Shown: positions 1 to 64,000 of the stretch, in pieces
How positions within the stretch are numbered: position 1 is the first letter of the stretch
Layout: each line of letters begins with the position of its first letter
Source: Leucoraja ocellata
Lineage: Eukaryota
DNA length: 64,000 nucleotides
Reading direction: 5' to 3'
NCBI GenBank assembly: GCA_036785375.1
Contig: JAWMAR010000081.1
Coordinates: 2,728,001 to 2,792,000 of the forward strand
Program-made: the position numbers and the translations under genes
Notes under the pieces: generated by a model
The model's database searches: none
Seen by the model: only the letters and a program-made list of their open reading frames with translations
What the model was told of the DNA's origin: nothing

Positions 1-8
1 GCAAATAC

Positions 9-98
9 CTTTCAATTCCTGGTCTTCTGTGTTACCACGTTCAGATATAGGGGATTGATCTAATACACGAGTAGTGCCAGAGTTTGTCAGGTTACGGT
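9..98 (-). CDS. Repeat exon, 90 nt: DRNLTNSGTTRVLDQSPISERGNTEDQELK
   Basis: tcccttgcag|AC ... AAA G|gtattt; phase 1-1, open; flank resembles that of the exon at 10119. Confidence 0.75.
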
Positions 99-289
99 CT
101 GCAAGGGACAACAAAGAAACCAAATACAAACATCACATTTTTTCATGAGAATTTGCCCTTTCTGGACATTTGCTATACACCTAGATGAGTACAGAATCAA
201 AGTCTCCCAAATCAAGAACTACAGATGTTAGTCTATATGATCTGAAAATACGTGGAAAGGCATCTTACGATGAGGACATTATGATTCCA

Positions 290-1103
290 CAATGGGTTAT
301 AGAAGATAGAGTGAGTGATTGGGCAAAAGTGTAGTTTAACATGGGTCAGTGTGAAGACATGCACTTCAGTACGAGGATTCAAAACATCGATTATTATCTA
401 AATGGCGAGGGACACGGGAAATTGGTGGTTCAGAGGATTTTAGGCGTTCTTGTGCATGAATCACAAAAATATAAAAGGCAGTTAAGAATGTAATTGGCAT
501 TTAGAATCTTGTGCAAGAGAGTTGAACTTTAAGAATAGGAAGGTTTTGTAAAGGTTGTGTTGATGGAGCCACACCTGGAATACTATGCAGAATTTTGGTT
601 CCCTTACTTAAAAAAAGGATTTAGTGGCATTAGAAGCAGTTGAATAGAGACTCATCTGGCTAATCCTGGAATGAAAGAGCTGTCCTATCATGAGCTAGAT
701 AGTTTGGTCTGTATTCCTTAGATGGTTGAGGGTGACATTATTTCAGTAAGATACTAAAAGGGCTTTAACAGGGTAGATGCTGAAATATTTTTTCTAGTGG
801 GAGAGTGATGAACAAGGGGACATGGTTACAAATGGAGCTGGTCACCTAAGTCCAAGGTGCACAGAAATGTATTTTCCCTGAGGGTAAATAATCTCTGCAA
901 TTCTAAATCCAGAGGTTGGTAGATCATTCGATGTATTTATAGTGGAAATTGACGAATATTTGAAAGATTGAGTATTTAAAGGTTATGGGGAATTTACAGA
1001 AGCGGACGAGGCTACCATAGATGAGTCATCATCATAATGAGTGGCCAGCCAGGCTTGAGGGCCCTGGAGGCCCACGCATGCTCCTAATTTCTTGTGTTCT
1101 TGT
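290..1103 (+). mobile_element. Old CR1-clade LINE 3' fragment
   Basis: Degenerate RT C-terminal motifs (ccacacctggaatactatgcagaattttgg; atgtagaa-type tail motifs) ending in a ttcttgtgttcttgt tail. Confidence 0.75.
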
Positions 1104-1526
1104 ACATAATATAATTTAAACATGCAAAGTTTTTAAAAGCAATGAGATGCATGATATCTTGCCCAGTGTTTCATGCAAAACATAATATCATGCTAGCTGA
1201 GTGTACATTACACCAACATGCAGCAGGACAAACAATTGCTGAGCAACATTTCTGAATCAAGAACAAATGACTAAAACACATGTTGCTTTAGTTGAGAGTT
1301 TAAATTGATCACTTAAACAACTTCTGATGAAGTGTCTCTCCACAGAGGTTGCATGATGACTAAATAATCTTCACAATACATTTTTATTTCAGATTTCCAT
1401 CATCGGCAAATTTTTGGTTTCCAATTGACTTAAGTGAATTTATTTGTTTGGTTGATTGTGTATTATCTCTGGTGACAACATATTTATTAAATTTATTCAT
1501 AAAACAAACAAAATGTTTTGTATTTA

Positions 1527-1612
1527 AAAAATGCCGTGGTAACTCAGCGGGTCAGGCAGCATCTCTGGAGAACGTGGAAATGTGGCATTTCAGGTCAGGA
1601 CCCTTCTTCAGA
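1527..1612 (-). mobile_element. Penelope-derived short repeat
   Basis: Reverse complement reads tctgaagaagggtcctgacctgaaatgcc...gatgctgcctgacccgctgagttacc; same family as 46161-46254. Confidence 0.7.
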
Positions 1613-2438
1613 TTTTGTATCATCTATTCCATTTATGTGAAACCCTGTTACTCGTTAAATTGCTTTAACTGGACTACTACTAAAGTTATATAACAATAAT
1701 TTGTGTATGGAACAAAAGGAGGCTAATTTAAATATGGCCCACTCTTGCACATTTACTACAATGTACACAATACCCAAGAATTATATTAAAGCATTCGTAA
1801 TGCCTCGCAGAGCAGCTGGGAATAATCCAATGCTAGTTGACTGGGTCAATCAGTTCTTGGGAAGGAGAAAGTAAGTGGGATTGAGCACGGTCAGCGGTAA
1901 CCCATCGTAAAGTTGCAGAGTTTAGAAGAATAGTATTTTTCCAATCACGTGACTATAACCAATATTGACATTAGCACAGGCAACGTTCCCTAATTTTATG
2001 ACAAGGAATCAACTAATGCAGTCAGATTATCCAGAATGAGTGTCATGTGTCAGACAGGTTCAGAAGTGAGAAAGCTATTATTTAAAGTTGAGAAATTATT
2101 GTCAAAATATGATATAAACTTTTGTATTTCTACAGCTGTAGGATAAGCTGACCAGCTACTCTCCATAACCTGGAAAGAAGGTCCAATAACAGGTTGTGCA
2201 GATGTTTGCTTCCTGGAAAAGACAATAATATTACTCACCTCTTGGTAAGTCCTTCAAATGTCCACCATTCACTATCAATGTACTCGTCTGGTAATGACCA
2301 AAATATCTACCTATGCTAAGCCCATTTTCATTCAGCCTGTACCCTTGTATGGCACAGTGTTTCAAGAATTCTTCTAAACATCTATTAAAGATTGTGAGAT
2401 TGCCTGCTTCCACCATCTTAGTGCATTCTCAATCACAT

Positions 2439-4796
2439 AGAAACATAGAAAATAGTTGCAGGAGTAGGCCATTCGGCCCTTCGAGCCTGCACCGCCATTC
2501 AATATGATCATGACTGATCATCCAACTCAATATCCTGTACCTGCCTTCTCTCCATACCCCCTGCTCCCTTTAGCCACAAGGGCCACATCTAACTACCTCT
2601 TAAATATAGCCAATCAACTGGCCTCAACTACTTTCTGTGGCAGAGAATTCCACAGATTCACCACTTTTTTTGTGAAAAAAATTCTCATCTCGGTCCAAAA
2701 AGATTTCCCCCTTATCCTTAAACTGTGACCCCTTGTTCTGGACTTCCCCTACATCGGGAACAATCTTCCTGCATCTAGCCTGTCCAACCCCTTAAGAATT
2801 TTGTAAGTTTCTATAAAATCCCTCCTCAATCTTCTAAATTCTAGCGAGTACAAGCCAAGTCTATCCAGTCTTTCTTCATATGAAAGCCCTGCCATCCCAG
2901 GAATCAGTCTGGTGAACCTTCTCTGTACTCCCTCTATGGGAAGAATGTCTTTCCTCAGATTACGAGACCAAAACTGTACGCAATACTCCAGGTGCGGTCT
3001 CACCAACGCCCTGTACAACTGCAGTAGAACCTCCCTGCTCCTATACTCAAATCCTTTTGCTATGAATGCTAACATACCATTCGCTTTCTTCACTGCCTGC
3101 TGCACCTGCATGCCTACTTTCAATGACTGGTGTACCATGACACCCAGGTCTCGTTGCATCTCCCCTTTTCCTAAGTGGCCACCATTCAGATAATAGTCCA
3201 CTTTCCAGCTCTTGTCACCAAAGTGGATAACCTCACATTTATCCACATTATACTGCATCTGCCATGCATTTGCCCACTCACCCAACCTATCCAAGTCACC
3301 TTGCAGCCTCCTAGCATCCTCCTCACAGCTAACACTGTCCCCCAGCTTAGTGTCATCCGCAATCTTGGAGATGTTGCATTCAATTCCCTCATCCAATCAT
3401 TAATATATATATATTGTAAATAGCTGGGGTCCCAGCACTGAGCCTTGCGGTACCCCACTAGTCACTGCCTGCCATTCTGAAAAGGACCCGTTTACTCCTA
3501 CTCTTTGCTTCCTGTCTGCCAGTCAGTTCTCTATCCACATTAATACTGAACCTCCAATACCGTGTGCTTTAAGTTTGTGTACTAATCTCTTATGTGAGAC
3601 CTTGTCGAAAGCCTTCTGAAAGTCCAGATATAACACATCCACTGGTTCTCCCTTATCCACTCTACTAGTTACATCCTCGAAAATTTTTATAAGAATCGTC
3701 AGACATGATTAACCTTTCATAAATCCATGCTGACTTTGTCCAATGATTTCACCACTTTCCAAATATGCTGCTATCCCATCTTTAATAACCGACTCTAGCA
3801 TTTTCCCCATTACCGATGTGAGACTAACTGTTCTGTAATTCCCCGTTTTCTCTCTCCCTCCCTTTTTAAAGCTACCCTCCAATCCTCAGGAACTACTCCA
3901 GAATCTAAAGAGTTTTGAAAAATTATCACTAATGCATCCACTATTTCTGGGGGTACTTCCTTAAGCACTCTGGGATGCAGCCTATCTGGCCATGGGGATT
4001 TATCAACCTTTAATCCATTAATACCTAACACCACTTCTCGACTAACCTGGATTTCACTCAGTTCCACCATCTCATTTGACCCCCGCTCCCCTGCTATTTC
4101 CGGAAGATTATTTATGTTTTCCTTACTGAAGACAGAACCAACGTAGTTATTCAATTGGTCTGCCATGTCCTTGTTCCCCATGATCAATTCACTCGTTTCT
4201 GACTGCAAGGGACCTACATTTGTTTTAACTAATCTTTTTCTCTTCACATATCTATAAAGCTTTTGCAGTCAGTTTTTATGTTCCCTGCCAGTTTTCTTTC
4301 ATAATCTATTTTCCCTTTCCTAATTAAGCCCTTTGACCTTCTCTGTTGGACTCTGAATTTCTCCCAGTCCTCTGGTAGGCTGCTTTTTCTGGCTAATTTG
4401 TATGCATCATCTTTTGTTTTGATACTATCTCTGATTCCCCTTGCATCGATACTATCTCTGATTCCCCTTGCACGGATGCACTACCTTCCCTGATTTATTC
4501 TTTTGCCAAACTGGGATGAACAATTGTTGTAGTTCATCCATGTAGTCTTTAAATGCCTTCCATTGCATATCCACCGTCAACCCTTTAAGAATCAATTGCC
4601 AGTCTATCTTGGCCAATTCATGTCTCATACCCTCAAAGTTATCTTTCTTTAAGTTCAGAACCCTTGTTTCTGAATTAACTATGTCACTCTCCATCCTAAT
4701 GAAGAACTCAAACATATTATGGTCACTCTTGCCCAAGGGGCCATGCACAACACGACTGCTAACTAACCCTTCCTCATTACTCAATACCCAGTCTAG
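2439..4796 (-). mobile_element. Young 5'-truncated CR1 (HER1-like) LINE with ORF2 RT fragments
   Basis: ORFs 2749-3396 (SKIADDTKLG...RPHLEYCVQFW), 3810-4247 and 4452-4802; (catagaaa)n tail; AATCACAT on both sides (2431-2438, 4797-4804) as a likely TSD; 27-bp internal duplication near 4421-4473. Confidence 0.95.
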
Positions 4797-5204
4797 AATC
4801 ACATGTCACAGTTTTGGCAAACTTACCCATCTGTCAATAATGAGGAGACCTTGTTACAGTAATGGAATCACTGCAACCCCAATGAAATATACAATTGAGT
4901 TTTGAAGACATGAATAGATTGTCATCATGGCCCCTGTTATAAGAGGATGAGCTTGAGATGATTCTGGAACATATATACAGATGAAAGCCTCTTTCGTGCA
5001 GCCATGGAATCCTTTGAATTAACCATTCTATGTTATGAGGTCTTGCTTCCATTCACCCGTATCTGCAACATTTTTCAAAAGCTGAATCCCAAAGATCAGA
5101 TACTTACTTTCATTTGATGTGGATGAAGATGATCTCACTGACTAGGCAACTACTTTCTACTTTCCATATGTATTATTATAGTGTACTAATGCGATATTAC
5201 TATA

Positions 5205-6330
5205 CAAGTGATCAAAGACGAGGTATTGGCAGTTTTAAAGCAAATGGAGATGGATAAATTTCCAGGGTCTGACCAAGTACATCCTGGGACCTTGTGGGAA
5301 GCTAGTGAGGAAATTGCAAAGGCTCTTGCAGAGATATTTGTATCATCATTACCACAGTTAAAATTCTGGTAGACTGAAGAGTAAATAATGTTGTACCACT
5401 ATTTAAGAAGGGCAGCAAAGCCAAGCCAGTGAACTACAGGCCAGTGAACCTGCGTTAGTGGAGGCATGTTGTTGGAAGGGATTCTTAGGGACAGGGTCTA
5501 CCAGCATTTGGATAGGAGCGGAATGATTAGGAATAGCTAGCATGGCTTTGTGTATAAGAAATCATATCTTACAAATCTGAAAGAGATTTTTTGAAGAGGC
5601 CATCAAAAAGATTGATGAGGGCAGGGCAGTGGACGTTGTCTACATGGAGTTTAGCAAGGTCTTTGATAAGCTTCCACATGGTAGGCTGATTGGAAGATTG
5701 TATTGAATGGAATTCAAGGTGAGCTGGCCAATTGGATTCAAAACTGGCTTGTAGCAAGGAGTCGAAGGCTGGTCGCAGAGGGATGTTTATCTGATCGGCT
5801 CCCTGTTTATCTGATTGGAGGCCTGTGACTATTAATGTGCCGCAGGGGTCAGTGCTGGGTCCCCGGTTGTTTGTTATATACTTTAAAGATTTAGATGACA
5901 ATGTCATTAATATTGTTAGTAAATTTGCAGATGACACCAAAATTAGTGACACAGTAGACAGTAAGGATGGATATCTAAGTTTACAACAAGAACTAGATCT
6001 GTTGGTTAGGTGGACCATGGAATGACAAATGGAATTTAACTGACAAAAGTATGGGGTGTTGCCCTTTGGTATGTTAAACCATGGCAGGACTTAGATAGTA
6101 AATGGGAGAGCCCTGGAGGGTGTTGCAGAACAGAGGGATTTGGGGGTTTGGTGCATGGTTCCATAAAATTCGCAAGTCAGCTAGTCTGTGTGGTGAAGAA
6201 GTCATTTGGCATGCTTGCCTCCATTAGGAAGGGAATTGAGTAGCAAAGTTGGGACATCATGATGCAGCTCAAAAAGACGTTGGTGAAACCACACTTGTAG
6301 TAGTGTGTGCAGTTCTAGTCACATAACTAT
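5205..6330 (+). mobile_element. Degenerate CR1 LINE RT fragment
   Basis: ORF 5825-6025 [12 protein letters not shown]...SKFADDTKI; many stops and frameshifts. Confidence 0.9.
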
Positions 6331-8654
6331 ATCAATACAGCCTGTGGCTTTCAATGTCAGGTGCTCAGGTACAGTTTTCTTATATACTTCACTGGGAAGA
6401 CATAAGTTTGTAACATGGGGTGATCATGGACAGGATGAAATTTGGAAAATATGAAATACAATGTTGTGGTCATCCATAGAGACCAACTTAAAATATGCAC
6501 ACAAAGAAACACAAAGGAATGCTAATATTAATTAGAACAATACACATGTACAGTATTTATTGCAATTGTAGGTACAGGATATTTCTAATGCTGAATACTA
6601 CAGCCATGTCTCAACTAGTGATTTTTACAGAAATGATTTAATTTGTGCTGGAGATGCCCCTACACAAAGCTGGTGAACATGGAAGGGAAATAATCCAAAC
6701 CTGCGCATGCTGGTGGATCCAGGTGCAATCCATTTACTTCATGTGAGTTACTGACTTACCCACACGGCAAAGATGTGCAACGAAGCATTTAGCAGCTTTA
6801 TTTTCCTCCTTAATCCAATTCATTGCAACAGTACTCGCCTTCACCCAACTGACTCACTTTTGACCCCACTGAAGGCATCACCTTATTTTAGTTTTAACTG
6901 ACTCCTGGTGAGATTCCTGTCATTAAGTTTGCTCCTGATGAATATAACTGAGAAATTGTTCTAAACTTTCCACCTAGTCTAGCTTTGCTAGACACCAATG
7001 ATGTAATGCTATTCCTAGCATCAGCTTTATTTGGGAAAAGTTGATGGAAAATTTGACTTAAGACATTGCTCCAAAATTAATACAGTCACCCTAAGTATCG
7101 GCAGGTCTTTATTTCTAATGCAGCCATCTTTTAGTTCACTTGCTGCCTCCTCTATTACTGTCAACCCGAAAGCTGTGGTCAAGGAAACTATTTTCTCTGC
7201 AACCTCCTGCTGATATTTCATAATTTCCTGGCATAGTTGGTATCTGGATATCACAAAATGGACAAAGGTATTTGGTTTCATTGGTCAGCTGTTTGTCTGT
7301 TCAGCAGCAATAACACACTCTATAAGTCAATTCCACCTTAAAGAGCCCAAGCTTAATTTCCAACTATTTTCTGGTATAAAGCCCCTGAAAACAGATTTAA
7401 TATGCATTATTATTCAAGCATTGGACATTTTTAAAAACCTGTCTTCCATGAGATGTCAGCAAGTAGAAAGATCTGTAAAACCCTCCAATTTGTAACTGGA
7501 AATGAAATTGGGCTCAAACTCTCTGCAAGTGGTGAGTCAGCAAGGATTCAGCAGTGCAAGGAAAAAAAAGTCAAAACTTACCTCATATGTATTCGCTGTC
7601 ACTTTACTATTAATTGCCAGCTCAATCCTCAACAACGAGGCCTGAATGATAACAAGGCCTAATGAGCCATGTGGGGAGGCAGAATTTGTTTTCAATAAAA
7701 CATTGAGAAAATTGTTCAATAGCAAGCCAAACATGATCAAAACTGTGAGGGGTTTTGAATAATCAGCCTGGTACATCTGATCCAGTGTCAATTCTAATAC
7801 TGAGTGATGAGATCACAACTTCCAGCACTGGCATGTGCCCAAGTCAGCAGTGATATCTGTTGCCCTCCTGCTGTTGACTGCTCTTATGCTGCATAGGTGA
7901 ACTCATGGAGTCCAACAGGGAAGTCTGACTGCTGAGCCTGCATTAAGTTAAATGTGGTAGATGTTAAATGAAGAGTAGAGGTCAGTTTCTGGGGACAGGT
8001 TTAGTAGTTATTTATTTATTTGTTATTTGGTAATGTCAATGTTTTTAGTATGTAAATATGACGAGAATAAGAATTAAATTGTGGTGGGTGCAGGATTAAG
8101 TGTAAAATAAGTTCTCAGTGGGATGTAGAGCTGTAGGACATGTTTCCCCGCTGTATGTCTCTGATTCTATGACGCTTGCGTTTGAATGTTAAATTTAAAC
8201 TGGTCCCAAATGTTAGTGAACATTTGCAAATATCAAAGCCATTTTCTGAGTCCAATTGGGTATCTGCCAAGACTCCCCCTCTGCTCCCCTCAGCCGTGTT
8301 GTAGAGCCGGGATCCGGGCTTGCAGAGGAAGACTGTATCTAGCGACTTACCAGAACAAATGGCGTAGCTCAGCGGCAAAGAGCCATTAATTGTGAGACAG
8401 CAGAAAATCTGCCCCGTTACAAATTCAAAATTACAAATTAACATCAGTTAAGAACATTTCAGAAGAAACTATTAAAAATGTTCAACCAAACATTTAATTT
8501 TGAAAAGTGTAAATTATAAGATACTAACCTTGTTCCCTCTCAGCTGTTTGTCGCAATACAAATGAATGGAATTGTTCAGATATCAGATTCCCCAGAGTAT
8601 GTGATGTGAAACTACACAACCATGTCATTTTCTGTTTGACTCCATGATCATTTC

Positions 8655-9296
8655 CAGAAGTGGCGGTGCTGGTGAACGGCTGCAGCTCGCCTGCAGTCCA
8701 TTTGTCTTTACTTTTTTGTGTTGTTTTTTTTTTCTGTTTTGTCTAGTTAAGTTTTTGGTTTTTAGGTTGTGTTTATGTGGGGGGTGGGGGGTTGAAACGT
8801 GGCTTGCTGTCTCTCCCTTCGGGGGAATGCGACTTTTTTGTCGTATCCCCCTTCTCTGCCTATGTCTGCGCTGAGGCCTAATGGCGGAGCTGGTGACCTC
8901 GAGACTCCGGAGGCAGCCAGTCAGGACTCACCCTGGGCTCGCTCCCATGAGGGTGGCCCAGCTCGGGGCTGGAACGGCGCTCCCGTGAGGGGCTGTGACG
9001 CTCCCGTGAGGGCGGCCTGGCGAGGGGTTGAGACACTCCCGTGAGGGGCTGTGGTGCTCCCGTCGGAGCGGCCCAGCTCGAGGGTGGAACGCAGAGGGAG
9101 AAGAGGAGGGAAGAGACTGCAGCCCTAAGATTTTTGCCTCCACCACAGTGAGGAGGTGCTTGGAGGATACACTGCGGTGGATGTTAATTTGTGTTTAGTG
9201 TTGTTTATTATTGTATGTATGACTGCAGGCACGAAATTTTGTTCAGACCATAAGGTCTGAATGACAATAAAGGAATTCAATTCAATTCAATTCAAT
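8655..9296 (+). mobile_element. GC-rich non-autonomous retroelement (SINE-like) with an internal ~20-bp tandem repeat and (TTCAA)n tail
   Basis: Repeated gctcccgtgagggg units at ~8940-9065; 3' hairpin gttcagacc-ataa-ggtctgaat, then gacaataaa and the microsatellite tail; 3' part homologous to 53060-53315. Confidence 0.7.
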
Positions 9297-10118
9297 GAGG
9301 TATCCAATATTGGAGCACAATGGAGTCAGAAGGGCAAGTCAATCAAGCTAGGATCCAAAATTAAGTAATACTAAAGCAGGGAAATGCCCAGTATTAATCA
9401 GCATTTCCCTAAACATTCTGGTCCATTTTCTAGTTAGTAAGAATAGCAAAACTAATTATTAAATCTGAGAAGCACAGCAGATTAATTTCCTGACAAAATC
9501 TACACAGCATAGCCATGATAATGAAAGAAACAATGAGTGTATGCAACAACAAAATCCAGCATTGTGAGACACACAGTTGCTGTTGATGCAATTATCTAAC
9601 CATTCTTTCCATAGTTCCTAAGCACAAACATAGCCAAACACTACCTTTATAATCCATGCAATGTATGACAGTGCCCAGCAAGTATATTTTACAGATGAGC
9701 AATCAAAAGAACTCCATGCACTATACACTTACACTACATACCCAGTATAACTTTCAAATAAATAAACTTGAGGTCATTGTGGTGTAGCATAACTTTAAAA
9801 TGGACATTCAGTCTCAAGATCAAATGAGTATCACTTTAGCCATGCATTAAAATGCAAATATAAATAGATGATCGCTGATTTTGCAGCATAAATACTTATT
9901 AAACTAAATGTCAATTCACTAGCTGTTATTTTTTTAATGTACAATGTTGCATCTTAGGTTTCTTTAAAGTGAATATACCTTAAGGATAAAACACAAATTG
10001 TAAATCACCAAAATAACAGAATTCTAGAATGGGTTACATAAAATATTATCAAACCTATCAATTCTGCATAACATTATGTAGCATCATTACTATTCACACC
10101 ACAATTTACCACAAGTAC

Positions 10119-10208
10119 CTGTGAATTTCTTGTCTTCTATGTGGTCAATCTCAGAAACAGGGGTTGGAATAAACACATGTGAAGTGTCAGAGATTGGCAG
10201 TTTATGTT
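10119..10208 (-). CDS. Repeat exon, 90 nt: EHKLPISDTSHVFIPTPVSEIDHIEDKKFT
   Basis: cctttacag|AA ... ACA G|gtactt; phase 1-1, open. Confidence 0.8.
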
Positions 10209-10807
10209 CTGTAAAGGATGACAAAGAAACCAAATACAAATCTTGTGTCTTTACCCAGAAGAGTAATAACCTGCCTATTTTGGCATCTGAAACATTTGTG
10301 TCTGTTTTTGTATTGGACCAATATGTTTATTTCAATCTAGCCAATGAATTGATAAGATATCTGAATGTTTTATCTCCAACACTAGCTGTGGACCCCCGAT
10401 GATATTCCTGGTACATATTATTATAGACAGTTATTCCATCTGATTTCTTGCATTAGTTTTGAACATAAACCAAACTTGTCTTTTATATTTCATACATTAT
10501 TCACCCTACAGACCACTTGTTAATGATTCCATAGTATCTCATGCACATCAGCTTTGCCATAGTTAAAATACTCTGCTGCAGCTGTTTAATTTAATATGGT
10601 CAAATATAAATAATTACCAAGCACACTTCAAGCAAATTGCTGTAGATAATTCCATTAAATTAATTGTATAAATGTACTTAAATTGTCAGACACAACAGCT
10701 AATAGAAAAAAAATCATGCAAAATGCAAAAGGTGAATGTGCATAAAATGTCTTCCATGGTCAGTATTTATAGCACTATTATTTAGAGCCTGATAGCTTTT
10801 TGAATAC

Positions 10808-10888
10808 CTGTCTGTTTTTTCTCTCCTGCATTATAAACATGGGTTGGATTAGACAATTTTGCAGTCTTAGATGTTGAGAGTTCATGGT
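10808..10888 (-). CDS. Repeat exon, 81 nt: DHELSTSKTAKLSNPTHVYNAGEKKQT
   Basis: tttgttacag|AC ... ACA G|gtattc; phase 1-1. Confidence 0.8.
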
Positions 10889-11139
10889 CTGTAACAAATA
10901 ACAAATATACCAAATGAAATAAACCAAGTGAAAAGCATGCAAGGGTGGTTGTGTGCACTTTCATAAATGTAGTGGCTATTCCAAAAGAATAAAGAAGCTT
11001 CCATGTAAAATTCTCCCAGTCCTCTCAGAGGAGAGATTTTATTCCAATCCAAATAACAAAATAACTTAGAAATACAGTTTTTGTTAAAAATAAAAATTGA
11101 GGTAATGGAATCATAGTGTTCTACAGCATAGCGACAATC

Positions 11140-11850
11140 AAAATGCCTACCATTTACCTCCATTAGACCCATATCCCTCTACTCCTTTTCTATCCCAGTA
11201 ACTGTCCATAAGCCTTTTAAATGCTGTAAAGATAGCGGAGTCAGGGTATATGGGGAGAAGGCAGGAACGGGGTACATATTGGGGATGATCAGCCATGATC
11301 ACATTGAATGGTGGTGCTGGCTCAAATGGCCTACTCCTGCACATATTGTCTATTGACTTGTAGTTCTGTTTGCCTCCACCACTTATCCTGGTGGTTGGTT
11401 CATTATGCAAAAAACCTGCCCTTCAGATCTCCATTGCTTCTGGAACGTCATTCGAGGCTAGCAAAGATACATAACTCTCCTTGGAGCCCCAGCAAACACC
11501 TCCACTGTTTTGAATATAATCTAAGAATAGAATCAGGCCCGGGGCATTTAACTGTCTTAATATGTTCCAAAATTCCCTTCCACATATGAACATGTTGTAA
11601 AATAGCAACATATTCCTCCTCTAACTCCTCTCTCTCTCCATCCTCTACATCTTGCTCAAGGTGAATACCGATGAGAAATATTCAATTAGGAACCCACTCA
11701 TATCCTCTGGCTCCCCATGTAGATTTCTCAGAGAGGTCACATTCTTTCCCGGAGTACTCCTTTACTTTGAACGGTAAAGGTTTGAGGATTCACCATAGTC
11801 CTGCTTGCTAAGGCCATTTCATGTCTCCTTTTTGACCTCCTAATTTTTTT
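11140..11850. mobile_element. Old minus-strand CR1 fragment containing a younger plus-strand CR1 3' end (11231-11355)
   Basis: Opposed CR1 3' UTR motifs (catatccctctactcc vs gggtatatggggagaaggcagg...tattgtctattg). Confidence 0.7.
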
Positions 11851-13539
11851 TTTAAATTTAAGATATATCATTGAGTCTTACATCAGAAATGAAGTGACCT
11901 TGTGTATGAATGACATACAATTCACATCCTGAAGTGTGACTATCAACTTCCCCATCCAACCCTCAACTGGCCCGGTGGTATTACTAGAGCTGTACAAAAT
12001 TACCAGAAAATGGCCATTTTTGTTTCTTACAGGGGAAAAAATAATTTTTCAGTTGCACCATGTTGAAAACACTCAGCAGCTTATGAATTAATTTCTTCTC
12101 TTTGTTATAGGACATTAATGTATCACCATTGCTGAATTGGCCCTACTACGACATTCTAAGGACAAGCAATTAATTCAAATGTAACCATGCATAAAACATT
12201 CAAAATTATCTTTCAAATAATATCAAATCACAATAATGTTGTGGACGACTGTACTGGTTGCAGGTTGAATACAACTTCTAACAACATTAATACCAGTAAT
12301 TTCAAGATAATCGCTGTTAAATACAACCATTAACTAATATTTTTGCAGACAATCAATAACAGCAACAAAAATTAAACTTTCTCCTTGATGTTCAGGACAA
12401 TTACATTAGAAATATTCAAAGCAAAAGTGTACATGATTTAAATGGCAATAGACAATCCATGCATTAAAATGTTGTATTACCATCCAGCACACTACGACAA
12501 ATCAGACACAACAATTTGACAAACACTTTATAGCCAAGCACAGCATCTAAATTTCTCCAAATGAGATGTGCTGCACAAATAGTCCAACAGAAATAAGCAG
12601 AATCACTAAATCCCATGAAATGAAGAGCAGTGTCATCATTTCATATCGTTTTTGTTACAAGTTGCAAGCAAGACAGTGCACTGACTTGTCAAATACATTC
12701 AGACACAAGTGAATTATACCACCATTCAATTATAAAGTCAAATGGCATTTTAGAATGTGTCCTAAATTCCTGTTGCATAAGGGCATATTGCCATATATAG
12801 TTACTAGGTACTGATTTCCTAGATTCACAAAGGCACAAATATTGCCAGAATGTCAGTAAATCTTAGCAAATTCAGATTAGGAGATTCCAATCATCATCTC
12901 AGGAATGTCAATGACATTGGCGAGGTTCAACTGGGCTGGTTCAAGGGGTTAAGATGGAATCCAGATACAAAATCCTCATGGTATTTTGATGAACATAGCA
13001 GTAGTACCAGGTATCATCACTGTATCAATATACTGCATTTGTTTTCATAATTTTAATATTGAAGCTAACCATGAATTACACAACTAATAATAGTTTTGAT
13101 ATACTAAACTACGTTCAATAGAAAGTGGTGACCAATTAATCCGGTATTATTCGAGAAGAATCATGTACGAGTACAATAATGAAAAGTATGTGCTATATAA
13201 TTTCCATTGCATGAAATCCAATCATTATTCGATAAACTTCTCAACAAAATAGTTCTGATCAGCGGACAGCACATTTACATCTAAGCCACGTATAAACTCA
13301 ATGAAATATGCACAATAACCCAACAAAAAAAAGCAAAATACATAAAACAAAGACATAGAATTACAACGGATTGCTTATGTCACATGGGCCGTGATACAAC
13401 ATTGTAAGCTGCAAGCAATATAGTGCATTGACAATCATAACGCACGTAACTGTAAAAGCGTGTGGTAGCACTTGCTGCATGTGCCCTAAATTTCCATCAC
13501 TATAACACAAGCTTAAGTCATAAATATTGTTAAAGGTAC

Positions 13540-13683
13540 CTGTACCTTCAGTATCACTTATCTGAGCATGCTCAGGTTCTGGGATTGGATTGATCACATT
13601 AGCAATATCAGTGACTGGCAGCCCACCGTCAGGCATTAAAGTGAACACGCTAGTAGTAGCTTCTGAGATTTTCACCTCATGGT
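13540..13683 (-). CDS. Repeat exon, 144 nt: DHEVKISEATTSVFTLMPDGGLPVTDIANVINPIPEPEHAQISDTEGT
   Basis: cttatctcttcag|AC ... ACA G|gtacc; lies inside ORF 13361-13675. Confidence 0.85.
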
Positions 13684-14175
13684 CTGAAGAGATAAGAAGG
13701 AAGCTGGATACAAAATACTGGTTTTCTCAAGTTTATAACTAGTTATTCTCATGATTAATATTGAATTATAGGACTATTATGTACCAATTTCGCAAAATTA
13801 TTCTTATTCATTTCACATAATTAATTTGTATGGATAGAGTGAAACCATGAACAAATTCAATATTAACCAGCAATAGTATAACAGCACAAAATAAATTTAC
13901 TATCCTTAAACTTTATAGCCATGAGCAGTTGATTTACAATTTTGTCCAAATAATACGAAAAAGATTTTAAAAATTGCTTCATTCCAAGACGCATTTAGTG
14001 AATTTCACAGTTAATTTAAACTGTGGCTCGACTCAAATGCACTTCACAAACCTGTAACCTAAATACCAATAAAACGGCATGGCCTAACTTTCTGCTACAG
14101 GTACATATGTACAAACCTCAGTTTGTGTATATCAATTATTCCATTGCACAGTCCACGCTCAAGGCACAAATAGGG

Positions 14176-14320
14176 GCAGCCACACCTGGAACCTTAGCAT
14201 CTCAAAATTAGAATGTTCAGGACTCAATATGGTATTGCACACATTAGTAATGTTAATGGCATTTTTCAACCTGGGATGTTACATATATTAGGCGTGTCAG
14301 AGGTTGTCACCTTGTGAGTT
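14176..14320 (-). pseudogene. Dead copy of the repeat exon
   Basis: Homologous flanks, but the acceptor reads cccttcaa instead of cag and the body is diverged. Confidence 0.55.
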
Positions 14321-14694
14321 GAAGGGATAAGGAAGAAAATAGTGTTTTGGACAAAAAATAATTTTACTGGGCATCGTCAAATTGTGACAATGTTTTACAA
14401 TTTATCTTATTGTGTATTCAAGTGGAACTATGAATAATATAAAAGTATCAAATTAATATGTTCACCAATTAAATTTAATGGTAATAAAAACATTACAGTG
14501 ATATTGCCACTTCATGCCAATCATTGTTTCCCCAAATCAGTACTAATTTAATGGCAAATAATCATCGCAAATTCATGGCCATGATTGGCTGACAATGTGC
14601 TGCCCAGCTAGAGTACAATGAGAATAAAATAATCACAATGCATGAAATTCCAGGAAACATCAATACTCAAAGCACAAATGCTCATTATCTGTTA

Positions 14695-14809
14695 TCTGAG
14701 CACAATCAGGTTCTAAACTTAATTATATTAGATGTATCAGTGTCGAAGAACTCATGGTCTGGCTCTAAAATAACCAAATTTGGAGTGTCAGATGTTGGCA
14801 TTTCACAGT
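14695..14809 (-). pseudogene. Dead copy of the repeat exon (DCEMPTSDTPNLVILEPDHEFFDTDTSNIIKFRT*)
   Basis: Acceptor tgtcag|AC present; a stop follows and the homologous donor is missing. Confidence 0.55.
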
Positions 14810-15029
14810 CTGACAGGATGCAAAGGAAGCATGAAATACAGGAAATTAAATTATCCTGAAGGATCTAACCTTGAAAATTACTTTGCATCTTATGCACCAT
14901 TTGGATTTGTTTTAAAATGATACAAAAATGATAAAACACAGCATGCACCGATGGATTGACAAATATCGTTCAATGAGCAGAGATGAGCACATTTTTGCCC
15001 CATATCTCACTCATCTATGTATCCATGTA

Positions 15030-15720
15030 CGTTCACACGCACCTCTTCTAACCTCATCTACTGCATTTTGGTGTTCCTGTTGTGGCATCCTGTACATCGA
15101 CGAGACTAAGTGTATACTTGGCAACCATTTCGCTGGACACTTGCACTCAGTCCCCCATGGACTACTGGATGTCCCGGTTGCAAGCTATTTTAATTCCCCT
15201 TCCCATTCCCACACTGACCTCTTTGTCTTGGGCCTCCTCCATTGCCAGAGTGAGGCCACACACAAACTGGAGGAACAGCATCCAATATTCCCATTTGGGT
15301 AGTTTACAATCCAACAGTATGAACATTGAATTCTCCAATTTATGGTAACCTCTAACTAACTTATCCCAAACATCCCCCATTGCTCCACCCCTTCCCACCC
15401 CTGTGCCCCACCTGGACTCCCACCTATTTGTACCCTCCCCCCTTCACCTACTTTTCTCCCTCTGGCTTCACATTGCACAACTCTTCAAACCAGTCTCAGA
15501 TCTGTTCTTATCTCTGGCCTTTGTTCTAACTCCTATTGCCTATGTCGCCCTATTGCCTCTCCCCTTTTCCAGCCACTTTCTCCCCCTCAACAATCAGTCT
15601 AAAGAGCCCTGAAACAAAACGTCGGGTAACCATGTTTTCCAGTGATGCTGCCTGACCCGCTGAGTTACTCCAACACTTTGTGTCCTTTTGTGTATTAGCC
15701 ACATCTGCAGTTCTTTGTTG
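15030..15720 (+). mobile_element. Penelope-like element 3' fragment (GIY-YIG endonuclease remnant plus terminal repeat)
   Basis: ORF 14928-15302 contains CGILYIDETKCILGNHFAGHLHSV...PVASYFNSPSH...KLEEQH, followed by the gatgctgcctgacccgctgagttactcc motif. Confidence 0.8.
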
Positions 15721-15721
15721 C

Positions 15722-16145
15722 TACCTGTCCAAGTGTCTTTCAAACACTGTTATAGTACATGCCTCAACTACCTCCTCTGGCAGCTCGTTCCATATACCCA
15801 CCACCCTCTCAGAGTGGAAAACGTCACCCCTCAGTTTCCTATTAAATTTTGTCCCTCTCCCCCCTGAACCTATATCCTATGGTTCTTGATTCCCTTAACC
15901 TGGCTAAAAGATTGTGCATCCACACTTTCTATTCCCCTCATAATTTTATACGCCTCATCCCTCATCCTCCTACACTCCAATGAATAAAGTCCCAGTCTGT
16001 CCAACCTTTCCCTATTTTCAGGTCCTCAAGACCTGGCAATATCTTTGTAAATCTGCTTTGCATTGTTTCCAGCTTAATGACATCTTTCCTATCGCATGTC
16101 ACTTAAGCTGAACACAGTACTCCAATGGAGCGTCACCAACGTCTC
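15722..16145 (-). mobile_element. Old CR1 LINE 3' fragment
   Basis: CR1 3' motifs (cctcaactacctcctctggcagctcgttccatatacccaccacc). Confidence 0.75.
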
Positions 16146-16169
16146 CAATTACTCATCAATTTCTTGGTT

Positions 16170-16660
16170 TGACAACTGCTTAGCCCAAGACCGCAGGAAG
16201 TAGCAGAGAGTTGTGGATGCAGCCCAGTCTATCATGCAAATAAAACCTCCCTTTCCATCACCACCATTTCCTCCATCTACTGCACGCTGCCTCAGGAAAG
16301 CAGCCAATATAATGAATGTCCACCCAGACCCACTTCATTCTCTCTTCTTCCCTCTCCTGTTGGGAAGATGAAACAAAAGATTCTAGAACAGCACTATCCC
16401 TGTTATTATCACTTCCTTGAAGAGACCTTGAAAAAACAAAGCGTGCGTTGCTGATCTCCTTATCTACCTCATGGTGGCTCTTGCACTTTTTATTATTACC
16501 ACTTTCTCTGTAGCTGCAACAATATGTTTTGCACTGTGTTTCCTTTATCTATTAGCATTACATACACATTTATGACTTGATTGTACTTTTGTATAGTATA
16601 ATTTGACTGGTTAGCATGCAAAACAAAGTTTTTTACTATATCTCTGCACATGTGATAATA
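16170..16660 (+). mobile_element. Rex1/Babar-like LINE 3' fragment
   Basis: Decayed AQDRRK.QRVVDAAQSI...RCLRKAANI...HSLFFPLLLGR coding pattern. Confidence 0.65.
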
Positions 16661-16872
16661 CACATGATTTCAAGAGTGAGAAGCTCTATGTTGCTCATTT
16701 CATACTGTTTGTGACATTGAATAAGTCGCATGCATGTTAATTACTTTACTATCAAAAACACTTTGCATCCATTGAACAAGGAAGTAAGGCAGCAATTCTA
16801 CAAGCAAGGTAATTTCTTGTCACCTTATAACAAACCTCAACATGAAAAGCACACACATGAAGGCAGAAGTAC

Positions 16873-17013
16873 CTTTAACTTCAGTATCTTTTACATTAGC
16901 ACGTTCAGGTTCTGGGATTGGATTGATCATATTAGGAGTATCAGTGAGTGGCAGCACATAGTTCGGCATTAATGTGACCACAAACGGAATATCTGAGCTT
17001 GGCACCTCATCAT
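16873..17013 (-). CDS. Repeat exon, 141 nt: DDEVPSSDIPFVVTLMPNYVLPLTDTPNMINPIPEPERANVKDTEVK
   Basis: cttatctctttag|AT ... AAA G|gtactt. Confidence 0.85.
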
Positions 17014-17162
17014 CTAAAGAGATAAGAAGGAAGGCAGAGAGAAAATGTGTAGTCTCACAAGGAAATTATACGTGTTGTTTAAATTAATAGTTTTGAATTC
17101 CTGCATAAAAGGAATACAATTTAATTAATAATGTTACTTTGCACACAATTATCAAATAGATA

Positions 17163-18773
17163 CAGTGCCCTCCATATTATTTGGGAAAAAGACCCATCAT
17201 TTATTTATTTGCCACTGTACTCCACATTTTGGGATTTGCAATAGAAAATATCACAATGTGGTTAAAGTGCACATTGTCAGATTTTATTTAAGGCAATTTT
17301 TATACATTTTGGTTTCACCATGTAGAAATTACAGCAGTGTTTATACATAGTCCCCCCATTTCAGGGCACCATATTGTTTGGGACACATGAGTTACAGGCA
17401 TTTGTAATTGCTCAGGTGTGTTTAACTGCCTCCTTAATGCAGGTATAAGAGAGCTCTCAGCACCTAGTCTTTCCTACAGTCTTTCCATCACCTTTGGAAA
17501 CTTTTATTGTTGTTTATCAACATGAGGACCAGAGTTGTGCCAATGAAAGTCAAATAAACCATTATGAGACTGAGAAACAAGAATAAAACTGTTAGAGACA
17601 TCAGCCAAACCTTAGGCTTACCAAAATCAACTGTTTGGAACATCATTAAGAAGAAAGAGTGCACTGGTGAGCTTACTAGTCGCAAAGGGACTGGCAGGCC
17701 AAGGAAGACCTCCACAACTGTTCCTCTCTATAATAAAGAAAAATCCCCAAACACCTGCCCAACAGATCAAAAACATTCTTCAGGAGTGGATTTGTCAATG
17801 ACCACTGTCAGCAGAAGACTTCATGAACAGAAATACAGAGGCAACATTGCAAGATACAAACCACAGGTTAGCCGCAAAAATAGGATGGACAGGTAAATGT
17901 TTGCCAAGAAGTACTTAAAAGAGCAACCACAGTTCTGAAAAAAGGTCTTGTGGACAGATGAGATGAAGATTAACATATCAGAATGATGGCAAGAACAAAG
18001 TGTGGAGGAACTGCCCAAGATCCAAAGCATACCACCTCACCTGTGAAACCCAGTGCTGGGGGTGTTATGGCCTGAGCATCTATGGATGCTGAAGGCACTG
18101 GCTCACTTATCTTCATTGATGATACATCTGCTGATGATAGTAGCATAATTAATTCTGAAGTGTATATACACATCCCACCTGCTCAAGTTCAAACAAATCC
18201 CTCAAAACCCATTGGCCGGCGGTTCATTCTACAACAAGACAATGATCCCAAACATACTGTTAAAGCAACAAAAGAGTTTTTCAAAGCTGGAAAAGGTCAA
18301 TTCTTGAGTGGCCGTCAATCACCCGATCTGAACCCAATTCAGCATGCCCTCTATATACTGAAGAGAAAACTGAAGGGGACTAGCCCCCAAAACAAGCATA
18401 AGCTAAAGATGGATGCAATACAGCCTGGCTGAGAATCACCAGAGAAGACACCCAGCAACTGGTGATGTCCATGAATCGCAGACTTCAAGCATGCAAAGTC
18501 TATGCAACAAAATACTAAACATGACTACTTTCATTTACACGACATTGCTGTGTCTCAAATATTATGGTGCCCTGAAATGGGGGGACTATGTATAAACACT
18601 GCTTTAATTTCAACATGGCGAAACCAAAATGTATAAAACTGGCCTTTAGTAAAATCTGATAATGTGCACTTTATCCACATGTGATTTTTTTCTATTACAA
18701 ATCTCAAATTGTGGAGTACAGAGACAAATAAATAAATGATGGGTCTTTGTCCCAAACATTATAGAGGGCACTG
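17163..18773 (+). mobile_element. Full-length, inactive Tc1-family DNA transposon (IR/DR type)
   Basis: TA target duplication; ~225-bp inverted repeats starting CAGTGCCCTC with an internal direct repeat; transposase fragments (GRPRKT, WTDE, QQDNDPKH, QSPDLNPI) broken by stops and frameshifts. Confidence 0.95.
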
Positions 18774-19531
18774 TATTCATTTGATATTATTCACAAAGCA
18801 TAATCTAGTACCAGGAAATCCATGAAGCAGGGTTGCTGCCATTTGAGAAACGCAATGTTTCCATCCAGTCGCAATGACAGGTTAGCACAAAACAAAGCCT
18901 CTATTTCCAGCTATGTAAGAATGTTGCCCAAATGATAGAGGCATCCAACACAAAAACAGGCCTACCAGGTCAAAACCAACCGTCAAATACTTAACCACCA
19001 ATCCCATTTATCAACACTTAGTCTCCAACCTTCTATGCTGCCTGGAAACATCAAATTGCAGCCATCCATTGGATGGATCCACCTCCCTCCTTCTCCCCCC
19101 CCCCCCCCGATATACTCACCAACCCTCTTACTCCCCCACATTAAACTATTATTATTAAATCCCATCTATCAGCGACAGACCCAATTTACCAGTTAATCAA
19201 ACTCGTTCTGTTAACTAAGACTATTCTCCTTACTGTCAACAAACTTCTTTACTCTCATTAGTATTGCTTTTCTTAACTGTCTTTTTTATCACACGCCTAA
19301 GATTCCAACATCAACATCTGATGAAGATAAGCAAAAGATTTGTCAATTTGGCTCAACATTAAACAGGTTATATACATGAATACTTGCAACTTTAACACAG
19401 ATTTAACTGTAAAAGCTTGTACAGCATGTGGCCTTAGTTTCCGGCACTCTTATAGAAACCTCAGCGTGAACTTATTATTATTTTATCTATTTCTCATTAC
19501 ACACTCAACGCACAAATGTTATCAAAGGTAC

Positions 19532-19657
19532 CTGCAACTTTAATATCTCCTATGTCTTCAGACTTGGTTATGGGATTGAGGATATTAGGAATGTCAGTAG
19601 CTGGTGGATCAGAGTCTGGGATTAAACTGAACATGTTAGAAGTTGGCACCTCATGGT
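19532..19657 (-). CDS. Repeat exon, 126 nt: DHEVPTSNMFSLIPDSDPPATDIPNILNPITKSEDIGDIKVA
   Basis: cttattccctcag|AC ... GCA G|gtacc. Confidence 0.85.
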
Positions 19658-20279
19658 CTGAGGGAATAAGAAGAAGCCAGGTACAAATTTTAATCTTGCC
19701 TGAAAATGTTTTTATATTGTTTTGATGTACACAATTGTATTCCTGTACATTATTACACTGCAACAATGTAGAATAGTTAATCTAACTACTAAATTACTAA
19801 ATGTATTCATGTCAAGTGATGAACTACACTAATTGGTAATACATTTTTACAGTACCAAACTAATCGAATGTTATGCCTAATTAATCCAAGTTACTCAAAA
19901 TGATTTAAACAAATGGTATGACAATAGATAAACCATGCAGTAATATTTTTCCACTATGAATAATACTTTTTAGCACCACAATATTCACAAAGAGTAATAA
20001 AACAACAGACACTCCATGCAGCAGCAATGTTCCTACTACAGAAAAGTTATTTAGCATTTAATAAACATTACAACAGAATAGCTGAGAGCTGGTTGAATTC
20101 CATGCAGGTAGTGTATGGATAATCACAGACACTTTGCAGACAAGTAATCCAAACAAACATTTAACAGTGTACACATGGAATAGCAGCTTCAGAACTTTGC
20201 TTAACAATCTGGTACTTTGGCACAATCTTCTCCCTGTACATGGTTATTTATTCTTAAACTCACTTTCATGACAAAAGTA

Positions 20280-20400
20280 TTGCCATTAGTATGATTTCGA
20301 TTTAGGGATTGGATGAATTACAATAGGAATGTTACTAAATACTAGATCAGAACCCGAGTTTAAACTAAACAGGGTAGGAGGCGCAATGGTTGCCTCTATT
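20280..20400 (-). pseudogene. Dead copy of the repeat exon
   Basis: Remnant core (gatttagggattgga...aataggaatgt) without the homologous splice sites. Confidence 0.45.
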
Positions 20401-20909
20401 GACTTTTCATGGACTCCAATGGTGTAGCATAAACCTCTACACATTTTCCAACCATTTGATACATGGATAGGAAAGACTATTGGATGGAAAGAGGAATACA
20501 GGCAAATTTGTGTCTAGCTTAGCTGGGTCTTAAATTCATTTTTAGAGGGTCAATGTGCTTTGGATCTTAAATGTAATATAATTATTTTGCAAATGTATAT
20601 TGACTTTTTTTTTAAACAAGTTCAAAGTGTTACTAACAATTTGCAAATGCCCAACACATTCAGTCAACAACAGCTGACACATTGACATTAAAGAAGCTGT
20701 CAAAGACATCCTGTGTGTGCAGTGAGCAGTCTATGCACAGACTCAGTTGGTAGTTAAGCCAAGGCACTGGGAGCTAAGACTTTGTGAACACTGGGTCATG
20801 GACCATACTGGAACTGTGTAACCCCGGGGCATGTAGCCAGTGATTTCAGCGCAATAAAAAATGTGCCCCAATTATTGATTAATTCATTCAATAATACGCC
20901 AATAATACA

Positions 20910-21320
20910 CCAACTGCACCCCCTCCACACACACCTGGATCTCCTGCCATCAGGCAAGAGATACCGTAGCATCAAAGCCCGAACTACCAGACTGCTAAAC
21001 AGCTTCCCGCCACAGGCTGTGAGGCTGCTAAACAGTCACTCCACCTGATTCTGCGGCTTTGCACTGACATTTTAATAACTCTGGCACTGGCCACTCAAAT
21101 CAGCTGCCCTGGACATTTTAATGACTGTTTTTACTGTATTTTAATGTTGCTGTTTTACCTGCTTTTATCTATTTATACTGTTTCATCAGGGACTGGATTG
21201 TTTTTACTGTTATTATGTGTGAAATGTTTTAAGTTTCATGGGCGATGCTCCGGTATTCCCTGGGAAACATCTTCTCATTTTGCACTGTACAACTGTTGCT
21301 TTGCAAGATGACAATAAAGG

Positions 21321-21352
<32 letters not shown>
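20910..21352 (+). mobile_element. Rex1/Babar-like LINE 3' end with (GATT)n tail
   Basis: ORF 20863-21048 HPLHTHLDLLPSGKRYRSIKARTTRLLNSF.PQAVRLLN; gacaataaa followed by about 7 GATT units. Confidence 0.85.
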
Positions 21353-21770
21353 CAATACAATCTGATATATATGGTATGATGAGAAAGTTCATGAGCAACA
21401 TTCTTTCCACTATGTCACAGCTAATTATTACTTAATACACTTTTCAACAATATTGTCATTGGTGAATGAACAAACACTTTACAGCTAACCAATCCCTAAA
21501 CTCAGTAAAACGAGGACATTGACAAACTAACCTAACAAAGGTAAGCATAAAGTACAAATTTTAAGAAATATGAAGTGGATTTCCCATAAACTGTGCCACA
21601 ACATTGAATGAACTGCATGCAAGACAGCATGTTGATATATTTTACACACATGCAATGTGAACACTGATTACACGGGGATTGTGTGGCATAGCATTAAAAG
21701 CATGCGCGCTAAACTTCTATTGCTTTAGCACACACCTAAACAACCAAGGAACAAATATTGGCAGAAATAC

Positions 21771-21911
21771 CTGTAACGTCAAATTCTTTTATCTTAGCGC
21801 GCTCAGTTTCTGGGATTGGATTGATCACATTAGGAGTATCAGAAACCAGAGGATTTAGGCCTGTTATTAAAGTAAGCACTTTAGGAGTGCGAGAAGTTGA
21901 AACCAAGTGGT
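21771..21911 (-). CDS. Repeat exon, 141 nt: DHLVSTSRTPKVLTLITGLNPLVSDTPNVINPIPETERAKIKEFDVT
   Basis: tttttatccctttag|AC ... ACA G|gtattt. Confidence 0.85.
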
Positions 21912-22473
21912 CTAAAGGGATAAAAAACAGAATTCTTATTTTCTGAATCTATGTTGTTTCTGTGAATAATATTGAAAATGCTAGACATCGTTGTTATGTA
22001 TTGATGCAGCACATCTGTTCTTACAGTGCAATAAAACTAAATATGCAAAACTAATGTAAACATGAATAATACTTTTCATAAAGTGCAAAATCAAATGAAC
22101 ATGAAGCATTGCCTCATTAACTCAACATTACTCAAATGATCAGATATAAGAACAGATGCTCCATGCCACAAAATATGCCCAAGAGAAGTTGATAGACTTT
22201 GCTGGTCTCTAAATGTCATGAAATAAGAAGCATGGCCAAATAATTCAACAAAGATATTTAAATGCTCTCTTCCAGGAAAAATGCAACAGTGTTCATTTCC
22301 AATATTTGCAATGAAACTGAAAAGTTGCCTGTAGACAGATTATTGTCAAATACTTGTTATACATTGGAAACTTGAACACAGTTTTAGTGGCAGTGCACCT
22401 ACAGCACATGTTCTTTGTCTTTTTAGCTCAAACCCTACAATCCATCACTAATTATATCCTCATTCAGAAGTGC

Positions 22474-22613
22474 CTGTAACTTTGATATAGCCTGTCTTAA
22501 TAACCTCAGATTTAGGATTTGGAGTGAACACAATAGGAATGTTTGTGACTGGAAACTCAAAGACTGGAATTAAATGTAATGCATTAGAGTGTCAGAGATC
22601 ATCACATCATGAC
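22474..22613 (-). pseudogene. Dead copy of the repeat exon
   Basis: Donor GT changed to GC, acceptor cag changed to cgg; length not a multiple of 3. Confidence 0.6.
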
Positions 22614-23215
22614 CCGAGGGGATAAAATTGAACTAAATGTCTAATTTAATTACTCTCTAACAAAAATAATAAAACATTGTTTTGATAGACATCATTATGG
22701 GGTGTATAACTGAACCTTTCTTCTTTCTGAGAATATTAAGTGAATTTCATTGCAACCATGAATTGTGACTGGTACTATTGTCGTTGCAGCATTGCACAAT
22801 TAAATCAACATTTCTCAAAGTTACTCATATAAAAATGTTACAACAACATGCAGTTACAAAGTTTTCACCTTTCAAATGGAACTACCGTTTAAGTAATTTT
22901 CCCAACAACACAGCAATGATATGCTCTGGACTCAAAACTCCATGAAATAAGTTTGTTGTCTAAATAACCTCAAACCAAATGCATAAATTTCAGGAGGAGA
23001 TATGCGGTGGGCTGCTATGTTTATAGATGCTTTGGCATATTACTGAATAATTGTATGCAAGATAATGTATTCAGCAATAAAATTACTTCACATACAAGTA
23101 ACTTGAACATGAATTTAACAGAAACATTATGGCATAGAATTTATAGCATATGTCAAAAAATTCTGCCACTCTAGCAATCAGTTAAATTCCCAAGTGAAAG
23201 TATTGTCAGAAGTAC

Positions 23216-23347
23216 CTGCAACTTCTGTATCTCTCATCCTAGTTGGTTGAGATTCTAGGATTGGATCGATCACATCAGTAACCGGCAGCTCATGGTTTAA
23301 CATTAAAGTAAACACGTTACTAGTGTCCGAGGTTGGCACCACCTGGT
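23216..23347 (-). CDS. Repeat exon, 132 nt: DQVVPTSDTSNVFTLMLNHELPVTDVIDPILESQPTRMRDTEVA
   Basis: ttatcccgagcag|AC ... GCA G|gtactt. Confidence 0.8.
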
Positions 23348-23850
23348 CTGCTCGGGATAAGGAAGAAGCCAGGTACAAAATTCTTAATCTTGCATGATGA
23401 TGCATGAACTTTCATAAATTAATTATATTTCATTATAGAGCATTGTCATTATTACATAGCAAACTTGCATGGTTCCCACTGTCTCACCATAACCTCCTTA
23501 TCCCTACTATCTTTACACCAGATCTATTTATTATTTCCTAACGGTTCCAAGGCCTTAACATTCCTGTTGAAATGTGATATCTGAATTTTCTGAACTATGC
23601 AACATAATAATTATTCAAGTACAAGTACAAGTAAATTCCCAGGCAATATGGAAGATTAGTCGTTTCCTGTTATGTCATGCAAGCTGTTATATTGACTATT
23701 AAATATTTTGCACAGGAGCAACACAAATAATGTGAGACAGATCTATAACATAAAAAAAAATGTCCTGTTATTTTAACAGGCATCTCAACATGCAAATTAT
23801 TTTTGCTCTGGCTGCAGTTTACAGTAAGGCACAAACATTATCAGAAATAC

Positions 23851-23997
23851 CTGTTATTTCTGTATCTTCTATTTTAGTAGTGTCAGACGCGTGGAGTGCA
23901 TTTGGAACATTTGAAATGTCAGTGACAGGTACGTTAATGTCTGAGATTAAACAGAAGATGTTAGGTATGTTAGAGGTCGGCAACACGGTCTGCTGTA
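23851..23997 (-). CDS. Repeat exon, 147 nt using a shifted acceptor: VQQTVLPTSNIPNIFCLISDINVPVTDISNVPNALHASDTTKIEDTEIT
   Basis: Donor ACA G|gtattt intact; the homologous acceptor gives 139 nt (frameshift), whereas upstream cttacttccag|TA gives phase 1. Confidence 0.55.
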
Positions 23998-24777
23998 CTG
24001 GAAGTAAGCTGGATATTAAATGTTCAAATGACATAATTATTGTTGAAAATTGAACTTATTACAATTACATTAGATGGTTTCCAATGCGGCAATAAATGCC
24101 ACAGGTAAAACAGATTTTATGTAACACAAAACTATCCCGACAATATAATTGATTAAGTGCACTGATTCAATATCGTTCAAAATAATTTGATGCACGACAT
24201 TACACGAGACTCTCCACACTGCAACATTACATCCATTATTTAGAGGCTATTCATAATTCAATGAATCAGAAGAAACAGAGACTGAATAGGTTAACACATC
24301 ACTTCTCAAACAAACTCAAAGTTTTATGAAATACGCTCATTTATTCCAGCATGGATGAGCAAAATGCTTAACTCCAGGTGATATGCCGTGCATTTCCCAA
24401 TTCCCAATATCAATACCAGAGCACAGAACAGATTGCATGTATTTTAGGATAGGTTTGCTAAAATCAAGGTCATGCATGGTGGAATGGGAAAAATGGGAAT
24501 GTGGAAAATGATAGTGGGGACCTGGGTTTGGCCAACAACGAAAAGCAAATTAAGGAAATATATCTATGTGTGGAGTATGCTTGTTTTCCAGGCTCTTCCA
24601 TACTTTACACACAACCAATACAAATGTTCACATAAATATTCATGTAAAAGCATAACATGGCATCTGTGGCACATGTCCAGACTTTCTTCCTTAATTGCGA
24701 TAAACATAAGCATGCACTTTTAATTATTTGCTCCATTGCTTACTTCAAACATAAAATACACAGATTGTTAGAACTAC

Positions 24778-24921
24778 CTGTAACATCTGCCTCTCCTATC
24801 TCAGTAGGATTGGGTTCTGGGATTGGATTAATCACACTGGGAATGTCTGTGGCTTGCCATTCATAGCCAGATATAAAAGAGAACACTTTAGTTGTATGAG
24901 CAGTTGATAATTCATGGTCTT
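24778..24921 (-). CDS. Array exon 1 (type A), 144 nt: EDHELSTAHTTKVFSFISGYEWQATDIPSVINPIPEPNPTEIGEADVT
   Basis: ttttatccttag|AA ... ACA G|gtagtt. Confidence 0.8.
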
Positions 24922-25401
24922 CTAAGGATAAAAAGGAAGCCAAATTACAAAATTCTAAATATTTTCTGATCATACACCTGCACTAAGTAGTTTCTTATGT
25001 ATATTAGCACATTGAACACTATAATTATTTAATTATTTATAAAGTATAGAACAACGTCCTCCAGCCCATGGGAATTATACGAGAACCTCATAGACCAATC
25101 CCATCAGTCCAATACCGCCTGTTTTTTCCTTGCAGCAATCATTCACATTGTTGCCAACAATAATGAACCAAGTTAAGGACTACATCTAAGGGCACAATAT
25201 GTTAGTGGTTTCCAGGCTCTTCCATGCCTTACACACAACCAATACAAATATTCACATAAATATTCATGTAAAAGCATAACATGGCATCTGTGGCATGTGT
25301 CCAGACGTTTTTCCTGAATTGTGATAAACATAAGCATGCACTTTTAATTATTTGCTCCACTGCTTTTTGTAAACATAGAATACACATATTGTTAGGACTA
25401 C

Positions 25402-25545
25402 CTGTAAATTCTGCCTCTCCTATCTTAGCAGGATCAGGTTCTGGGATTGGATTAATCACACTGGGAATGTCTGTGGCTTGCCGTTCATAGCCAGATATTA
25501 AAGAGAACACTGTAGTTGTGTGAGAAGTTGACAATTCATGGTCTT
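25402..25545 (-). CDS. Array exon 2 (type B), 144 nt: EDHELSTSHTTTVFSLISGYERQATDIPSVINPIPEPDPAKIGEAEFT
   Basis: Same splice sites, open frame. Confidence 0.8.
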
Positions 25546-26031
25546 CTAAGGATAAAAAGTAAGCCAAATTATAAAATTCCAAACATCTTCTGAATGTACA
25601 CCTGCATTGAGTAGTTTCCTTTGTATATTAGCACATTTAACATTATCATTAGTTAATTACTTAATACAGTATGGAACAAAATCATCTAACTCATTGGAAT
25701 TATATGAGATGCAAACCTAACAGAGCAATCCCATCAGTCTCATACCGCCTCTTATTTCCTGGCAACACTCTCTCACATTGTTTCCAACAACAAAGAAGCA
25801 AATTAAGGAAAGACCATAAGTGTACAGTATGTTTGTGTTTTCCAGGGTCTTCCATAACTTACACACAACCATTACAAATATTCATATAAATAGTCATGTA
25901 AAAGCATACCGTGGCAACTGTGGCACGTGTCCAGACTCTTCTCCTTAATTGTGATTAACATAAGCATGCATTTTTAATTATTTGTTTCATTGATAACTTC
26001 AAACATAAAATACACAGATTGTTAGAACTAC

Positions 26032-26175
26032 CTGTAACATCTGTCTCCACTATATTAGTAGGATCGGGTTCTGGGATTGGATTGATCACACTGGGAATGT
26101 CTGTGGCTTGCCGTTCATAGCCAGATATTAAAGTGAACACTTTAGTTGTGTGAGAAGTTGATAATTCATGGTTTT
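26032..26175 (-). CDS. Array exon 3 (type C), 144 nt: ENHELSTSHTTKVFTLISGYERQATDIPSVINPIPEPDPTNIVETDVT
   Basis: Same splice sites, open frame. Confidence 0.8.
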
Positions 26176-26655
26176 CTAAGGATAAAAAGGAAGCCAAATT
26201 ACAAAATTCTAAATATCTTCTGAACATACACCTGCGCTAAGTAGTTTCTTATGTACATTAGCACATTGAACACGACCATTACTTGATTATTTAATACAGT
26301 ACAAACAAAGTCATCCAGCCCATTGGAATGATACGAGAACCTCATAGAGCGATCCCATCAGTCCCATACCCCCTCCTATTTCCTTGCAACAGTCACTCAC
26401 ATTGTCGCCAACAATGACGAAGCAAGTTAAGGAAAGACCATAAGTGTACAGTATGTTTGTGTTTTCCAGGCTCTTCCATGGCTTACACACAACCAATCCA
26501 AATATTCATATAAATATGCATGTAAAAGCATACCATGGCAACTGTGGCACGTGTCCAGACTTTTTTCCATAAAAGTGATAAACCTAAGCATGCACTTTTG
26601 ATTATTTGCTCCATTGCTTATTTCAAACATAGAATATACATATTGTTAGGACTAC

Positions 26656-26799
26656 CTGTAAATTCTGCCTCTCCTATCTTAGCAGGGTCAAGTTCTGGGA
26701 TTGGATTGATCACACTGGGAATGTCTGTGGCTTGCTGTTCATAGCCAGATATTAAAGAGAACACTGTAGTTGTGTGAGAAGTTGACAATTCATGGTCTT
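26656..26799 (-). CDS. Array exon 4 (type D), 144 nt: EDHELSTSHTTTVFSLISGYEQQATDIPSVINPIPELDPAKIGEAEFT
   Basis: tttatccatag|AA ... ACA G|gtagtc. Confidence 0.8.
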
Positions 26800-27267
26800 C
26801 TATGGATAAAAAGGAAGCCAAGTTACAAAATTCTAACCATCTTCTGAATGTACACCTGCACTGAGTAGTTTCCCATGAATATTAGCTCATTGAAAATAAT
26901 CATTACTTAATTATTTAATACAGTAAGGAACAAAGTTATCCAGCTTATTAGAATTATATGAGAACCAAACAGAGCAATCCCATCACTCATACCGCCTCTT
27001 ATTTCCTTCCAACTCTCCCTCACATTGTTGCCAACAATGATGAAGCAAGTTAAGGAAAGACAGCTAAGTGTACAGTATGGTGTGTTTTGCATGCTCTGCC
27101 ATGACTTACACATAACCAAAACAAATATTCACATAAAGGCCTGGCATGGCATCTGTGGCACCTGTCCAGAAATTTCTCCTTAATTGTGATAAACCTAAGC
27201 ATGCACTTTTAATTATTTGCTCCATTGCTTATTTAAAACATGGAATACATAATATTGTTAGGACTAC

Positions 27268-27411
27268 CTGTAACATCTGCCTCTCCTATCTCAGTAGGAT
27301 CGGGTTCTGGGATTGGATTAATCACACTGGGAATGTCTGTGGCTTGCCGTTCATAGCCAGTTATAAAAGAGAACACTTTAGTTGTATGAGCAGTTGATAA
27401 TTCATGGTCTT
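27268..27411 (-). CDS. Array exon 5 (type A), 144 nt
   Basis: Same splice sites, open frame (ORF 27233-27463). Confidence 0.8.
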
Positions 27412-27891
27412 CTAAGGATAAAAAGGAAGCCAAATTACAAAATTCTAAATATTCTCTGATCATACACCTGCACTAAGTAGTTTCTTATGTATATTAGCAC
27501 ATTGAACACTATAATTATTTAATTATTTATAAAGTATAGAACAACGTCCTCCAGCCCATGGGAATTATACGAGAACCTCATAGACCAATCCCATCAGTCC
27601 AATACCGCCTGTTTTTTCCTTGCAGCAATCATTCACATTGTTGCCAACAATAATGAGCCAAGTTAAGGACTACATCTAAGGGCACAATATGTTAGTGGTT
27701 TCCAGGCTCTTCCATGCCTTACACACAACCAATACAAATATTCACATAAATATTCATGTAAAAGCATAACATGGCATCTGTGGCATGTGTCCAGACGTTT
27801 TTCCTGAATTGTGATAAACATAAGCATGCACTTTTAATTATTTCCTCCATTGCTTTTTATAAACATAGAATACACATATTGTTAGGACTAC

Positions 27892-28035
27892 CTGTAAATT
27901 CTGCCTCTCCTATCTTAGCAGGATCAGGTTCTGGGATTGGATTAATCACACTGGGAATGTCTGTGGCTTGCCGTTCATTGCCAGATATTAAAGGGAACAC
28001 TGTAGTTGTGTGAGAAGTTGACAATTCATGGTCTT
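27892..28035 (-). CDS. Array exon 6 (type B), 144 nt
   Basis: Same splice sites, open frame (ORF 27857-28072). Confidence 0.8.
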
Positions 28036-28522
28036 CTAAGGATAAAAAGTAAGCCAAATTATAAAATTCCAAACATCTTCTGAATGTACACCTGCATTGA
28101 GTAGTTTCCTTTGTATATTAGCACATTTAACATTATCATTAGTTAATTATTTAATACAGTATGGAACAAAATCATCCAGCTCATTGGAATTATATGAGAT
28201 GCAAACCTAACAGAGCAATCCCATCAGTCTCATACCGCCTCTTATTTCCTTGCAACACTCTCTCACATTGTTTCCAACAACGAAGAAGCAAATTAAGGAA
28301 AGATATCTATGTGTCGAGTATGTTTGTGTTTTCCAGGGTCTTCCATAACTTATACACAACCATTACAAATATTCATATAAATAGTCATGTAAAAGCATAC
28401 CGTGGCAACTGTGGCACATGTCCAGACTCTTCTCCTTAATTGTGATTAACATAAGCATGCATTTTTAATCATTTGCTTCATTGATAACTTCAAACATAAA
28501 ATACACAGATTGTTAGAACTAC

Positions 28523-28666
28523 CTGTAACATCTGTCTCCACTATATTAGTAGGATCGGGTTCTGGGATTGGATTGATCACACTGGGAATGTCTGTGGCTT
28601 GCCGTTCATAGCCAGATATTAAAGTGAACACTTTAGTTGTGTGAGAAGTTGATAATTCATGGTTTT
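28523..28666 (-). CDS. Array exon 7 (type C), 144 nt
   Basis: Same splice sites, open frame (ORF 28446-28718). Confidence 0.8.
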
Positions 28667-29086
28667 CTAAGGATAAAAAGGAAGCCAAATTACAAAATTC
28701 TAAATATCTTCTGAACATACACCTGCGCTAAGTAGTTTCTTATGTACATTAGCACATTGAACACGACCATTACTTGATTATTTAATACAGTACGAACAAA
28801 GTCATCCAGTCCATTGGAATGATACGAGAACCTCATAGAGCGATCCCATCAGTCCCATACCCCCTCCTATTTCCTTGCAACAGTCACTCACATTGTCGCC
28901 AACAATGACGAAGCAAGTTAAGGAAAGACCATAAGTGTACAGTATGAGTTCCTTTCATGCATACCATGGCAACTGTGGCACGTGTCCAGACTTTTTTCCA
29001 TAAAAGTGATAAACCTAAGCATGCACTTTTGATTATTTGCTCCATTGCTTATTTCAAACATAGAATATACATATTGTTAGGACTAC

Positions 29087-29230
29087 CTGTAAATTCTGCC
29101 TCTCCTATCTTAGCAGGATCAAGTTCTGGGATTGGATTGATCACACTGGGAATGTCTGTGGCTTGCTGTTCATAGCCAGATATTAAAGAGAACACTGTAG
29201 TTGTGTGAGAAGTTGACAATTCATGGTCTT
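29087..29230 (-). CDS. Array exon 8 (type D), 144 nt
   Basis: Same splice sites, open frame (ORF 29049-29252). Confidence 0.8.
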
Positions 29231-29585
29231 CTATGGATAAAAAGGAAGCCAAGTTACAAAATTCTAACCATCTTCTGAATGTACACCTGCACTGAGTAGT
29301 TTCCCATGAATATTAGCTCATTGAAAATAATCATTACTTAATTATTTAATACAGTAAGGAACAAAGTCATCCAGCTTATTAGAATTATATGAGAACCAAA
29401 CAGAGGAATCCCATCAGTCTCATACCGCCTCTTATTTCCTTCCAACGCTCCCTCACATTGTTGCCAACAATGATGAAGCAAGTTAAGGAAAGACAGCTAA
29501 GTGTACAGTATGCTGTGTTTTGCATGCTCTTCATTTACTCCATTGCTTATTTCAAACATGGAATACATAATATTGTTAGGACTAC

Positions 29586-29729
29586 CTGTAACATCTGCCT
29601 CTCCTATCTCAGTAGGATCGGGTTCTGGGATTTGATTGATCACACTGGGAATGTCTGTGGCTTGCCGTTCATAACCAGATATTAAAGAGAACACTGTAGT
29701 TGTGTGAGAAGTTGACAATTCATGGTCTT
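29586..29729 (-). CDS. Array exon 9 (chimera of type B/D and type A), 144 nt
   Basis: N-half TSHTTTVFSL (B/D type), C-half PTEIGEADVT (A type). Confidence 0.8.
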
Positions 29730-30208
29730 CTAAGGATAAAAAGGAAGCCAATTTCAAAATTCTAAATATTCTCTGATCATACACCTGCACTAAGTAGTTT
29801 CTTATGTATATTAGCACATTGAACACTATAATTATTTAATTATTTATAAAGTATAGAACAACGTCCTCCAGCCCATGGGAATTATACGAGAACCTCATAG
29901 AGCAACCCCATCAGTCCAATACCGCCTGTTTTTTCCTTGCAGCAATCATTCACATTGTTGCCAACAATAATGAACAAAGTTAAGGACTACATCTAAGGGC
30001 ACAGTATGTTAGTGGTTTCCAGGCTCTTCCATGCCTTACACACAACCAATACATATTTTCACATAAATATTCATGTAAAAGCATAACATGGCATCTGTGG
30101 CATGTGTCCAGATGTTTTTCCTGAATTGTGATTAACCTAAGCATGCACTTTTAATTATTTGCTCCATTGCTTTTTATAAACATAGAATACACATATTGTT
30201 AGGACTAC

Positions 30209-30352
30209 CTGTAAATTCTGCCTCTCCTATCTTAGCAGGATCAGGTTCTGGGATTGGATTAATCACACTGGGAATGTCTGTGGCTTGCCGTTCATTGCCA
30301 GATATTAAAGAGAACACTGTAGTTGTGTGAGAAGTTGACAATTCATGGTCTT
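30209..30352 (-). CDS. Array exon 10 (type B), 144 nt
   Basis: Same splice sites, open frame (ORF 30174-30374). Confidence 0.8.
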
Positions 30353-30840
30353 CTAAGGATAAAAAGTAAGCCAAATTATAAAAATTCCAAACATCTTCTG
30401 AATGTACACCTGCATTGAGTAGTTTTCTTTGTATATTAGCAGATTTAACATTATCATTAGTTAATTATTTAATACAGTATGGAACAAAATCATCCAGCTC
30501 ATTGGAATTATATGAGATGCAAACCTAACAGAGCAATCCCATCAGTCTCATACCGCCTCTTATTTCCTTGCAACACTCTCTCACATTGTTTCCAACAAAG
30601 AAGAAGCAAATTAAGGAAAGATATCTATGTGTCGAGTATGTTTGTGTTTTCCAGGGTCTTCCATAACTTACACACAACCATTACAAATATTCATATAAAT
30701 AGTCATGTAAAAGCATACCGTGGCAACTGTGGCACGTGTCCAGACTCTTCTCCTTAATTATGATAAACATAAGCATGCATTTTAAATTATTTGCTTCATT
30801 GATAACTTCAAACATAAAATACACAGATTGTTAGAACTAC

Positions 30841-30984
30841 CTGTAACATCTGTCTCCACTATATTAGTAGGATCGGGTTCTGGGATTGGATTGATCACAC
30901 TGGGAATGTCTGTGGCTTGCCGTTCATAGCCAGATATTAAAGTGAACACTTTAGTTGTGTGAGAAGTTGATAATTCATGGTTTT
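30841..30984 (-). CDS. Array exon 11 (type C), 144 nt
   Basis: Same splice sites, open frame (ORF 30782-31036). Confidence 0.8.
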
Positions 30985-31465
30985 CTAAGGATAAAAAGGA
31001 AGCCAAATTACAAAATTCTAAATATCTTCTGAACATACACCTGCGCTAAGTAGTTTCTTATGTACATTAGCACATTGAACACGACCATTACTTGATTATT
31101 TAATACAGTACGAACAAAGTCATCCAGTCCATTGGAATGATACGAGAACCTCATAGAGCGATCCCATCAGTCCCATACCCCCTCCTATTTCCTTGCAACA
31201 GTCACTCACATTGTCGCCAACAATGACGAAGCAAGTTAAGGAAAGACCATAAGTGTACAGTATGTTTGTGTTTTCCAGGCTCTTCCATGGCTTACACACA
31301 ACCAATCCAAATATTCACATAAATATTCATGTAAAAGCATAACATGGCATCTGTGGCACGTGTCCAGACTTTTTTCCTAAATTGTGATAAACCTAAGAAT
31401 GCGCTTTTAATTATTTGCTCCATTGCTTACTTCAAACATAGAATACACAGATTGTTGGAACTACC

Positions 31466-33723
31466 AACAAAGAAGAGTAGAACGGGGGTCTCAGTGTTGC
31501 AGTTGAATAAAGGGGACTATGGGGCAATAAGGGAGGAGCTGGCCAAAGTTGACTGGAAAGATACACTAGCAGGGATGACAGTGGAACAAATATGTCAGGT
31601 GTTTCTAAGAACGATAGAGAAGGTGCAGGATCAGTTCATTCCTAGGAGGAAGAAAGATTCCAAGGGGAGAAAGGGACGACCATGGCTGACAAGGGACGTC
31701 AGGGACAGTATAAAAATAAAAGCGAGCGGGAAGCAAGTGAGCGGGAAGCAAGTGGATTGGGTAATGTTTAAAGAACAACAGAAGATAACCAAAAAGACAA
31801 TACGGGTAGAAAAGATGAGGTATGAAGGTAAGCTAGCCAAGAATATAAAGCAGGTCCCACACAGGAGATTAGTAGGCAAAATTAGGGCACATGGTATTGG
31901 GGGTAGAGTGCTGACATGGATAGAGAAATAAAGCTTCTTTAGGTATGTGAAGAGGAAAAAATTAGTTATGACCAAAGTTGGACCCTTGAAGACCGAAAAG
32001 GTGAATTTATTATGGGGAACAAGGAAATGGTAGATGAGTTGAACAGGTACTTTGGGTCTGTCTTCATTAAGGAGGACACAAACAATCTTCCTGATATAGT
32101 AGTGGCCAGAGGATCTGGGGTGACAGAGGAACTGAAGGAAATCCACATTCGGCAGGAAATTGTGTTGGATAGACTGATGGGACTGAAGGCTGATTTATCC
32201 CCAGGGCCTGGTGGTCTGCATCCCAGGGTACTTAAGCAAGTGGCTCTAGAAATCGTGGATGCATTGGTGATAATTTTCCAATGTTCTATTGACTCAGGAT
32301 CAGTTCCTGTGGATTGGAGGGTAGCTAATGTTATCCCGCTGTTTAAGAAAGGCGGGAGAGAGAAAACAGGGAATTATAGACCAGTTAGCCTGACATCGGT
32401 GGTGGGGAAGATGCTGGAGTCAATTATAAAAAATGAGATAGCTGAACATTTGGATAGCAGTAACAGGATCCGTCCGAGTCAGCATGGATTTACGAACGGG
32501 AAATCATGCTTGACTAATCTTCTGGAATTTTTTGAAGATGTAACTAGGAAAACAGACAAGGGAGAGCCAGTGGATGTAGTGTACCTGGACTTTCAGAAAG
32601 CATTTGATAAGGTCCCACACAAGAGATTATTGGGCAAAATTAGGGCACATGGTATTGGGGGTAGAGTGCTGACATGGATAGAGAAGTGGTTGGCAGACAG
32701 TAAACAAAGAGTAGGGATTAACAGGTCCCTTTCAGAATGGCAGGCAGTGACTAGTGGGGTACCACAAGGCTCGGTACTGGGACCGCAGCTATTTACAATA
32801 TACATCAATGATTGGGATGAAGGCATTGAAAGTAATATTAGCAAATTTGCAGATGACACAAAACTGGGTGGCAGCGGGAACTGTGAGGAGGATTCCATGA
32901 GAATGCAGGGTGACTTTGACAGGTTGGGGGAGTGGGCAGATGCATGGCAGATGCAGTTTAATGCGGATAAATGTGAGGTAGCAAAAACAGGAAGGCAGAT
33001 TACTATATAAATGGCATCAAGTTGTGAAAAGGGAAAGTACAAATGGGATCTGGGGGTTCTTGTACATCAGTCTATGAAAGTAAGCATGCAGGTACAGCTG
33101 GAAGTAAAGAAAGCAAATGGCATATTGGCCTTTATAACAAGAGGAATCGAATATAGGAGCAAAGAGGTCCTTCTGCAGTTGTACAGAGCCCTAGTGAGAC
33201 CACAACTGGAGTATTGTGTACAGTTTTAGTCCCCTAATTTGAGGAAGGACATTCTTGCTATTGAGGGAGTGCAGCGTAGGTTTACAAGGTTAATTCCCGG
33301 GATGGCGGGACTGTCATATGGAGAGAGAATCGAGCAGCTGGCCTTGTACACTCTGGAGTTTAGAAGGATGAGAGGGTTTGGACATGCTAGAGACAGGAAA
33401 CATGTTCCCGATGTTGGGGGAGTCCAGAACCAGGGCCCACAGTTTAAGAATAAGGAGTAGGCCATTTAGAGCGGAGACGAGGAAACACTTTCTCACACAG
33501 AGAGTGGTGAATCTGTGGAGTTCTTTGCCTCAGAGGGCGGTGGAGGCGGGTTCTCTGGATGTTTTCAAAGGAGAGCAAGATAGGGCTCTTAAAAATAGCG
33601 GAGTCAGGGGATATGGGGAGAAGGCAGGGTCGGGGCACTGATTGGGGATGATCAGCCATGATCACATTGAATGGTGGTGCTGGCTCAAAGGGTTAAATGG
33701 CCTACTCCTGCATCTATTGTCTA
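31466..33723 (+). mobile_element. Young 5'-truncated CR1 LINE inserted at the splice donor of array exon 12
   Basis: RT ORF 32012-33010 ([38 protein letters not shown]); ctattgtcta tail; TACC on both sides. Confidence 0.95.
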
Positions 33724-33726
33724 TAC

Positions 33727-33840
33727 CTGAAAATTCTGCCTGTCTTATCTTAGCAGGATCAGGTTCGGGGATTGGATTGATCAAACTGGGAATGCTGGTG
33801 AACAGTTTAATTGTGTGAGAAGTTGACAATTCATGGTCCT
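33727..33840 (-). CDS. Array exon 12, 114 nt (30-nt in-frame deletion): EDHELSTSHTIKLFTSIPSLINPIPEPDPAKIRQAEFS
   Basis: ttttattcttag|AG ... TCA G|gtatag; the donor abuts the LINE tail. Confidence 0.6.
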
Positions 33841-34309
33841 CTAAGAATAAAAAGGAAGCCAAGTTACAAAATTCTAAACATCTTCTCAATGTACATCTGT
33901 GCCATGTAGTTTCCTATGAATATTAGCACATTGTAAATATTCATTACTTAATTTTTTAATACAGTAAGGAACAAAGTCATCCAGCTCATTAGAATTATAT
34001 GAGAACCAAACAGAGCAATCTCATCAGTTTCATACCGCCTCTTATTTTCTTCCAACGCTCTCTCACATTGTTGCCAACAATGATGAAGCAAGTTAAGGAA
34101 AGACAGCTAAGTGTACAGTATGCTGTGTTTTGCATGCTCTTCCATGCCTTACACATAACCAAAACAAATATTCACATAAAGGCCTGGCATGGCATCTGTG
34201 GCACCTGTCCAGACGTTTTTCCTTAATTGTGATGAACCTAAGCATGCACTTTCAATTATTTACTCCATTGCTTATTTCAAATATAGAATACACATATTGT
34301 TAAAACTAC

Positions 34310-34453
34310 CTGTAAATTCTGCCTCTCCTGCGTTAGTAGGATCGGGTTCTGGGATTGGATTAGTCACACTGGGAATGTCTGTGGCTTGCCGTTCATAGCC
34401 AGATATAAAAGAGAACACTTTAGTTGTGTGAGAAGTTGACAATTCATGGTCTT
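34310..34453 (-). CDS. Array exon 13, 144 nt
   Basis: Same splice sites, open frame (ORF 34272-34475). Confidence 0.8.
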
Positions 34454-34574
34454 CTAAGGATAAAAAGGAAGCCAAATTACAAAATTCTAAACATCTTCTG
34501 AATGTACACCTGCATTAAGTAGTTTCCTATGTATATTATCACGTTGAACATTATCATTACTTTATTATTTAATA

Positions 34575-36297
34575 CAATAGACAATGGGTGCAGGAGTAGG
34601 CCATTCGGCCCTTCGAGCCAGCACCGCCATTCAATGTGATCATGGCTGATCATCCCCAATCAGTACCCCGTTCCTGCCTTCTCCCTATATCCCTTGACTC
34701 CGCTATTTTCAAGAGCCCTATCTAGCTCTCTCTTGAAAGCATCCAGAGAACCGGCCTCCACCACCCTCTGAGGCAGAGAATTCCATAGACTCACAACTCT
34801 CTGTGTGAAAAGGTATTTCCTCATCTCCATTCTAAATGGCTTAGCCCCTATTCTTAAAATGTGGCCCCAGTTTCTGGACTCCCCCAACATCGGGAACATG
34901 TTTCCTGCCTCTAGCATGTCCAAACCCTTAATAATCTTATATGTTTCAACAAGATCCCCTCTCATCATTCTAAATTCCAGAGTATACAAGCCCAGCCATT
35001 CCATTCTATCAACATATGAAAGTCCTGTCATCCCAGGAATTAACCTTGTGAACCATTGCACTCCCTCAATAGCAAGAATGTCCTTCCTCAAATTTGGAGA
35101 CCAAAACTGCACATAATACTCCAGGTGTGGTCTCACTAGGGCCCTGTACAACTGGAGAAGGACCTCTTTGCTCCAATGTTCAACTCCTCTTGTTATGAAG
35201 GCCAACATGTAATTCGCTTTCTTCACTGCCTGCTGTACCTGCATGCTTACTTTCAGTGACTGATGAACAAGGACTCCCCAGATCCCACTGTACTTACCCT
35301 TTTTCCAATTTGTCACCATTTATATAGTAATCTGCCTTCCTGTTTTTGCCACCGATGTGGATAATCTCACATTTATCCACATTAAACTGCATCTGCCATG
35401 CATCTGCCCACTCACCCAAATTGTCCAAGTCACCCTGCATCCTCATAGCATCCTCCTCACCGTTCACAGTGCCACCCAGCTTTGTGTCATCTGCAAATTT
35501 GCTAATGTTACTTTCAATCCCTTCCTCAAATCATTAATATATATTGTAAATAGCTATGGTCCCAGGACCGAGCCTTACGGTACACCATTAGTCACTATTC
35601 TGAAAGGGACCCGTCAATCCCTACTCTTTGTTTCCTGCCTGCTAACCATTTTTCTATCCATGTCAGCACTCTACCCTTATACCATGTGATCTAATTTTGC
35701 CCTCTAATCTCCTATGTGGGACCTTATCAAATGCTTTCTGAAAGTCCAGGTACACCACATCCACTGGCTCTCCCTTGTCCATTTTCGCAGCTACATCCTC
35801 AAAAATTTCCAGAAGATTAGTCAAGCATGATTTCCCCTTTGTAATTCCATGCTGACTTGGACCTATTCTGATACCGCTATTCAAATGTGCCCCTATTTCA
35901 TCTTTTATAATTGACACCAGCATCTTCCCCACCACCGATGACAGGCTAACTAGCCTATAATTCCCTGTTTTCTCTTTCCCTCCTTTCTTAAAAAGTGGGA
36001 TAACATTAGCTACCCTCCAACCCCCAGGAACTGATCCCGAATCTTTCGAACATTGGAAAATGATCACCAAAGCGTCCATGATTTCTAGAGGCACTTCGTT
36101 AGGTACCCTGGGATGCAAAGCATCAGGCCTTGGGGATTTATCAACTTCCGTCCCATCAGTCTACACAACACCATTTTCTGCCTAATGTTAATTTCCTTCA
36201 GTTCCTCCGTCACCCTAGATCCTCTGGCCACTAGTACATCAGGAAGATTGTTTGTGTCCTCCTGAATGAAGACGGATCCAATCCAAAGTACCTGTTC
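34575..36297 (-). mobile_element. 5'-truncated CR1 LINE in an array intron
   Basis: ORFs 34660-35319 and 35663-36118 (VYLDFQKAFDKVPH); caatagacaat tail; about 90 bp of the unit intron is missing at the site. Confidence 0.95.
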
Positions 36298-36570
36298 GTT
36301 GCAACACTCTCTCACATCGTCGCCAACAACGAAGAAGCAAATTAAGGAAAGATATTTGTGTGTTGAGTATGTTTGTGTTTTCCAGGCTCTTCCATAACTT
36401 ACACACAACCATTACAAATATTCACATAAATATGCATGTAAAAGCATACCTGGCATCTGTGGCACATGTCCAGACTGTTTTCCTTAATTGTGATAAACCT
36501 AAGCATGCATTTGTAATTATTTGCTTCATTGTTTACTTCAAACATAAAATACACAGATTGTTAGAACTAC

Positions 36571-36714
36571 CTGTAATATCTGTATCTCCCATATTAGTAG
36601 GATCAGGTTCTGGGATTGGATTGATCACACTGGGAATGTCTGTGGCTTGCTGTTCATAGCCAGATATTAAAGTGAACACTTTAGTTGTGTGAGAAGTTGA
36701 TAATTCATGGTCTT
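36571..36714 (-). CDS. Array exon 14, 144 nt
   Basis: Same splice sites, open frame (ORF 36533-36763). Confidence 0.8.
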
Positions 36715-37190
36715 CTAAGGATAAAAAAGCCAAATTACCAATGTCTAAATATCTTCTGAACATACACTTGCACCAAGTAGTTTCCTATGTATATCAGCAC
36801 ATTGAACACTACCATTACATAATTATTTAATACAGTACGGAACAAACTCATCCAGCTCATTTGAATGATACGAGAACATAATAGAGCGATCCCATCAGTC
36901 CCATACCCCCTCTTATTTCCTTGCAACACTCAGTCACATTGTCACCAACAATGACAAAGCAAGTTAAGGAAAGACCATAATTGCAGTTTGTTTGTGTTTT
37001 CCAGGCTCTTCCATGGGCTTACACACAACCAATACAAATATTCACATAAATATTCATGTAAACGCATATCATGGCAACTGTGGCATGTGTCCAGACTTTT
37101 TTCCTTAATTGTGATAAACATAAGCATGCACTTTTAATTATTTGCTCCATGCTTACGTCAAACATAAAATACACAGATTGTTAGAACTAC

Positions 37191-37334
37191 CTGTAACATC
37201 TGCCTCGACTATCTTAGTACGATCGGAATCGGGGATTGGATTGATCACACTGGGAATGTCTGTGGCTTGCCGTTCATAGCCAGATATTAAAGTGAACAGT
37301 TTAGTTGTGTGAGAAGTTGACAATTCATGGTCTT
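37191..37334 (-). CDS. Array exon 15, 144 nt: EDHELSTSHTTKLFTLISGYERQATDIPSVINPIPDSDRTKIVEADVT
   Basis: Same splice sites, open frame (translated by hand). Confidence 0.8.
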
Positions 37335-37805
37335 CTAAGGATAAAAAGGAAGCCGAGTTACAAAATTCTAAATATCTTGTAAACGTACACCTGATGCTTA
37401 GTAGTTTCCTATGTACATTAGCACATTGAACACTACCATTGGTTAATTATTTAATACAGTACGGAACAAAGCCATCCAGCCCATTGGAATTATATGGGAA
37501 CCTAACAGAGCGAACCCATCAATTCCATACCGCTTCTTATTTCCTTCCAACACTCACTCACATTGTCGCCAGCAAAGAAGAAGCAAATTAAGGACAGACA
37601 TCTAAGTGTACAGTATGTTTGTGTTTTCCAGCTTCTTCCATGCCTTACACACAACCAATACAAATGTTCACGTAAAAGCCTAGTATGGCATCTGTGGCAC
37701 GTGTGCAGACTATTTCCCTTAATTGTGATAAACCTAAACATGCATTTTTAATTATTTTCTCCATTGCTTAATTCAAACATAAAATACACAGATTGTTAGA
37801 ACTAC

Positions 37806-37949
37806 CTGTAACATCTGCCTCTCCTATCTTAGCAGGATCAGGTTCTGGGATTGGATTGATCACACTGGGAATGTCTGTAGCTTGCCGTTCATAGCCAGAT
37901 ATTAATGTGAACACTTTAGTTGTGTGAGAAGTTGACAATTCATGGTCTT
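37806..37949 (-). CDS. Array exon 16, 144 nt
   Basis: Same splice sites, open frame (ORF 37768-37971). Confidence 0.8.
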
Positions 37950-38429
37950 CTAAGGATAAAAAGGAAGTCAAATTACAAAATTCTAAATATCTTCTAAACG
38001 TGCACCTGACACCGAGTAGTTTCCTATGTTTATTAGCACATTGAACACTACCATTAGTTAATTATTTATAGAGTATGGAACAACTCCACTAGCCCATGGG
38101 AATTATATGAGAACCTAACAGAGGGATCCCATCAGTCCAATACCGCCTGTTTTTTCCTTGCAGCAATCACTCACATTGTTGCCAACAATGATGAAGCAAG
38201 TTAAGGACAGACATCTAAGGGCACAGCATGTTTGTGTTTCCAGGCTCTTCCATGCCTTATACACAACCAATTCAAATATTAACATAAATATTAATTTAAA
38301 AGCATAACATAGCATCTGTGGCACGTGTCCAGATTTCTTTCCTTAATTGTGATAAACCTAAGCATACACTTTTAATTATTTACTCTATTGTTTACTTCAA
38401 ACATAGAATACACAGATTGTTAGGACTAC

Positions 38430-38573
38430 CTGTAAATTCTGCCTCTCCTATCTTAGCAGGATCAGGTTCTGGGATTGGATTGATCACACTGGGAATGTCT
38501 GTGGCTTGCCGCTCATGGCCAGATATTAAAGTGAACACTTTAGTTGTGTGAGAAGTTGACAATTCATGGTCTT
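38430..38573 (-). CDS. Array exon 17, 144 nt
   Basis: Same splice sites, open frame (ORF 38392-38595). Confidence 0.8.
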
Positions 38574-38871
38574 CTAAGGATAAAAAGGAAGTCAAATTAC
38601 AAAATTCTAAATATCTTGTAAATGTACACCTGATGCTTAGTAGTTTCCTATGTACATTAGCACATTGAACACTACCATTACTTAATGATTTAATACAGTA
38701 CGGAACAAAGTCATCCAGTCCATTGGAATTATAGGGGAACCTAACAGAGCAATCTCGTCAGTTCCATACTGCCTCTTATTTCCTTGCATAACTCACTCAC
38801 ATACCAACAGGTCACCGCTCTTCTTTTGCCACACAGTTCTTACATTAGAGTTATTGATTGCGGTTATTAAG

Positions 38872-39195
38872 AAACAAGAGACTGTATATGCTGAAATCTT
38901 GGGAAAGAAACAGCTGAAGGAATTCAAGGGGTCAGGAAGCAACCATTGAGGGAAATGGACAGAGAATGGTTTGGGTCGGGACCCTTCCTTGGACTGGGGT
39001 GAAGGGGAGATTGCTGCTAGAAAGAGGTGATGGGTTAGTGGTGATTGCCCTCTTCTCCACCAGTCTGAAGACAGGCCTCAATCTGAAATGCCATCTGTCC
39101 GTTTCCCTTCACAGATACTGTCTGACCCGCTGAGTTCAACCAACAGTTTGTGTTTAGCACATTGAGTTGGGCTAATAAACTGCAGCATCTAGAGA
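38872..39195. mobile_element. Inverted pair of old Penelope-derived terminal repeats
   Basis: Minus copy ending gggtcgggacccttccttggactg (~38996); plus copy starting cagtctgaagacagg (~39061). Confidence 0.55.
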
Positions 39196-39234
39196 AAATG
39201 CATATTGTCACATGAAGAATGTTAACTCCACAAA

Positions 39235-39885
39235 TAGAGCAATTTTGGGCGCCATATCGGAGAAAGGATGTACTGGCTCTAGAGAGGGTCCAGAGGAGGT
39301 TTACAAGAATGATCCCAGGAATGAATAGGTTAACATAAGAGGGCGGCACTGAGCCAATATTCGCTGGAGTTTAGAAAAATGAGGTGGGGACCTCCTTGAA
39401 ATGTACAGAGTAGTGAAAGGCTTGAATAGAGGGAATGCGGAGAGGATGTTTCCACAGTGGGAGAGTCTATGACGAGACGTCATAATCTCAGAATGAAAGG
39501 ACATTCTTTAAGGAAGGAGATGAGGAGAAATTTATTTAGTCAGAGTGGTGAATCCATGGAATCCTTTGCCACAGAAGGCTGTGGAGATTCAGATTCAATT
39601 TAATTTAATTTTAATTGTCATTGTCAGTGTACAGTACAGAGACAACGAAATGCATTTCGAAAGGCAAAGTCAATGGATATATTTAGCAAGTCAATGGATA
39701 TATTTAGGCAAAGTCAATGGATATATTTAAGGCAGAGCTAGATTGATTCTTGATTAGTACGGGTGTCAGAGGTTATGGGGAGTAGGCAGGAAAATGGGGT
39801 TTGGAGGGAGAGATAGATCAGCCATGATTGAATGGCAAAGTAGACTTGATGGGCCGAATGGCCTAATTCTACTCCTATCACATGA
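39235..39885 (+). mobile_element. CR1 LINE 3' fragment with a nested short insertion and a ~22-bp triplication
   Basis: aattttgggcgccatatcggagaaaggatg...CR1 3' UTR; gcaaagtcaatggatatatttag three times at 39664-39730. Confidence 0.85.
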
Positions 39886-40544
39886 TCCTGTGATCTGAAA
39901 TGAGGCTCAAAACCAGTTTGCTGAAGCTGCGTGGTAGCAGCATTCACTGGTTGTCCTTGCAGCAGACTTAAATGAACAGTCTTATTTTTCTGTTATCATA
40001 TAATAATATTCAATGGATTCAAATATAACAATTAGTGCAACATTTTATGTGCAATATAAAATGAAAAGTTATTTAATTGTTATTCAAAAATGTTATGTGA
40101 TATTAGACTCTCCATTAGATAATATTCAAAGACAATATTCATTCAATAAGCTTCACAACATTTCAGCAGCAGGTTGACACGTTATTTCATCAGGAATATT
40201 CAAATTATAGCATTGGAGGAGGCCTTTTGACTATTGCAGTTCATTGTGAGATGCACACAATTATTCCTTGACTGTTCCTTTTATCTTTCATGTATTTATC
40301 CAAATTACTACTGGAAGGTACCTTTAAAACGGCATTCAACAAACCTTCCAACATTGTGTTTTAAGTTGTAAAGCTGCCTACAATAAACCAATCTGATTCA
40401 TATGGAAATTATATTCTTTGATTATTAATTCCTATCAGTGAATCCTTTCATTTAAAAAATGTCCACATGCCACCTCTATTATTTATTTCCTGCAAACACA
40501 CTGACACATTAATTGTATTCATCCAAGGGATGTGGAATTTACAG

Positions 40545-41015
40545 GCTGAATTGATTGTCCATTGCTCTTGAGAAGATGGGAGTCAGATGCCTTCTTGAAC
40601 CACTACAGACCTTGAGCTGTAGGTATATCCACACAGGAAGAGAGGAAGTGCCAGGATTTTGCCCATCAAATTTGAAGCAATGGTGATATATATCGACGTC
40701 AAGATGATGTGTGGCTGGGAGGGCAACTTCGAGGTGGTGATCTCCCCATGTTTTCCTGCCTTAGTCATTCTAGCTGGAAGTGATTGTGGGTTTGGAAGCT
40801 GCTGTCTATGGAATTGTGGCGAGTTGCTGCACACATCCTGTCGACAGTATAAACTCCTGCTACAACGCATTAGTGGTGAAGTCAGTGATGGGTTTGGATT
40901 AGGCTCCCTATCAGGTGGGCTACTATGTCCTGTATAATAGCCTGCTTGTTTCTTGAATGCGGTTGAAGCTGCACTCATCCAGGCAAGTGGAGAGTATTCC
41001 ATCACGCTCCTGATC
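40545..41015 (-). mobile_element. Old LINE 3' fragment (CR1/L2 group)
   Basis: ORF 40583-41005 begins MEYSPLAWMSAASTAFKK, an RT C-terminal motif. Confidence 0.75.
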
Positions 41016-41320
41016 TATTCCCCATTACCTCATTATCCTTCTCAATTGCAGAGCACAAATTTCATGAAAGAAGCACATTGATTAAATAATCCAGCAGGTA
41101 CATGGAAATCCATTAATTCCACAAGGAGTGCATTGGACAGCTTATTTCCTATAATCGGTGCCAAGGCTTTGCATTAGTTGAATGCAAAACAGTGAAGCAA
41201 CAAATGCCCCCTATGCATAATCATTAAGATATAGGCTTCACACAAGTGACCTGAACACATAATTGTCATAGTACAGCATTCTGGAGCTCACACCCAAGAC
41301 ACAAGTAATGTCAAAAGTAC

Positions 41321-41464
41321 CTGTGACTTCACTAAATCTTATTTTAGCTGGTTCAGATTTTATGGCTGGATTCAACACATGTGGAGGAGAGTCAGACACT
41401 GGCTGCTTATGACCTGGCAATAAGGTGACCACATTAGGAGTTTGAGAAGATGATACTGTATGGT
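41321..41464 (-). CDS. Repeat exon, 144 nt: DHTVSSSQTPNVVTLLPGHKQPVSDSPPHVLNPAIKSEPAKIRFSEVT
   Basis: ttttatttcctcag|AC ... ACA G|gtactt. Confidence 0.85.
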
Positions 41465-42066
41465 CTGAGGAAATAAAAAGGTAGCAGGATTTTTAAAAAA
41501 CATCTCCCATGTAAACCTCCCCAAGGTACCACGGAATTCCAACACAAACACAAATTGACAATATACTTTTCATAAAACAATCCATACATATTAACAAATT
41601 AATTATTTACAGAAAATGTTGCATTTGAGTGAGATGACAACAGACAGTCCATGCATAACATTGCTTCCACAACCCAAAAGCCAATGATAATCTAAAAAGC
41701 TTTGGTGTAAAGTAGATTTAATAAACTGAATGACAAATTATAGCCAAGCGCAATCTATAAACTAGATGAGGAAGGGACATTGACAAGTAATGCATCAGAA
41801 AAAAAGCAAAGGTGGTTCAAGTCTTTGTGAATTGCAGTGGATTGTTCATTCCATATAAATTGTGCAACTGGAATGAATGGATTCCATGCAAGACAGTGAC
41901 TTAACATATACATCTCACACGCAGACTGACTGAACACTAAACTAGAAAGGAGTGGCATGGCAACTGCAGCGTGTGTCTCCACTTTCAGACACTTAAGCAC
42001 AAATTTCAACATGCAACTATGATTTACCTCACTCCCAAGTTCAGACACAAATATTGTCAGAAGTAC

Positions 42067-42204
42067 CTGTAACTTCAGTAACTCGTATTTTAGTTGGTAC
42101 AGATTCAGGGATCGAAGTGAACACAGGAGTGTCAATGATTTGTGATTTAGTCCCTGAACTTGTTCTGAACATGTTAGGAGTGTCAGCGGTTGGCTCCATG
42201 TAGC
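42067..42204 (-). CDS. Repeat exon, 138 nt: GYMEPTADTPNMFRTSSGTKSQIIDTPVFTSIPESVPTKIRVTEVT
   Basis: ttcttattccccag|GC ... ACA G|gtactt. Confidence 0.85.
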
Positions 42205-42892
42205 CTGGGGAATAAGAAAGAAGCCAGACACAAAAATTCTTAACCTCTCATTAAAATAAATCATTTATTATTTTGCTGATATTGTTTGATTCGTCGATGC
42301 CATTAGAATATAAAATAAACCAAAAGGTAATTTGTTCATTATAAAAACATACATATTCAATTGCAACCATTTATTATGAAAAGCATTTTTCTTTTCTTTT
42401 GCTGCTAAACAATGTATAACACAATGACTAATGAATTGCATGTATATCATAATGCATCAAATATGAGTGATTTAACAACAAATAATCCATGCAATAGTGT
42501 TTCACTACATCAAAGCTAATTATCATTCAATAAATCTCACAACAATAAAGTCATAATCCGTTCACAAACACTGAACAGACAGACAAACTCCAAAGTCAAT
42601 AAGTAAGCACATTGACAAACTAAACCAACAAAGATAGGCAAGATGGGTAAATACAGATATGCAGTGGATTGCTCCCTTAATATATGGTATGAATTGACAC
42701 TGAATGAATTGCAACAAAGATTCACACAAACTAACAAATGCACCATAAGCACAGCATTTAAATGAAAATTTCTGACAAAGGTCTACAAATTTAATCACTT
42801 TGGATTTGACGTTGTAAACGGCTGATGAGTAACAAAATCAGTACACAAGGAGGCACAAACAGTCTTGTGTGGCTGCGAGGCCCATGAACTGT

Positions 42893-43212
42893 TATAGAAC
42901 ATAGAACAGTGAAGCACAAGAACAGGCCCTTCAGCCAAACATGATGCTAGACAATCTCTTATCTACCTACACATAATACATAACCCTCCATTTCTTGCAT
43001 ATCCATATGCTGATTCAAAGGTCTCTTAAATGCCACTATCATATTTGTCTCAAGCACCACCCCCCCGACTTCGTATTCCAGGCATTCACCACCCTTTACG
43101 TAAACCTGCCCCGCACATCTCCTTTAAACTTTGCCCCTCTCACCTGAAAGGCTAGGTCCTCTAGTATTTGATTTTTCCATCCTACCTATGCCATTCATAA
43201 TTTTAAGCTGCA
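42893..43212 (-). mobile_element. CR1 LINE 3' end
   Basis: (atagaac)2 tail followed by gcacaagaacaggcccttcagcc. Confidence 0.75.
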
Positions 43213-44078
43213 TCATGACCTCCGGACTCTTACACTCAATGCCCCGACATACGACAGCAATCCTCTTGATGCTTGAGTAAAAGCAAAAAGAGGGGTGTGG
43301 CAGTGTGGATGTTGGCTGTTTCGAGAAGTCGATGGTTGACTGGGGTCTGGGAGAAGTGTCTCAAGGGATAGAAAATGGACAGGCAGAGACAGGAATATAG
43401 AAATTGAGCAGGGAGAGGGACAGGGGGTTGCTGCAGGGATGTGTCCAGAACTAATTGAGTTGTAGAGAGTGTAGGAATCTGATTGGGATACATGGATAGA
43501 ATGGTATTTGAACACCCCTTCATGGTCTTGGAAGTGCATGATTGAGAGTCCAATTAAGTCATGGCTGTGTTGGTATTCAGTGGTGAGGTGAAGTGGCTAT
43601 GAAGCAATGGTGTGACGTTACTAAAGGTCATCATTTGGTTGAGGAGTAGGGGCTGGGGGTCTGTTGGTTGAGTGAGATGGGTGGGTTGGCAGAGCATGAT
43701 GAGAGCTAGTACTAACTAAATTAATGTGCCCCTGCTCAAATTGGGCTCCTAGTGTTGGGAGGGTCCAATTTAAGAGAGCCTTCTTTAAATCAAGCTACTA
43801 AAGAAATAGCAGAATTGTAAAAACCTGGTTGTTCCTAGTGTGCCCAAGGTTAGCTCGTGCCGGTCAAAGCTTTAAAGGGGCATCGCACCAGAATGATAAT
43901 GGAAACAGCATCAAATCACTAGTGGAAATGACTGGTCATATTTGTCCCTGAAATGGTCACAAGTGTGTTGCACTCAAGACACAATCAATTTTCATGCAAC
44001 CGAATTTCTAAGCTGAAGTTTAAACTTTTAATTTAGCACAAATACGAACAATCAACATGCAAACATGGTCGATAATAC

Positions 44079-44168
44079 TTGTAACATCAGCATCTCTTGT
44101 TATAGCTTTTTCAGATTTGGGGTTTGGATTGAATACATATGCAGAGTCAAAGACCAAGAGGTTATAGC
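44079..44168 (-). pseudogene. Half-exon, 90 nt (GYNLLVFDSAYVFNPNPKSEKAITRDADVT); dead copy or spliced at an internal AG
   Basis: Open frame, donor ACA A|gtatta, but no pyrimidine tract upstream; equals the second module of the long exon. Confidence 0.5.
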
Positions 44169-44669
44169 CTGACCATAATGGTTTCATTCAACCATTGAGC
44201 CATTGATAGCAATATATGTCTGTTTTTAGAATGCAAAAGTATGTAGAGTAAAACACCCTTTATCATTAGAGTAAATTTAAGTGGATGCGATGGAATACCA
44301 AAATTATGTAGTTAATTATTTTCATACATGACTAAAGAATTCATTACTTAATTTTCAGCCAAATAAATGGATTATTCTGAAGATTTCTGATGAAAGTGCT
44401 AATAAGCAGACAGCCCATGCAGCAACACAATATAAATACCAATTATTATTCAACAATTAGAACAAATTAAGTATCAAATTGAAAGTTTACAGTCAAGCAC
44501 ACTCTTTAAACTTCAAGAAAAACACTGGTCAAATAATCTAACAGAAAAAAGTACCACATTTAAAATTCCTACATTAACTGTGCAAGGTGTGACTGAGTGG
44601 GGTATAGCATTTACAACATATGTCTTTGTTATTTTACACAATTCTCAACAGGCAAAATACCTCAAATAC

Positions 44670-44807
44670 CTACAACATCAATAACTGGACTGTTGGCTCG
44701 TTCTGATGCAGAAATTCTATTGAATAAATTAGGTGGCTTGGTGGGTTTTAGTTTACAGCTAGAGAGTGATTTGAAGAAATTAGTATTAGATGGTGGCATT
44801 GTATGTA
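44670..44807 (-). pseudogene. Probable dead repeat exon (frame open, acceptor AG changed to AA)
   Basis: ttatcccttcaa at the acceptor position; donor GTA G|gtattt retained; flank homologous. Confidence 0.5.
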
Positions 44808-45451
44808 TTGAAGGGATAAGAAAAAAAGCAGAGACAAAATTCTTAATTTCTCATTAAAATAGTCACTTGCTTTGATGAATATATTTCTTTACCGTTATGA
44901 TTAGTTGATTACATCACATCATTCTTTACCAATGTACCACCAATTTGGTCCCATCCATAAACTTACTAAAAATGCAACTATATTCTCATCCCAATTGTTA
45001 ATGTAGGTAACAAATAACAATGGACCCAGTACCAACCTTACAGACCTTCAACCTGAAAAACAACCCTCCACCTATCACCCTCTGACATGTACCACCACCA
45101 ATTATTCAACACATTTCTTTTATATCATTACAATGCCATACCTTGCAGAATAAATCTCATTTATTCGTCATACCATTGACTAGCTTTCTATTCTTTCATA
45201 ATTCTGTGTTCAATGAGTCAGATTACAAAGAATGCAATGCCTATTTCCAGGGAATAGGCAATGTACTGTTCCTTTTTTAAAATTATGTCAATATATTTAA
45301 CTTGTTGCATGCAAGATTCATACAGGCTATCAAGCGTGTCTCACAAAAGTAACAAACATTCATTAAATGTGAATAGAAGATAGAGCTATTGCAACAGGTT
45401 TCCTAATTTCCTCACAATTCAACAACAAGACAGAAACATTGTCAGAAGTAC

Positions 45452-45568
45452 CTGTAACTTCAGGACGTTCAGATTGTGTGATTGGATTGACCATGCCAGG
45501 GTTTGGCAACTTAGAGCCTGATATTACAGTAATTGTTTTAGGAGTGTGAAAGGTTGACATGGCATGGT
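45452..45568 (-). CDS. Repeat exon, 117 nt: DHAMSTFHTPKTITVISGSKLPNPGMVNPITQSERPEVT
   Basis: cttattcccctcag|AC ... ACA G|gtactt. Confidence 0.85.
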
Positions 45569-46160
45569 CTGAGGGGAATAAGAAGGAATTATGACACAAT
45601 GTTGTAATTCCCCATTGAGATAACACACCCATGCATTCAAGAATTCAATTGTATGTATATACATTATTAGAATAAAGTATTATTGCAGAAAAAATCCTCC
45701 TTTTTGATACAATAACAATAAATATCTCCCATTGCAAACATAAATTGCTGAATGCATGTTCAAGTAATACAGAGTAATCCATAATATAATGAGTGATATA
45801 TTAATTTAATATAATTCCAGATGTTTTAGTTAACTGTTATAAAAGATATTCCATGCAACATTATGCAATCACTTGTAAAGATTGATTAAACATGACAGCT
45901 AAGCACAATCTATAAATATGAAGGATGCACATTGCACAATAATTGTGCAAGGATGCACAATAATTAAACAGAATTTTAACACTTAAGCTCCATTTAACTT
46001 GGCAAATCGACACCAAGATTCATCAAATACATTTCATGCCCAAGGCAACCAATATTTGTGTTACTTTTGGACAAAACTCAACATGCAAGTATTATTTATT
46101 TCATCATGAAGTTGCGATCAAAATTGAAATATTGTCAAAGCACACGTGACCTCTATAAAT

Positions 46161-46254
46161 CTGAAGAAGGGTCTCGACCCGAAACGTTGCCTATTTCCTT
46201 CGCTCCATAGATGCTGCCTCACCCGCTGAGTTTCTCCAGCATTTTTGTCTACCT
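46161..46254 (+). mobile_element. 94-bp Penelope-derived insertion with a hammerhead-like core, inside a dead repeat exon (~46145-46370)
   Basis: 9-bp TSD TCTATAAAT (46152-46160, 46255-46263); CTGAAGA-a-GGGT-ctcg-ACCC-GAAA-CGTT. Confidence 0.8.
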
Positions 46255-46665
46255 TCTATAAATTGAAAGGTAGTTGGCTCAGGTGCTGGAACTTCTTTGC
46301 CATATTGGGAGTGTCAGTGGTTTGTTGTATAGAACATGAGATTAATAGGAGTATCAATGATTGGTTTCTTAAGGAATAAGAAAGAAGCCAGATACTAAAT
46401 TCTTAACCTTTCATTAAAATACAACAAACTAGCAGTTCACATAGCATAATTGATGCTATCTAACAATATAGCCATAATTGGTAAACAGAGCCAGGCACAC
46501 ATTGAGCTCTATCAAAAAAGAGCATTGACCAACTAACCCCATCAAGGATAAGCAAAATCTTATATCTCAGAAGATATGCAGTGAATTGTTCATTTCATAG
46601 AATTGTGCCTTTACATAATTAAAACACACAATATTTTCAACTGAGACAAACATTCTCACAAGTAC

Positions 46666-46806
46666 CTGTAGGTTCGATATCACTTATCGTAACAGATTCT
46701 GGTTCTGGAATTGGATAGATCACATTAGGGGTGTCAGTAACTGGAATTTCATGGTCTGCCATTAAAGTGGACACATTATTTATGCCATACATTGGCACCT
46801 CATAGT
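46666..46806 (-). CDS. Repeat exon, 141 nt: DYEVPMYGINNVSTLMADHEIPVTDTPNVIYPIPEPESVTISDIEPT
   Basis: cttatccactcag|AC ... ACA G|gtactt. Confidence 0.85.
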
Positions 46807-47699
46807 CTGAGTGGATAAGAAGGAAATAATAGAACATTCTTAATCTCACTTAAAGTTAACACACAAGTTCTCCCAATGACTATTGAAAATCAATGTAGCA
46901 AATGTAGTAAAATTGCCTTATTCTTGAGTTTTGATTAAATAGAATGAAATGTGTGTAACTAATAGTTTTCATCTAAAAAATTATACAAAAGATAATGTTA
47001 ATAATAACATTGTTAAAAAAGTGAAAGAAATTAACGTAAATGTTTAATCAAATCTAATGAAATTTAATAACAAATAATGATAAAACCCATTCCCCTTATT
47101 GGCAACTTTTCACTAGATATTGGCCCTATGATCTTTACATAATGCATGCCCTAGCCTAGCCTAGCCCAACTGCTGTAATCTAGCCAGTAGGAGGATGAAA
47201 CCTATCGGATGGTCATGGCAGACAGCTCCAAGCAGCTATAGACTTCGATGGCTCTGTTGGTAAGTTCACTACATCAATGACTGTCATCAATGTGGGATAA
47301 CGGGCTGCAGGGTACTGGTAATGGAACTGTTAGAGATCTGCAAAGGGTGGAAAGATGCTAGATCCCTAAGATAGTACTTTCTAACTTCTTCACAATATCA
47401 CTGATCCAATGTCACTGTGCTGAATGGTTTTCTTTAATGTCGTTAAAAATATGAGGTATCAAATGTCCATCCAGGGATATAGCAGGGCACAGAACCTCAG
47501 AGACACGTCTAGCTTGATCGTCTGCAAGAATGGAGACAACAATCATAGTAAATAGAGTGTCTCCCTGTTATATACTAAAGAGAAAATCACGGGTCCTCCC
47601 AGGTAGAGTGTAAAGATACTACCAACATCTGTATTAGGCCTTTTTATACTCACAAGGGCATATGATTGAAGATTATGGAGAATCCTTCACAAATCTAGC

Positions 47700-48810
47700 T
47701 GTCCTACGAAATTCAACACTATTCAAAGCATGTGAAACAAAGAGATGCATGTTGTGATGGTAACCAACGGGTCCATCTCAAGCACAATCTATGTACTCCA
47801 GGGACAAACAAGCTGTGCTATCCAGTGCCCTCTCTGTATTCTTCACTTCAATACCAATAGACTTTGAACAGCAATGTGTTTAATTTATAGAAGATCCAAC
47901 CTTCATTGTCTTCACTACTAGCAGATTCTCCCTCATCTTCCTTCATCAATTTAATTTGCTAACAGAACTTACGAAAGTGGCTACTGAAATCTACAAGTTA
48001 CTGTTGGCTCTTTTACAGGAGCAAATACAAGGATGGAACATGCACTAAACATCGGTAAGGCCCTTTACATATCTACCTCACTAAGAACCATGGTTTATAG
48101 ATGGAGCTTGGAAAGCATGGACCACTTCCACATCTTAGCAGCCATATCACATCAAAAGCAGAAATAATTGATGAAAGATACCACAGCTTCCTGTACAGCC
48201 GGAAAATTATCTTTGATGACCAATATCTCAAACCAGTATCAAGCTCATGGTTAACTGAGCAGCAGCAATTCTCAACTTCCTATAATGTTCAAGAATTATG
48301 GATAGCCATCAGTAGGTTCCTCAATGCACTGAATACCACCACTGCTGCATCCACAACACTCCAATTGGCAGGTAAGAAATACTATGCCAACATTCTCTCC
48401 TGGGCAAATGTCACACTCAAACAACCACCTAGATGATCAAAATCCACATGCCAAACAAAAGATTCTTGAAATAAGCATCACTAGGAACTAGTTGGGGGAA
48501 AAAGTTTTCTGAGGGGATGGACAAAGTTATTCCAAGAACTTCTAAAAAATCTATAGGAAATATTGTGACATCCTCACCAACCCATGGGAATCCTTGGTCC
48601 ATGATGAGAGGACATGAAGGTCATTCATAAACAGCATAAGGAATGCACAAAATTCCACACTACAATGTCACCTGGCCCATAAGGTTCCACCTGACTCAGC
48701 TGACATAGTCTGTGACTTACGCCAAAGAATTTTCAGCCACCTCAAAATCCAAAGAACTGAAGTAGAAGCATATCACCATGGATCGTGAGGAACTGCCCAA
48801 GAAGGAATTG
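47700..48810 (+). mobile_element. Highly decayed RTE-clade LINE fragment
   Basis: ORF 48101-48436 has PHLSSHITSKAEIIDE...RKIIFDDQYLKP, resembling the RTE RT thumb region. Confidence 0.55.
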
Positions 48811-48819
48811 AAGTCAGTT

Positions 48820-48966
48820 TCACAGAGTCATAGAGTCATAAAGTGATACATTGTGAGAAACAAGCCATTCGGTCCAACTTGCCCATACCGGCCAACATGT
48901 CCCAGCTATGCCAGTCCCACCTGCCAGCATTTGGTCCACATCCCTCCAAACCTGTCCTATCCATGT
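48820..48966 (-). mobile_element. CR1 3'-end fragment or SINE
   Basis: (agagtcat)n tail followed by ccattcggtccaacttgcccataccggcc. Confidence 0.7.
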
Positions 48967-49589
48967 TTCTGGGTAAGAGCAAGTAGAATGCTGCTTGGAG
49001 AACTGTGAGATCAGGGAAAATGATCTCTGAGCTGTATCGATACCGATATTTGCCTAACTCGACTTCATTGGAAAATAGAACTGTTTTGGAATTGATCTCA
49101 TTCTCGGATTTCAAAATTGGAACAATTCCCAAGTTAGAACTACTCTATTTAGTCATGTCATAAAATCATGAACTATGCCTAGTCATTATGGTAATTAATT
49201 AAATATTACTTAAAATAACCAGTACAAAAGCAATAGGAAAACAAATGGAAAACCAAACAATGTCAAATATTTTTCATTCAAGCCATAACTGGCTGTTAGA
49301 CATTTTAGACCCAAGCACAATCACCAAGCTTCATGAAGTGAATTGTTTGACCACAGAATTCAACACACATCATTTAAGTGCTGAAATATGATGAATGATG
49401 CAGCAAATTGCTATTTTCCCCCAAAATTATTTTGTGTAGTGACAAATGACAATCATGCAAGACGGTGAAGTGCCAACAAATATAAATTATGCAAAGTACA
49501 ATGAACATTAAATGAACACTAAGAAGGTGCAGCATAGCATCTATGTGGCATACTATTTGATACCATGCAAACCTGAACATATCCTGTTG

Positions 49590-49700
49590 ATTATTTAGTA
49601 CATTCCTGACTATATGCCAGGAATGGAACTCCCATATTATTTCCAAATATAGTGATTGAACTGAACACATTAGGAATGCCATAATTTGGCCCCTCATAGT
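49590..49700 (-). pseudogene. Dead copy of the repeat exon (DYEGPNYGIPNVFSS... then a stop)
   Basis: 5' part homologous to the exon at 46666; in-frame TAA; no homologous donor. Confidence 0.55.
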
Positions 49701-51289
49701 CTGCAGCTGACGATAAGAAAGCCAAATAAAAAGTCTTAAATTCTCAGTAAAATAAATGTTCCACTGGGCATCATTATAACGTAACCAGATTGTATTGTTG
49801 GTCTTATCCTTTCACCATAAAACATTCAATATACAGTATACAGGATGTTTGTGTTACATTTTTCTTGTGGCTGTGTGTTCTTTATTATTGTCCTGCTGCT
49901 GACAACCCAAATTCCACCGACCCTGGTTGTGTGGCAATAAATTCTATCTATCTAAATTCTATCTATCTATTCAGATGTGCACCATGTGGCCTCTTACAAT
50001 ATTAAATTATAGATAATATTTCACTCATTAATTCAAATTCTTCAAAATAATTCATGCTGGCAACAATTTTTTCACTACAGAAAAACTAATTTCGACCCAA
50101 TAAACTTCACAATGTAACCTCGATGAAATGACAACTAATTTACAGCTGAACGGCAATTAATGAATTGTTGACCAAATATTCCAACAAAACTAAGCACATT
50201 TGCTTGCGGTGGTGGATTGCTCCATCATTTAAAATTTCCACTAAAATGTTAGCAGTTATGAGTGGAACTGCAGAACCAGGAAATTCAGAACTACTGTACA
50301 TGCTTGCATGCATGTAGAAATCCAGATCATAGAGTCACAGTGTTATCGAGAGATACAGAACTAAATGTATCCTTCTGCTCATTAAGTCTTTGCCAACTAT
50401 CCACTACTCATTTACACTATTTTACCTTGATCCCATTTATTATTTTCCCCTCATGCCTATCAAGTCACCCCTGATTTTAATGCTCTGCTACACGCGGCCA
50501 ATAAATCTACCAACCAGCACATCTATGGGATATTGTAGGAAATCAGAACACCACAAGCTTATTTGTGCATAATTCTGAGTTCAGGTTAAAAGGACATCGA
50601 CCTTAAAACATTAATTCCACTTCTCCTTCCAAAGACACTAAACTGCCTACTAAGTGTACAGCTAAAATCTATTTTCGTTACTGTAAGCTAAAAATACTAA
50701 AGCTGTTTGTTACTTTGTTTAAAAGAGTTAAGTGTTGATCACAGCAATTGCTTGTCAATTTCAACAACCTCTGCAGTGTAACTGTGGGGACGCTCCACCT
50801 GCTCGAACCAAATTCCGTTATAAATGCTTCCGCAACCTATCCTCTCTAGAGGGTAGACTTTGTATCACTTTGAAAGTTTCTTATGTTTTAAATGGTTTAT
50901 TATTTTACATTTTAAAATTGTGAATATTTAATTTTAAATTATTTTTTTAAGCTTTTTTGCAAACACATGACTACATTAGAGCATGGCTTCCATGAATGCA
51001 GTTCAGGACCTTGTCCATCTTCTCAGAGCCAATGTCTTAGTGGAAGTGAGAGGCCTTCACAGATTAAGACTAGATTGAGTGCATTGGTGACCAAGCAAAA
51101 GCAACCTCATGGAAACCGTGACATTGAATGATTTCATGCAAAACATGTAAAAGCTACTTTGCAAAAGGTATGGTATTGTGTGTACAGCACATGACCATGT
51201 TTTTGACAACTCAGCAAAGGTGTTAACACACACGTATATGTACTCATTCCTCAGCCTTACATACAAAGCACACATATTGTCCGAAGTAC

Positions 51290-51406
51290 CTGTTGGTTCA
51301 GTATCTGTGGTCTGTGTGATTGGATTGAACACATGTGAAGAGTCGGAGGCCACCAACTCATTGTCTGACTTTAAAGTGAACACTTCAGAAGTGTCAAAGG
51401 CTGGCA
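51290..51406 (-). CDS. Repeat exon, 117 nt: VPAFDTSEVFTLKSDNELVASDSSHVFNPITQTTDTEPT
   Basis: cttttcctcttag|TG ... ACA G|gtactt. Confidence 0.85.
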
Positions 51407-52692
51407 CTAAGAGGAAAAGAAGGAAATCAAGTACAAAATTCTTAATCAATGATGAAAGAGTTCTACCAGTAAATATATTTGAATTAGAATATCTTTTGCG
51501 ATTCTGTGGCTGCACAGAAATACGTGCAATTTTAAAACTTATTGAGAAATGGTGCATCAACTGACTCAGCTATTAAATTTAAATATTCTTTGTACATTAA
51601 AAGTCTTTGATTGATGATTCTTCAACCAAAATTAATGTGAATGTTCTATTAGCTGCAAAATAAATCTTTTGAAACACAAGAGACTGCAGATGCTGGAATC
51701 TTGAGCAAAAAACAAATTGTTCAGTTTATACTTTCAGTTTTAATTCAGGGTTCTTGACCTACAATGTCATATATCTCTTTGCCTCCACATATACTGCTTG
51801 GCCCGCTGAGTTACTCCAGTAGTTTACATATTTTGTACCAAATCTTTTGAAATGTCCAATTTATAAGCAAAGTAACACATCACGGGCAATATAATGAAAA
51901 CCACGATGTATAAGTTACCCCATTTCTAGTTACATATTCTAAAAATAAAATTATAACATAATTAATTAGAAAAAAACAAATGCCCGATAAGTAATTAAAA
52001 TCAGAAAAACCCAGTGTCACAGTAGCTCCAAACTTACATTAAAATAGAAAAACTACCGGAGCAGTCACGTGTGCCAAATGTCTGATACGCTAATGGATGA
52101 GTTGGAAGGTACTCTACGATATGATAGAACTTTATTTATCCCAGGAGAGTAATTAATTTGTCAACAGTCATAAAAAATACAAAATACATGAAACATGAAA
52201 ATAAAGTGACGAGCGGTAAGGCTTTGGGGATGCCCTCAGATTTCATCAAACAGTAATAAGCTCACCTTGTCCATCATCCCAGGTTATTTGGGATGCAAAA
52301 ATAGGTTGAGTCTCCTGCTAAGTTCGCTGACTCCACTTCCTTGCCATTGTCCCACCAATCCCACCACATATCCTGTCATTCCAGTCAAATACTACACTTT
52401 TCCCCATCAGTTAATCACTTTAGCTTTTCATGCTTTAACACAAATATTCTGTCTCATGTGAATTCCCAAGTGTTTCCAAGGAATCAGGAAAAATTATGCA
52501 GGAGACTTAACAAAAACTCTTCAAACTATTATGGGTGTGGAATGAATATTAACATAATTTGCTCCATTGTAAACATGAATAAAGATTACTGAATAACGTG
52601 AGAAAGAGATCCAACTGTTTCGTATAAATATTCTTCTGTATAACTGTATAAGCTAAAATATGTAACCCAGAGTTAAGTATTGCTGGGAATAC

Positions 52693-52767
52693 CTGTGGAT
52701 TCTTTCTCTTCAGGGTTATTAACTTCATACACAGTAATCGGAGTGTCAGAATCTAGCAGTGCATAAT
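52693..52767 (-). CDS. Repeat exon, 75 nt: DYALLDSDTPITVYEVNNPEEKEST
   Basis: ttttgttatctag|AT ... ACA G|gtattc. Confidence 0.7.
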
Positions 52768-53059
52768 CTAGATAACAAAAATATTAAATGCAATTTTCCA
52801 TTTATACAGCATAGCAGCACTGTTACTGATAAAAGTGCATTTTTGTTTAGTTCAGAGATACACCATGGAAACAGGCCCTTTACCACATGTATATCCATAT
52901 TCGACCATCAAGTAGTCATTTTTATACTAATCCTACTCTAACCCATTTCCCTTTCACAATATTTCGATCAATGTTCCTCATTTGCACACAAGGGGTAATT
53001 TACAATGGCCAATCCACCTACCAATCCATGCGCTTTCGGTATGTGGGAGGAAACAAAAA

Positions 53060-53315
53060 TGGACCGGAGCGGGGCCTTACAACGCCCGCCGGGGGCTTTA
53101 ACATCGGGAAAGAATAAAGTACTGTGGAGAGACAAGACTTTGCCTTCCATCACAGTGAGGAGGTGTTTGGAGATTCACTGTGATGGATGTCCGTGTAAAT
53201 TGTGTTAATTGTGTGTCTTGGGTTTTTTTTCTTGTTCGTATGACTGCAGAAACGAAATGTTGTTTGAACTTAGGTTCAAATGGCAATAAACGGTATTGTA
53301 TGGTATTGTATTGTG
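53060..53315 (+). mobile_element. SINE-like retroelement 3' part, same family as 8655-9296
   Basis: Shared cacagtgaggaggtg...gtatgactgcag...acgaaat block, terminal hairpin, caataaa and (tattg)n tail. Confidence 0.7.
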
Positions 53316-54309
53316 TATTACTGTGTTAAAATTAAGTGGGAGGCCACATTTTGGACTTCTGACCCTATCTGAATATTACGTGCACTGCAGTTTGTTGGTC
53401 AAGACAAACTGTTTTGTCAACAACATTTCCATTGTGGGAGAAGAGTCAATGTTTCAGCTTAATAACCTTTAGTCATACAGCTCAGATGCAAGTCCTTGAG
53501 CCCTACTTATCCATGCTGACCAAGATACTCATCAAAGTTAGGCCCGTTTGCCTATGTTTGACCCATATCACCAAACTGCTCTGATTAAAGGTCAATGACT
53601 TATATAGTTAACCTGCCTTGCTCTCTCTACAGATGCCAACTGATCTGTTAGATTTTCCCAACATTTTCTGCTTTATTTCCGATTTCCAGAACCAGCAGTT
53701 TTTTTTGTTTCTCAGTCAAGCTTGTCCTAACGCATCCAAAATTCAAATCAGTGCCCGTGCATCAGTTTTTCACAGAAACAATGACATCAATAGCTTACAT
53801 CTGCTGTTATATTTTTGTGTACTAATGACAGGTTTAAACACATCACGTGCAATCAGCTTCAGTTAATAAAGAACTGCCAGTTCTTGCCCTGTACTCTAAA
53901 GGGAAGAAAACAGATATTGCTGTCCATAATATGCTGCATCTCTGTGTAGTGTCTGAACTTCATGTTACTGGTTCATAGTAATTTTGTGGTTGGCCATTCA
54001 ACAGATTCAAAACAGATGCAAGATCTTCCATGAAGTATCAACAAAGAATTCATTCAGAGATTTCATGAGCAAAATAAATCACTAGGCATGTTTTAGGGCT
54101 GGTCTGGAAATAAAATAATTTACTCTATGTTTACACTGCCACCTCCTTATCCCATTGCAGTCCTGCTGGTTAAAGTACTCTCCTATAAAAACATAGATTG
54201 CTGTTGAAAGTACTCACCTATGCTGTTGAGTAGAGAAGGCAAGGAATTAGCTCCAGGGAAGCGAAGGAACAAAGGTTTATTTTCATATCAGGATCAAGTA
54301 AGATTAATG

Positions 54310-56010
54310 GGAAATTTCCAGAAGGTGGTGTATCCATGCATTTAATATTTGTGTCCTTCTTGATTATAGAGATCATGAGTTTGATACTGATATCAGAGTA
54401 GGCCAGGTGAGAAAAACAAAATCAAGCATTTTCTAGATGGCGAACACTTCAGCCACAGGTGCACCAGTTGAAGAGGGAATGCATGTTTAGTGTGGGAGAT
54501 GGGCTACTGATCAATACGCTGCTTTGCCCTTGATGGTGTTAAGCTTCTTGAGGGCAGGTGGAGAGTATTCCACTGTTCGCCTGACTTGTGCCTTATTGAT
54601 GGTGGAATGGCTTCTGGCTGTCACTTGCCCAAAGATACTCAGTTTCTATCTTGCTCTTGTATCTGCATAATTATGTGGCAGGTGCAGTTGAGTTTCTGAT
54701 CAATGATGACCCCCCAGGCTGTTGATGATCTGGGGCTCAATGATGGTAATACATTTGAATGTTAGACAATCTCTTGCTGCCAATGGTCTATGATTTAGGT
54801 GTGATATTCGTTTCCCACTTCCAGCCTCTGCCTAAATATCGTCCAGGTCTTTCTGCAAGGATCATTCCATTTGCTGAAGAGTTGCGAATGGAAGTAACAT
54901 TATGCAATTATCAATGAACAATGCCACTCATGATTTTATAATTGGTTGTTGATGAAGGAATTGAAAATAGTTTGGCCAGGACACTGCGCTGAGGAATCAC
55001 AATGAACAGGAGATGCGATAATTGATCGCTATCAACCGCAACCACCTTCTTTTGTGCAGGATATGACTCCAAATCCTTACATATTTTTCCTTTGATGCCC
55101 CCTGACCATCTTCACCAGAGTTCCTTGTGCCATTTTCAATCAGTCAATTGGATCTTTGATGTGGTGTGGTCAAACACGTGCAATTCCTGAAAGTTAACTT
55201 AATGACACTGTCAAAGGTGAGTTCTGGAGCTGAGCAGTCTCGGCAAAATCCAAACTGGGCAACGTTGAGCAGGTTAGTGGTGAGTGCATGCCTCCAGATA
55301 GTACTGTCAATGATATATTCCAACTTTGAAAGATTTCATGAACTTTTCATGAACCAGACGTAATTTTCGGGTAAATACCAATACTATAAATGTACTGGGA
55401 CAACTTGGATGGAGCACAGTTGGTACTTGAGTGAAAATCTTACTACAGCCAGGATGTTTGGTCTCATAGCTTTTGCTATATCCAGTGCTCTCAATTGTGC
55501 ATTGATATTACATAGAGTGAACCAAATTGGCTGAAGACTGGCGTGCAATGATTGGGCTCTTAGGAGGAGGCCAACTAAAAGCATTTGGTGCTTTAGGTTG
55601 ACCTTAACTTTGCGACTCACTTAATGGACTCTGCTATTCTTGCGGGTAACCCAAAAACATCCTATCAGCTATTTAACTGCCTACCGTCATTCATAATCAG
55701 ATGTTGCGAAGCTGCAGGTTTGTTTAGCCTTTTTGGTCATGGGATCCCTTGGCTCGATATAACGTATGTTGTGGGGTTTTTTTCTATTTAGAATGGATGA
55801 AGCACTGTTTTTCAGATTCACAAATTTGGCACTTGATTATAGTGACCATGCCCTTCCAAGTGAAGCAGGGTTGATCCCCTATCTTGCTAAAATGTCAGAG
55901 TAAAAGATATGCCAGCTAATAAGTTACAGATTGTGTTGGAACACAAATCTCACTGATTGTGGTCCACAGGGTCTCATTGATGCCTGGTATTGAGCTGCCA
56001 CATCCATTCT
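54310..56010 (-). mobile_element. Decayed LINE, same family as 40545-41015
   Basis: Shared ggcaggtggagagtattcca...cctgacttgtgcctt motif and further RT-like remnants. Confidence 0.65.
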
Positions 56011-56184
56011 GACTCATTGATGTTCTCTGGCTTCAAATGTAACTCTCCTTTATGATCTCCAATTGGCCACGTCTCTTTTTACCACCATTTAATTGTTTAG
56101 AAAGATATTGCCAAGACATTTTGATTGCCAGAATTCCGCATGCTACTTTATCGGTCTTTTTCTTTCCATATTCCCTCTGATTAC

Positions 56185-56730
56185 AAGAACATAACACAGA
56201 GGCAGAGGTTTTTAATTCTGCATATCATCATTTTGTTAGATGACAGCTGACCTTTTCCATCAACACCAGTTTCTCATATTGACTCCTTGTCTCTTGAATC
56301 CCTTAATGTCTAAATATCTTTTAATCTCTGCCATGAATATACTCAACAACTAAACTTGCACAATTTTCTTTGTTAGAAATTTCTAAAGACTGACTACCAC
56401 CTGGGTAAAGCTATTTCTTGTTATCGCTGTCCTGAATGACTGATCCCGTGGTTTGATGATGTGATATCTGGGAACCTAGCTTAGGAAAACATCACCTCTG
56501 AATCTACACTGTCACGTAGGCAAGAATTTTATATATTTCAATGAGGTCACTTCTCATTCTTCTGAATTAAAGAGGACACATGCCTACTCCGTTTAATGCT
56601 TTCTCAAATAACAAACATCATCCCAGGAATTAATCTGATAAATCTTCACAGCACTCCCTCTGACACAACTTTTTCTAGAAAGGGAAACCAGACTTGTCGA
56701 GAACATTTCAGATGTGGTCTCATTAGCTAT
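56185..56730 (-). mobile_element. Old CR1 LINE 3' fragment
   Basis: acaagaacataac tail and catcccaggaattaatctgataaatct motif. Confidence 0.7.
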
Positions 56731-57327
56731 CTATATCGAGATTGTTACTATGGAACAGGTAGTTCTGCTATGATGCTATAGCTGCATATCTAAGAAACCT
56801 CACGTTATAGAAAATCATGTTAAGAAAACAAATGTGTTAATAGGGAATAGAGGATTTAGGCCCAGAAAATTTCAGACCTTTAATAACAAAATTATTTTCT
56901 TGCAGGATTTTCGGAAAATAAAGGTCTTTTTGAATAACTACACGTGATAACCTATTCAGCCCACATAATACAAATAGTCTTCCCCAATTTCTCAAACACA
57001 TTATATCCATTTAGCATAATGGAAATTCGTGCATTTTAGGCAGAACTACATGTTCTCAAATATTTGACCCCAATTTGACAAGTCTGTTTTTAAAATTATT
57101 TAAAATTGGGTGTCCTCCGAATAAGTAAGCTGGCAAGCTCCTTGTCCTTTCCTGTGCCAATCTAAACTTTGAGTATCATGTTTACTACATATTATAAATT
57201 TGGAAAGATAACCAGCAAAGGAGAAGATAAGTTGCATGGTTTGTGTTTTCCCAATGTTAAGAGATGCCAACAATTTATCTTTAAACAAAAGTTAGGTATT
57301 TTTTGCTGTGTTTAAAATTAAAATTAC

Positions 57328-57411
57328 CTGCAAATGGCTGTTGAACTTTGTTGTCTGCATCAGTAATTGGATTTGAAGTGATGAAGGCTTTACTTGTGGT
57401 GAATGATGATT
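57328..57411 (-). CDS. Repeat exon, 84 nt: ESSFTTSKAFITSNPITDADNKVQQPFA
   Basis: catgctag|AA ... GCA G|gtaatt; phase 1-1; NPI motif. Confidence 0.65.
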
Positions 57412-58034
57412 CTAGCATGTGCATTGGAAAAAATATAAAATTCTTGGATTCAGAAAATGAATTAACATTTTTCCAAAAGGAACCCACACCTTGTCGTATG
57501 GCCAACAGTGTTTATCAATCAAAAAAGGTCTGAAGGAAAAAGATAAGCATTTATGTTTTGTTGTTGACAGCAAAAATAAAGAGGAACTTGAACCATTTTA
57601 GACTTGGGAATTTATTTTGTCCAAGTTAGCAGTGAAAATTCCTCTGGCTCACAAACATTTCTTCTAACACGTCTTTTTAATCTAACTGCCACGGTTATGT
57701 AGGAAACCTTAAATATATTACCATATGATCTAATAATTACTACACTTACCCAACAAAACATCTTCATTGACAAGACAAGTGCCCTTCACTCAGGATATAT
57801 TTTCTCTTTAAATTCACCAGGTTCTATAGCAGATCATCTCTTAATGATAGTTCAGTTATAATTTCAGAAATACTTTGCACATTTGAATAGATTTGCTCAA
57901 GCTTACATTCAAGGATGATTTCACTTTCCATTGATAGATGTTCTGGCAGTCCCAGATGAACATTAGGTTTTCCTATCAACAGTGACATTTTCTCCCAGCA
58001 CATTAGTGTGGCACATGGTTGTTCCACCATTCTT

Positions 58035-58206
58035 TCCAGACATGTCGCGGGGTGACGCCTGTATGGTCATGAGTAATCGCCCAAATAGTCGTACCTTTTT
58101 CTGGTCGCCACTGGATTTTCAACACATTGAAAATTTTCAGCGACCTGCTGCGACAATGATGGGTGCCGGCAGTCGGCGAAAAAATTGCGTAAATAGGACA
58201 GGCCCT
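58035..58206. mobile_element. CpG-rich MITE fragment, possibly PIF/Harbinger-like
   Basis: Abrupt CpG-rich block ending taggacaggccc; only one terminus recognisable. Confidence 0.4.
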
Positions 58207-58304
58207 TTACACAACCTAATTTCCCGGTGGCGGTGAGCGGTCTTCCTGAACTGCTGCATACCTTCTAGTGAAGCTACTCCCACAATGCTGTGAGTGTTCT
58301 AGAA

Positions 58305-58521
58305 CAAGGGTTCCCAACCTGGGGTAAATGTTTCCTACCCAGGGGGTAAATTTGTTTATTCTCTCGATTTGTACATATATTTTCTCATTGACTGACTGTG
58401 TTTGGTTCTGGTATACCGGTATCTGTTCATCATTAGTTGTTCATAAATAAGTGAAATAACATTGTTATGTGCTATTAAAGTTGCCAGGTGTAAACGGGAC
58501 GAAAAAGGTTGGGAACCCCTG
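58305..58521. mobile_element. hAT (Charlie/Buster-type) MITE, 217 bp
   Basis: TIRs CAAGGGTTCCCAACCT / AGGTTGGGAACCCCTG; 8-bp TSD TTCTAGAA (58297-58304, 58522-58529). Confidence 0.9.
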
Positions 58522-59952
58522 TTCTAGAACTTAAGAATACAAGGAAAAGAAGCAGGTTGGCCATTTGATACCTTATGTCAGGGATATGGAGGGATATGGA
58601 TTATGAGCAGGCAGATAAGATTAGTTTAACTTGACATCATGTTCGGCACAATATGCAAAATTCTCACATGACGTGACAAGATAGATGGGGAGATGATCAC
58701 ATCTGGGTTGCTAAGTCTATGTACTGCTAATGTAGAATAGCAGTACATAGGCAGAGGCAGAACATGTAGCTTTCCAGTCTGGGGATTTCCACTTGTTGGA
58801 ATTTGAGCTAGGCGGGTTGAGGAGGTTCTCATACTTGTACACTAAAAATAGGAGTTGATAGAGGTTTATATATAAAGCATATAAAAGTGGTGCTAAAATG
58901 AAGATCAGCCATGATCTTTTGAATGGCTGAGTGCATGTGAAGGTCCAATTACCCTAACCTGTTTTTAGTTCTTTTGTTCTTATGTTTTACCAAATACTGA
59001 TTTTCAGCACAAACATGTAGTCAATGGTAAAAGAAAGCAGCGGCTCAAGATCTTAAGTCAACAAAACAAATTTTGGTGAAAGCCAGCATTAGAAGAGTAG
59101 CAAAGAAACAAGTCAATCAATGAACTAAAGTGGTAAGCAAGAAATAATAATCACAACTAATGATAAGGCCATTTGTGTATTTTGTTCTTTTCATGCTTTT
59201 GTACACTATTATTTTCATTTCTAAAGGGTTTTTTTTTCTCATAATCCAAATCATGTTCAGCTAGTTCCAATACACTCCATCATTACTGCACTCAGAAGTC
59301 AAAATGGTTCTGAATGCCGACTAAATATAATGTTTAAAAATGTACATCGATACAGAGCACTTCACCAAACAGTGCTTTCAGGTAACAAGCAAATATATGA
59401 GAACATAGGATACGAAAAGATCAGCTCATCGATTCTGCACTTTATCTGCAAATCATGACTCCATCTCAAAAGTCATCTCCCACAAGAGGGAGATAAGGGA
59501 GATGAATACTTAAACCAATTTCGGGATATACATCTCAGAAATTCTTTCCAACCAAAATAATCCAAATGATCCAAGGTATATTGAACAATGTTCTACCACC
59601 AAAGGTGTAGAATGAATCCTCAGAATAATGCGCTATTTAGGAGCAACAAAGTACACATGTTTAAGTACCTGTGAGCTATAGTTTCATGAGCGTATTGATT
59701 TACTTCACTCCAAACAAAATTCTACTGATTAGGAATCTATTTTATGCAAATACTCTAACTGACTGCTGGTCAATCACATTTTCTACGTTTAAGGATGCAA
59801 ATTTCTTACTGGTCATTCGGACCTTCTGATTTTTCATTTCAGGTGAGAAAATGAAACTGGCAATAACAATGACATTTATATATGTGAATAAAATGATGGA
59901 ATTAACACATTGAAACAAATCAAGGCTAATTCAAGTTTCTCGTTGAGAATAC

Positions 59953-60039
59953 CTGTGGATTGTTTTGGTTCCACTGCATCATTTTTAGATGATTCTAAAG
60001 AGTTGACAGGCGAACTGCTCAAGAATGGTTTCCCAAATT
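59953..60039 (-). CDS. Repeat exon, 87 nt: EFGKPFLSSSPVNSLESSKNDAVEPKQST
   Basis: gttccag|AA ... TCC ACA G|gtattc; donor context matches the exon at 52693. Confidence 0.65.
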
Positions 60040-60518
60040 CTGGAACTTATTCAGAGAATACAAATAAAGCATGTATTTTACCAACTGGACTGTTTTGCAT
60101 GGTATCAAATACGATGTGAACATTTATAGCATTCCAAATTCAAAACCATATAAATATATGCAGAGCAGTGGCCAAGCATGATGGAATACATTGATCAAGC
60201 TAAGCAGTACTCTGAAGTAATCTGATGTATTTAAATTATACCTCCATGCAAATTGTTCACTTAATAATTTGATTCATGCAAATTGTCATTGATACATTGA
60301 TACCTGACTAAAGCTAGATTCTAAAGCTAAAATATGTAGATTTGCTTACCAAACTATTTCTAATGTATTGCACTGCGTGATTGTATATTGGCTTACTGAT
60401 GTATTTTGCCACTTTCCATCTTTCAAGAGCAAGAAAGCACATAGATAATGTGTTTGCATTCAAGTGGTGAACAGGACAAGGAAGTGTGCATCCATGCCAT
60501 AACTTATCTACATACTAC

Positions 60519-60608
60519 CTGAAATCTGCTCCCGTTGTGGAGAATCAAATTCATAAATTGTATTTGAGGTGGTGAAAAATGAATTGGCGGTGGGCTCAAC
60601 CACACGTT
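60519..60608 (-). CDS. Repeat exon, 90 nt: ERVVEPTANSFFTTSNTIYEFDSPQREQIS
   Basis: aattgcag|AA ... TCA G|gtagta; phase 1-1, open. Confidence 0.65.
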
Positions 60609-61429
60609 CTGCAATTTGGTCAAAACAAAGAGCAAACTCCGTGATATGAACATAAGAAAATAGGTGCAGAAGTATACCTTGCAACCCCTCATGCCTGCAA
60701 ACCACAGACACCAAGAATGTAGCTGAACTATTCCATTCATTCAACTTTCCTATGTCATTTAGATATTTTGTTTTTTCATAGTGCGCAAAACTCTATTCTA
60801 TTCAATCTTTAATACATTTGTAATTATGCATCAACAGACCACAGAATTATTAATGCTGAAGAGGAAACAGATGTATGGTTTTAAAAATAGATCTGACTGT
60901 GTGAAAGTGGTTATACTTTAATTAATGCACATTCTTAACAGAATTCTTTGATGTGCCTTTCAAAAACATCATAATAAAATGACTAAGTGATGGACTTTCT
61001 CTAAATGTCTATAAAATGTTATCAGGGTAAGATGATTCGGGAAAGAATGAAAATTAATTTTAGAAATACTATTTATTTACAATATTTTCTCATTTGAAGT
61101 ATTTGGTCCAATGCAGTGCATTTCAGGCAAACCCGAGTGTTTTACAGTGATGTACTTTAAAATTTGTGAAAATATCACATTTGATACAAATAGTGGATAT
61201 GTACAGCTTTCACTACAATATTCATTCCAAAGTAAAATTAATTATCACAACTATTCGTAAGGCACAGGTCATAATTTCATAACTTGAGGAAATGGGAATT
61301 TAAAGGAAATTAATGTCACACAAAGAATGGTCAATTTTAGTTCCCAATCGCAAGCAAGATATCTCTGATTAACCAATATAAAGGCCACTGATGTTTGAAG
61401 ATTTTGTTTCATACACTCTTGCGAAGTAC

Positions 61430-61483
61430 CTGAGATATTTACCATACCAACTGGCTGAACAAATGCAATATTGAAGCTATTCA
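61430..61483 (-). other. Possible further phase-1 exon or remnant (VNSFNIAFVQPVGMVNIS)
   Basis: Family-type donor TCA G|gtactt; acceptor lacks a pyrimidine tract. Confidence 0.3.
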
Positions 61484-61756
61484 CTGTCACTGTTCACTCA
61501 GTCAAAATGAATCAAATAAATATCTAAAATGATAAATTAAAATAATGTATGCTTTGTTATAGCTTATTTATATTGCTGGACACCAATGTTATACTTGCCA
61601 TTATTAACTTCATCAAACACAATGCCAAACAACAGACACAGGGATTTACAACTCCTGATCTTCCAACTGTTAAGTCAATGATATGACAGGAATAAAATAC
61701 CTAAGCAAATTACTTTTTTAAATTCGTAATTAACTACTTTAATGACATTCAATGTC

Positions 61757-62290
61757 CATAGAAACATAGAAAATAGGTGCAGGAGTAGGCTATTTGGCCC
61801 TTCGAGCCTGCACCGCCATTCAATATGATCATGGCTGATCATCCAACTCAGTATCCTGTACCTGCCTTCTATCCATACTGCCTGATCCCTTTAGTCACAA
61901 GGACTACATCTAACTCCCTCTGAAATATAGCCAATAAACTGGCCTCAACTACCTGTGGCAGAGAATTCCAGAGATTCACCACTCTCTGTGTGAAAAATGT
62001 TTTTCTCATCTCAGTCCCAAAAAATTTCCCCCTTATCCTTAAGCTGTGACCCCTTGTTCTGGACTTCCCCAACATCGGGAACAATCTTCCTGCATCCAGC
62101 CTGTCCAACCCCTTAAGAATTTTGTAAGTTTCTATAAGATCCCCCCTCAATCTTCTAAATTCTAGCGAGTACAAGCCGAGTCTATCCAGTCTTTCTTCAT
62201 ATGAAAGTCCTGACATCCCAGGAATCAGTCTGGTGAACCTTCTCTGTACCCCCTCTACCGCAAGAATGTCTTTCCTCAGATTAGGAGAAA
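61757..62290 (-). mobile_element. Young CR1 LINE 3' fragment, same subfamily as 2439-4796
   Basis: ORF 61869-62303; near-identical 3' UTR and (catagaaa)n tail. Confidence 0.95.
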
Positions 62291-63284
62291 CACTGCACTG
62301 CAAGACTCCATCAAGTTTCCCTCTACAGACATGTTCTCCTTAGAATGGCTGATGCAAAAACTTCTACAACATTTGGTTTGGAACTTTAGCTAAGGATGTC
62401 CCTCAACAGATGTTTCTGTTATTTCCAGCAATTAATATGATTCTTTTACTCAATCCTTGCAGCATTCTCTCGTAAATATTGAATAGCTTTCAACAGGATG
62501 ACAATGACTTTGCTGACTCATTTTTCATTCCATCTTTCCACCATTCAGTCTCGTCTTCGGCATTTATGTGTTGGGCCTGGCCAATCCAATCCGGAGGAAA
62601 TAAATGTTTTTGGAGCCCCCTCCTGCTCTTAGCTGTTGAATTGACCACCACCAATCATGGCCGGATATGTCTGGACAGCAGAGTTGTAATCTGATGTACT
62701 GGTTGGTTTTTTGGGCAACAAATGCCGCTCTCCGCCTGCGCCCCTAATTTAACTAGGGTTGATCCTCAGCTTGATTACAACAGTAGAATGAAAGTTAAGC
62801 TAACCGTAACTGGCAGGTAAATGTGGTAATGTACATATCTGCTGCCGCTAACAGTCTACCTCACCTCATGATACTGAATTGCCAGACCGATTCAGAGTCA
62901 GTATTATTTAGCAACATTGGAGAACAACGTAACATGATGGTAATGCACTCAGTATCAAGCCAAGACTTAGGCTACACAAGAACTGCACATTGGTCACTTG
63001 TACCAGCGCTGTCATCAACTGATGCATTTACAATAGGTACACTGGTAAGGATGTGATTGTACAGACTTATCGCTTGTATTGGTTCAATTGCTGTTTACTG
63101 GCTATCCAGTCCAGAGCTCTGAACTTCAGGATTCTGCCATCTCAGTCTATGGTGATAATACCGTGCTGCTACTGATGATGGTCATTGAAGTCTCCCACAT
63201 GTAACTATAGTACATATTGTTGATATTGAGCAACACATTATTGTTATTGATAATAGATATATCTATTTCATATGCACTAACTAC

Positions 63285-63368
63285 CTGTGAATTGTTTCAC
63301 ATTATCAGGTGCTGAGGTTGTGGGTGAATAGATGTAAAATGCACCACTGGAGGATGGTTCCTCATACT
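63285..63368 (-). other. Repeat-exon homologue with an uncertain acceptor (YEEPSSSGAFYIYSPTTSAPDNVKQFT)
   Basis: Donor TTC ACA G|gtagtt and open frame; the phase-1 acceptor position reads caa, and only a phase-0 aag is present. Confidence 0.4.
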
Positions 63369-64000
63369 TTGTTTTTTACCAAATGGAAGAAAACACCTTT
63401 TTAACAGATTTGATTTTTTTTCCTTCATCATCCTCAAAGTCCACTGAAATGCTTCAAACGCCAAAGAGCACAATTCATGCAAATTGTAGACAGACTAAAT
63501 GTTAGATTAGAAACCATATAGCAACTATACCAATAAAGTACAATGCATGAAATCCATGCTGCATATAAAATCATTTACACTAGTTCTGTGATTAAAGCAG
63601 AAGGCACAAAAATTAAAAAAATACACAAAATAATCTGCGAAGTGGAAGTAACCAGCCGGACAAGACACAACGTAGACAAAAACGTGGACTTTCCAAGCAA
63701 TGATTCACTTTGATTTTAAATAATATGTCGTGCCCAAGCAAGGTAGATTTTACATATAATTGAATTATGTTGCTTATCAGTGCTCATTTGCATGCTGTTT
63801 GCTGACTTGCGCACTTTGCAAAAGCAAACCAATTCTTGACTACATTGAGAAAAAGCCATCAACCAGACAACATACTTTTTGCTGGAACATGCTCACATGA
63901 CATGGATGACTACTGGTGACTAATACAATATTGTACTCATCACTTATGTATTTAAATATATGAGGTGCACAATGGATATGCTGAATTCAGCACATACAGC

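Follow-up and report, generated by a model that had tools for sequence, protein, structure and literature searches.

A run of in-frame cassette exons in the centre of the skate ABI3BP gene

Background

The variable stalk of CD44, the A/B/C exons of PTPRC (CD45) and the PEVK segment of titin are built from symmetric cassette exons that encode a length-variable low-complexity segment. A closer counterpart of the locus analyzed here is human ABI3BP (TARSH, target of Nesh-SH3), which consists of an FN3 domain, a low-complexity centre of small duplicated frame 1-1 exons, a second FN3 domain and TARSH_C. Ten duplicated exons of 63-93 nt are recorded in the human gene (PMC5740500 supplement), and Hatje et al. 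list this cluster among candidates for mutually exclusive exons (PMC5740500). Human isoforms reach 1786 aa, and inclusion of the disordered cassettes is regulated (PMC9239745; see also PMC13518942). Mammalian ABI3BP is secreted into the matrix and is involved in integrin beta-1 signalling (PMC6426741; the integrin link appears also in PMC13518942). Lineage-specific repeats occupy the same region in other vertebrates, e.g., in the tailed frog (2185 aa) and a pit viper (about 2000 aa). The paralog FNDC1 shares the FN3 and C-terminal domains and is among the family representatives compared below. A paper on tandem exon duplication (PMC9013439) does not mention ABI3BP. A literature search found no paper describing the skate array and none joining abi3bp with Leucoraja; among the shark- and skate-related ABI3BP papers listed, one names ABI3BP, a single time.

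The host gene

The window, a 64,000-nt stretch of a Leucoraja ocellata contig, contains an array of minus-strand exons (Table 1) that sequence similarity identifies as the central part of the skate (rajid) ABI3BP gene, an already known extracellular matrix gene. The flanking exons share 70-97% identity with proteins that carry the names target of Nesh-SH3 or abi3bpa. A protein search with the FN3 exon 40 kb upstream of the array gives 24 matches at 70-82%, nearly all chondrichthyan and most of them bearing these names. The first FN3 domain (103896-103708 in window numbering) precedes the spacer, scores above the cut-off for PF00041 and is 82% identical to the Pristis target of Nesh-SH3. Further upstream on the same strand lies a predicted, signal-peptide-like exon 1 (C81:2893846, minus strand) which, together with N-terminal exons at 120104, 115560 and 110673, is 81-93% identical to family members. 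The contig piece holding the window stops at a gap 10.4 kb downstream, and the downstream exons (C81:3242582-3268877), which encode the second FN3 domain and TARSH_C (PF21731, over cut-off), were read from a 99%-identical copy. The order is collinear, from the signal-peptide-like exon through the array to TARSH_C. The cassettes continue past the window, with at least 11 exons upstream and at least four downstream, so that the central P/T/S-rich region comprises at least 50 small frame 1-1 exons.

Following the gene in both directions, as the first-pass annotation had proposed, thus supplies the host that it could not name, and the design that it took to be new belongs to a gene already present in RefSeq for three skates and known in humans to have duplicated frame 1-1 exons in the same region. 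The comparison with CD44- and CD45-like membrane stalks fails, given that the spacer lies between two FN3 domains of a TARSH_C-ended matrix protein and that a Pfam search of four homologues identifies no transmembrane family. The sequences of CD44, CD45 and titin are unrelated to the array, and ABI3BP is a secreted matrix protein rather than a membrane receptor or sarcomere filament; by analogy with the mammalian protein, the skate protein is probably secreted into the matrix.

The 372-kb contig piece with the window is flanked by 200-N gaps and shows a 98-99% inverted match to the DNA on its left and right in all parts compared (about 230 of 372 kb, both ends included), and each TARSH_C exon has a partner with the identical score. 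The inverted second copy is, judging from these matches, most likely the other haplotype, and a real second gene is unlikely given the same three observations. Contigs C183 and C2256 carry a TARSH_C locus that is more distant and probably FNDC1.

The exon array

All 35 lengths listed by the first-pass annotation were recovered as stop-free, phase 1-1 stretches between AG and GT on the minus strand, from 9 to 60608; they total 4503 nt, in agreement with a product of about 1,500 aa, and the described T/S/P/D/E-rich, nearly Cys-free composition is reproduced (T13 P11 S10 I9 E9 V7 D7, C0.1). A strict donor-site scan finds 36 sites on the minus strand of the window and 2 on the plus strand. In flanking control DNA the count is 7 over 380,000 strand-bases (1.2 per 64 kb), which places the array far beyond chance. 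Several details required correction. The array is real from 9 to 60608, but its supposed end at 63368 is an 84-nt homologous stretch with the acceptor AA instead of AG. For three exons the RefSeq skate models use another length, namely 90 nt for 147 (23940-23851), 138 for 144 (13683-13546) and 93 for 87 (60045-59953). The statement that all exons are in frame holds for the intact ones and is partly an effect of listing, given that nine decayed copies in the introns were left out. These nine copies, together with the dead exon at the 5' end and the copy damaged by a LINE, show a birth and death of exons that had escaped the first reading.

Table 1. Cassette exons, decayed copies and LINE-like pieces in the window
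Feature	Position	Strand	Remarks
Dead 84-nt cassette (YEEPSS...)	63285..63368	-	Acceptor AA not AG; in other haplotype donor also lost (AT); orthologue in Rhinoraja and stingray models
90-nt phase 1-1 ABI3BP cassette	60519..60608	-	
93-nt cassette; 87 nt via inner acceptor at 60039	59953..60045	-	
84-nt cassette	57328..57411	-	
75-nt cassette	52693..52767	-	
117-nt cassette	51290..51406	-	
Decayed copy, 5' part only	49652..49728	-	
141-nt cassette	46666..46806	-	Not in Leucoraja X1 and X4; in Amblyraja and Rhinoraja models; stingray orthologue 1:1
Decayed copy, acceptor deleted	46250..46396	-	
117-nt cassette	45452..45568	-	In Amblyraja and Rhinoraja models
Decayed cassette, acceptor AA, indels	44658..44835	-	Similar exon intact in Narcine models (comparison by eye)
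Decayed copy, open 90-nt 3' half (44168-44079), weak splice sites	44056..44180	-	No orthologue among models compared
138-nt cassette	42067..42204	-	Stingray orthologue 1:1
Older 144-nt cassette	41321..41464	-	Stingray orthologue 1:1
Young array units 1-4	36571..38573	-	144-nt exons from 38573, 37949, 37334, 36714; ~475-nt intron each
LINE-like (RT-type) piece	34577..36281	.	Inverted partner of 32052-33724
Young array unit 5, 144 nt	34310..34453	-	
114-nt copy of young unit	33727..33840	-	30-nt in-frame deletion; donor split by LINE-like insertion
LINE-like insertion within donor site of 114-nt copy	31466..33724	.	
Young array units 6-16	24778..30984	-	144-nt exons from 30984, 30352, 29729, 29230, 28666, 28035, 27411, 26799, 26175, 25545, 24921
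90-nt cassette per skate models; 147 nt via upstream AG at 23997	23851..23940	-	
132-nt cassette	23216..23347	-	
Decayed copy, open 90-nt 3' half (22563-22474), GC donor	22464..22627	-	Orthologue is exon in stingray models, absent from skate models shown
141-nt cassette	21771..21911	-	
Decayed copy	20296..20395	-	
126-nt cassette	19532..19657	-	
141-nt cassette	16873..17013	-	Stingray orthologue 1:1
Decayed cassette, frameshifting deletions, donor lost	14682..14834	-	
Decayed cassette, acceptor AA, indels, stop	14162..14340	-	
138/144-nt cassette, two donors 6 nt apart	13540..13683	-	Orthologue multiplied to 3-4 copies in stingrays
Decayed fragment	12831..12916	-	
81-nt cassette	10808..10888	-	
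90-nt cassette	10119..10208	-	Leucoraja X4 skips it relative to X1
90-nt cassette	9..98	-	Retained also in short Pristis and Narcine models

Orthology and predicted isoforms

The same gene with the same exons is represented in RefSeq by XP_055500955/958/959 (Leucoraja, "mucin-2"), XP_032888575 (Amblyraja) and XP_078265648 (Rhinoraja). XP_055500955 contains 32 of 36 tested stretches in order, with 91-100% identity; of the 35 listed exons, 32 are in order in the Leucoraja model and two more are found in the models of other skates. A profile of the unit matches three of 79 family representatives, namely Narcine, Callorhinchus and one unnamed protein, and in these comparisons the repeat is found only in chondrichthyan proteins. 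The array is neither a new gene nor a new mechanism but a cartilaginous-fish-specific repeat in a layout known from the human gene.

Whole cassettes distinguish the predicted isoforms, in differences that range from 27-48 aa to blocks of 240-378 aa, and the long-unit block is absent from Pristis X3 and Narcine X5; these models are automatic predictions, in which the skipping of one of several near-identical units could be an artefact of mapping. Two equal-length Amblyraja models exchange one 96-aa block for another, and this swap, along with the listing of the human cluster by Hatje et al. (PMC5740500), is what would be expected if cassettes were mutually exclusive or used in small subsets, varying the sequence of the spacer but not its length. 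We regard such usage as extremely unlikely because the models of three skates hold 11-16 young units together and because these units, with 0-16 differences over 144 bases, are so alike that swapping them would alter little.

Expansion, decay and selection

The 16 young units are copies of one 144-nt cassette that were tandemly duplicated as exon plus intron. Units 6-16 form a four-unit higher-order repeat, with units 6, 10 and 14 identical. None of the 16 has lost AG/GT or its open frame in either haplotype, and the RefSeq Leucoraja model contains them all; the expansion is common to three skate genera, with 16, 13 and 11 copies. Stingrays multiplied a different unit, the orthologue of the 13540..13683 cassette (3-4 copies). 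The array introns contain at least ten dead or dying copies; the 114-nt copy (33727..33840), missing from Leucoraja X1 and lacking a close match in the skate models compared, is likely dying.

Among the young units, 144 exon columns hold 39 variants and 482 intron columns 246 (P 5e-5), and no exon indels are seen where about 5.7 are expected (P 0.003). The two haplotypes are unlike at 5 of 3,246 exon bases, compared with 809 of 112,927 overall (P 5e-6). The exons are constrained against indels and substitutions, in tests that were run on copies picked for being intact. Taken alone, neither the lack of stops (P 0.21) nor that of splice-site loss (P 0.13) reaches significance. The exon-intron comparison bears out the selection on translation suggested earlier; dN/dS does not, its value of 0.81 across the 16 young units being not significantly lower than 1 (P 0.24).

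The latter value, the dead copies in the same introns, the extreme youth of the array and the variation of copy number among skates are all compatible with the alternative that, within ABI3BP, tandem DNA turnover generated the 16 young exons mostly as a by-product and that splicing includes them seldom if at all; being in frame, they would be tolerated while heading to decay. This is quite unlikely considering that the young exons are half as variable as the introns and free of indels, that splice sites and frame are intact in every unit of both haplotypes, and that the expansion extends over three genera and is included in full in the RefSeq model.

The RNA data listed are uninformative on expression. 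Four of 24 listed runs, aligned to 9900-26400 at 88% likeness, show depth almost only on interspersed repeats, and among 15 joints listed of 15 + 542, none falls at an exon boundary; no RNA source listed covers 21700-31100. The RNA runs are probably from another species, being mostly 90-95% alike, and the one contig run resembled DNA.

Composition of the spacer

The spacer carries about -10 net charges per 100 aa (-9.7) in units of up to 144 nt, whereas the shorter human exons are basic (R/K/P/T) and most other family spacers are net positive. S+T account for about 23% of residues and hydrophobic residues (ILVFM) for another 23% or so; T9, D25, P32 and I33 are conserved across 21 units. The latter two features could reflect a small folded or binding domain in tandem rather than a passive spacer. 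We consider this very unlikely: a Pfam search with two exons of the repeat identifies no family, a PDB profile search no relative (best E 0.73), the predicted structure of a single unit has a pTM of 0.15 and no secondary structure, and in-frame deletions yield units of 37-48 aa. A protein search with one unit gives 0 of 2 candidates, and an ESM Atlas search with the Hemitrygon repeat region no usable match. The AlphaFold model of a Mobula isoform gives residues 221-880 a pLDDT of about 26-38 and the FN3 domains values of mostly 70-90; low values are no proof of disorder, given that confidence is also low over TARSH_C and the N-terminus.

Mucins carry their PTS repeats in a single large exon, alongside VWD/C8/TIL or SEA/TM domains. 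A gel-forming mucin such as mucin-2 or a membrane mucin is rejected here because Pfam detects no mucin domain in four homologues (only FN3-type families, TARSH_C and one weak spurious match), each repeat has its own exon, and S+T is about 23%. The name "mucin-2" of the Leucoraja model is a misnomer for a protein with FN3 and TARSH_C, and is corrected here. SCPP-like acidic phosphoproteins are rich in S-x-E phosphorylation motifs, of which the spacer has 3 against 14.9 in shuffles, so this class is rejected as well. Ser-Gly is enriched in the skate spacer (20 against 4.7 in shuffles), in the context TLISGYE without upstream acids, but not in shark spacers; the chondroitin-sulfate attachment motif is Ser-Gly with nearby acidic residues, mostly N-terminal (PMC10424144, PMC8418075).

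Function and implications

Altogether, the window is the centre of skate ABI3BP, and its phase 1-1 exons code for a long, T/S/P-rich and acidic stretch that separates two FN3 domains; this stretch is probably an unstructured spacer, with a length probably set by in-frame exon skipping. The lineage-specific, one-repeat-per-exon spacer of skippable cassettes selected for translation, as outlined by the first-pass annotation, is supported. Cassettes are duplicated, likely by unequal crossing-over, and because every one is phase 1-1, duplications and losses keep the frame, so that cassettes are born (the 16 young copies) and die, and different units expand in different lineages. With more cassettes included, the distance between the two FN3-bearing ends would grow, and the protein would gain up to about 150 net negative charges along with likely O-glycan sites; selection may act mainly on frame and bulk composition and less on exact residues.

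A more speculative and rather unlikely possibility is that in cartilaginous fishes the basic ABI3BP spacer turned into a polyanion, whose length splicing can set anywhere between nearly zero and about 1,500 residues, that skates, stingrays and sharks lengthened it independently, and that skates multiplied a unit with Ser-Gly, in which case the long isoform could act, in cartilage or other matrix, as a proteoglycan-like component with a tunable charge.

ABI3BP is poorly understood, and the inclusion of its disordered cassettes changes in osteoarthritic cartilage and as osteoblasts differentiate. The skate gene is an exon accordion, with fast duplication and death of symmetric cassettes, lineage-specific expansion of units and a charge reversed in chondrichthyans, and is therefore a good natural case for asking whether the purpose of such a spacer is length and charge rather than sequence.

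Host gene and gene models

The array lies in the central spacer of ABI3BP (TARSH, target of Nesh-SH3), a gene with the domain order FN3, spacer, FN3, TARSH_C. In the 100 kb on either side of the window, an exon coding for half an FN3 domain matches 24 of 28 candidates (70-82% identity), nearly all from named chondrichthyans and mostly bearing the names target of Nesh-SH3 or abi3bpa. Ahead of the window come at least 11 small cassettes, followed by the array and 4 further cassettes; the contig piece holding the window stops at a gap 10.4 kb downstream.

Coordinates of features at the ABI3BP locus (C81, contig coordinates; window coordinates above 64,000 lie upstream of the array)
Feature	Position	Remark
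Exon 1	C81:2893846	placed by mapping homologous proteins back
Upstream exons	window 120104, 115560, 110673, 103896, 101895	placed by mapping homologous proteins back
Half-FN3 exon	window 103896-103708	
Young tandem array	24.5-31.5, 33.7-34.6, 36.3-38.8 kb	exon-plus-intron units of ~625 bp
LINE-like pieces	window 32052-33724, 34577-36281	inverted to each other
99%-identical copy	C81:3090177-3268877	with the second FN3 and TARSH_C exons after the array
Part of the array in the other copy	C81:3170700-3174550	extra DNA between units 12-14
C-terminal exons, found again	C81:3422409-3427663	
Apparently interleaved region of the scaffold	C81:2504766-3427663	

With the Stegostoma repeat region as query, 20 of 7,998 scored proteins are returned, among them a 2319-aa Leucoraja protein labelled "mucin-2", a 2289-aa target of Nesh-SH3 from Amblyraja and one protein from Rhinoraja. 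The Leucoraja model X1 contains 32 of the 36 tested window stretches in order (91-100% identity); the missing ones are cassettes 46806 and 45568 (named by their minus-strand starts), both present in the Amblyraja and Rhinoraja models (89-96%), a deletion-bearing 114-nt copy, and the 63368 stretch. This agreement places the source genome as that of a rajid skate closely akin to the species of the model.

The 99%-identical copy most likely represents the other haplotype because the window's piece, compared over about 230 of its 372 kb and at both ends, mirrors the DNA on both flanks, and because each TARSH_C exon in the assembly is present twice. The scaffold looks like two interleaved haplotypes: the gene of one is interrupted by a gap, in which the 372-kb piece with the window lies inverted. 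Copy counts taken from the 3.44-Gb assembly are therefore probably too high. In the other haplotype the same 16+1 exons are present, but units 12-14 are separated by additional DNA, of which a 1.6-kb stretch is 95% similar to window 124179-125757; therefore, the array introns are polymorphic for insertions.

Structure and predicted splicing of the array

The first-pass annotation described about 35 homologous phase-1 cassette exons in an unnamed gene; every exon length that it listed is recovered as an AG...GT, stop-free, phase 1-1 stretch. The feature is real, and that structural reading was largely right. A strict scan finds 36 minus-strand donor sites and 2 on the plus strand, against 7 per 380,000 strand-bases in the control. 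The summed translation is rich in T/P/S/I/E, with a single cysteine and a net charge of -149. The long unit resembles a 90-nt unit extended at its front by 51-54 nt, and the inner AG is still present in several long exons. Sixteen 144-nt exons (38573-24778) and the 114-nt copy are young, duplicated as exon-plus-intron units.

The predicted XP_ model variants, of a kind that would rest on RNA-seq introns, include whole-cassette differences that separate isoforms within one species: losses of 27, 30, 48, 96 or 123 aa in Rhinoraja, 240 aa in Amblyraja, and single losses of 17-47 aa or blocks of up to 378 aa in Hemitrygon. The long unit is missing from two predicted models, Pristis X3 and Narcine X5; in the latter, the N-terminus is present and the repeats are skipped. 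Several Narcine models (among P0068, P0214 and P0215) begin within the repeat region, without a signal-peptide-like segment or first FN3; an internal start could explain this, as could a break in the annotation. The majority of the young exons start with tandem acceptors (tag|AAG|AC), and the older exon 13683 has a donor pair spaced 6 nt; one-residue isoform differences in Rhinoraja match tandem splice sites. The LINE-like pieces, 84-91% complementary over about 1.7 kb, bracket exon 34453 and the 114-nt copy and no other exon. Their pairing in the pre-mRNA could loop out both exons or favour back-splicing; exon 34453 is nevertheless included in the RefSeq model.

Constraint, decay and lineage-specific expansion

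Among 14 young units, 144 exon columns hold 39 variants vs 246 in 482 intron columns (P 5.5e-5), and the exons have 0 gap runs, with 5.7 expected, vs 20 (19 used) in the intron alignment (P 0.003). Between haplotypes, 5 of 3,246 bases differ, three of them silently, in the 33 cassettes that have a single copy (18 of these lie inside the window), vs 809 of 112,927 overall (P 5e-6). Against selection counts the dN/dS of the 16 young exons (0.81 over 120 pairs; 14 of 48 distinct changes silent, P 0.24), and neither the absence of stops nor the preservation of splice sites reaches significance by itself. Constraint acts on the frame and the overall sequence, and weakly on single residues.

Copies also decay. 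A nucleotide profile detects nine additional homologous stretches within introns, and each of them lacks an acceptor, a donor, an intact frame or some of the unit. In two, a 90-nt half is still open, though its splice sites are weak. The 63368 exon, its AG gone, survives in Rhinoraja and stingray models, and the 22563 half in stingray models; by eye, the 44835 relic is similar to a Narcine exon. In a tree of 133 units (each with at least 35 profile positions; Leucoraja models omitted as redundant with the window), in which support is rough given only 46 columns, older cassettes group as skate-plus-stingray orthologues, and one branch unites the 16 young window units with 13 from Amblyraja and 11 from Rhinoraja (81/99, under the tool's star). 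The best stingray match of the young units is one unit (49-62%), which we infer from its position to be their orthologue. In stingrays it is the orthologue of 13683 that multiplied (7 units, 99/99). Sharks and batoids have separate units in the tree, a weakly supported split.

Comparison across the family

A phmmer search against 1.84 billion representatives gives 777 matches; 79 of the best 150 were examined, and the spacer is delimitable in 37. Of these 37 spacers, that of Callorhinchus carries -4.9 net charges per 100 aa; the remaining 36 range from -3.4 to +13.8, with a net positive charge in 33. In long elasmobranch isoforms (n=8), the spacer carries -6.4 to -9.7. The ten representatives looked up by name are ABI3BP of plaice, anchovy, two frogs, a snake (via a cluster mate), a bird, a turtle and Narcine, a Callorhinchus FN3 protein and one FNDC1. 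The skate unit profile matches 3 of the 79. Frog and snake ABI3BP (P0077, tailed frog; P0097, pit viper cluster; up to 2185 aa) have their own independent tandem repeats, unrelated to the skate unit, at the same position; the family as a whole may thus be prone to exon expansion.

Human ABI3BP is reported to contain a cluster of ten basic exons of 63-93 nt, each in frame 1-1, that mouse and rat have lost (PMC5740500). A 1786-aa isoform carries two FN3 domains, and inclusion of the disordered cassette region is reported to be higher in osteoarthritic cartilage (PMC9239745); the region is described as partly spliced out in osteoblast differentiation, in a paper that also cites binding to integrin beta-1 (PMC13518942). 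A review treats ABI3BP as a matrix protein whose function is unclear (PMC6426741). The gene and exon design are already known; no literature on the chondrichthyan array was found, and the acidic repeat and lineage-wise expansions appear not to have been described before.

Skate ABI3BP is probably secreted, with a spacer that may be O-glycosylated and cassette skipping that may be regulated. Composition and structure prediction suggest a disordered spacer (AlphaFold pLDDT 26-38 over the spacer of a Mobula isoform, yet TARSH_C is low too; pTM 0.15 for a single-unit model). A proteoglycan role is possible because Ser-Gly occurs in 15 of the 16 young units; against it count the poor fit of the Ser-Gly context to known sites (GAG attachment motif from PMC10424144 and PMC8418075, the main texts of which do not mention ABI3BP, although the supplements could list it) and the lack of Ser-Gly enrichment in shark spacers. 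Most likely, the spacer functions as an adjustable polyanionic tether in a matrix protein, joining its folded ends.

What the first reader, a model, noticed from the sequence alone, without database searches (positions are those of the whole stretch)
24530..34460. Satellite-like higher-order repeat made of coding exons (ABCD, about 3 copies)
Seen: ~620-bp exon+intron monomers fall into four types (A ...TAHTTKVFSF...TEIGEADVT; B ...AKIGEAEFT; C ENH...TNIVETDVT; D ...YEQQ...PELD...). They recur at +2490, +2490, +2491 and +2431 bp, and by eye HOR copies are much more alike than neighbouring monomers. The intron at 33840-34310 is again of the D-to-A type. Inference: monomers amplified first, then the 4-exon block amplified recently by unequal crossing-over, adding 192 aa per step. 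Copy number is probably polymorphic and may be collapsed in the assembly.
Basis: partly seen in the sequence, partly recalled or inferred. Interest (0 to 1): 0.7.

Follow-up and report, generated by a model that had tools for sequence, protein, structure and literature searches.

The report
Triplicated four-exon block in skate ABI3BP
In a skate, the gene for the extracellular-matrix protein ABI3BP has grown a row of 17 near-identical exons, four of which were later copied together as a block almost three times; this known way of lengthening a protein has produced a different repeat pattern in each skate lineage examined.

Summary
Window 24531-38802 holds 17 tandem ~620-bp exon+intron monomers on the minus strand, all open phase-1 exons with AG/GT ends. 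A four-monomer block of 2.49 kb is present 2.7 times (24778-~31310). Block copies differ by 1.6-3.0%, unlike monomers by 10-16%; the tree gives the predicted groups. The gene is ABI3BP/TARSH of a skate, and the array lies in its S/T/P/acidic spacer.

Leucoraja erinacea RefSeq models carry the same 16 full-length units in the same order, so the block is no assembly artefact and predates the split of the two lineages. Amblyraja models have all four monomer types but no four-unit repeat, with one- and two-unit amplifications instead; Rhinoraja has its own two-unit repeat. This supports 'monomers first, block later'. Chimaeric block ends fit unequal crossing-over.

Copy-number polymorphism and assembly collapse are not supported: summed contig depth fits about 17 copies, and individuals were not compared. 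Expression was not seen in two RNA runs. Residues evolve near-neutrally while the frame is kept.

Verdict: a new member of a known kind (titin PEVK, nebulin and NBPF exon-block repeats); no description found in print.

The parts
24531..38802 (-). Array of 17 exon+intron monomers (~620 bp) inside the ABI3BP/TARSH gene
24778..27267 (-). Block copy 1 (exons U1 A, U2 B, U3 C, U4 D), 2490 bp; left end at the 3' end of exon U1
27268..29585 (-). Block copy 2 (U5-U8), 2318 bp; two intron deletions near 28946-28959 and 29532; 36 mismatches in 2313 aligned bases against copy 1
29586..31310 (-). Block copy 3, incomplete (U9-U11 and most of the D-type intron); near 31310 it switches to the older D* intron
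31466..33723 (+). LINE fragment with a reverse-transcriptase frame, inserted in the splice donor of U12 with a 4-bp duplication that leaves a GT at the exon end; the CR1-type label is recalled
33727..33840 (-). U12 (D*), 114-nt exon, weakest donor score of the 17; absent from 3 of 3 L. erinacea models read
34310..34453 (-). U13 (A*), older unit; its type stands four times in a row in Amblyraja models
34577..36297 (-). Second LINE fragment (85% alike to the first, opposite direction) in the intron between U14 and U13, with about 90 bp of intron lost
36298..38802 (-). Four older monomers U14 (C-like), U15, U16, U17; orthologues in Amblyraja and L. erinacea models
41321..63372 (-). Ten upstream spacer exons of the same gene (near 63372, 60609, 60046, 57410, 52768, 51406, 46806, 45568, 42204, 41464)
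10..23940 (-). Nine downstream spacer exons of the same gene (near 23940, 23347, 21911, 19657, 17013, 13683, 10888, 10208, 99); the FN3 and TARSH_C exons lie outside the window

Best explanation
This is an intragenic exon-block repeat in the spacer of skate ABI3BP/TARSH, a matrix protein with FN3 domains on either side of a long S/T/P/acidic region. Step 1 (shown by comparison): one symmetric phase-1, 48-codon spacer exon, single in two stingray-group proteins, was amplified with its intron into an array in skates. Step 2 (shown): types A, B, C, D and the older units had diverged before Amblyraja and the window's lineage split. Step 3 (inferred): older near-duplicates inside the array (A with A', D with D*) let chromatids mispair out of register. 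Crossovers between A-type exons copied the D-C-B-A block twice, and a D*/D crossover removed one A'-D pair; this leaves 2.7 copies with chimaeric ends. It happened before the split from L. erinacea (shown). Step 4 (mosaic shown, mechanism inferred): short conversion tracts still move between monomers. Because every exon is phase 1-1, any gain, loss or skipping keeps the frame. The likely effect is a longer, probably disordered and O-glycosylated acidic spacer (192 aa per block); selection keeps frame and splice sites, not residues, so the period of four is most likely a by-product of recombination rather than a functional unit.
For: Period 4 beyond chance and predicted clades. Left end at U1's donor and right end inside the D intron, where 41 mismatches over ~1730 bp give way to 16 over ~142 bp. 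Gene identity: best profile hit is Amblyraja 'target of Nesh-SH3' with TARSH_C and FN3; window exons match skate models exon by exon and in order. L. erinacea X1: 16 units, same order, 12 differences in 752 aa, sharing copy-specific marks such as the N variant in the two upstream B units and the Q variant in U9. Amblyraja X25, X26, X30: one C and one B each, four identical A* units, an A''-D pair twice. Rhinoraja: 11 units, last four alternate (lag-2 differences 1 and 4 against 10-12 at lag 1). Hemitrygon and Mobula: one copy of this exon, another exon three or four times. pN/pS 0.75; 12 of 44 derived alleles synonymous (p 0.41); 1 exon indel, in frame, against 25 intron gap events. Composition S+T 24%, P 10%, D+E 17%, no Cys. 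Monomer model pTM 0.14, no secondary-structure elements listed. Human ABI3BP has a disordered region that is partly spliced out (PMC13518942, passage).
Against: No spliced RNA over these exons was seen in two RNA runs of a related organism. The comparison rests on RefSeq protein models, not on the relatives' DNA; in near-identical exons such models can mis-join or omit units, and only 4 of at least 30 Amblyraja isoforms and 3 of at least 5 L. erinacea isoforms were seen. U5 differs between the window (A-like 5' half) and L. erinacea (U9-like), so the history is not fully clean. The crossover order is one parsimonious path, not the only one. No stop in 44 exon changes has a 0.20 chance under neutrality, so open frames alone do not prove function. 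Disorder and glycosylation were not measured.
Confidence: 0.8

Rival explanations
1. The block is an active, length-polymorphic repeat (as in titin and nebulin), with two, three, four or more copies segregating in the species.
For: 98% identical 2.5-kb tandem blocks are substrates for unequal exchange; U5 changed after the split from L. erinacea; human TTN and NEB blocks vary in number (PMC9142044, abstract and introduction).
Against: Same three blocks in an independent lineage; the copies have drifted 1.6-3.0% apart with private deletions, which frequent exchange would erase; depth in two DNA runs fits about 17 units. Rare variants are not excluded.
Confidence: 0.3
2. The array is an alternative-splicing device: exons are included in variable numbers to tune spacer length by tissue, and block copies add range.
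For: RefSeq isoforms differ in array units (Amblyraja 8 or 13; L. erinacea 15 or 16; Rhinoraja 9, 10 or 11); all exons are symmetric; human ABI3BP's disordered region is alternatively spliced (PMC13518942, passage). This can hold together with the best explanation.
Against: Short reads cannot be placed uniquely among 98-100% identical exons, so skipped-unit models may be artefacts; own RNA gave no joints. Strictly mutually exclusive use is not what the models show.
Confidence: 0.35
3. The four-unit period was selected because the 192-aa block is a functional module (binding or glycosylation pattern).
For: C-type exons are identical in all three copies (0 differences); the array is kept open in three skate genera.
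Against: Other skates have periods of one and two from the same monomers; no purifying signal on residues; B and D exons differ by only 2-4%.
Confidence: 0.08
4. The block triplication is an assembly artefact, or the visible array is a collapsed piece of a much longer one.
For: No spanning long read was seen; contig depth is a rough measure.
Against: Copies differ at 36 of 2313 sites and by private deletions; an independent assembly's models give the same order; depth ratio 9.6 and 13.8 against 9.1 simulated.
Confidence: 0.03

Closest known systems
Titin PEVK segmental duplication (9-exon block three times plus two exons; PMC9142044)
   Same: Block of several short exons repeated three times inside an older array of related exons in a low-complexity spacer, with an incomplete extra copy.
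   Different: Here 4 exons and 2.5 kb per block against about 10 kb for the whole titin region (a third of nebulin's 30 kb in that paper); an extracellular protein; copy-number variation shown for titin, not here.
Nebulin triplicate region (8 exons three times; PMC9109913 listing, PMC9142044)
   Same: Intragenic triplication of a multi-exon block built from older monomers; repeat number differs between species (PMC7754682, title and short abstract).
   Different: Nebulin repeats bind actin in register (recalled); no such constraint is seen here; no phenotype known.
NBPF 3-mer higher-order repeat / Olduvai triplets (PMC9584774)
   Same: Exon+intron monomers nested in a higher-order block; copies ~1.6% apart against much larger monomer distances; lineage-specific.
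   Different: NBPF monomers are ~1.6 kb with two exons and ~18% apart, in about 50 copies; here one exon, 10-16% apart, 2.7 copies.
ABI3BP/TARSH of cartilaginous fishes (RefSeq models P0001, P0047, P0052, P0071, P0082)
   Same: Same gene, same exon family, same order of flanking exons.
   Different: The models list the repeats but give no account of the block structure; the L. erinacea record is named 'mucin-2' although it bears TARSH_C and FN3.

Membership tests
ABI3BP/TARSH orthologue | Exon-by-exon identity and order with named ABI3BP models | tested here: met
   Non-array exons differ at 9 of 629 aa from Amblyraja X26, 4 of 548 from L. erinacea X1 (15 of 17 exons compared; two absent from that model), 52 of 630 from Rhinoraja X1; order kept.
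ABI3BP/TARSH orthologue | Two FN3 domains and the TARSH C-terminal domain (PF21731) | tested here: inconclusive
   Met in the matching proteins (P0001: TARSH_C E 7.7e-50, fn3 two stretches), but these exons lie outside the window.
ABI3BP/TARSH orthologue | Conserved gene neighbourhood | not testable with these tools
   No whole genome is held; the gene fills the window.
Higher-order repeat (definition in PMC9584774) | Copies under 5% apart and much closer than monomers within a copy | tested here: met
   1.56%, 2.69%, 3.04% between blocks against 10-16% between unlike monomers.
Higher-order repeat (definition in PMC9584774) | [quoted passage not shown] | tested here: inconclusive
   Two complete copies and 0.7 of a third.
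Alpha-satellite-type array | Centromeric array with monomers 20-40% apart | tested here: not met
   14 kb inside a protein-coding gene; monomers 10-16% apart.
Intragenic exon-block duplication (TTN, NEB type) | Multi-exon block repeated in tandem within one gene, frame kept | tested here: met
Intragenic exon-block duplication (TTN, NEB type) | Copy-number variation among individuals | not testable with these tools
   Only short contigs of one run per organism were laid, on one monomer.
Mutually exclusive tandem exon cluster | One exon of the cluster per transcript | tested here: inconclusive
   RefSeq models join 8-16 units in a row, which speaks against it; own RNA gave no coverage.
Mucin-type PTS domain | Dense O-glycosylation of an S/T/P-rich repeat | not testable with these tools
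   S+T 24%, P 10%, but also D+E 17% and many aliphatic residues.

The most novel reading that the evidence does not exclude
The ABI3BP spacer is a tunable molecular ruler of the cartilaginous-fish matrix. Its length is under selection and has been raised repeatedly by different exon amplifications (period four here, one and two in Amblyraja, two in Rhinoraja, other exons in stingrays and sharks), and it is further adjusted by splicing and by block copy number. One orthologous array would then show higher-order repeats of different periods arising in parallel, with introns recording each crossover.
Probability: 0.15. Interest if true: 0.65.

Novelty: new member of a known kind. Interest (0 to 1): 0.36.

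Why it matters
Multi-exon block repeats are known from titin, nebulin and NBPF, so the kind is not new. This case is small, fully readable and bracketed by relatives: the same monomer array took a four-unit period in one skate lineage and one- or two-unit periods in two others. That makes it a compact test of how higher-order repeats start from pre-existing near-duplicates. It also shows that ABI3BP, whose general function is described as largely unknown (PMC6426741), tolerates about 800 extra residues in its spacer, and it corrects a 'mucin-2' label.

Tried and rejected
Tandem Repeats Finder misses the array (period above 500). Word-seeded protein search with one exon found nothing; a profile of 17 spacer exons found the gene. 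Of its 17 hits, P0010 and P0013-P0017 were dropped as chance matches (unrelated Pfam families or none); P0006, P0007, P0011 and P0012 were not examined. No relative of 4007-5000 aa was found (weak evidence). Pfam has no family for the monomer. The single-sequence fold of P0003 failed even on its known domains (mean pLDDT 31) and is not used. No RNA holder was listed for the stretch; two RNA runs of organism B (about 5 and 3 in 100 read) gave no exon coverage beyond a trace on the minus strand in X23, which says nothing for or against function. Per-site letter counts were incomplete and are not used to type alleles. An inversion between the two opposed LINEs was rejected: the exons between them keep the gene's strand and the LINEs are only 85% alike. 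Positive or purifying selection on residues was not detected. Searches of this scan's earlier notes gave nothing on this gene. The paper on Abi3bp in mesenchymal stem cells was not held. No paper supplements were read.
Full report
OBSERVATION. A self-comparison shows a tandem array from 24531 to 38802, broken by two insertions. Each ~620-bp monomer is one minus-strand exon plus one intron. There are 17 exons, U1 (left) to U17 (right): 16 of 144 nt and one (U12) of 114 nt. All 17 are open, phase 1-1 and bounded by AG and GT. Unlike monomers differ by 10-16%. Monomers four apart differ by 1.1-3.2% within U2-U11. Mean distance by lag has its minimum at four (6.9% against 12.4-13.9% at lags 1-3 and 5-7), and 0 of 20,000 shuffled orders reach it. 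With monomers cut as upstream intron + exon, the tree groups 1/5/9, 2/6/10, 3/7/11 and 4/8(+12) at 99-100 bootstrap.

EXTENT OF THE BLOCK. Copy 1 (24778-27267) and copy 2 (27268-29585) differ at 36 of 2313 aligned bases, plus two intron deletions in copy 2. Copy 3 differs from copy 1 at 57 of 1876 and from copy 2 at 49 of 1819, but 16 of the 57 fall in the last ~142 bases: near 31310 the D-type intron switches to an older relative. On the left, block likeness starts at the 3' end of exon U1; the intron beyond it is not of the A type. So there are 2.7 copies with two chimaeric ends. U12, U13 and U14 are older relatives of D, A and C (5.6-8% away); U15-U17 are older still. Short tracts of the wrong type occur inside the block: a D-type patch in U3's intron and a B/D-type 5' half in exon U9.

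THE GENE. One exon found nothing by word search. A profile of 17 spacer exons gave 17 hits. The seven named ones I looked up are from cartilaginous fishes: five are ABI3BP/'target of Nesh-SH3', one an FN3 protein and one hypothetical; six of the seven bear TARSH_C and FN3. The window holds 19 further spacer exons that match skate models in order; both ends of the gene lie outside it. Non-array exons differ at 4 of 548 aa from Leucoraja erinacea X1, 9 of 629 from Amblyraja radiata X26 and 52 of 630 from Rhinoraja longicauda X1. The window is therefore a skate close to, but not the same as, the L. erinacea record. That record is named 'mucin-2' but carries TARSH_C and FN3.

RELATIVES. L. erinacea X1 and X4 have 16 array units in the window's order, without U12; X5 has 15. 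They differ from the window at 12 of 752 aa and share copy-specific marks, so the blocks correspond one to one and predate the split. Four of the 12 differences lie in U5, which is U1-like in the window and U9-like in L. erinacea: at least one exchange came after the split. The Amblyraja isoforms seen (X25, X26, X30 and no others parsed) have U17-U14, four identical U13-type units, D units alternating with an A-like unit twice, and one C, one B and one A. All four types were thus present before the four-unit block arose, and Amblyraja amplified with periods one and two. Rhinoraja has 11 units of its own; the last four alternate. Hemitrygon and Mobula have this exon once and a different spacer exon three or four times. 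These are gene models, not DNA, and may mis-join near-identical exons.

ARTEFACT OR COLLAPSE. I laid four runs on 5200-25150, which holds one monomer. Run X2 (organism A) differs from the window at 18 of 14,407 bases in its eight listed pieces, and run X4 (organism B) at 188 of 15,069. Summed contig depth over the monomer bin is 9.6 and 13.8 times the unique depth. A simulation with the window's own array gives 9.1 for pieces of 48 bases or more at 88% likeness, and 7.3 to 28.9 over the length filters tried at that likeness. The tool warns that this depth is no copy number; it shows that the array is multi-copy in two organisms and gives no sign of a large collapse. Polymorphism among individuals was not tested.

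EXPRESSION. Two RNA runs of organism B, read in small part, gave no coverage of the exons beyond a trace in X23. Splicing of the array rests on the RefSeq models alone.

SELECTION AND STRUCTURE. Among 10 representative exons pN/pS is 0.75; 12 of 44 derived alleles are synonymous against about a quarter expected (p 0.41); the chance of no stop under neutrality is 0.20. Of 27 gap events in the alignment, one lies in an exon and is in frame, one is the LINE's duplication at the U12 donor, and 25 are intronic (by hand, roughly 1 in 100 if indels fell at random, counting one gap due to the second LINE and some nested ones). The peptide has S+T 24%, P 10%, D+E 17%, K+R 4% and no Cys. A model of the monomer has pTM 0.14 and no listed secondary structure; a whole-protein fold failed and is not used. 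Frame and splice sites look kept, residues do not.

MECHANISM. Shown: monomer array, older near-duplicates within it, a younger four-unit block with chimaeric ends, and lineage-specific periods. Inferred: an ancestral order (in transcript direction) C*, A*, D*, A', D, C, B, A. Mispairing of A with A' copies D-C-B-A; two such events and one D*/D crossover that removes an A'-D pair give the window's order and both junctions. The reciprocal D*/D product, a doubled A'-D pair, is what the Amblyraja models show. Other paths are possible. Symmetric exons make every outcome frame-neutral, so the spacer lengthens by 48 or 192 aa per step. A LINE landed in U12's donor; U12 has also lost 30 nt and is missing from 3 of 3 L. 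erinacea models, so it is probably decaying. Several decayed spacer exons elsewhere in the window point to birth and death of exons. The likely function is that of a long acidic, probably glycosylated tether between FN3 domains; this is inference from composition and from the human protein.

COMPARISON WITH WHAT IS KNOWN. Titin's PEVK region has a 9-exon block three times plus two exons, and nebulin a similar triplicate, both variable in copy number (PMC9142044: abstract and introduction read; PMC9109913: search listing; PMC7754682: title and short abstract). NBPF monomers of exons and introns form a 3-mer higher-order repeat with copies ~1.6% and monomers ~18% apart (PMC9584774: passages). 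ABI3BP is a matrix protein acting through integrin beta-1, with general function largely unknown (PMC6426741: passages); its disordered region is partly spliced out in human stromal cells (PMC13518942: passage). A paper on tandem exon duplications does not mention ABI3BP in its main text (PMC9013439: term search). In nurse shark spleen the gene marks vascular cells (PMC10529500: passage).

NOVELTY. The kind is known. I found no description of this array in the held library: 'ABI3BP' with 'skate' gave 2 papers and with 'tandem repeat' 10, none on it by title and abstract start; broader searches listed none either. Most subscription papers and all supplements were not seen. Earlier notes of this scan hold nothing on this gene.

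VERDICT. Real, correctly described, and now placed in a gene and a time bracket. The polymorphism and collapse guesses are unsupported. New member of a known kind; interest 0.36, chiefly for the parallel origin of different repeat periods in one orthologous array.

Noticed in passing
window 31466-33723: The LINE sits exactly in U12's splice donor with a 4-bp duplication, so the exon keeps a GT followed by the LINE's tail in antisense. It also carries an internal copy of about 80 bp (near 31850-31930) of its own downstream reverse-transcriptase region (near 32610-32690), seen by eye.
   Followed up: partly
window ~49700, 44811-44668, ~44150, 22620-22470, ~20400, ~14800, ~14300, ~12950 (minus strand): Decayed copies of spacer exons (stops, frameshifts or lost splice sites) not matched by the skate models; the one at ~22500 has a live counterpart in stingray proteins.
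   Followed up: partly
P0082 (Stegostoma) residues ~860-1330; P0041 (Hemiscyllium) ~930-1120: Shark ABI3BP spacers seem to alternate two exon types, an older period-two pattern; seen by eye only.
   Followed up: no
P0071 (Hemitrygon) 1059-1287; P0037 (Mobula) 1078-1264: Stingray-group proteins amplified other spacer exons: the counterpart of window exon 13683 three or four times, and another exon twice in Hemitrygon.
   Followed up: partly
window U2/U6/U10 against U4/U8 exons: B and D exons differ by only 2-4% while their introns differ by 12-15%, suggesting exon-limited conversion between monomers two apart.
   Followed up: partly
window 28946-28959: The deletion of about 60 bp in block copy 2 has a short filler of about 12 bases that matches neither flank directly.
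   Followed up: no
window 17150-18786: Tc1/mariner-type transposon remnant with ~240-bp inverted ends (89% alike) and transposase fragments.
   Followed up: no
P0032, P0046, P0047: L. erinacea ABI3BP is named 'mucin-2' in RefSeq; Rhinoraja, Mobula and Cetorhinus copies are 'uncharacterized'.
   Followed up: yes
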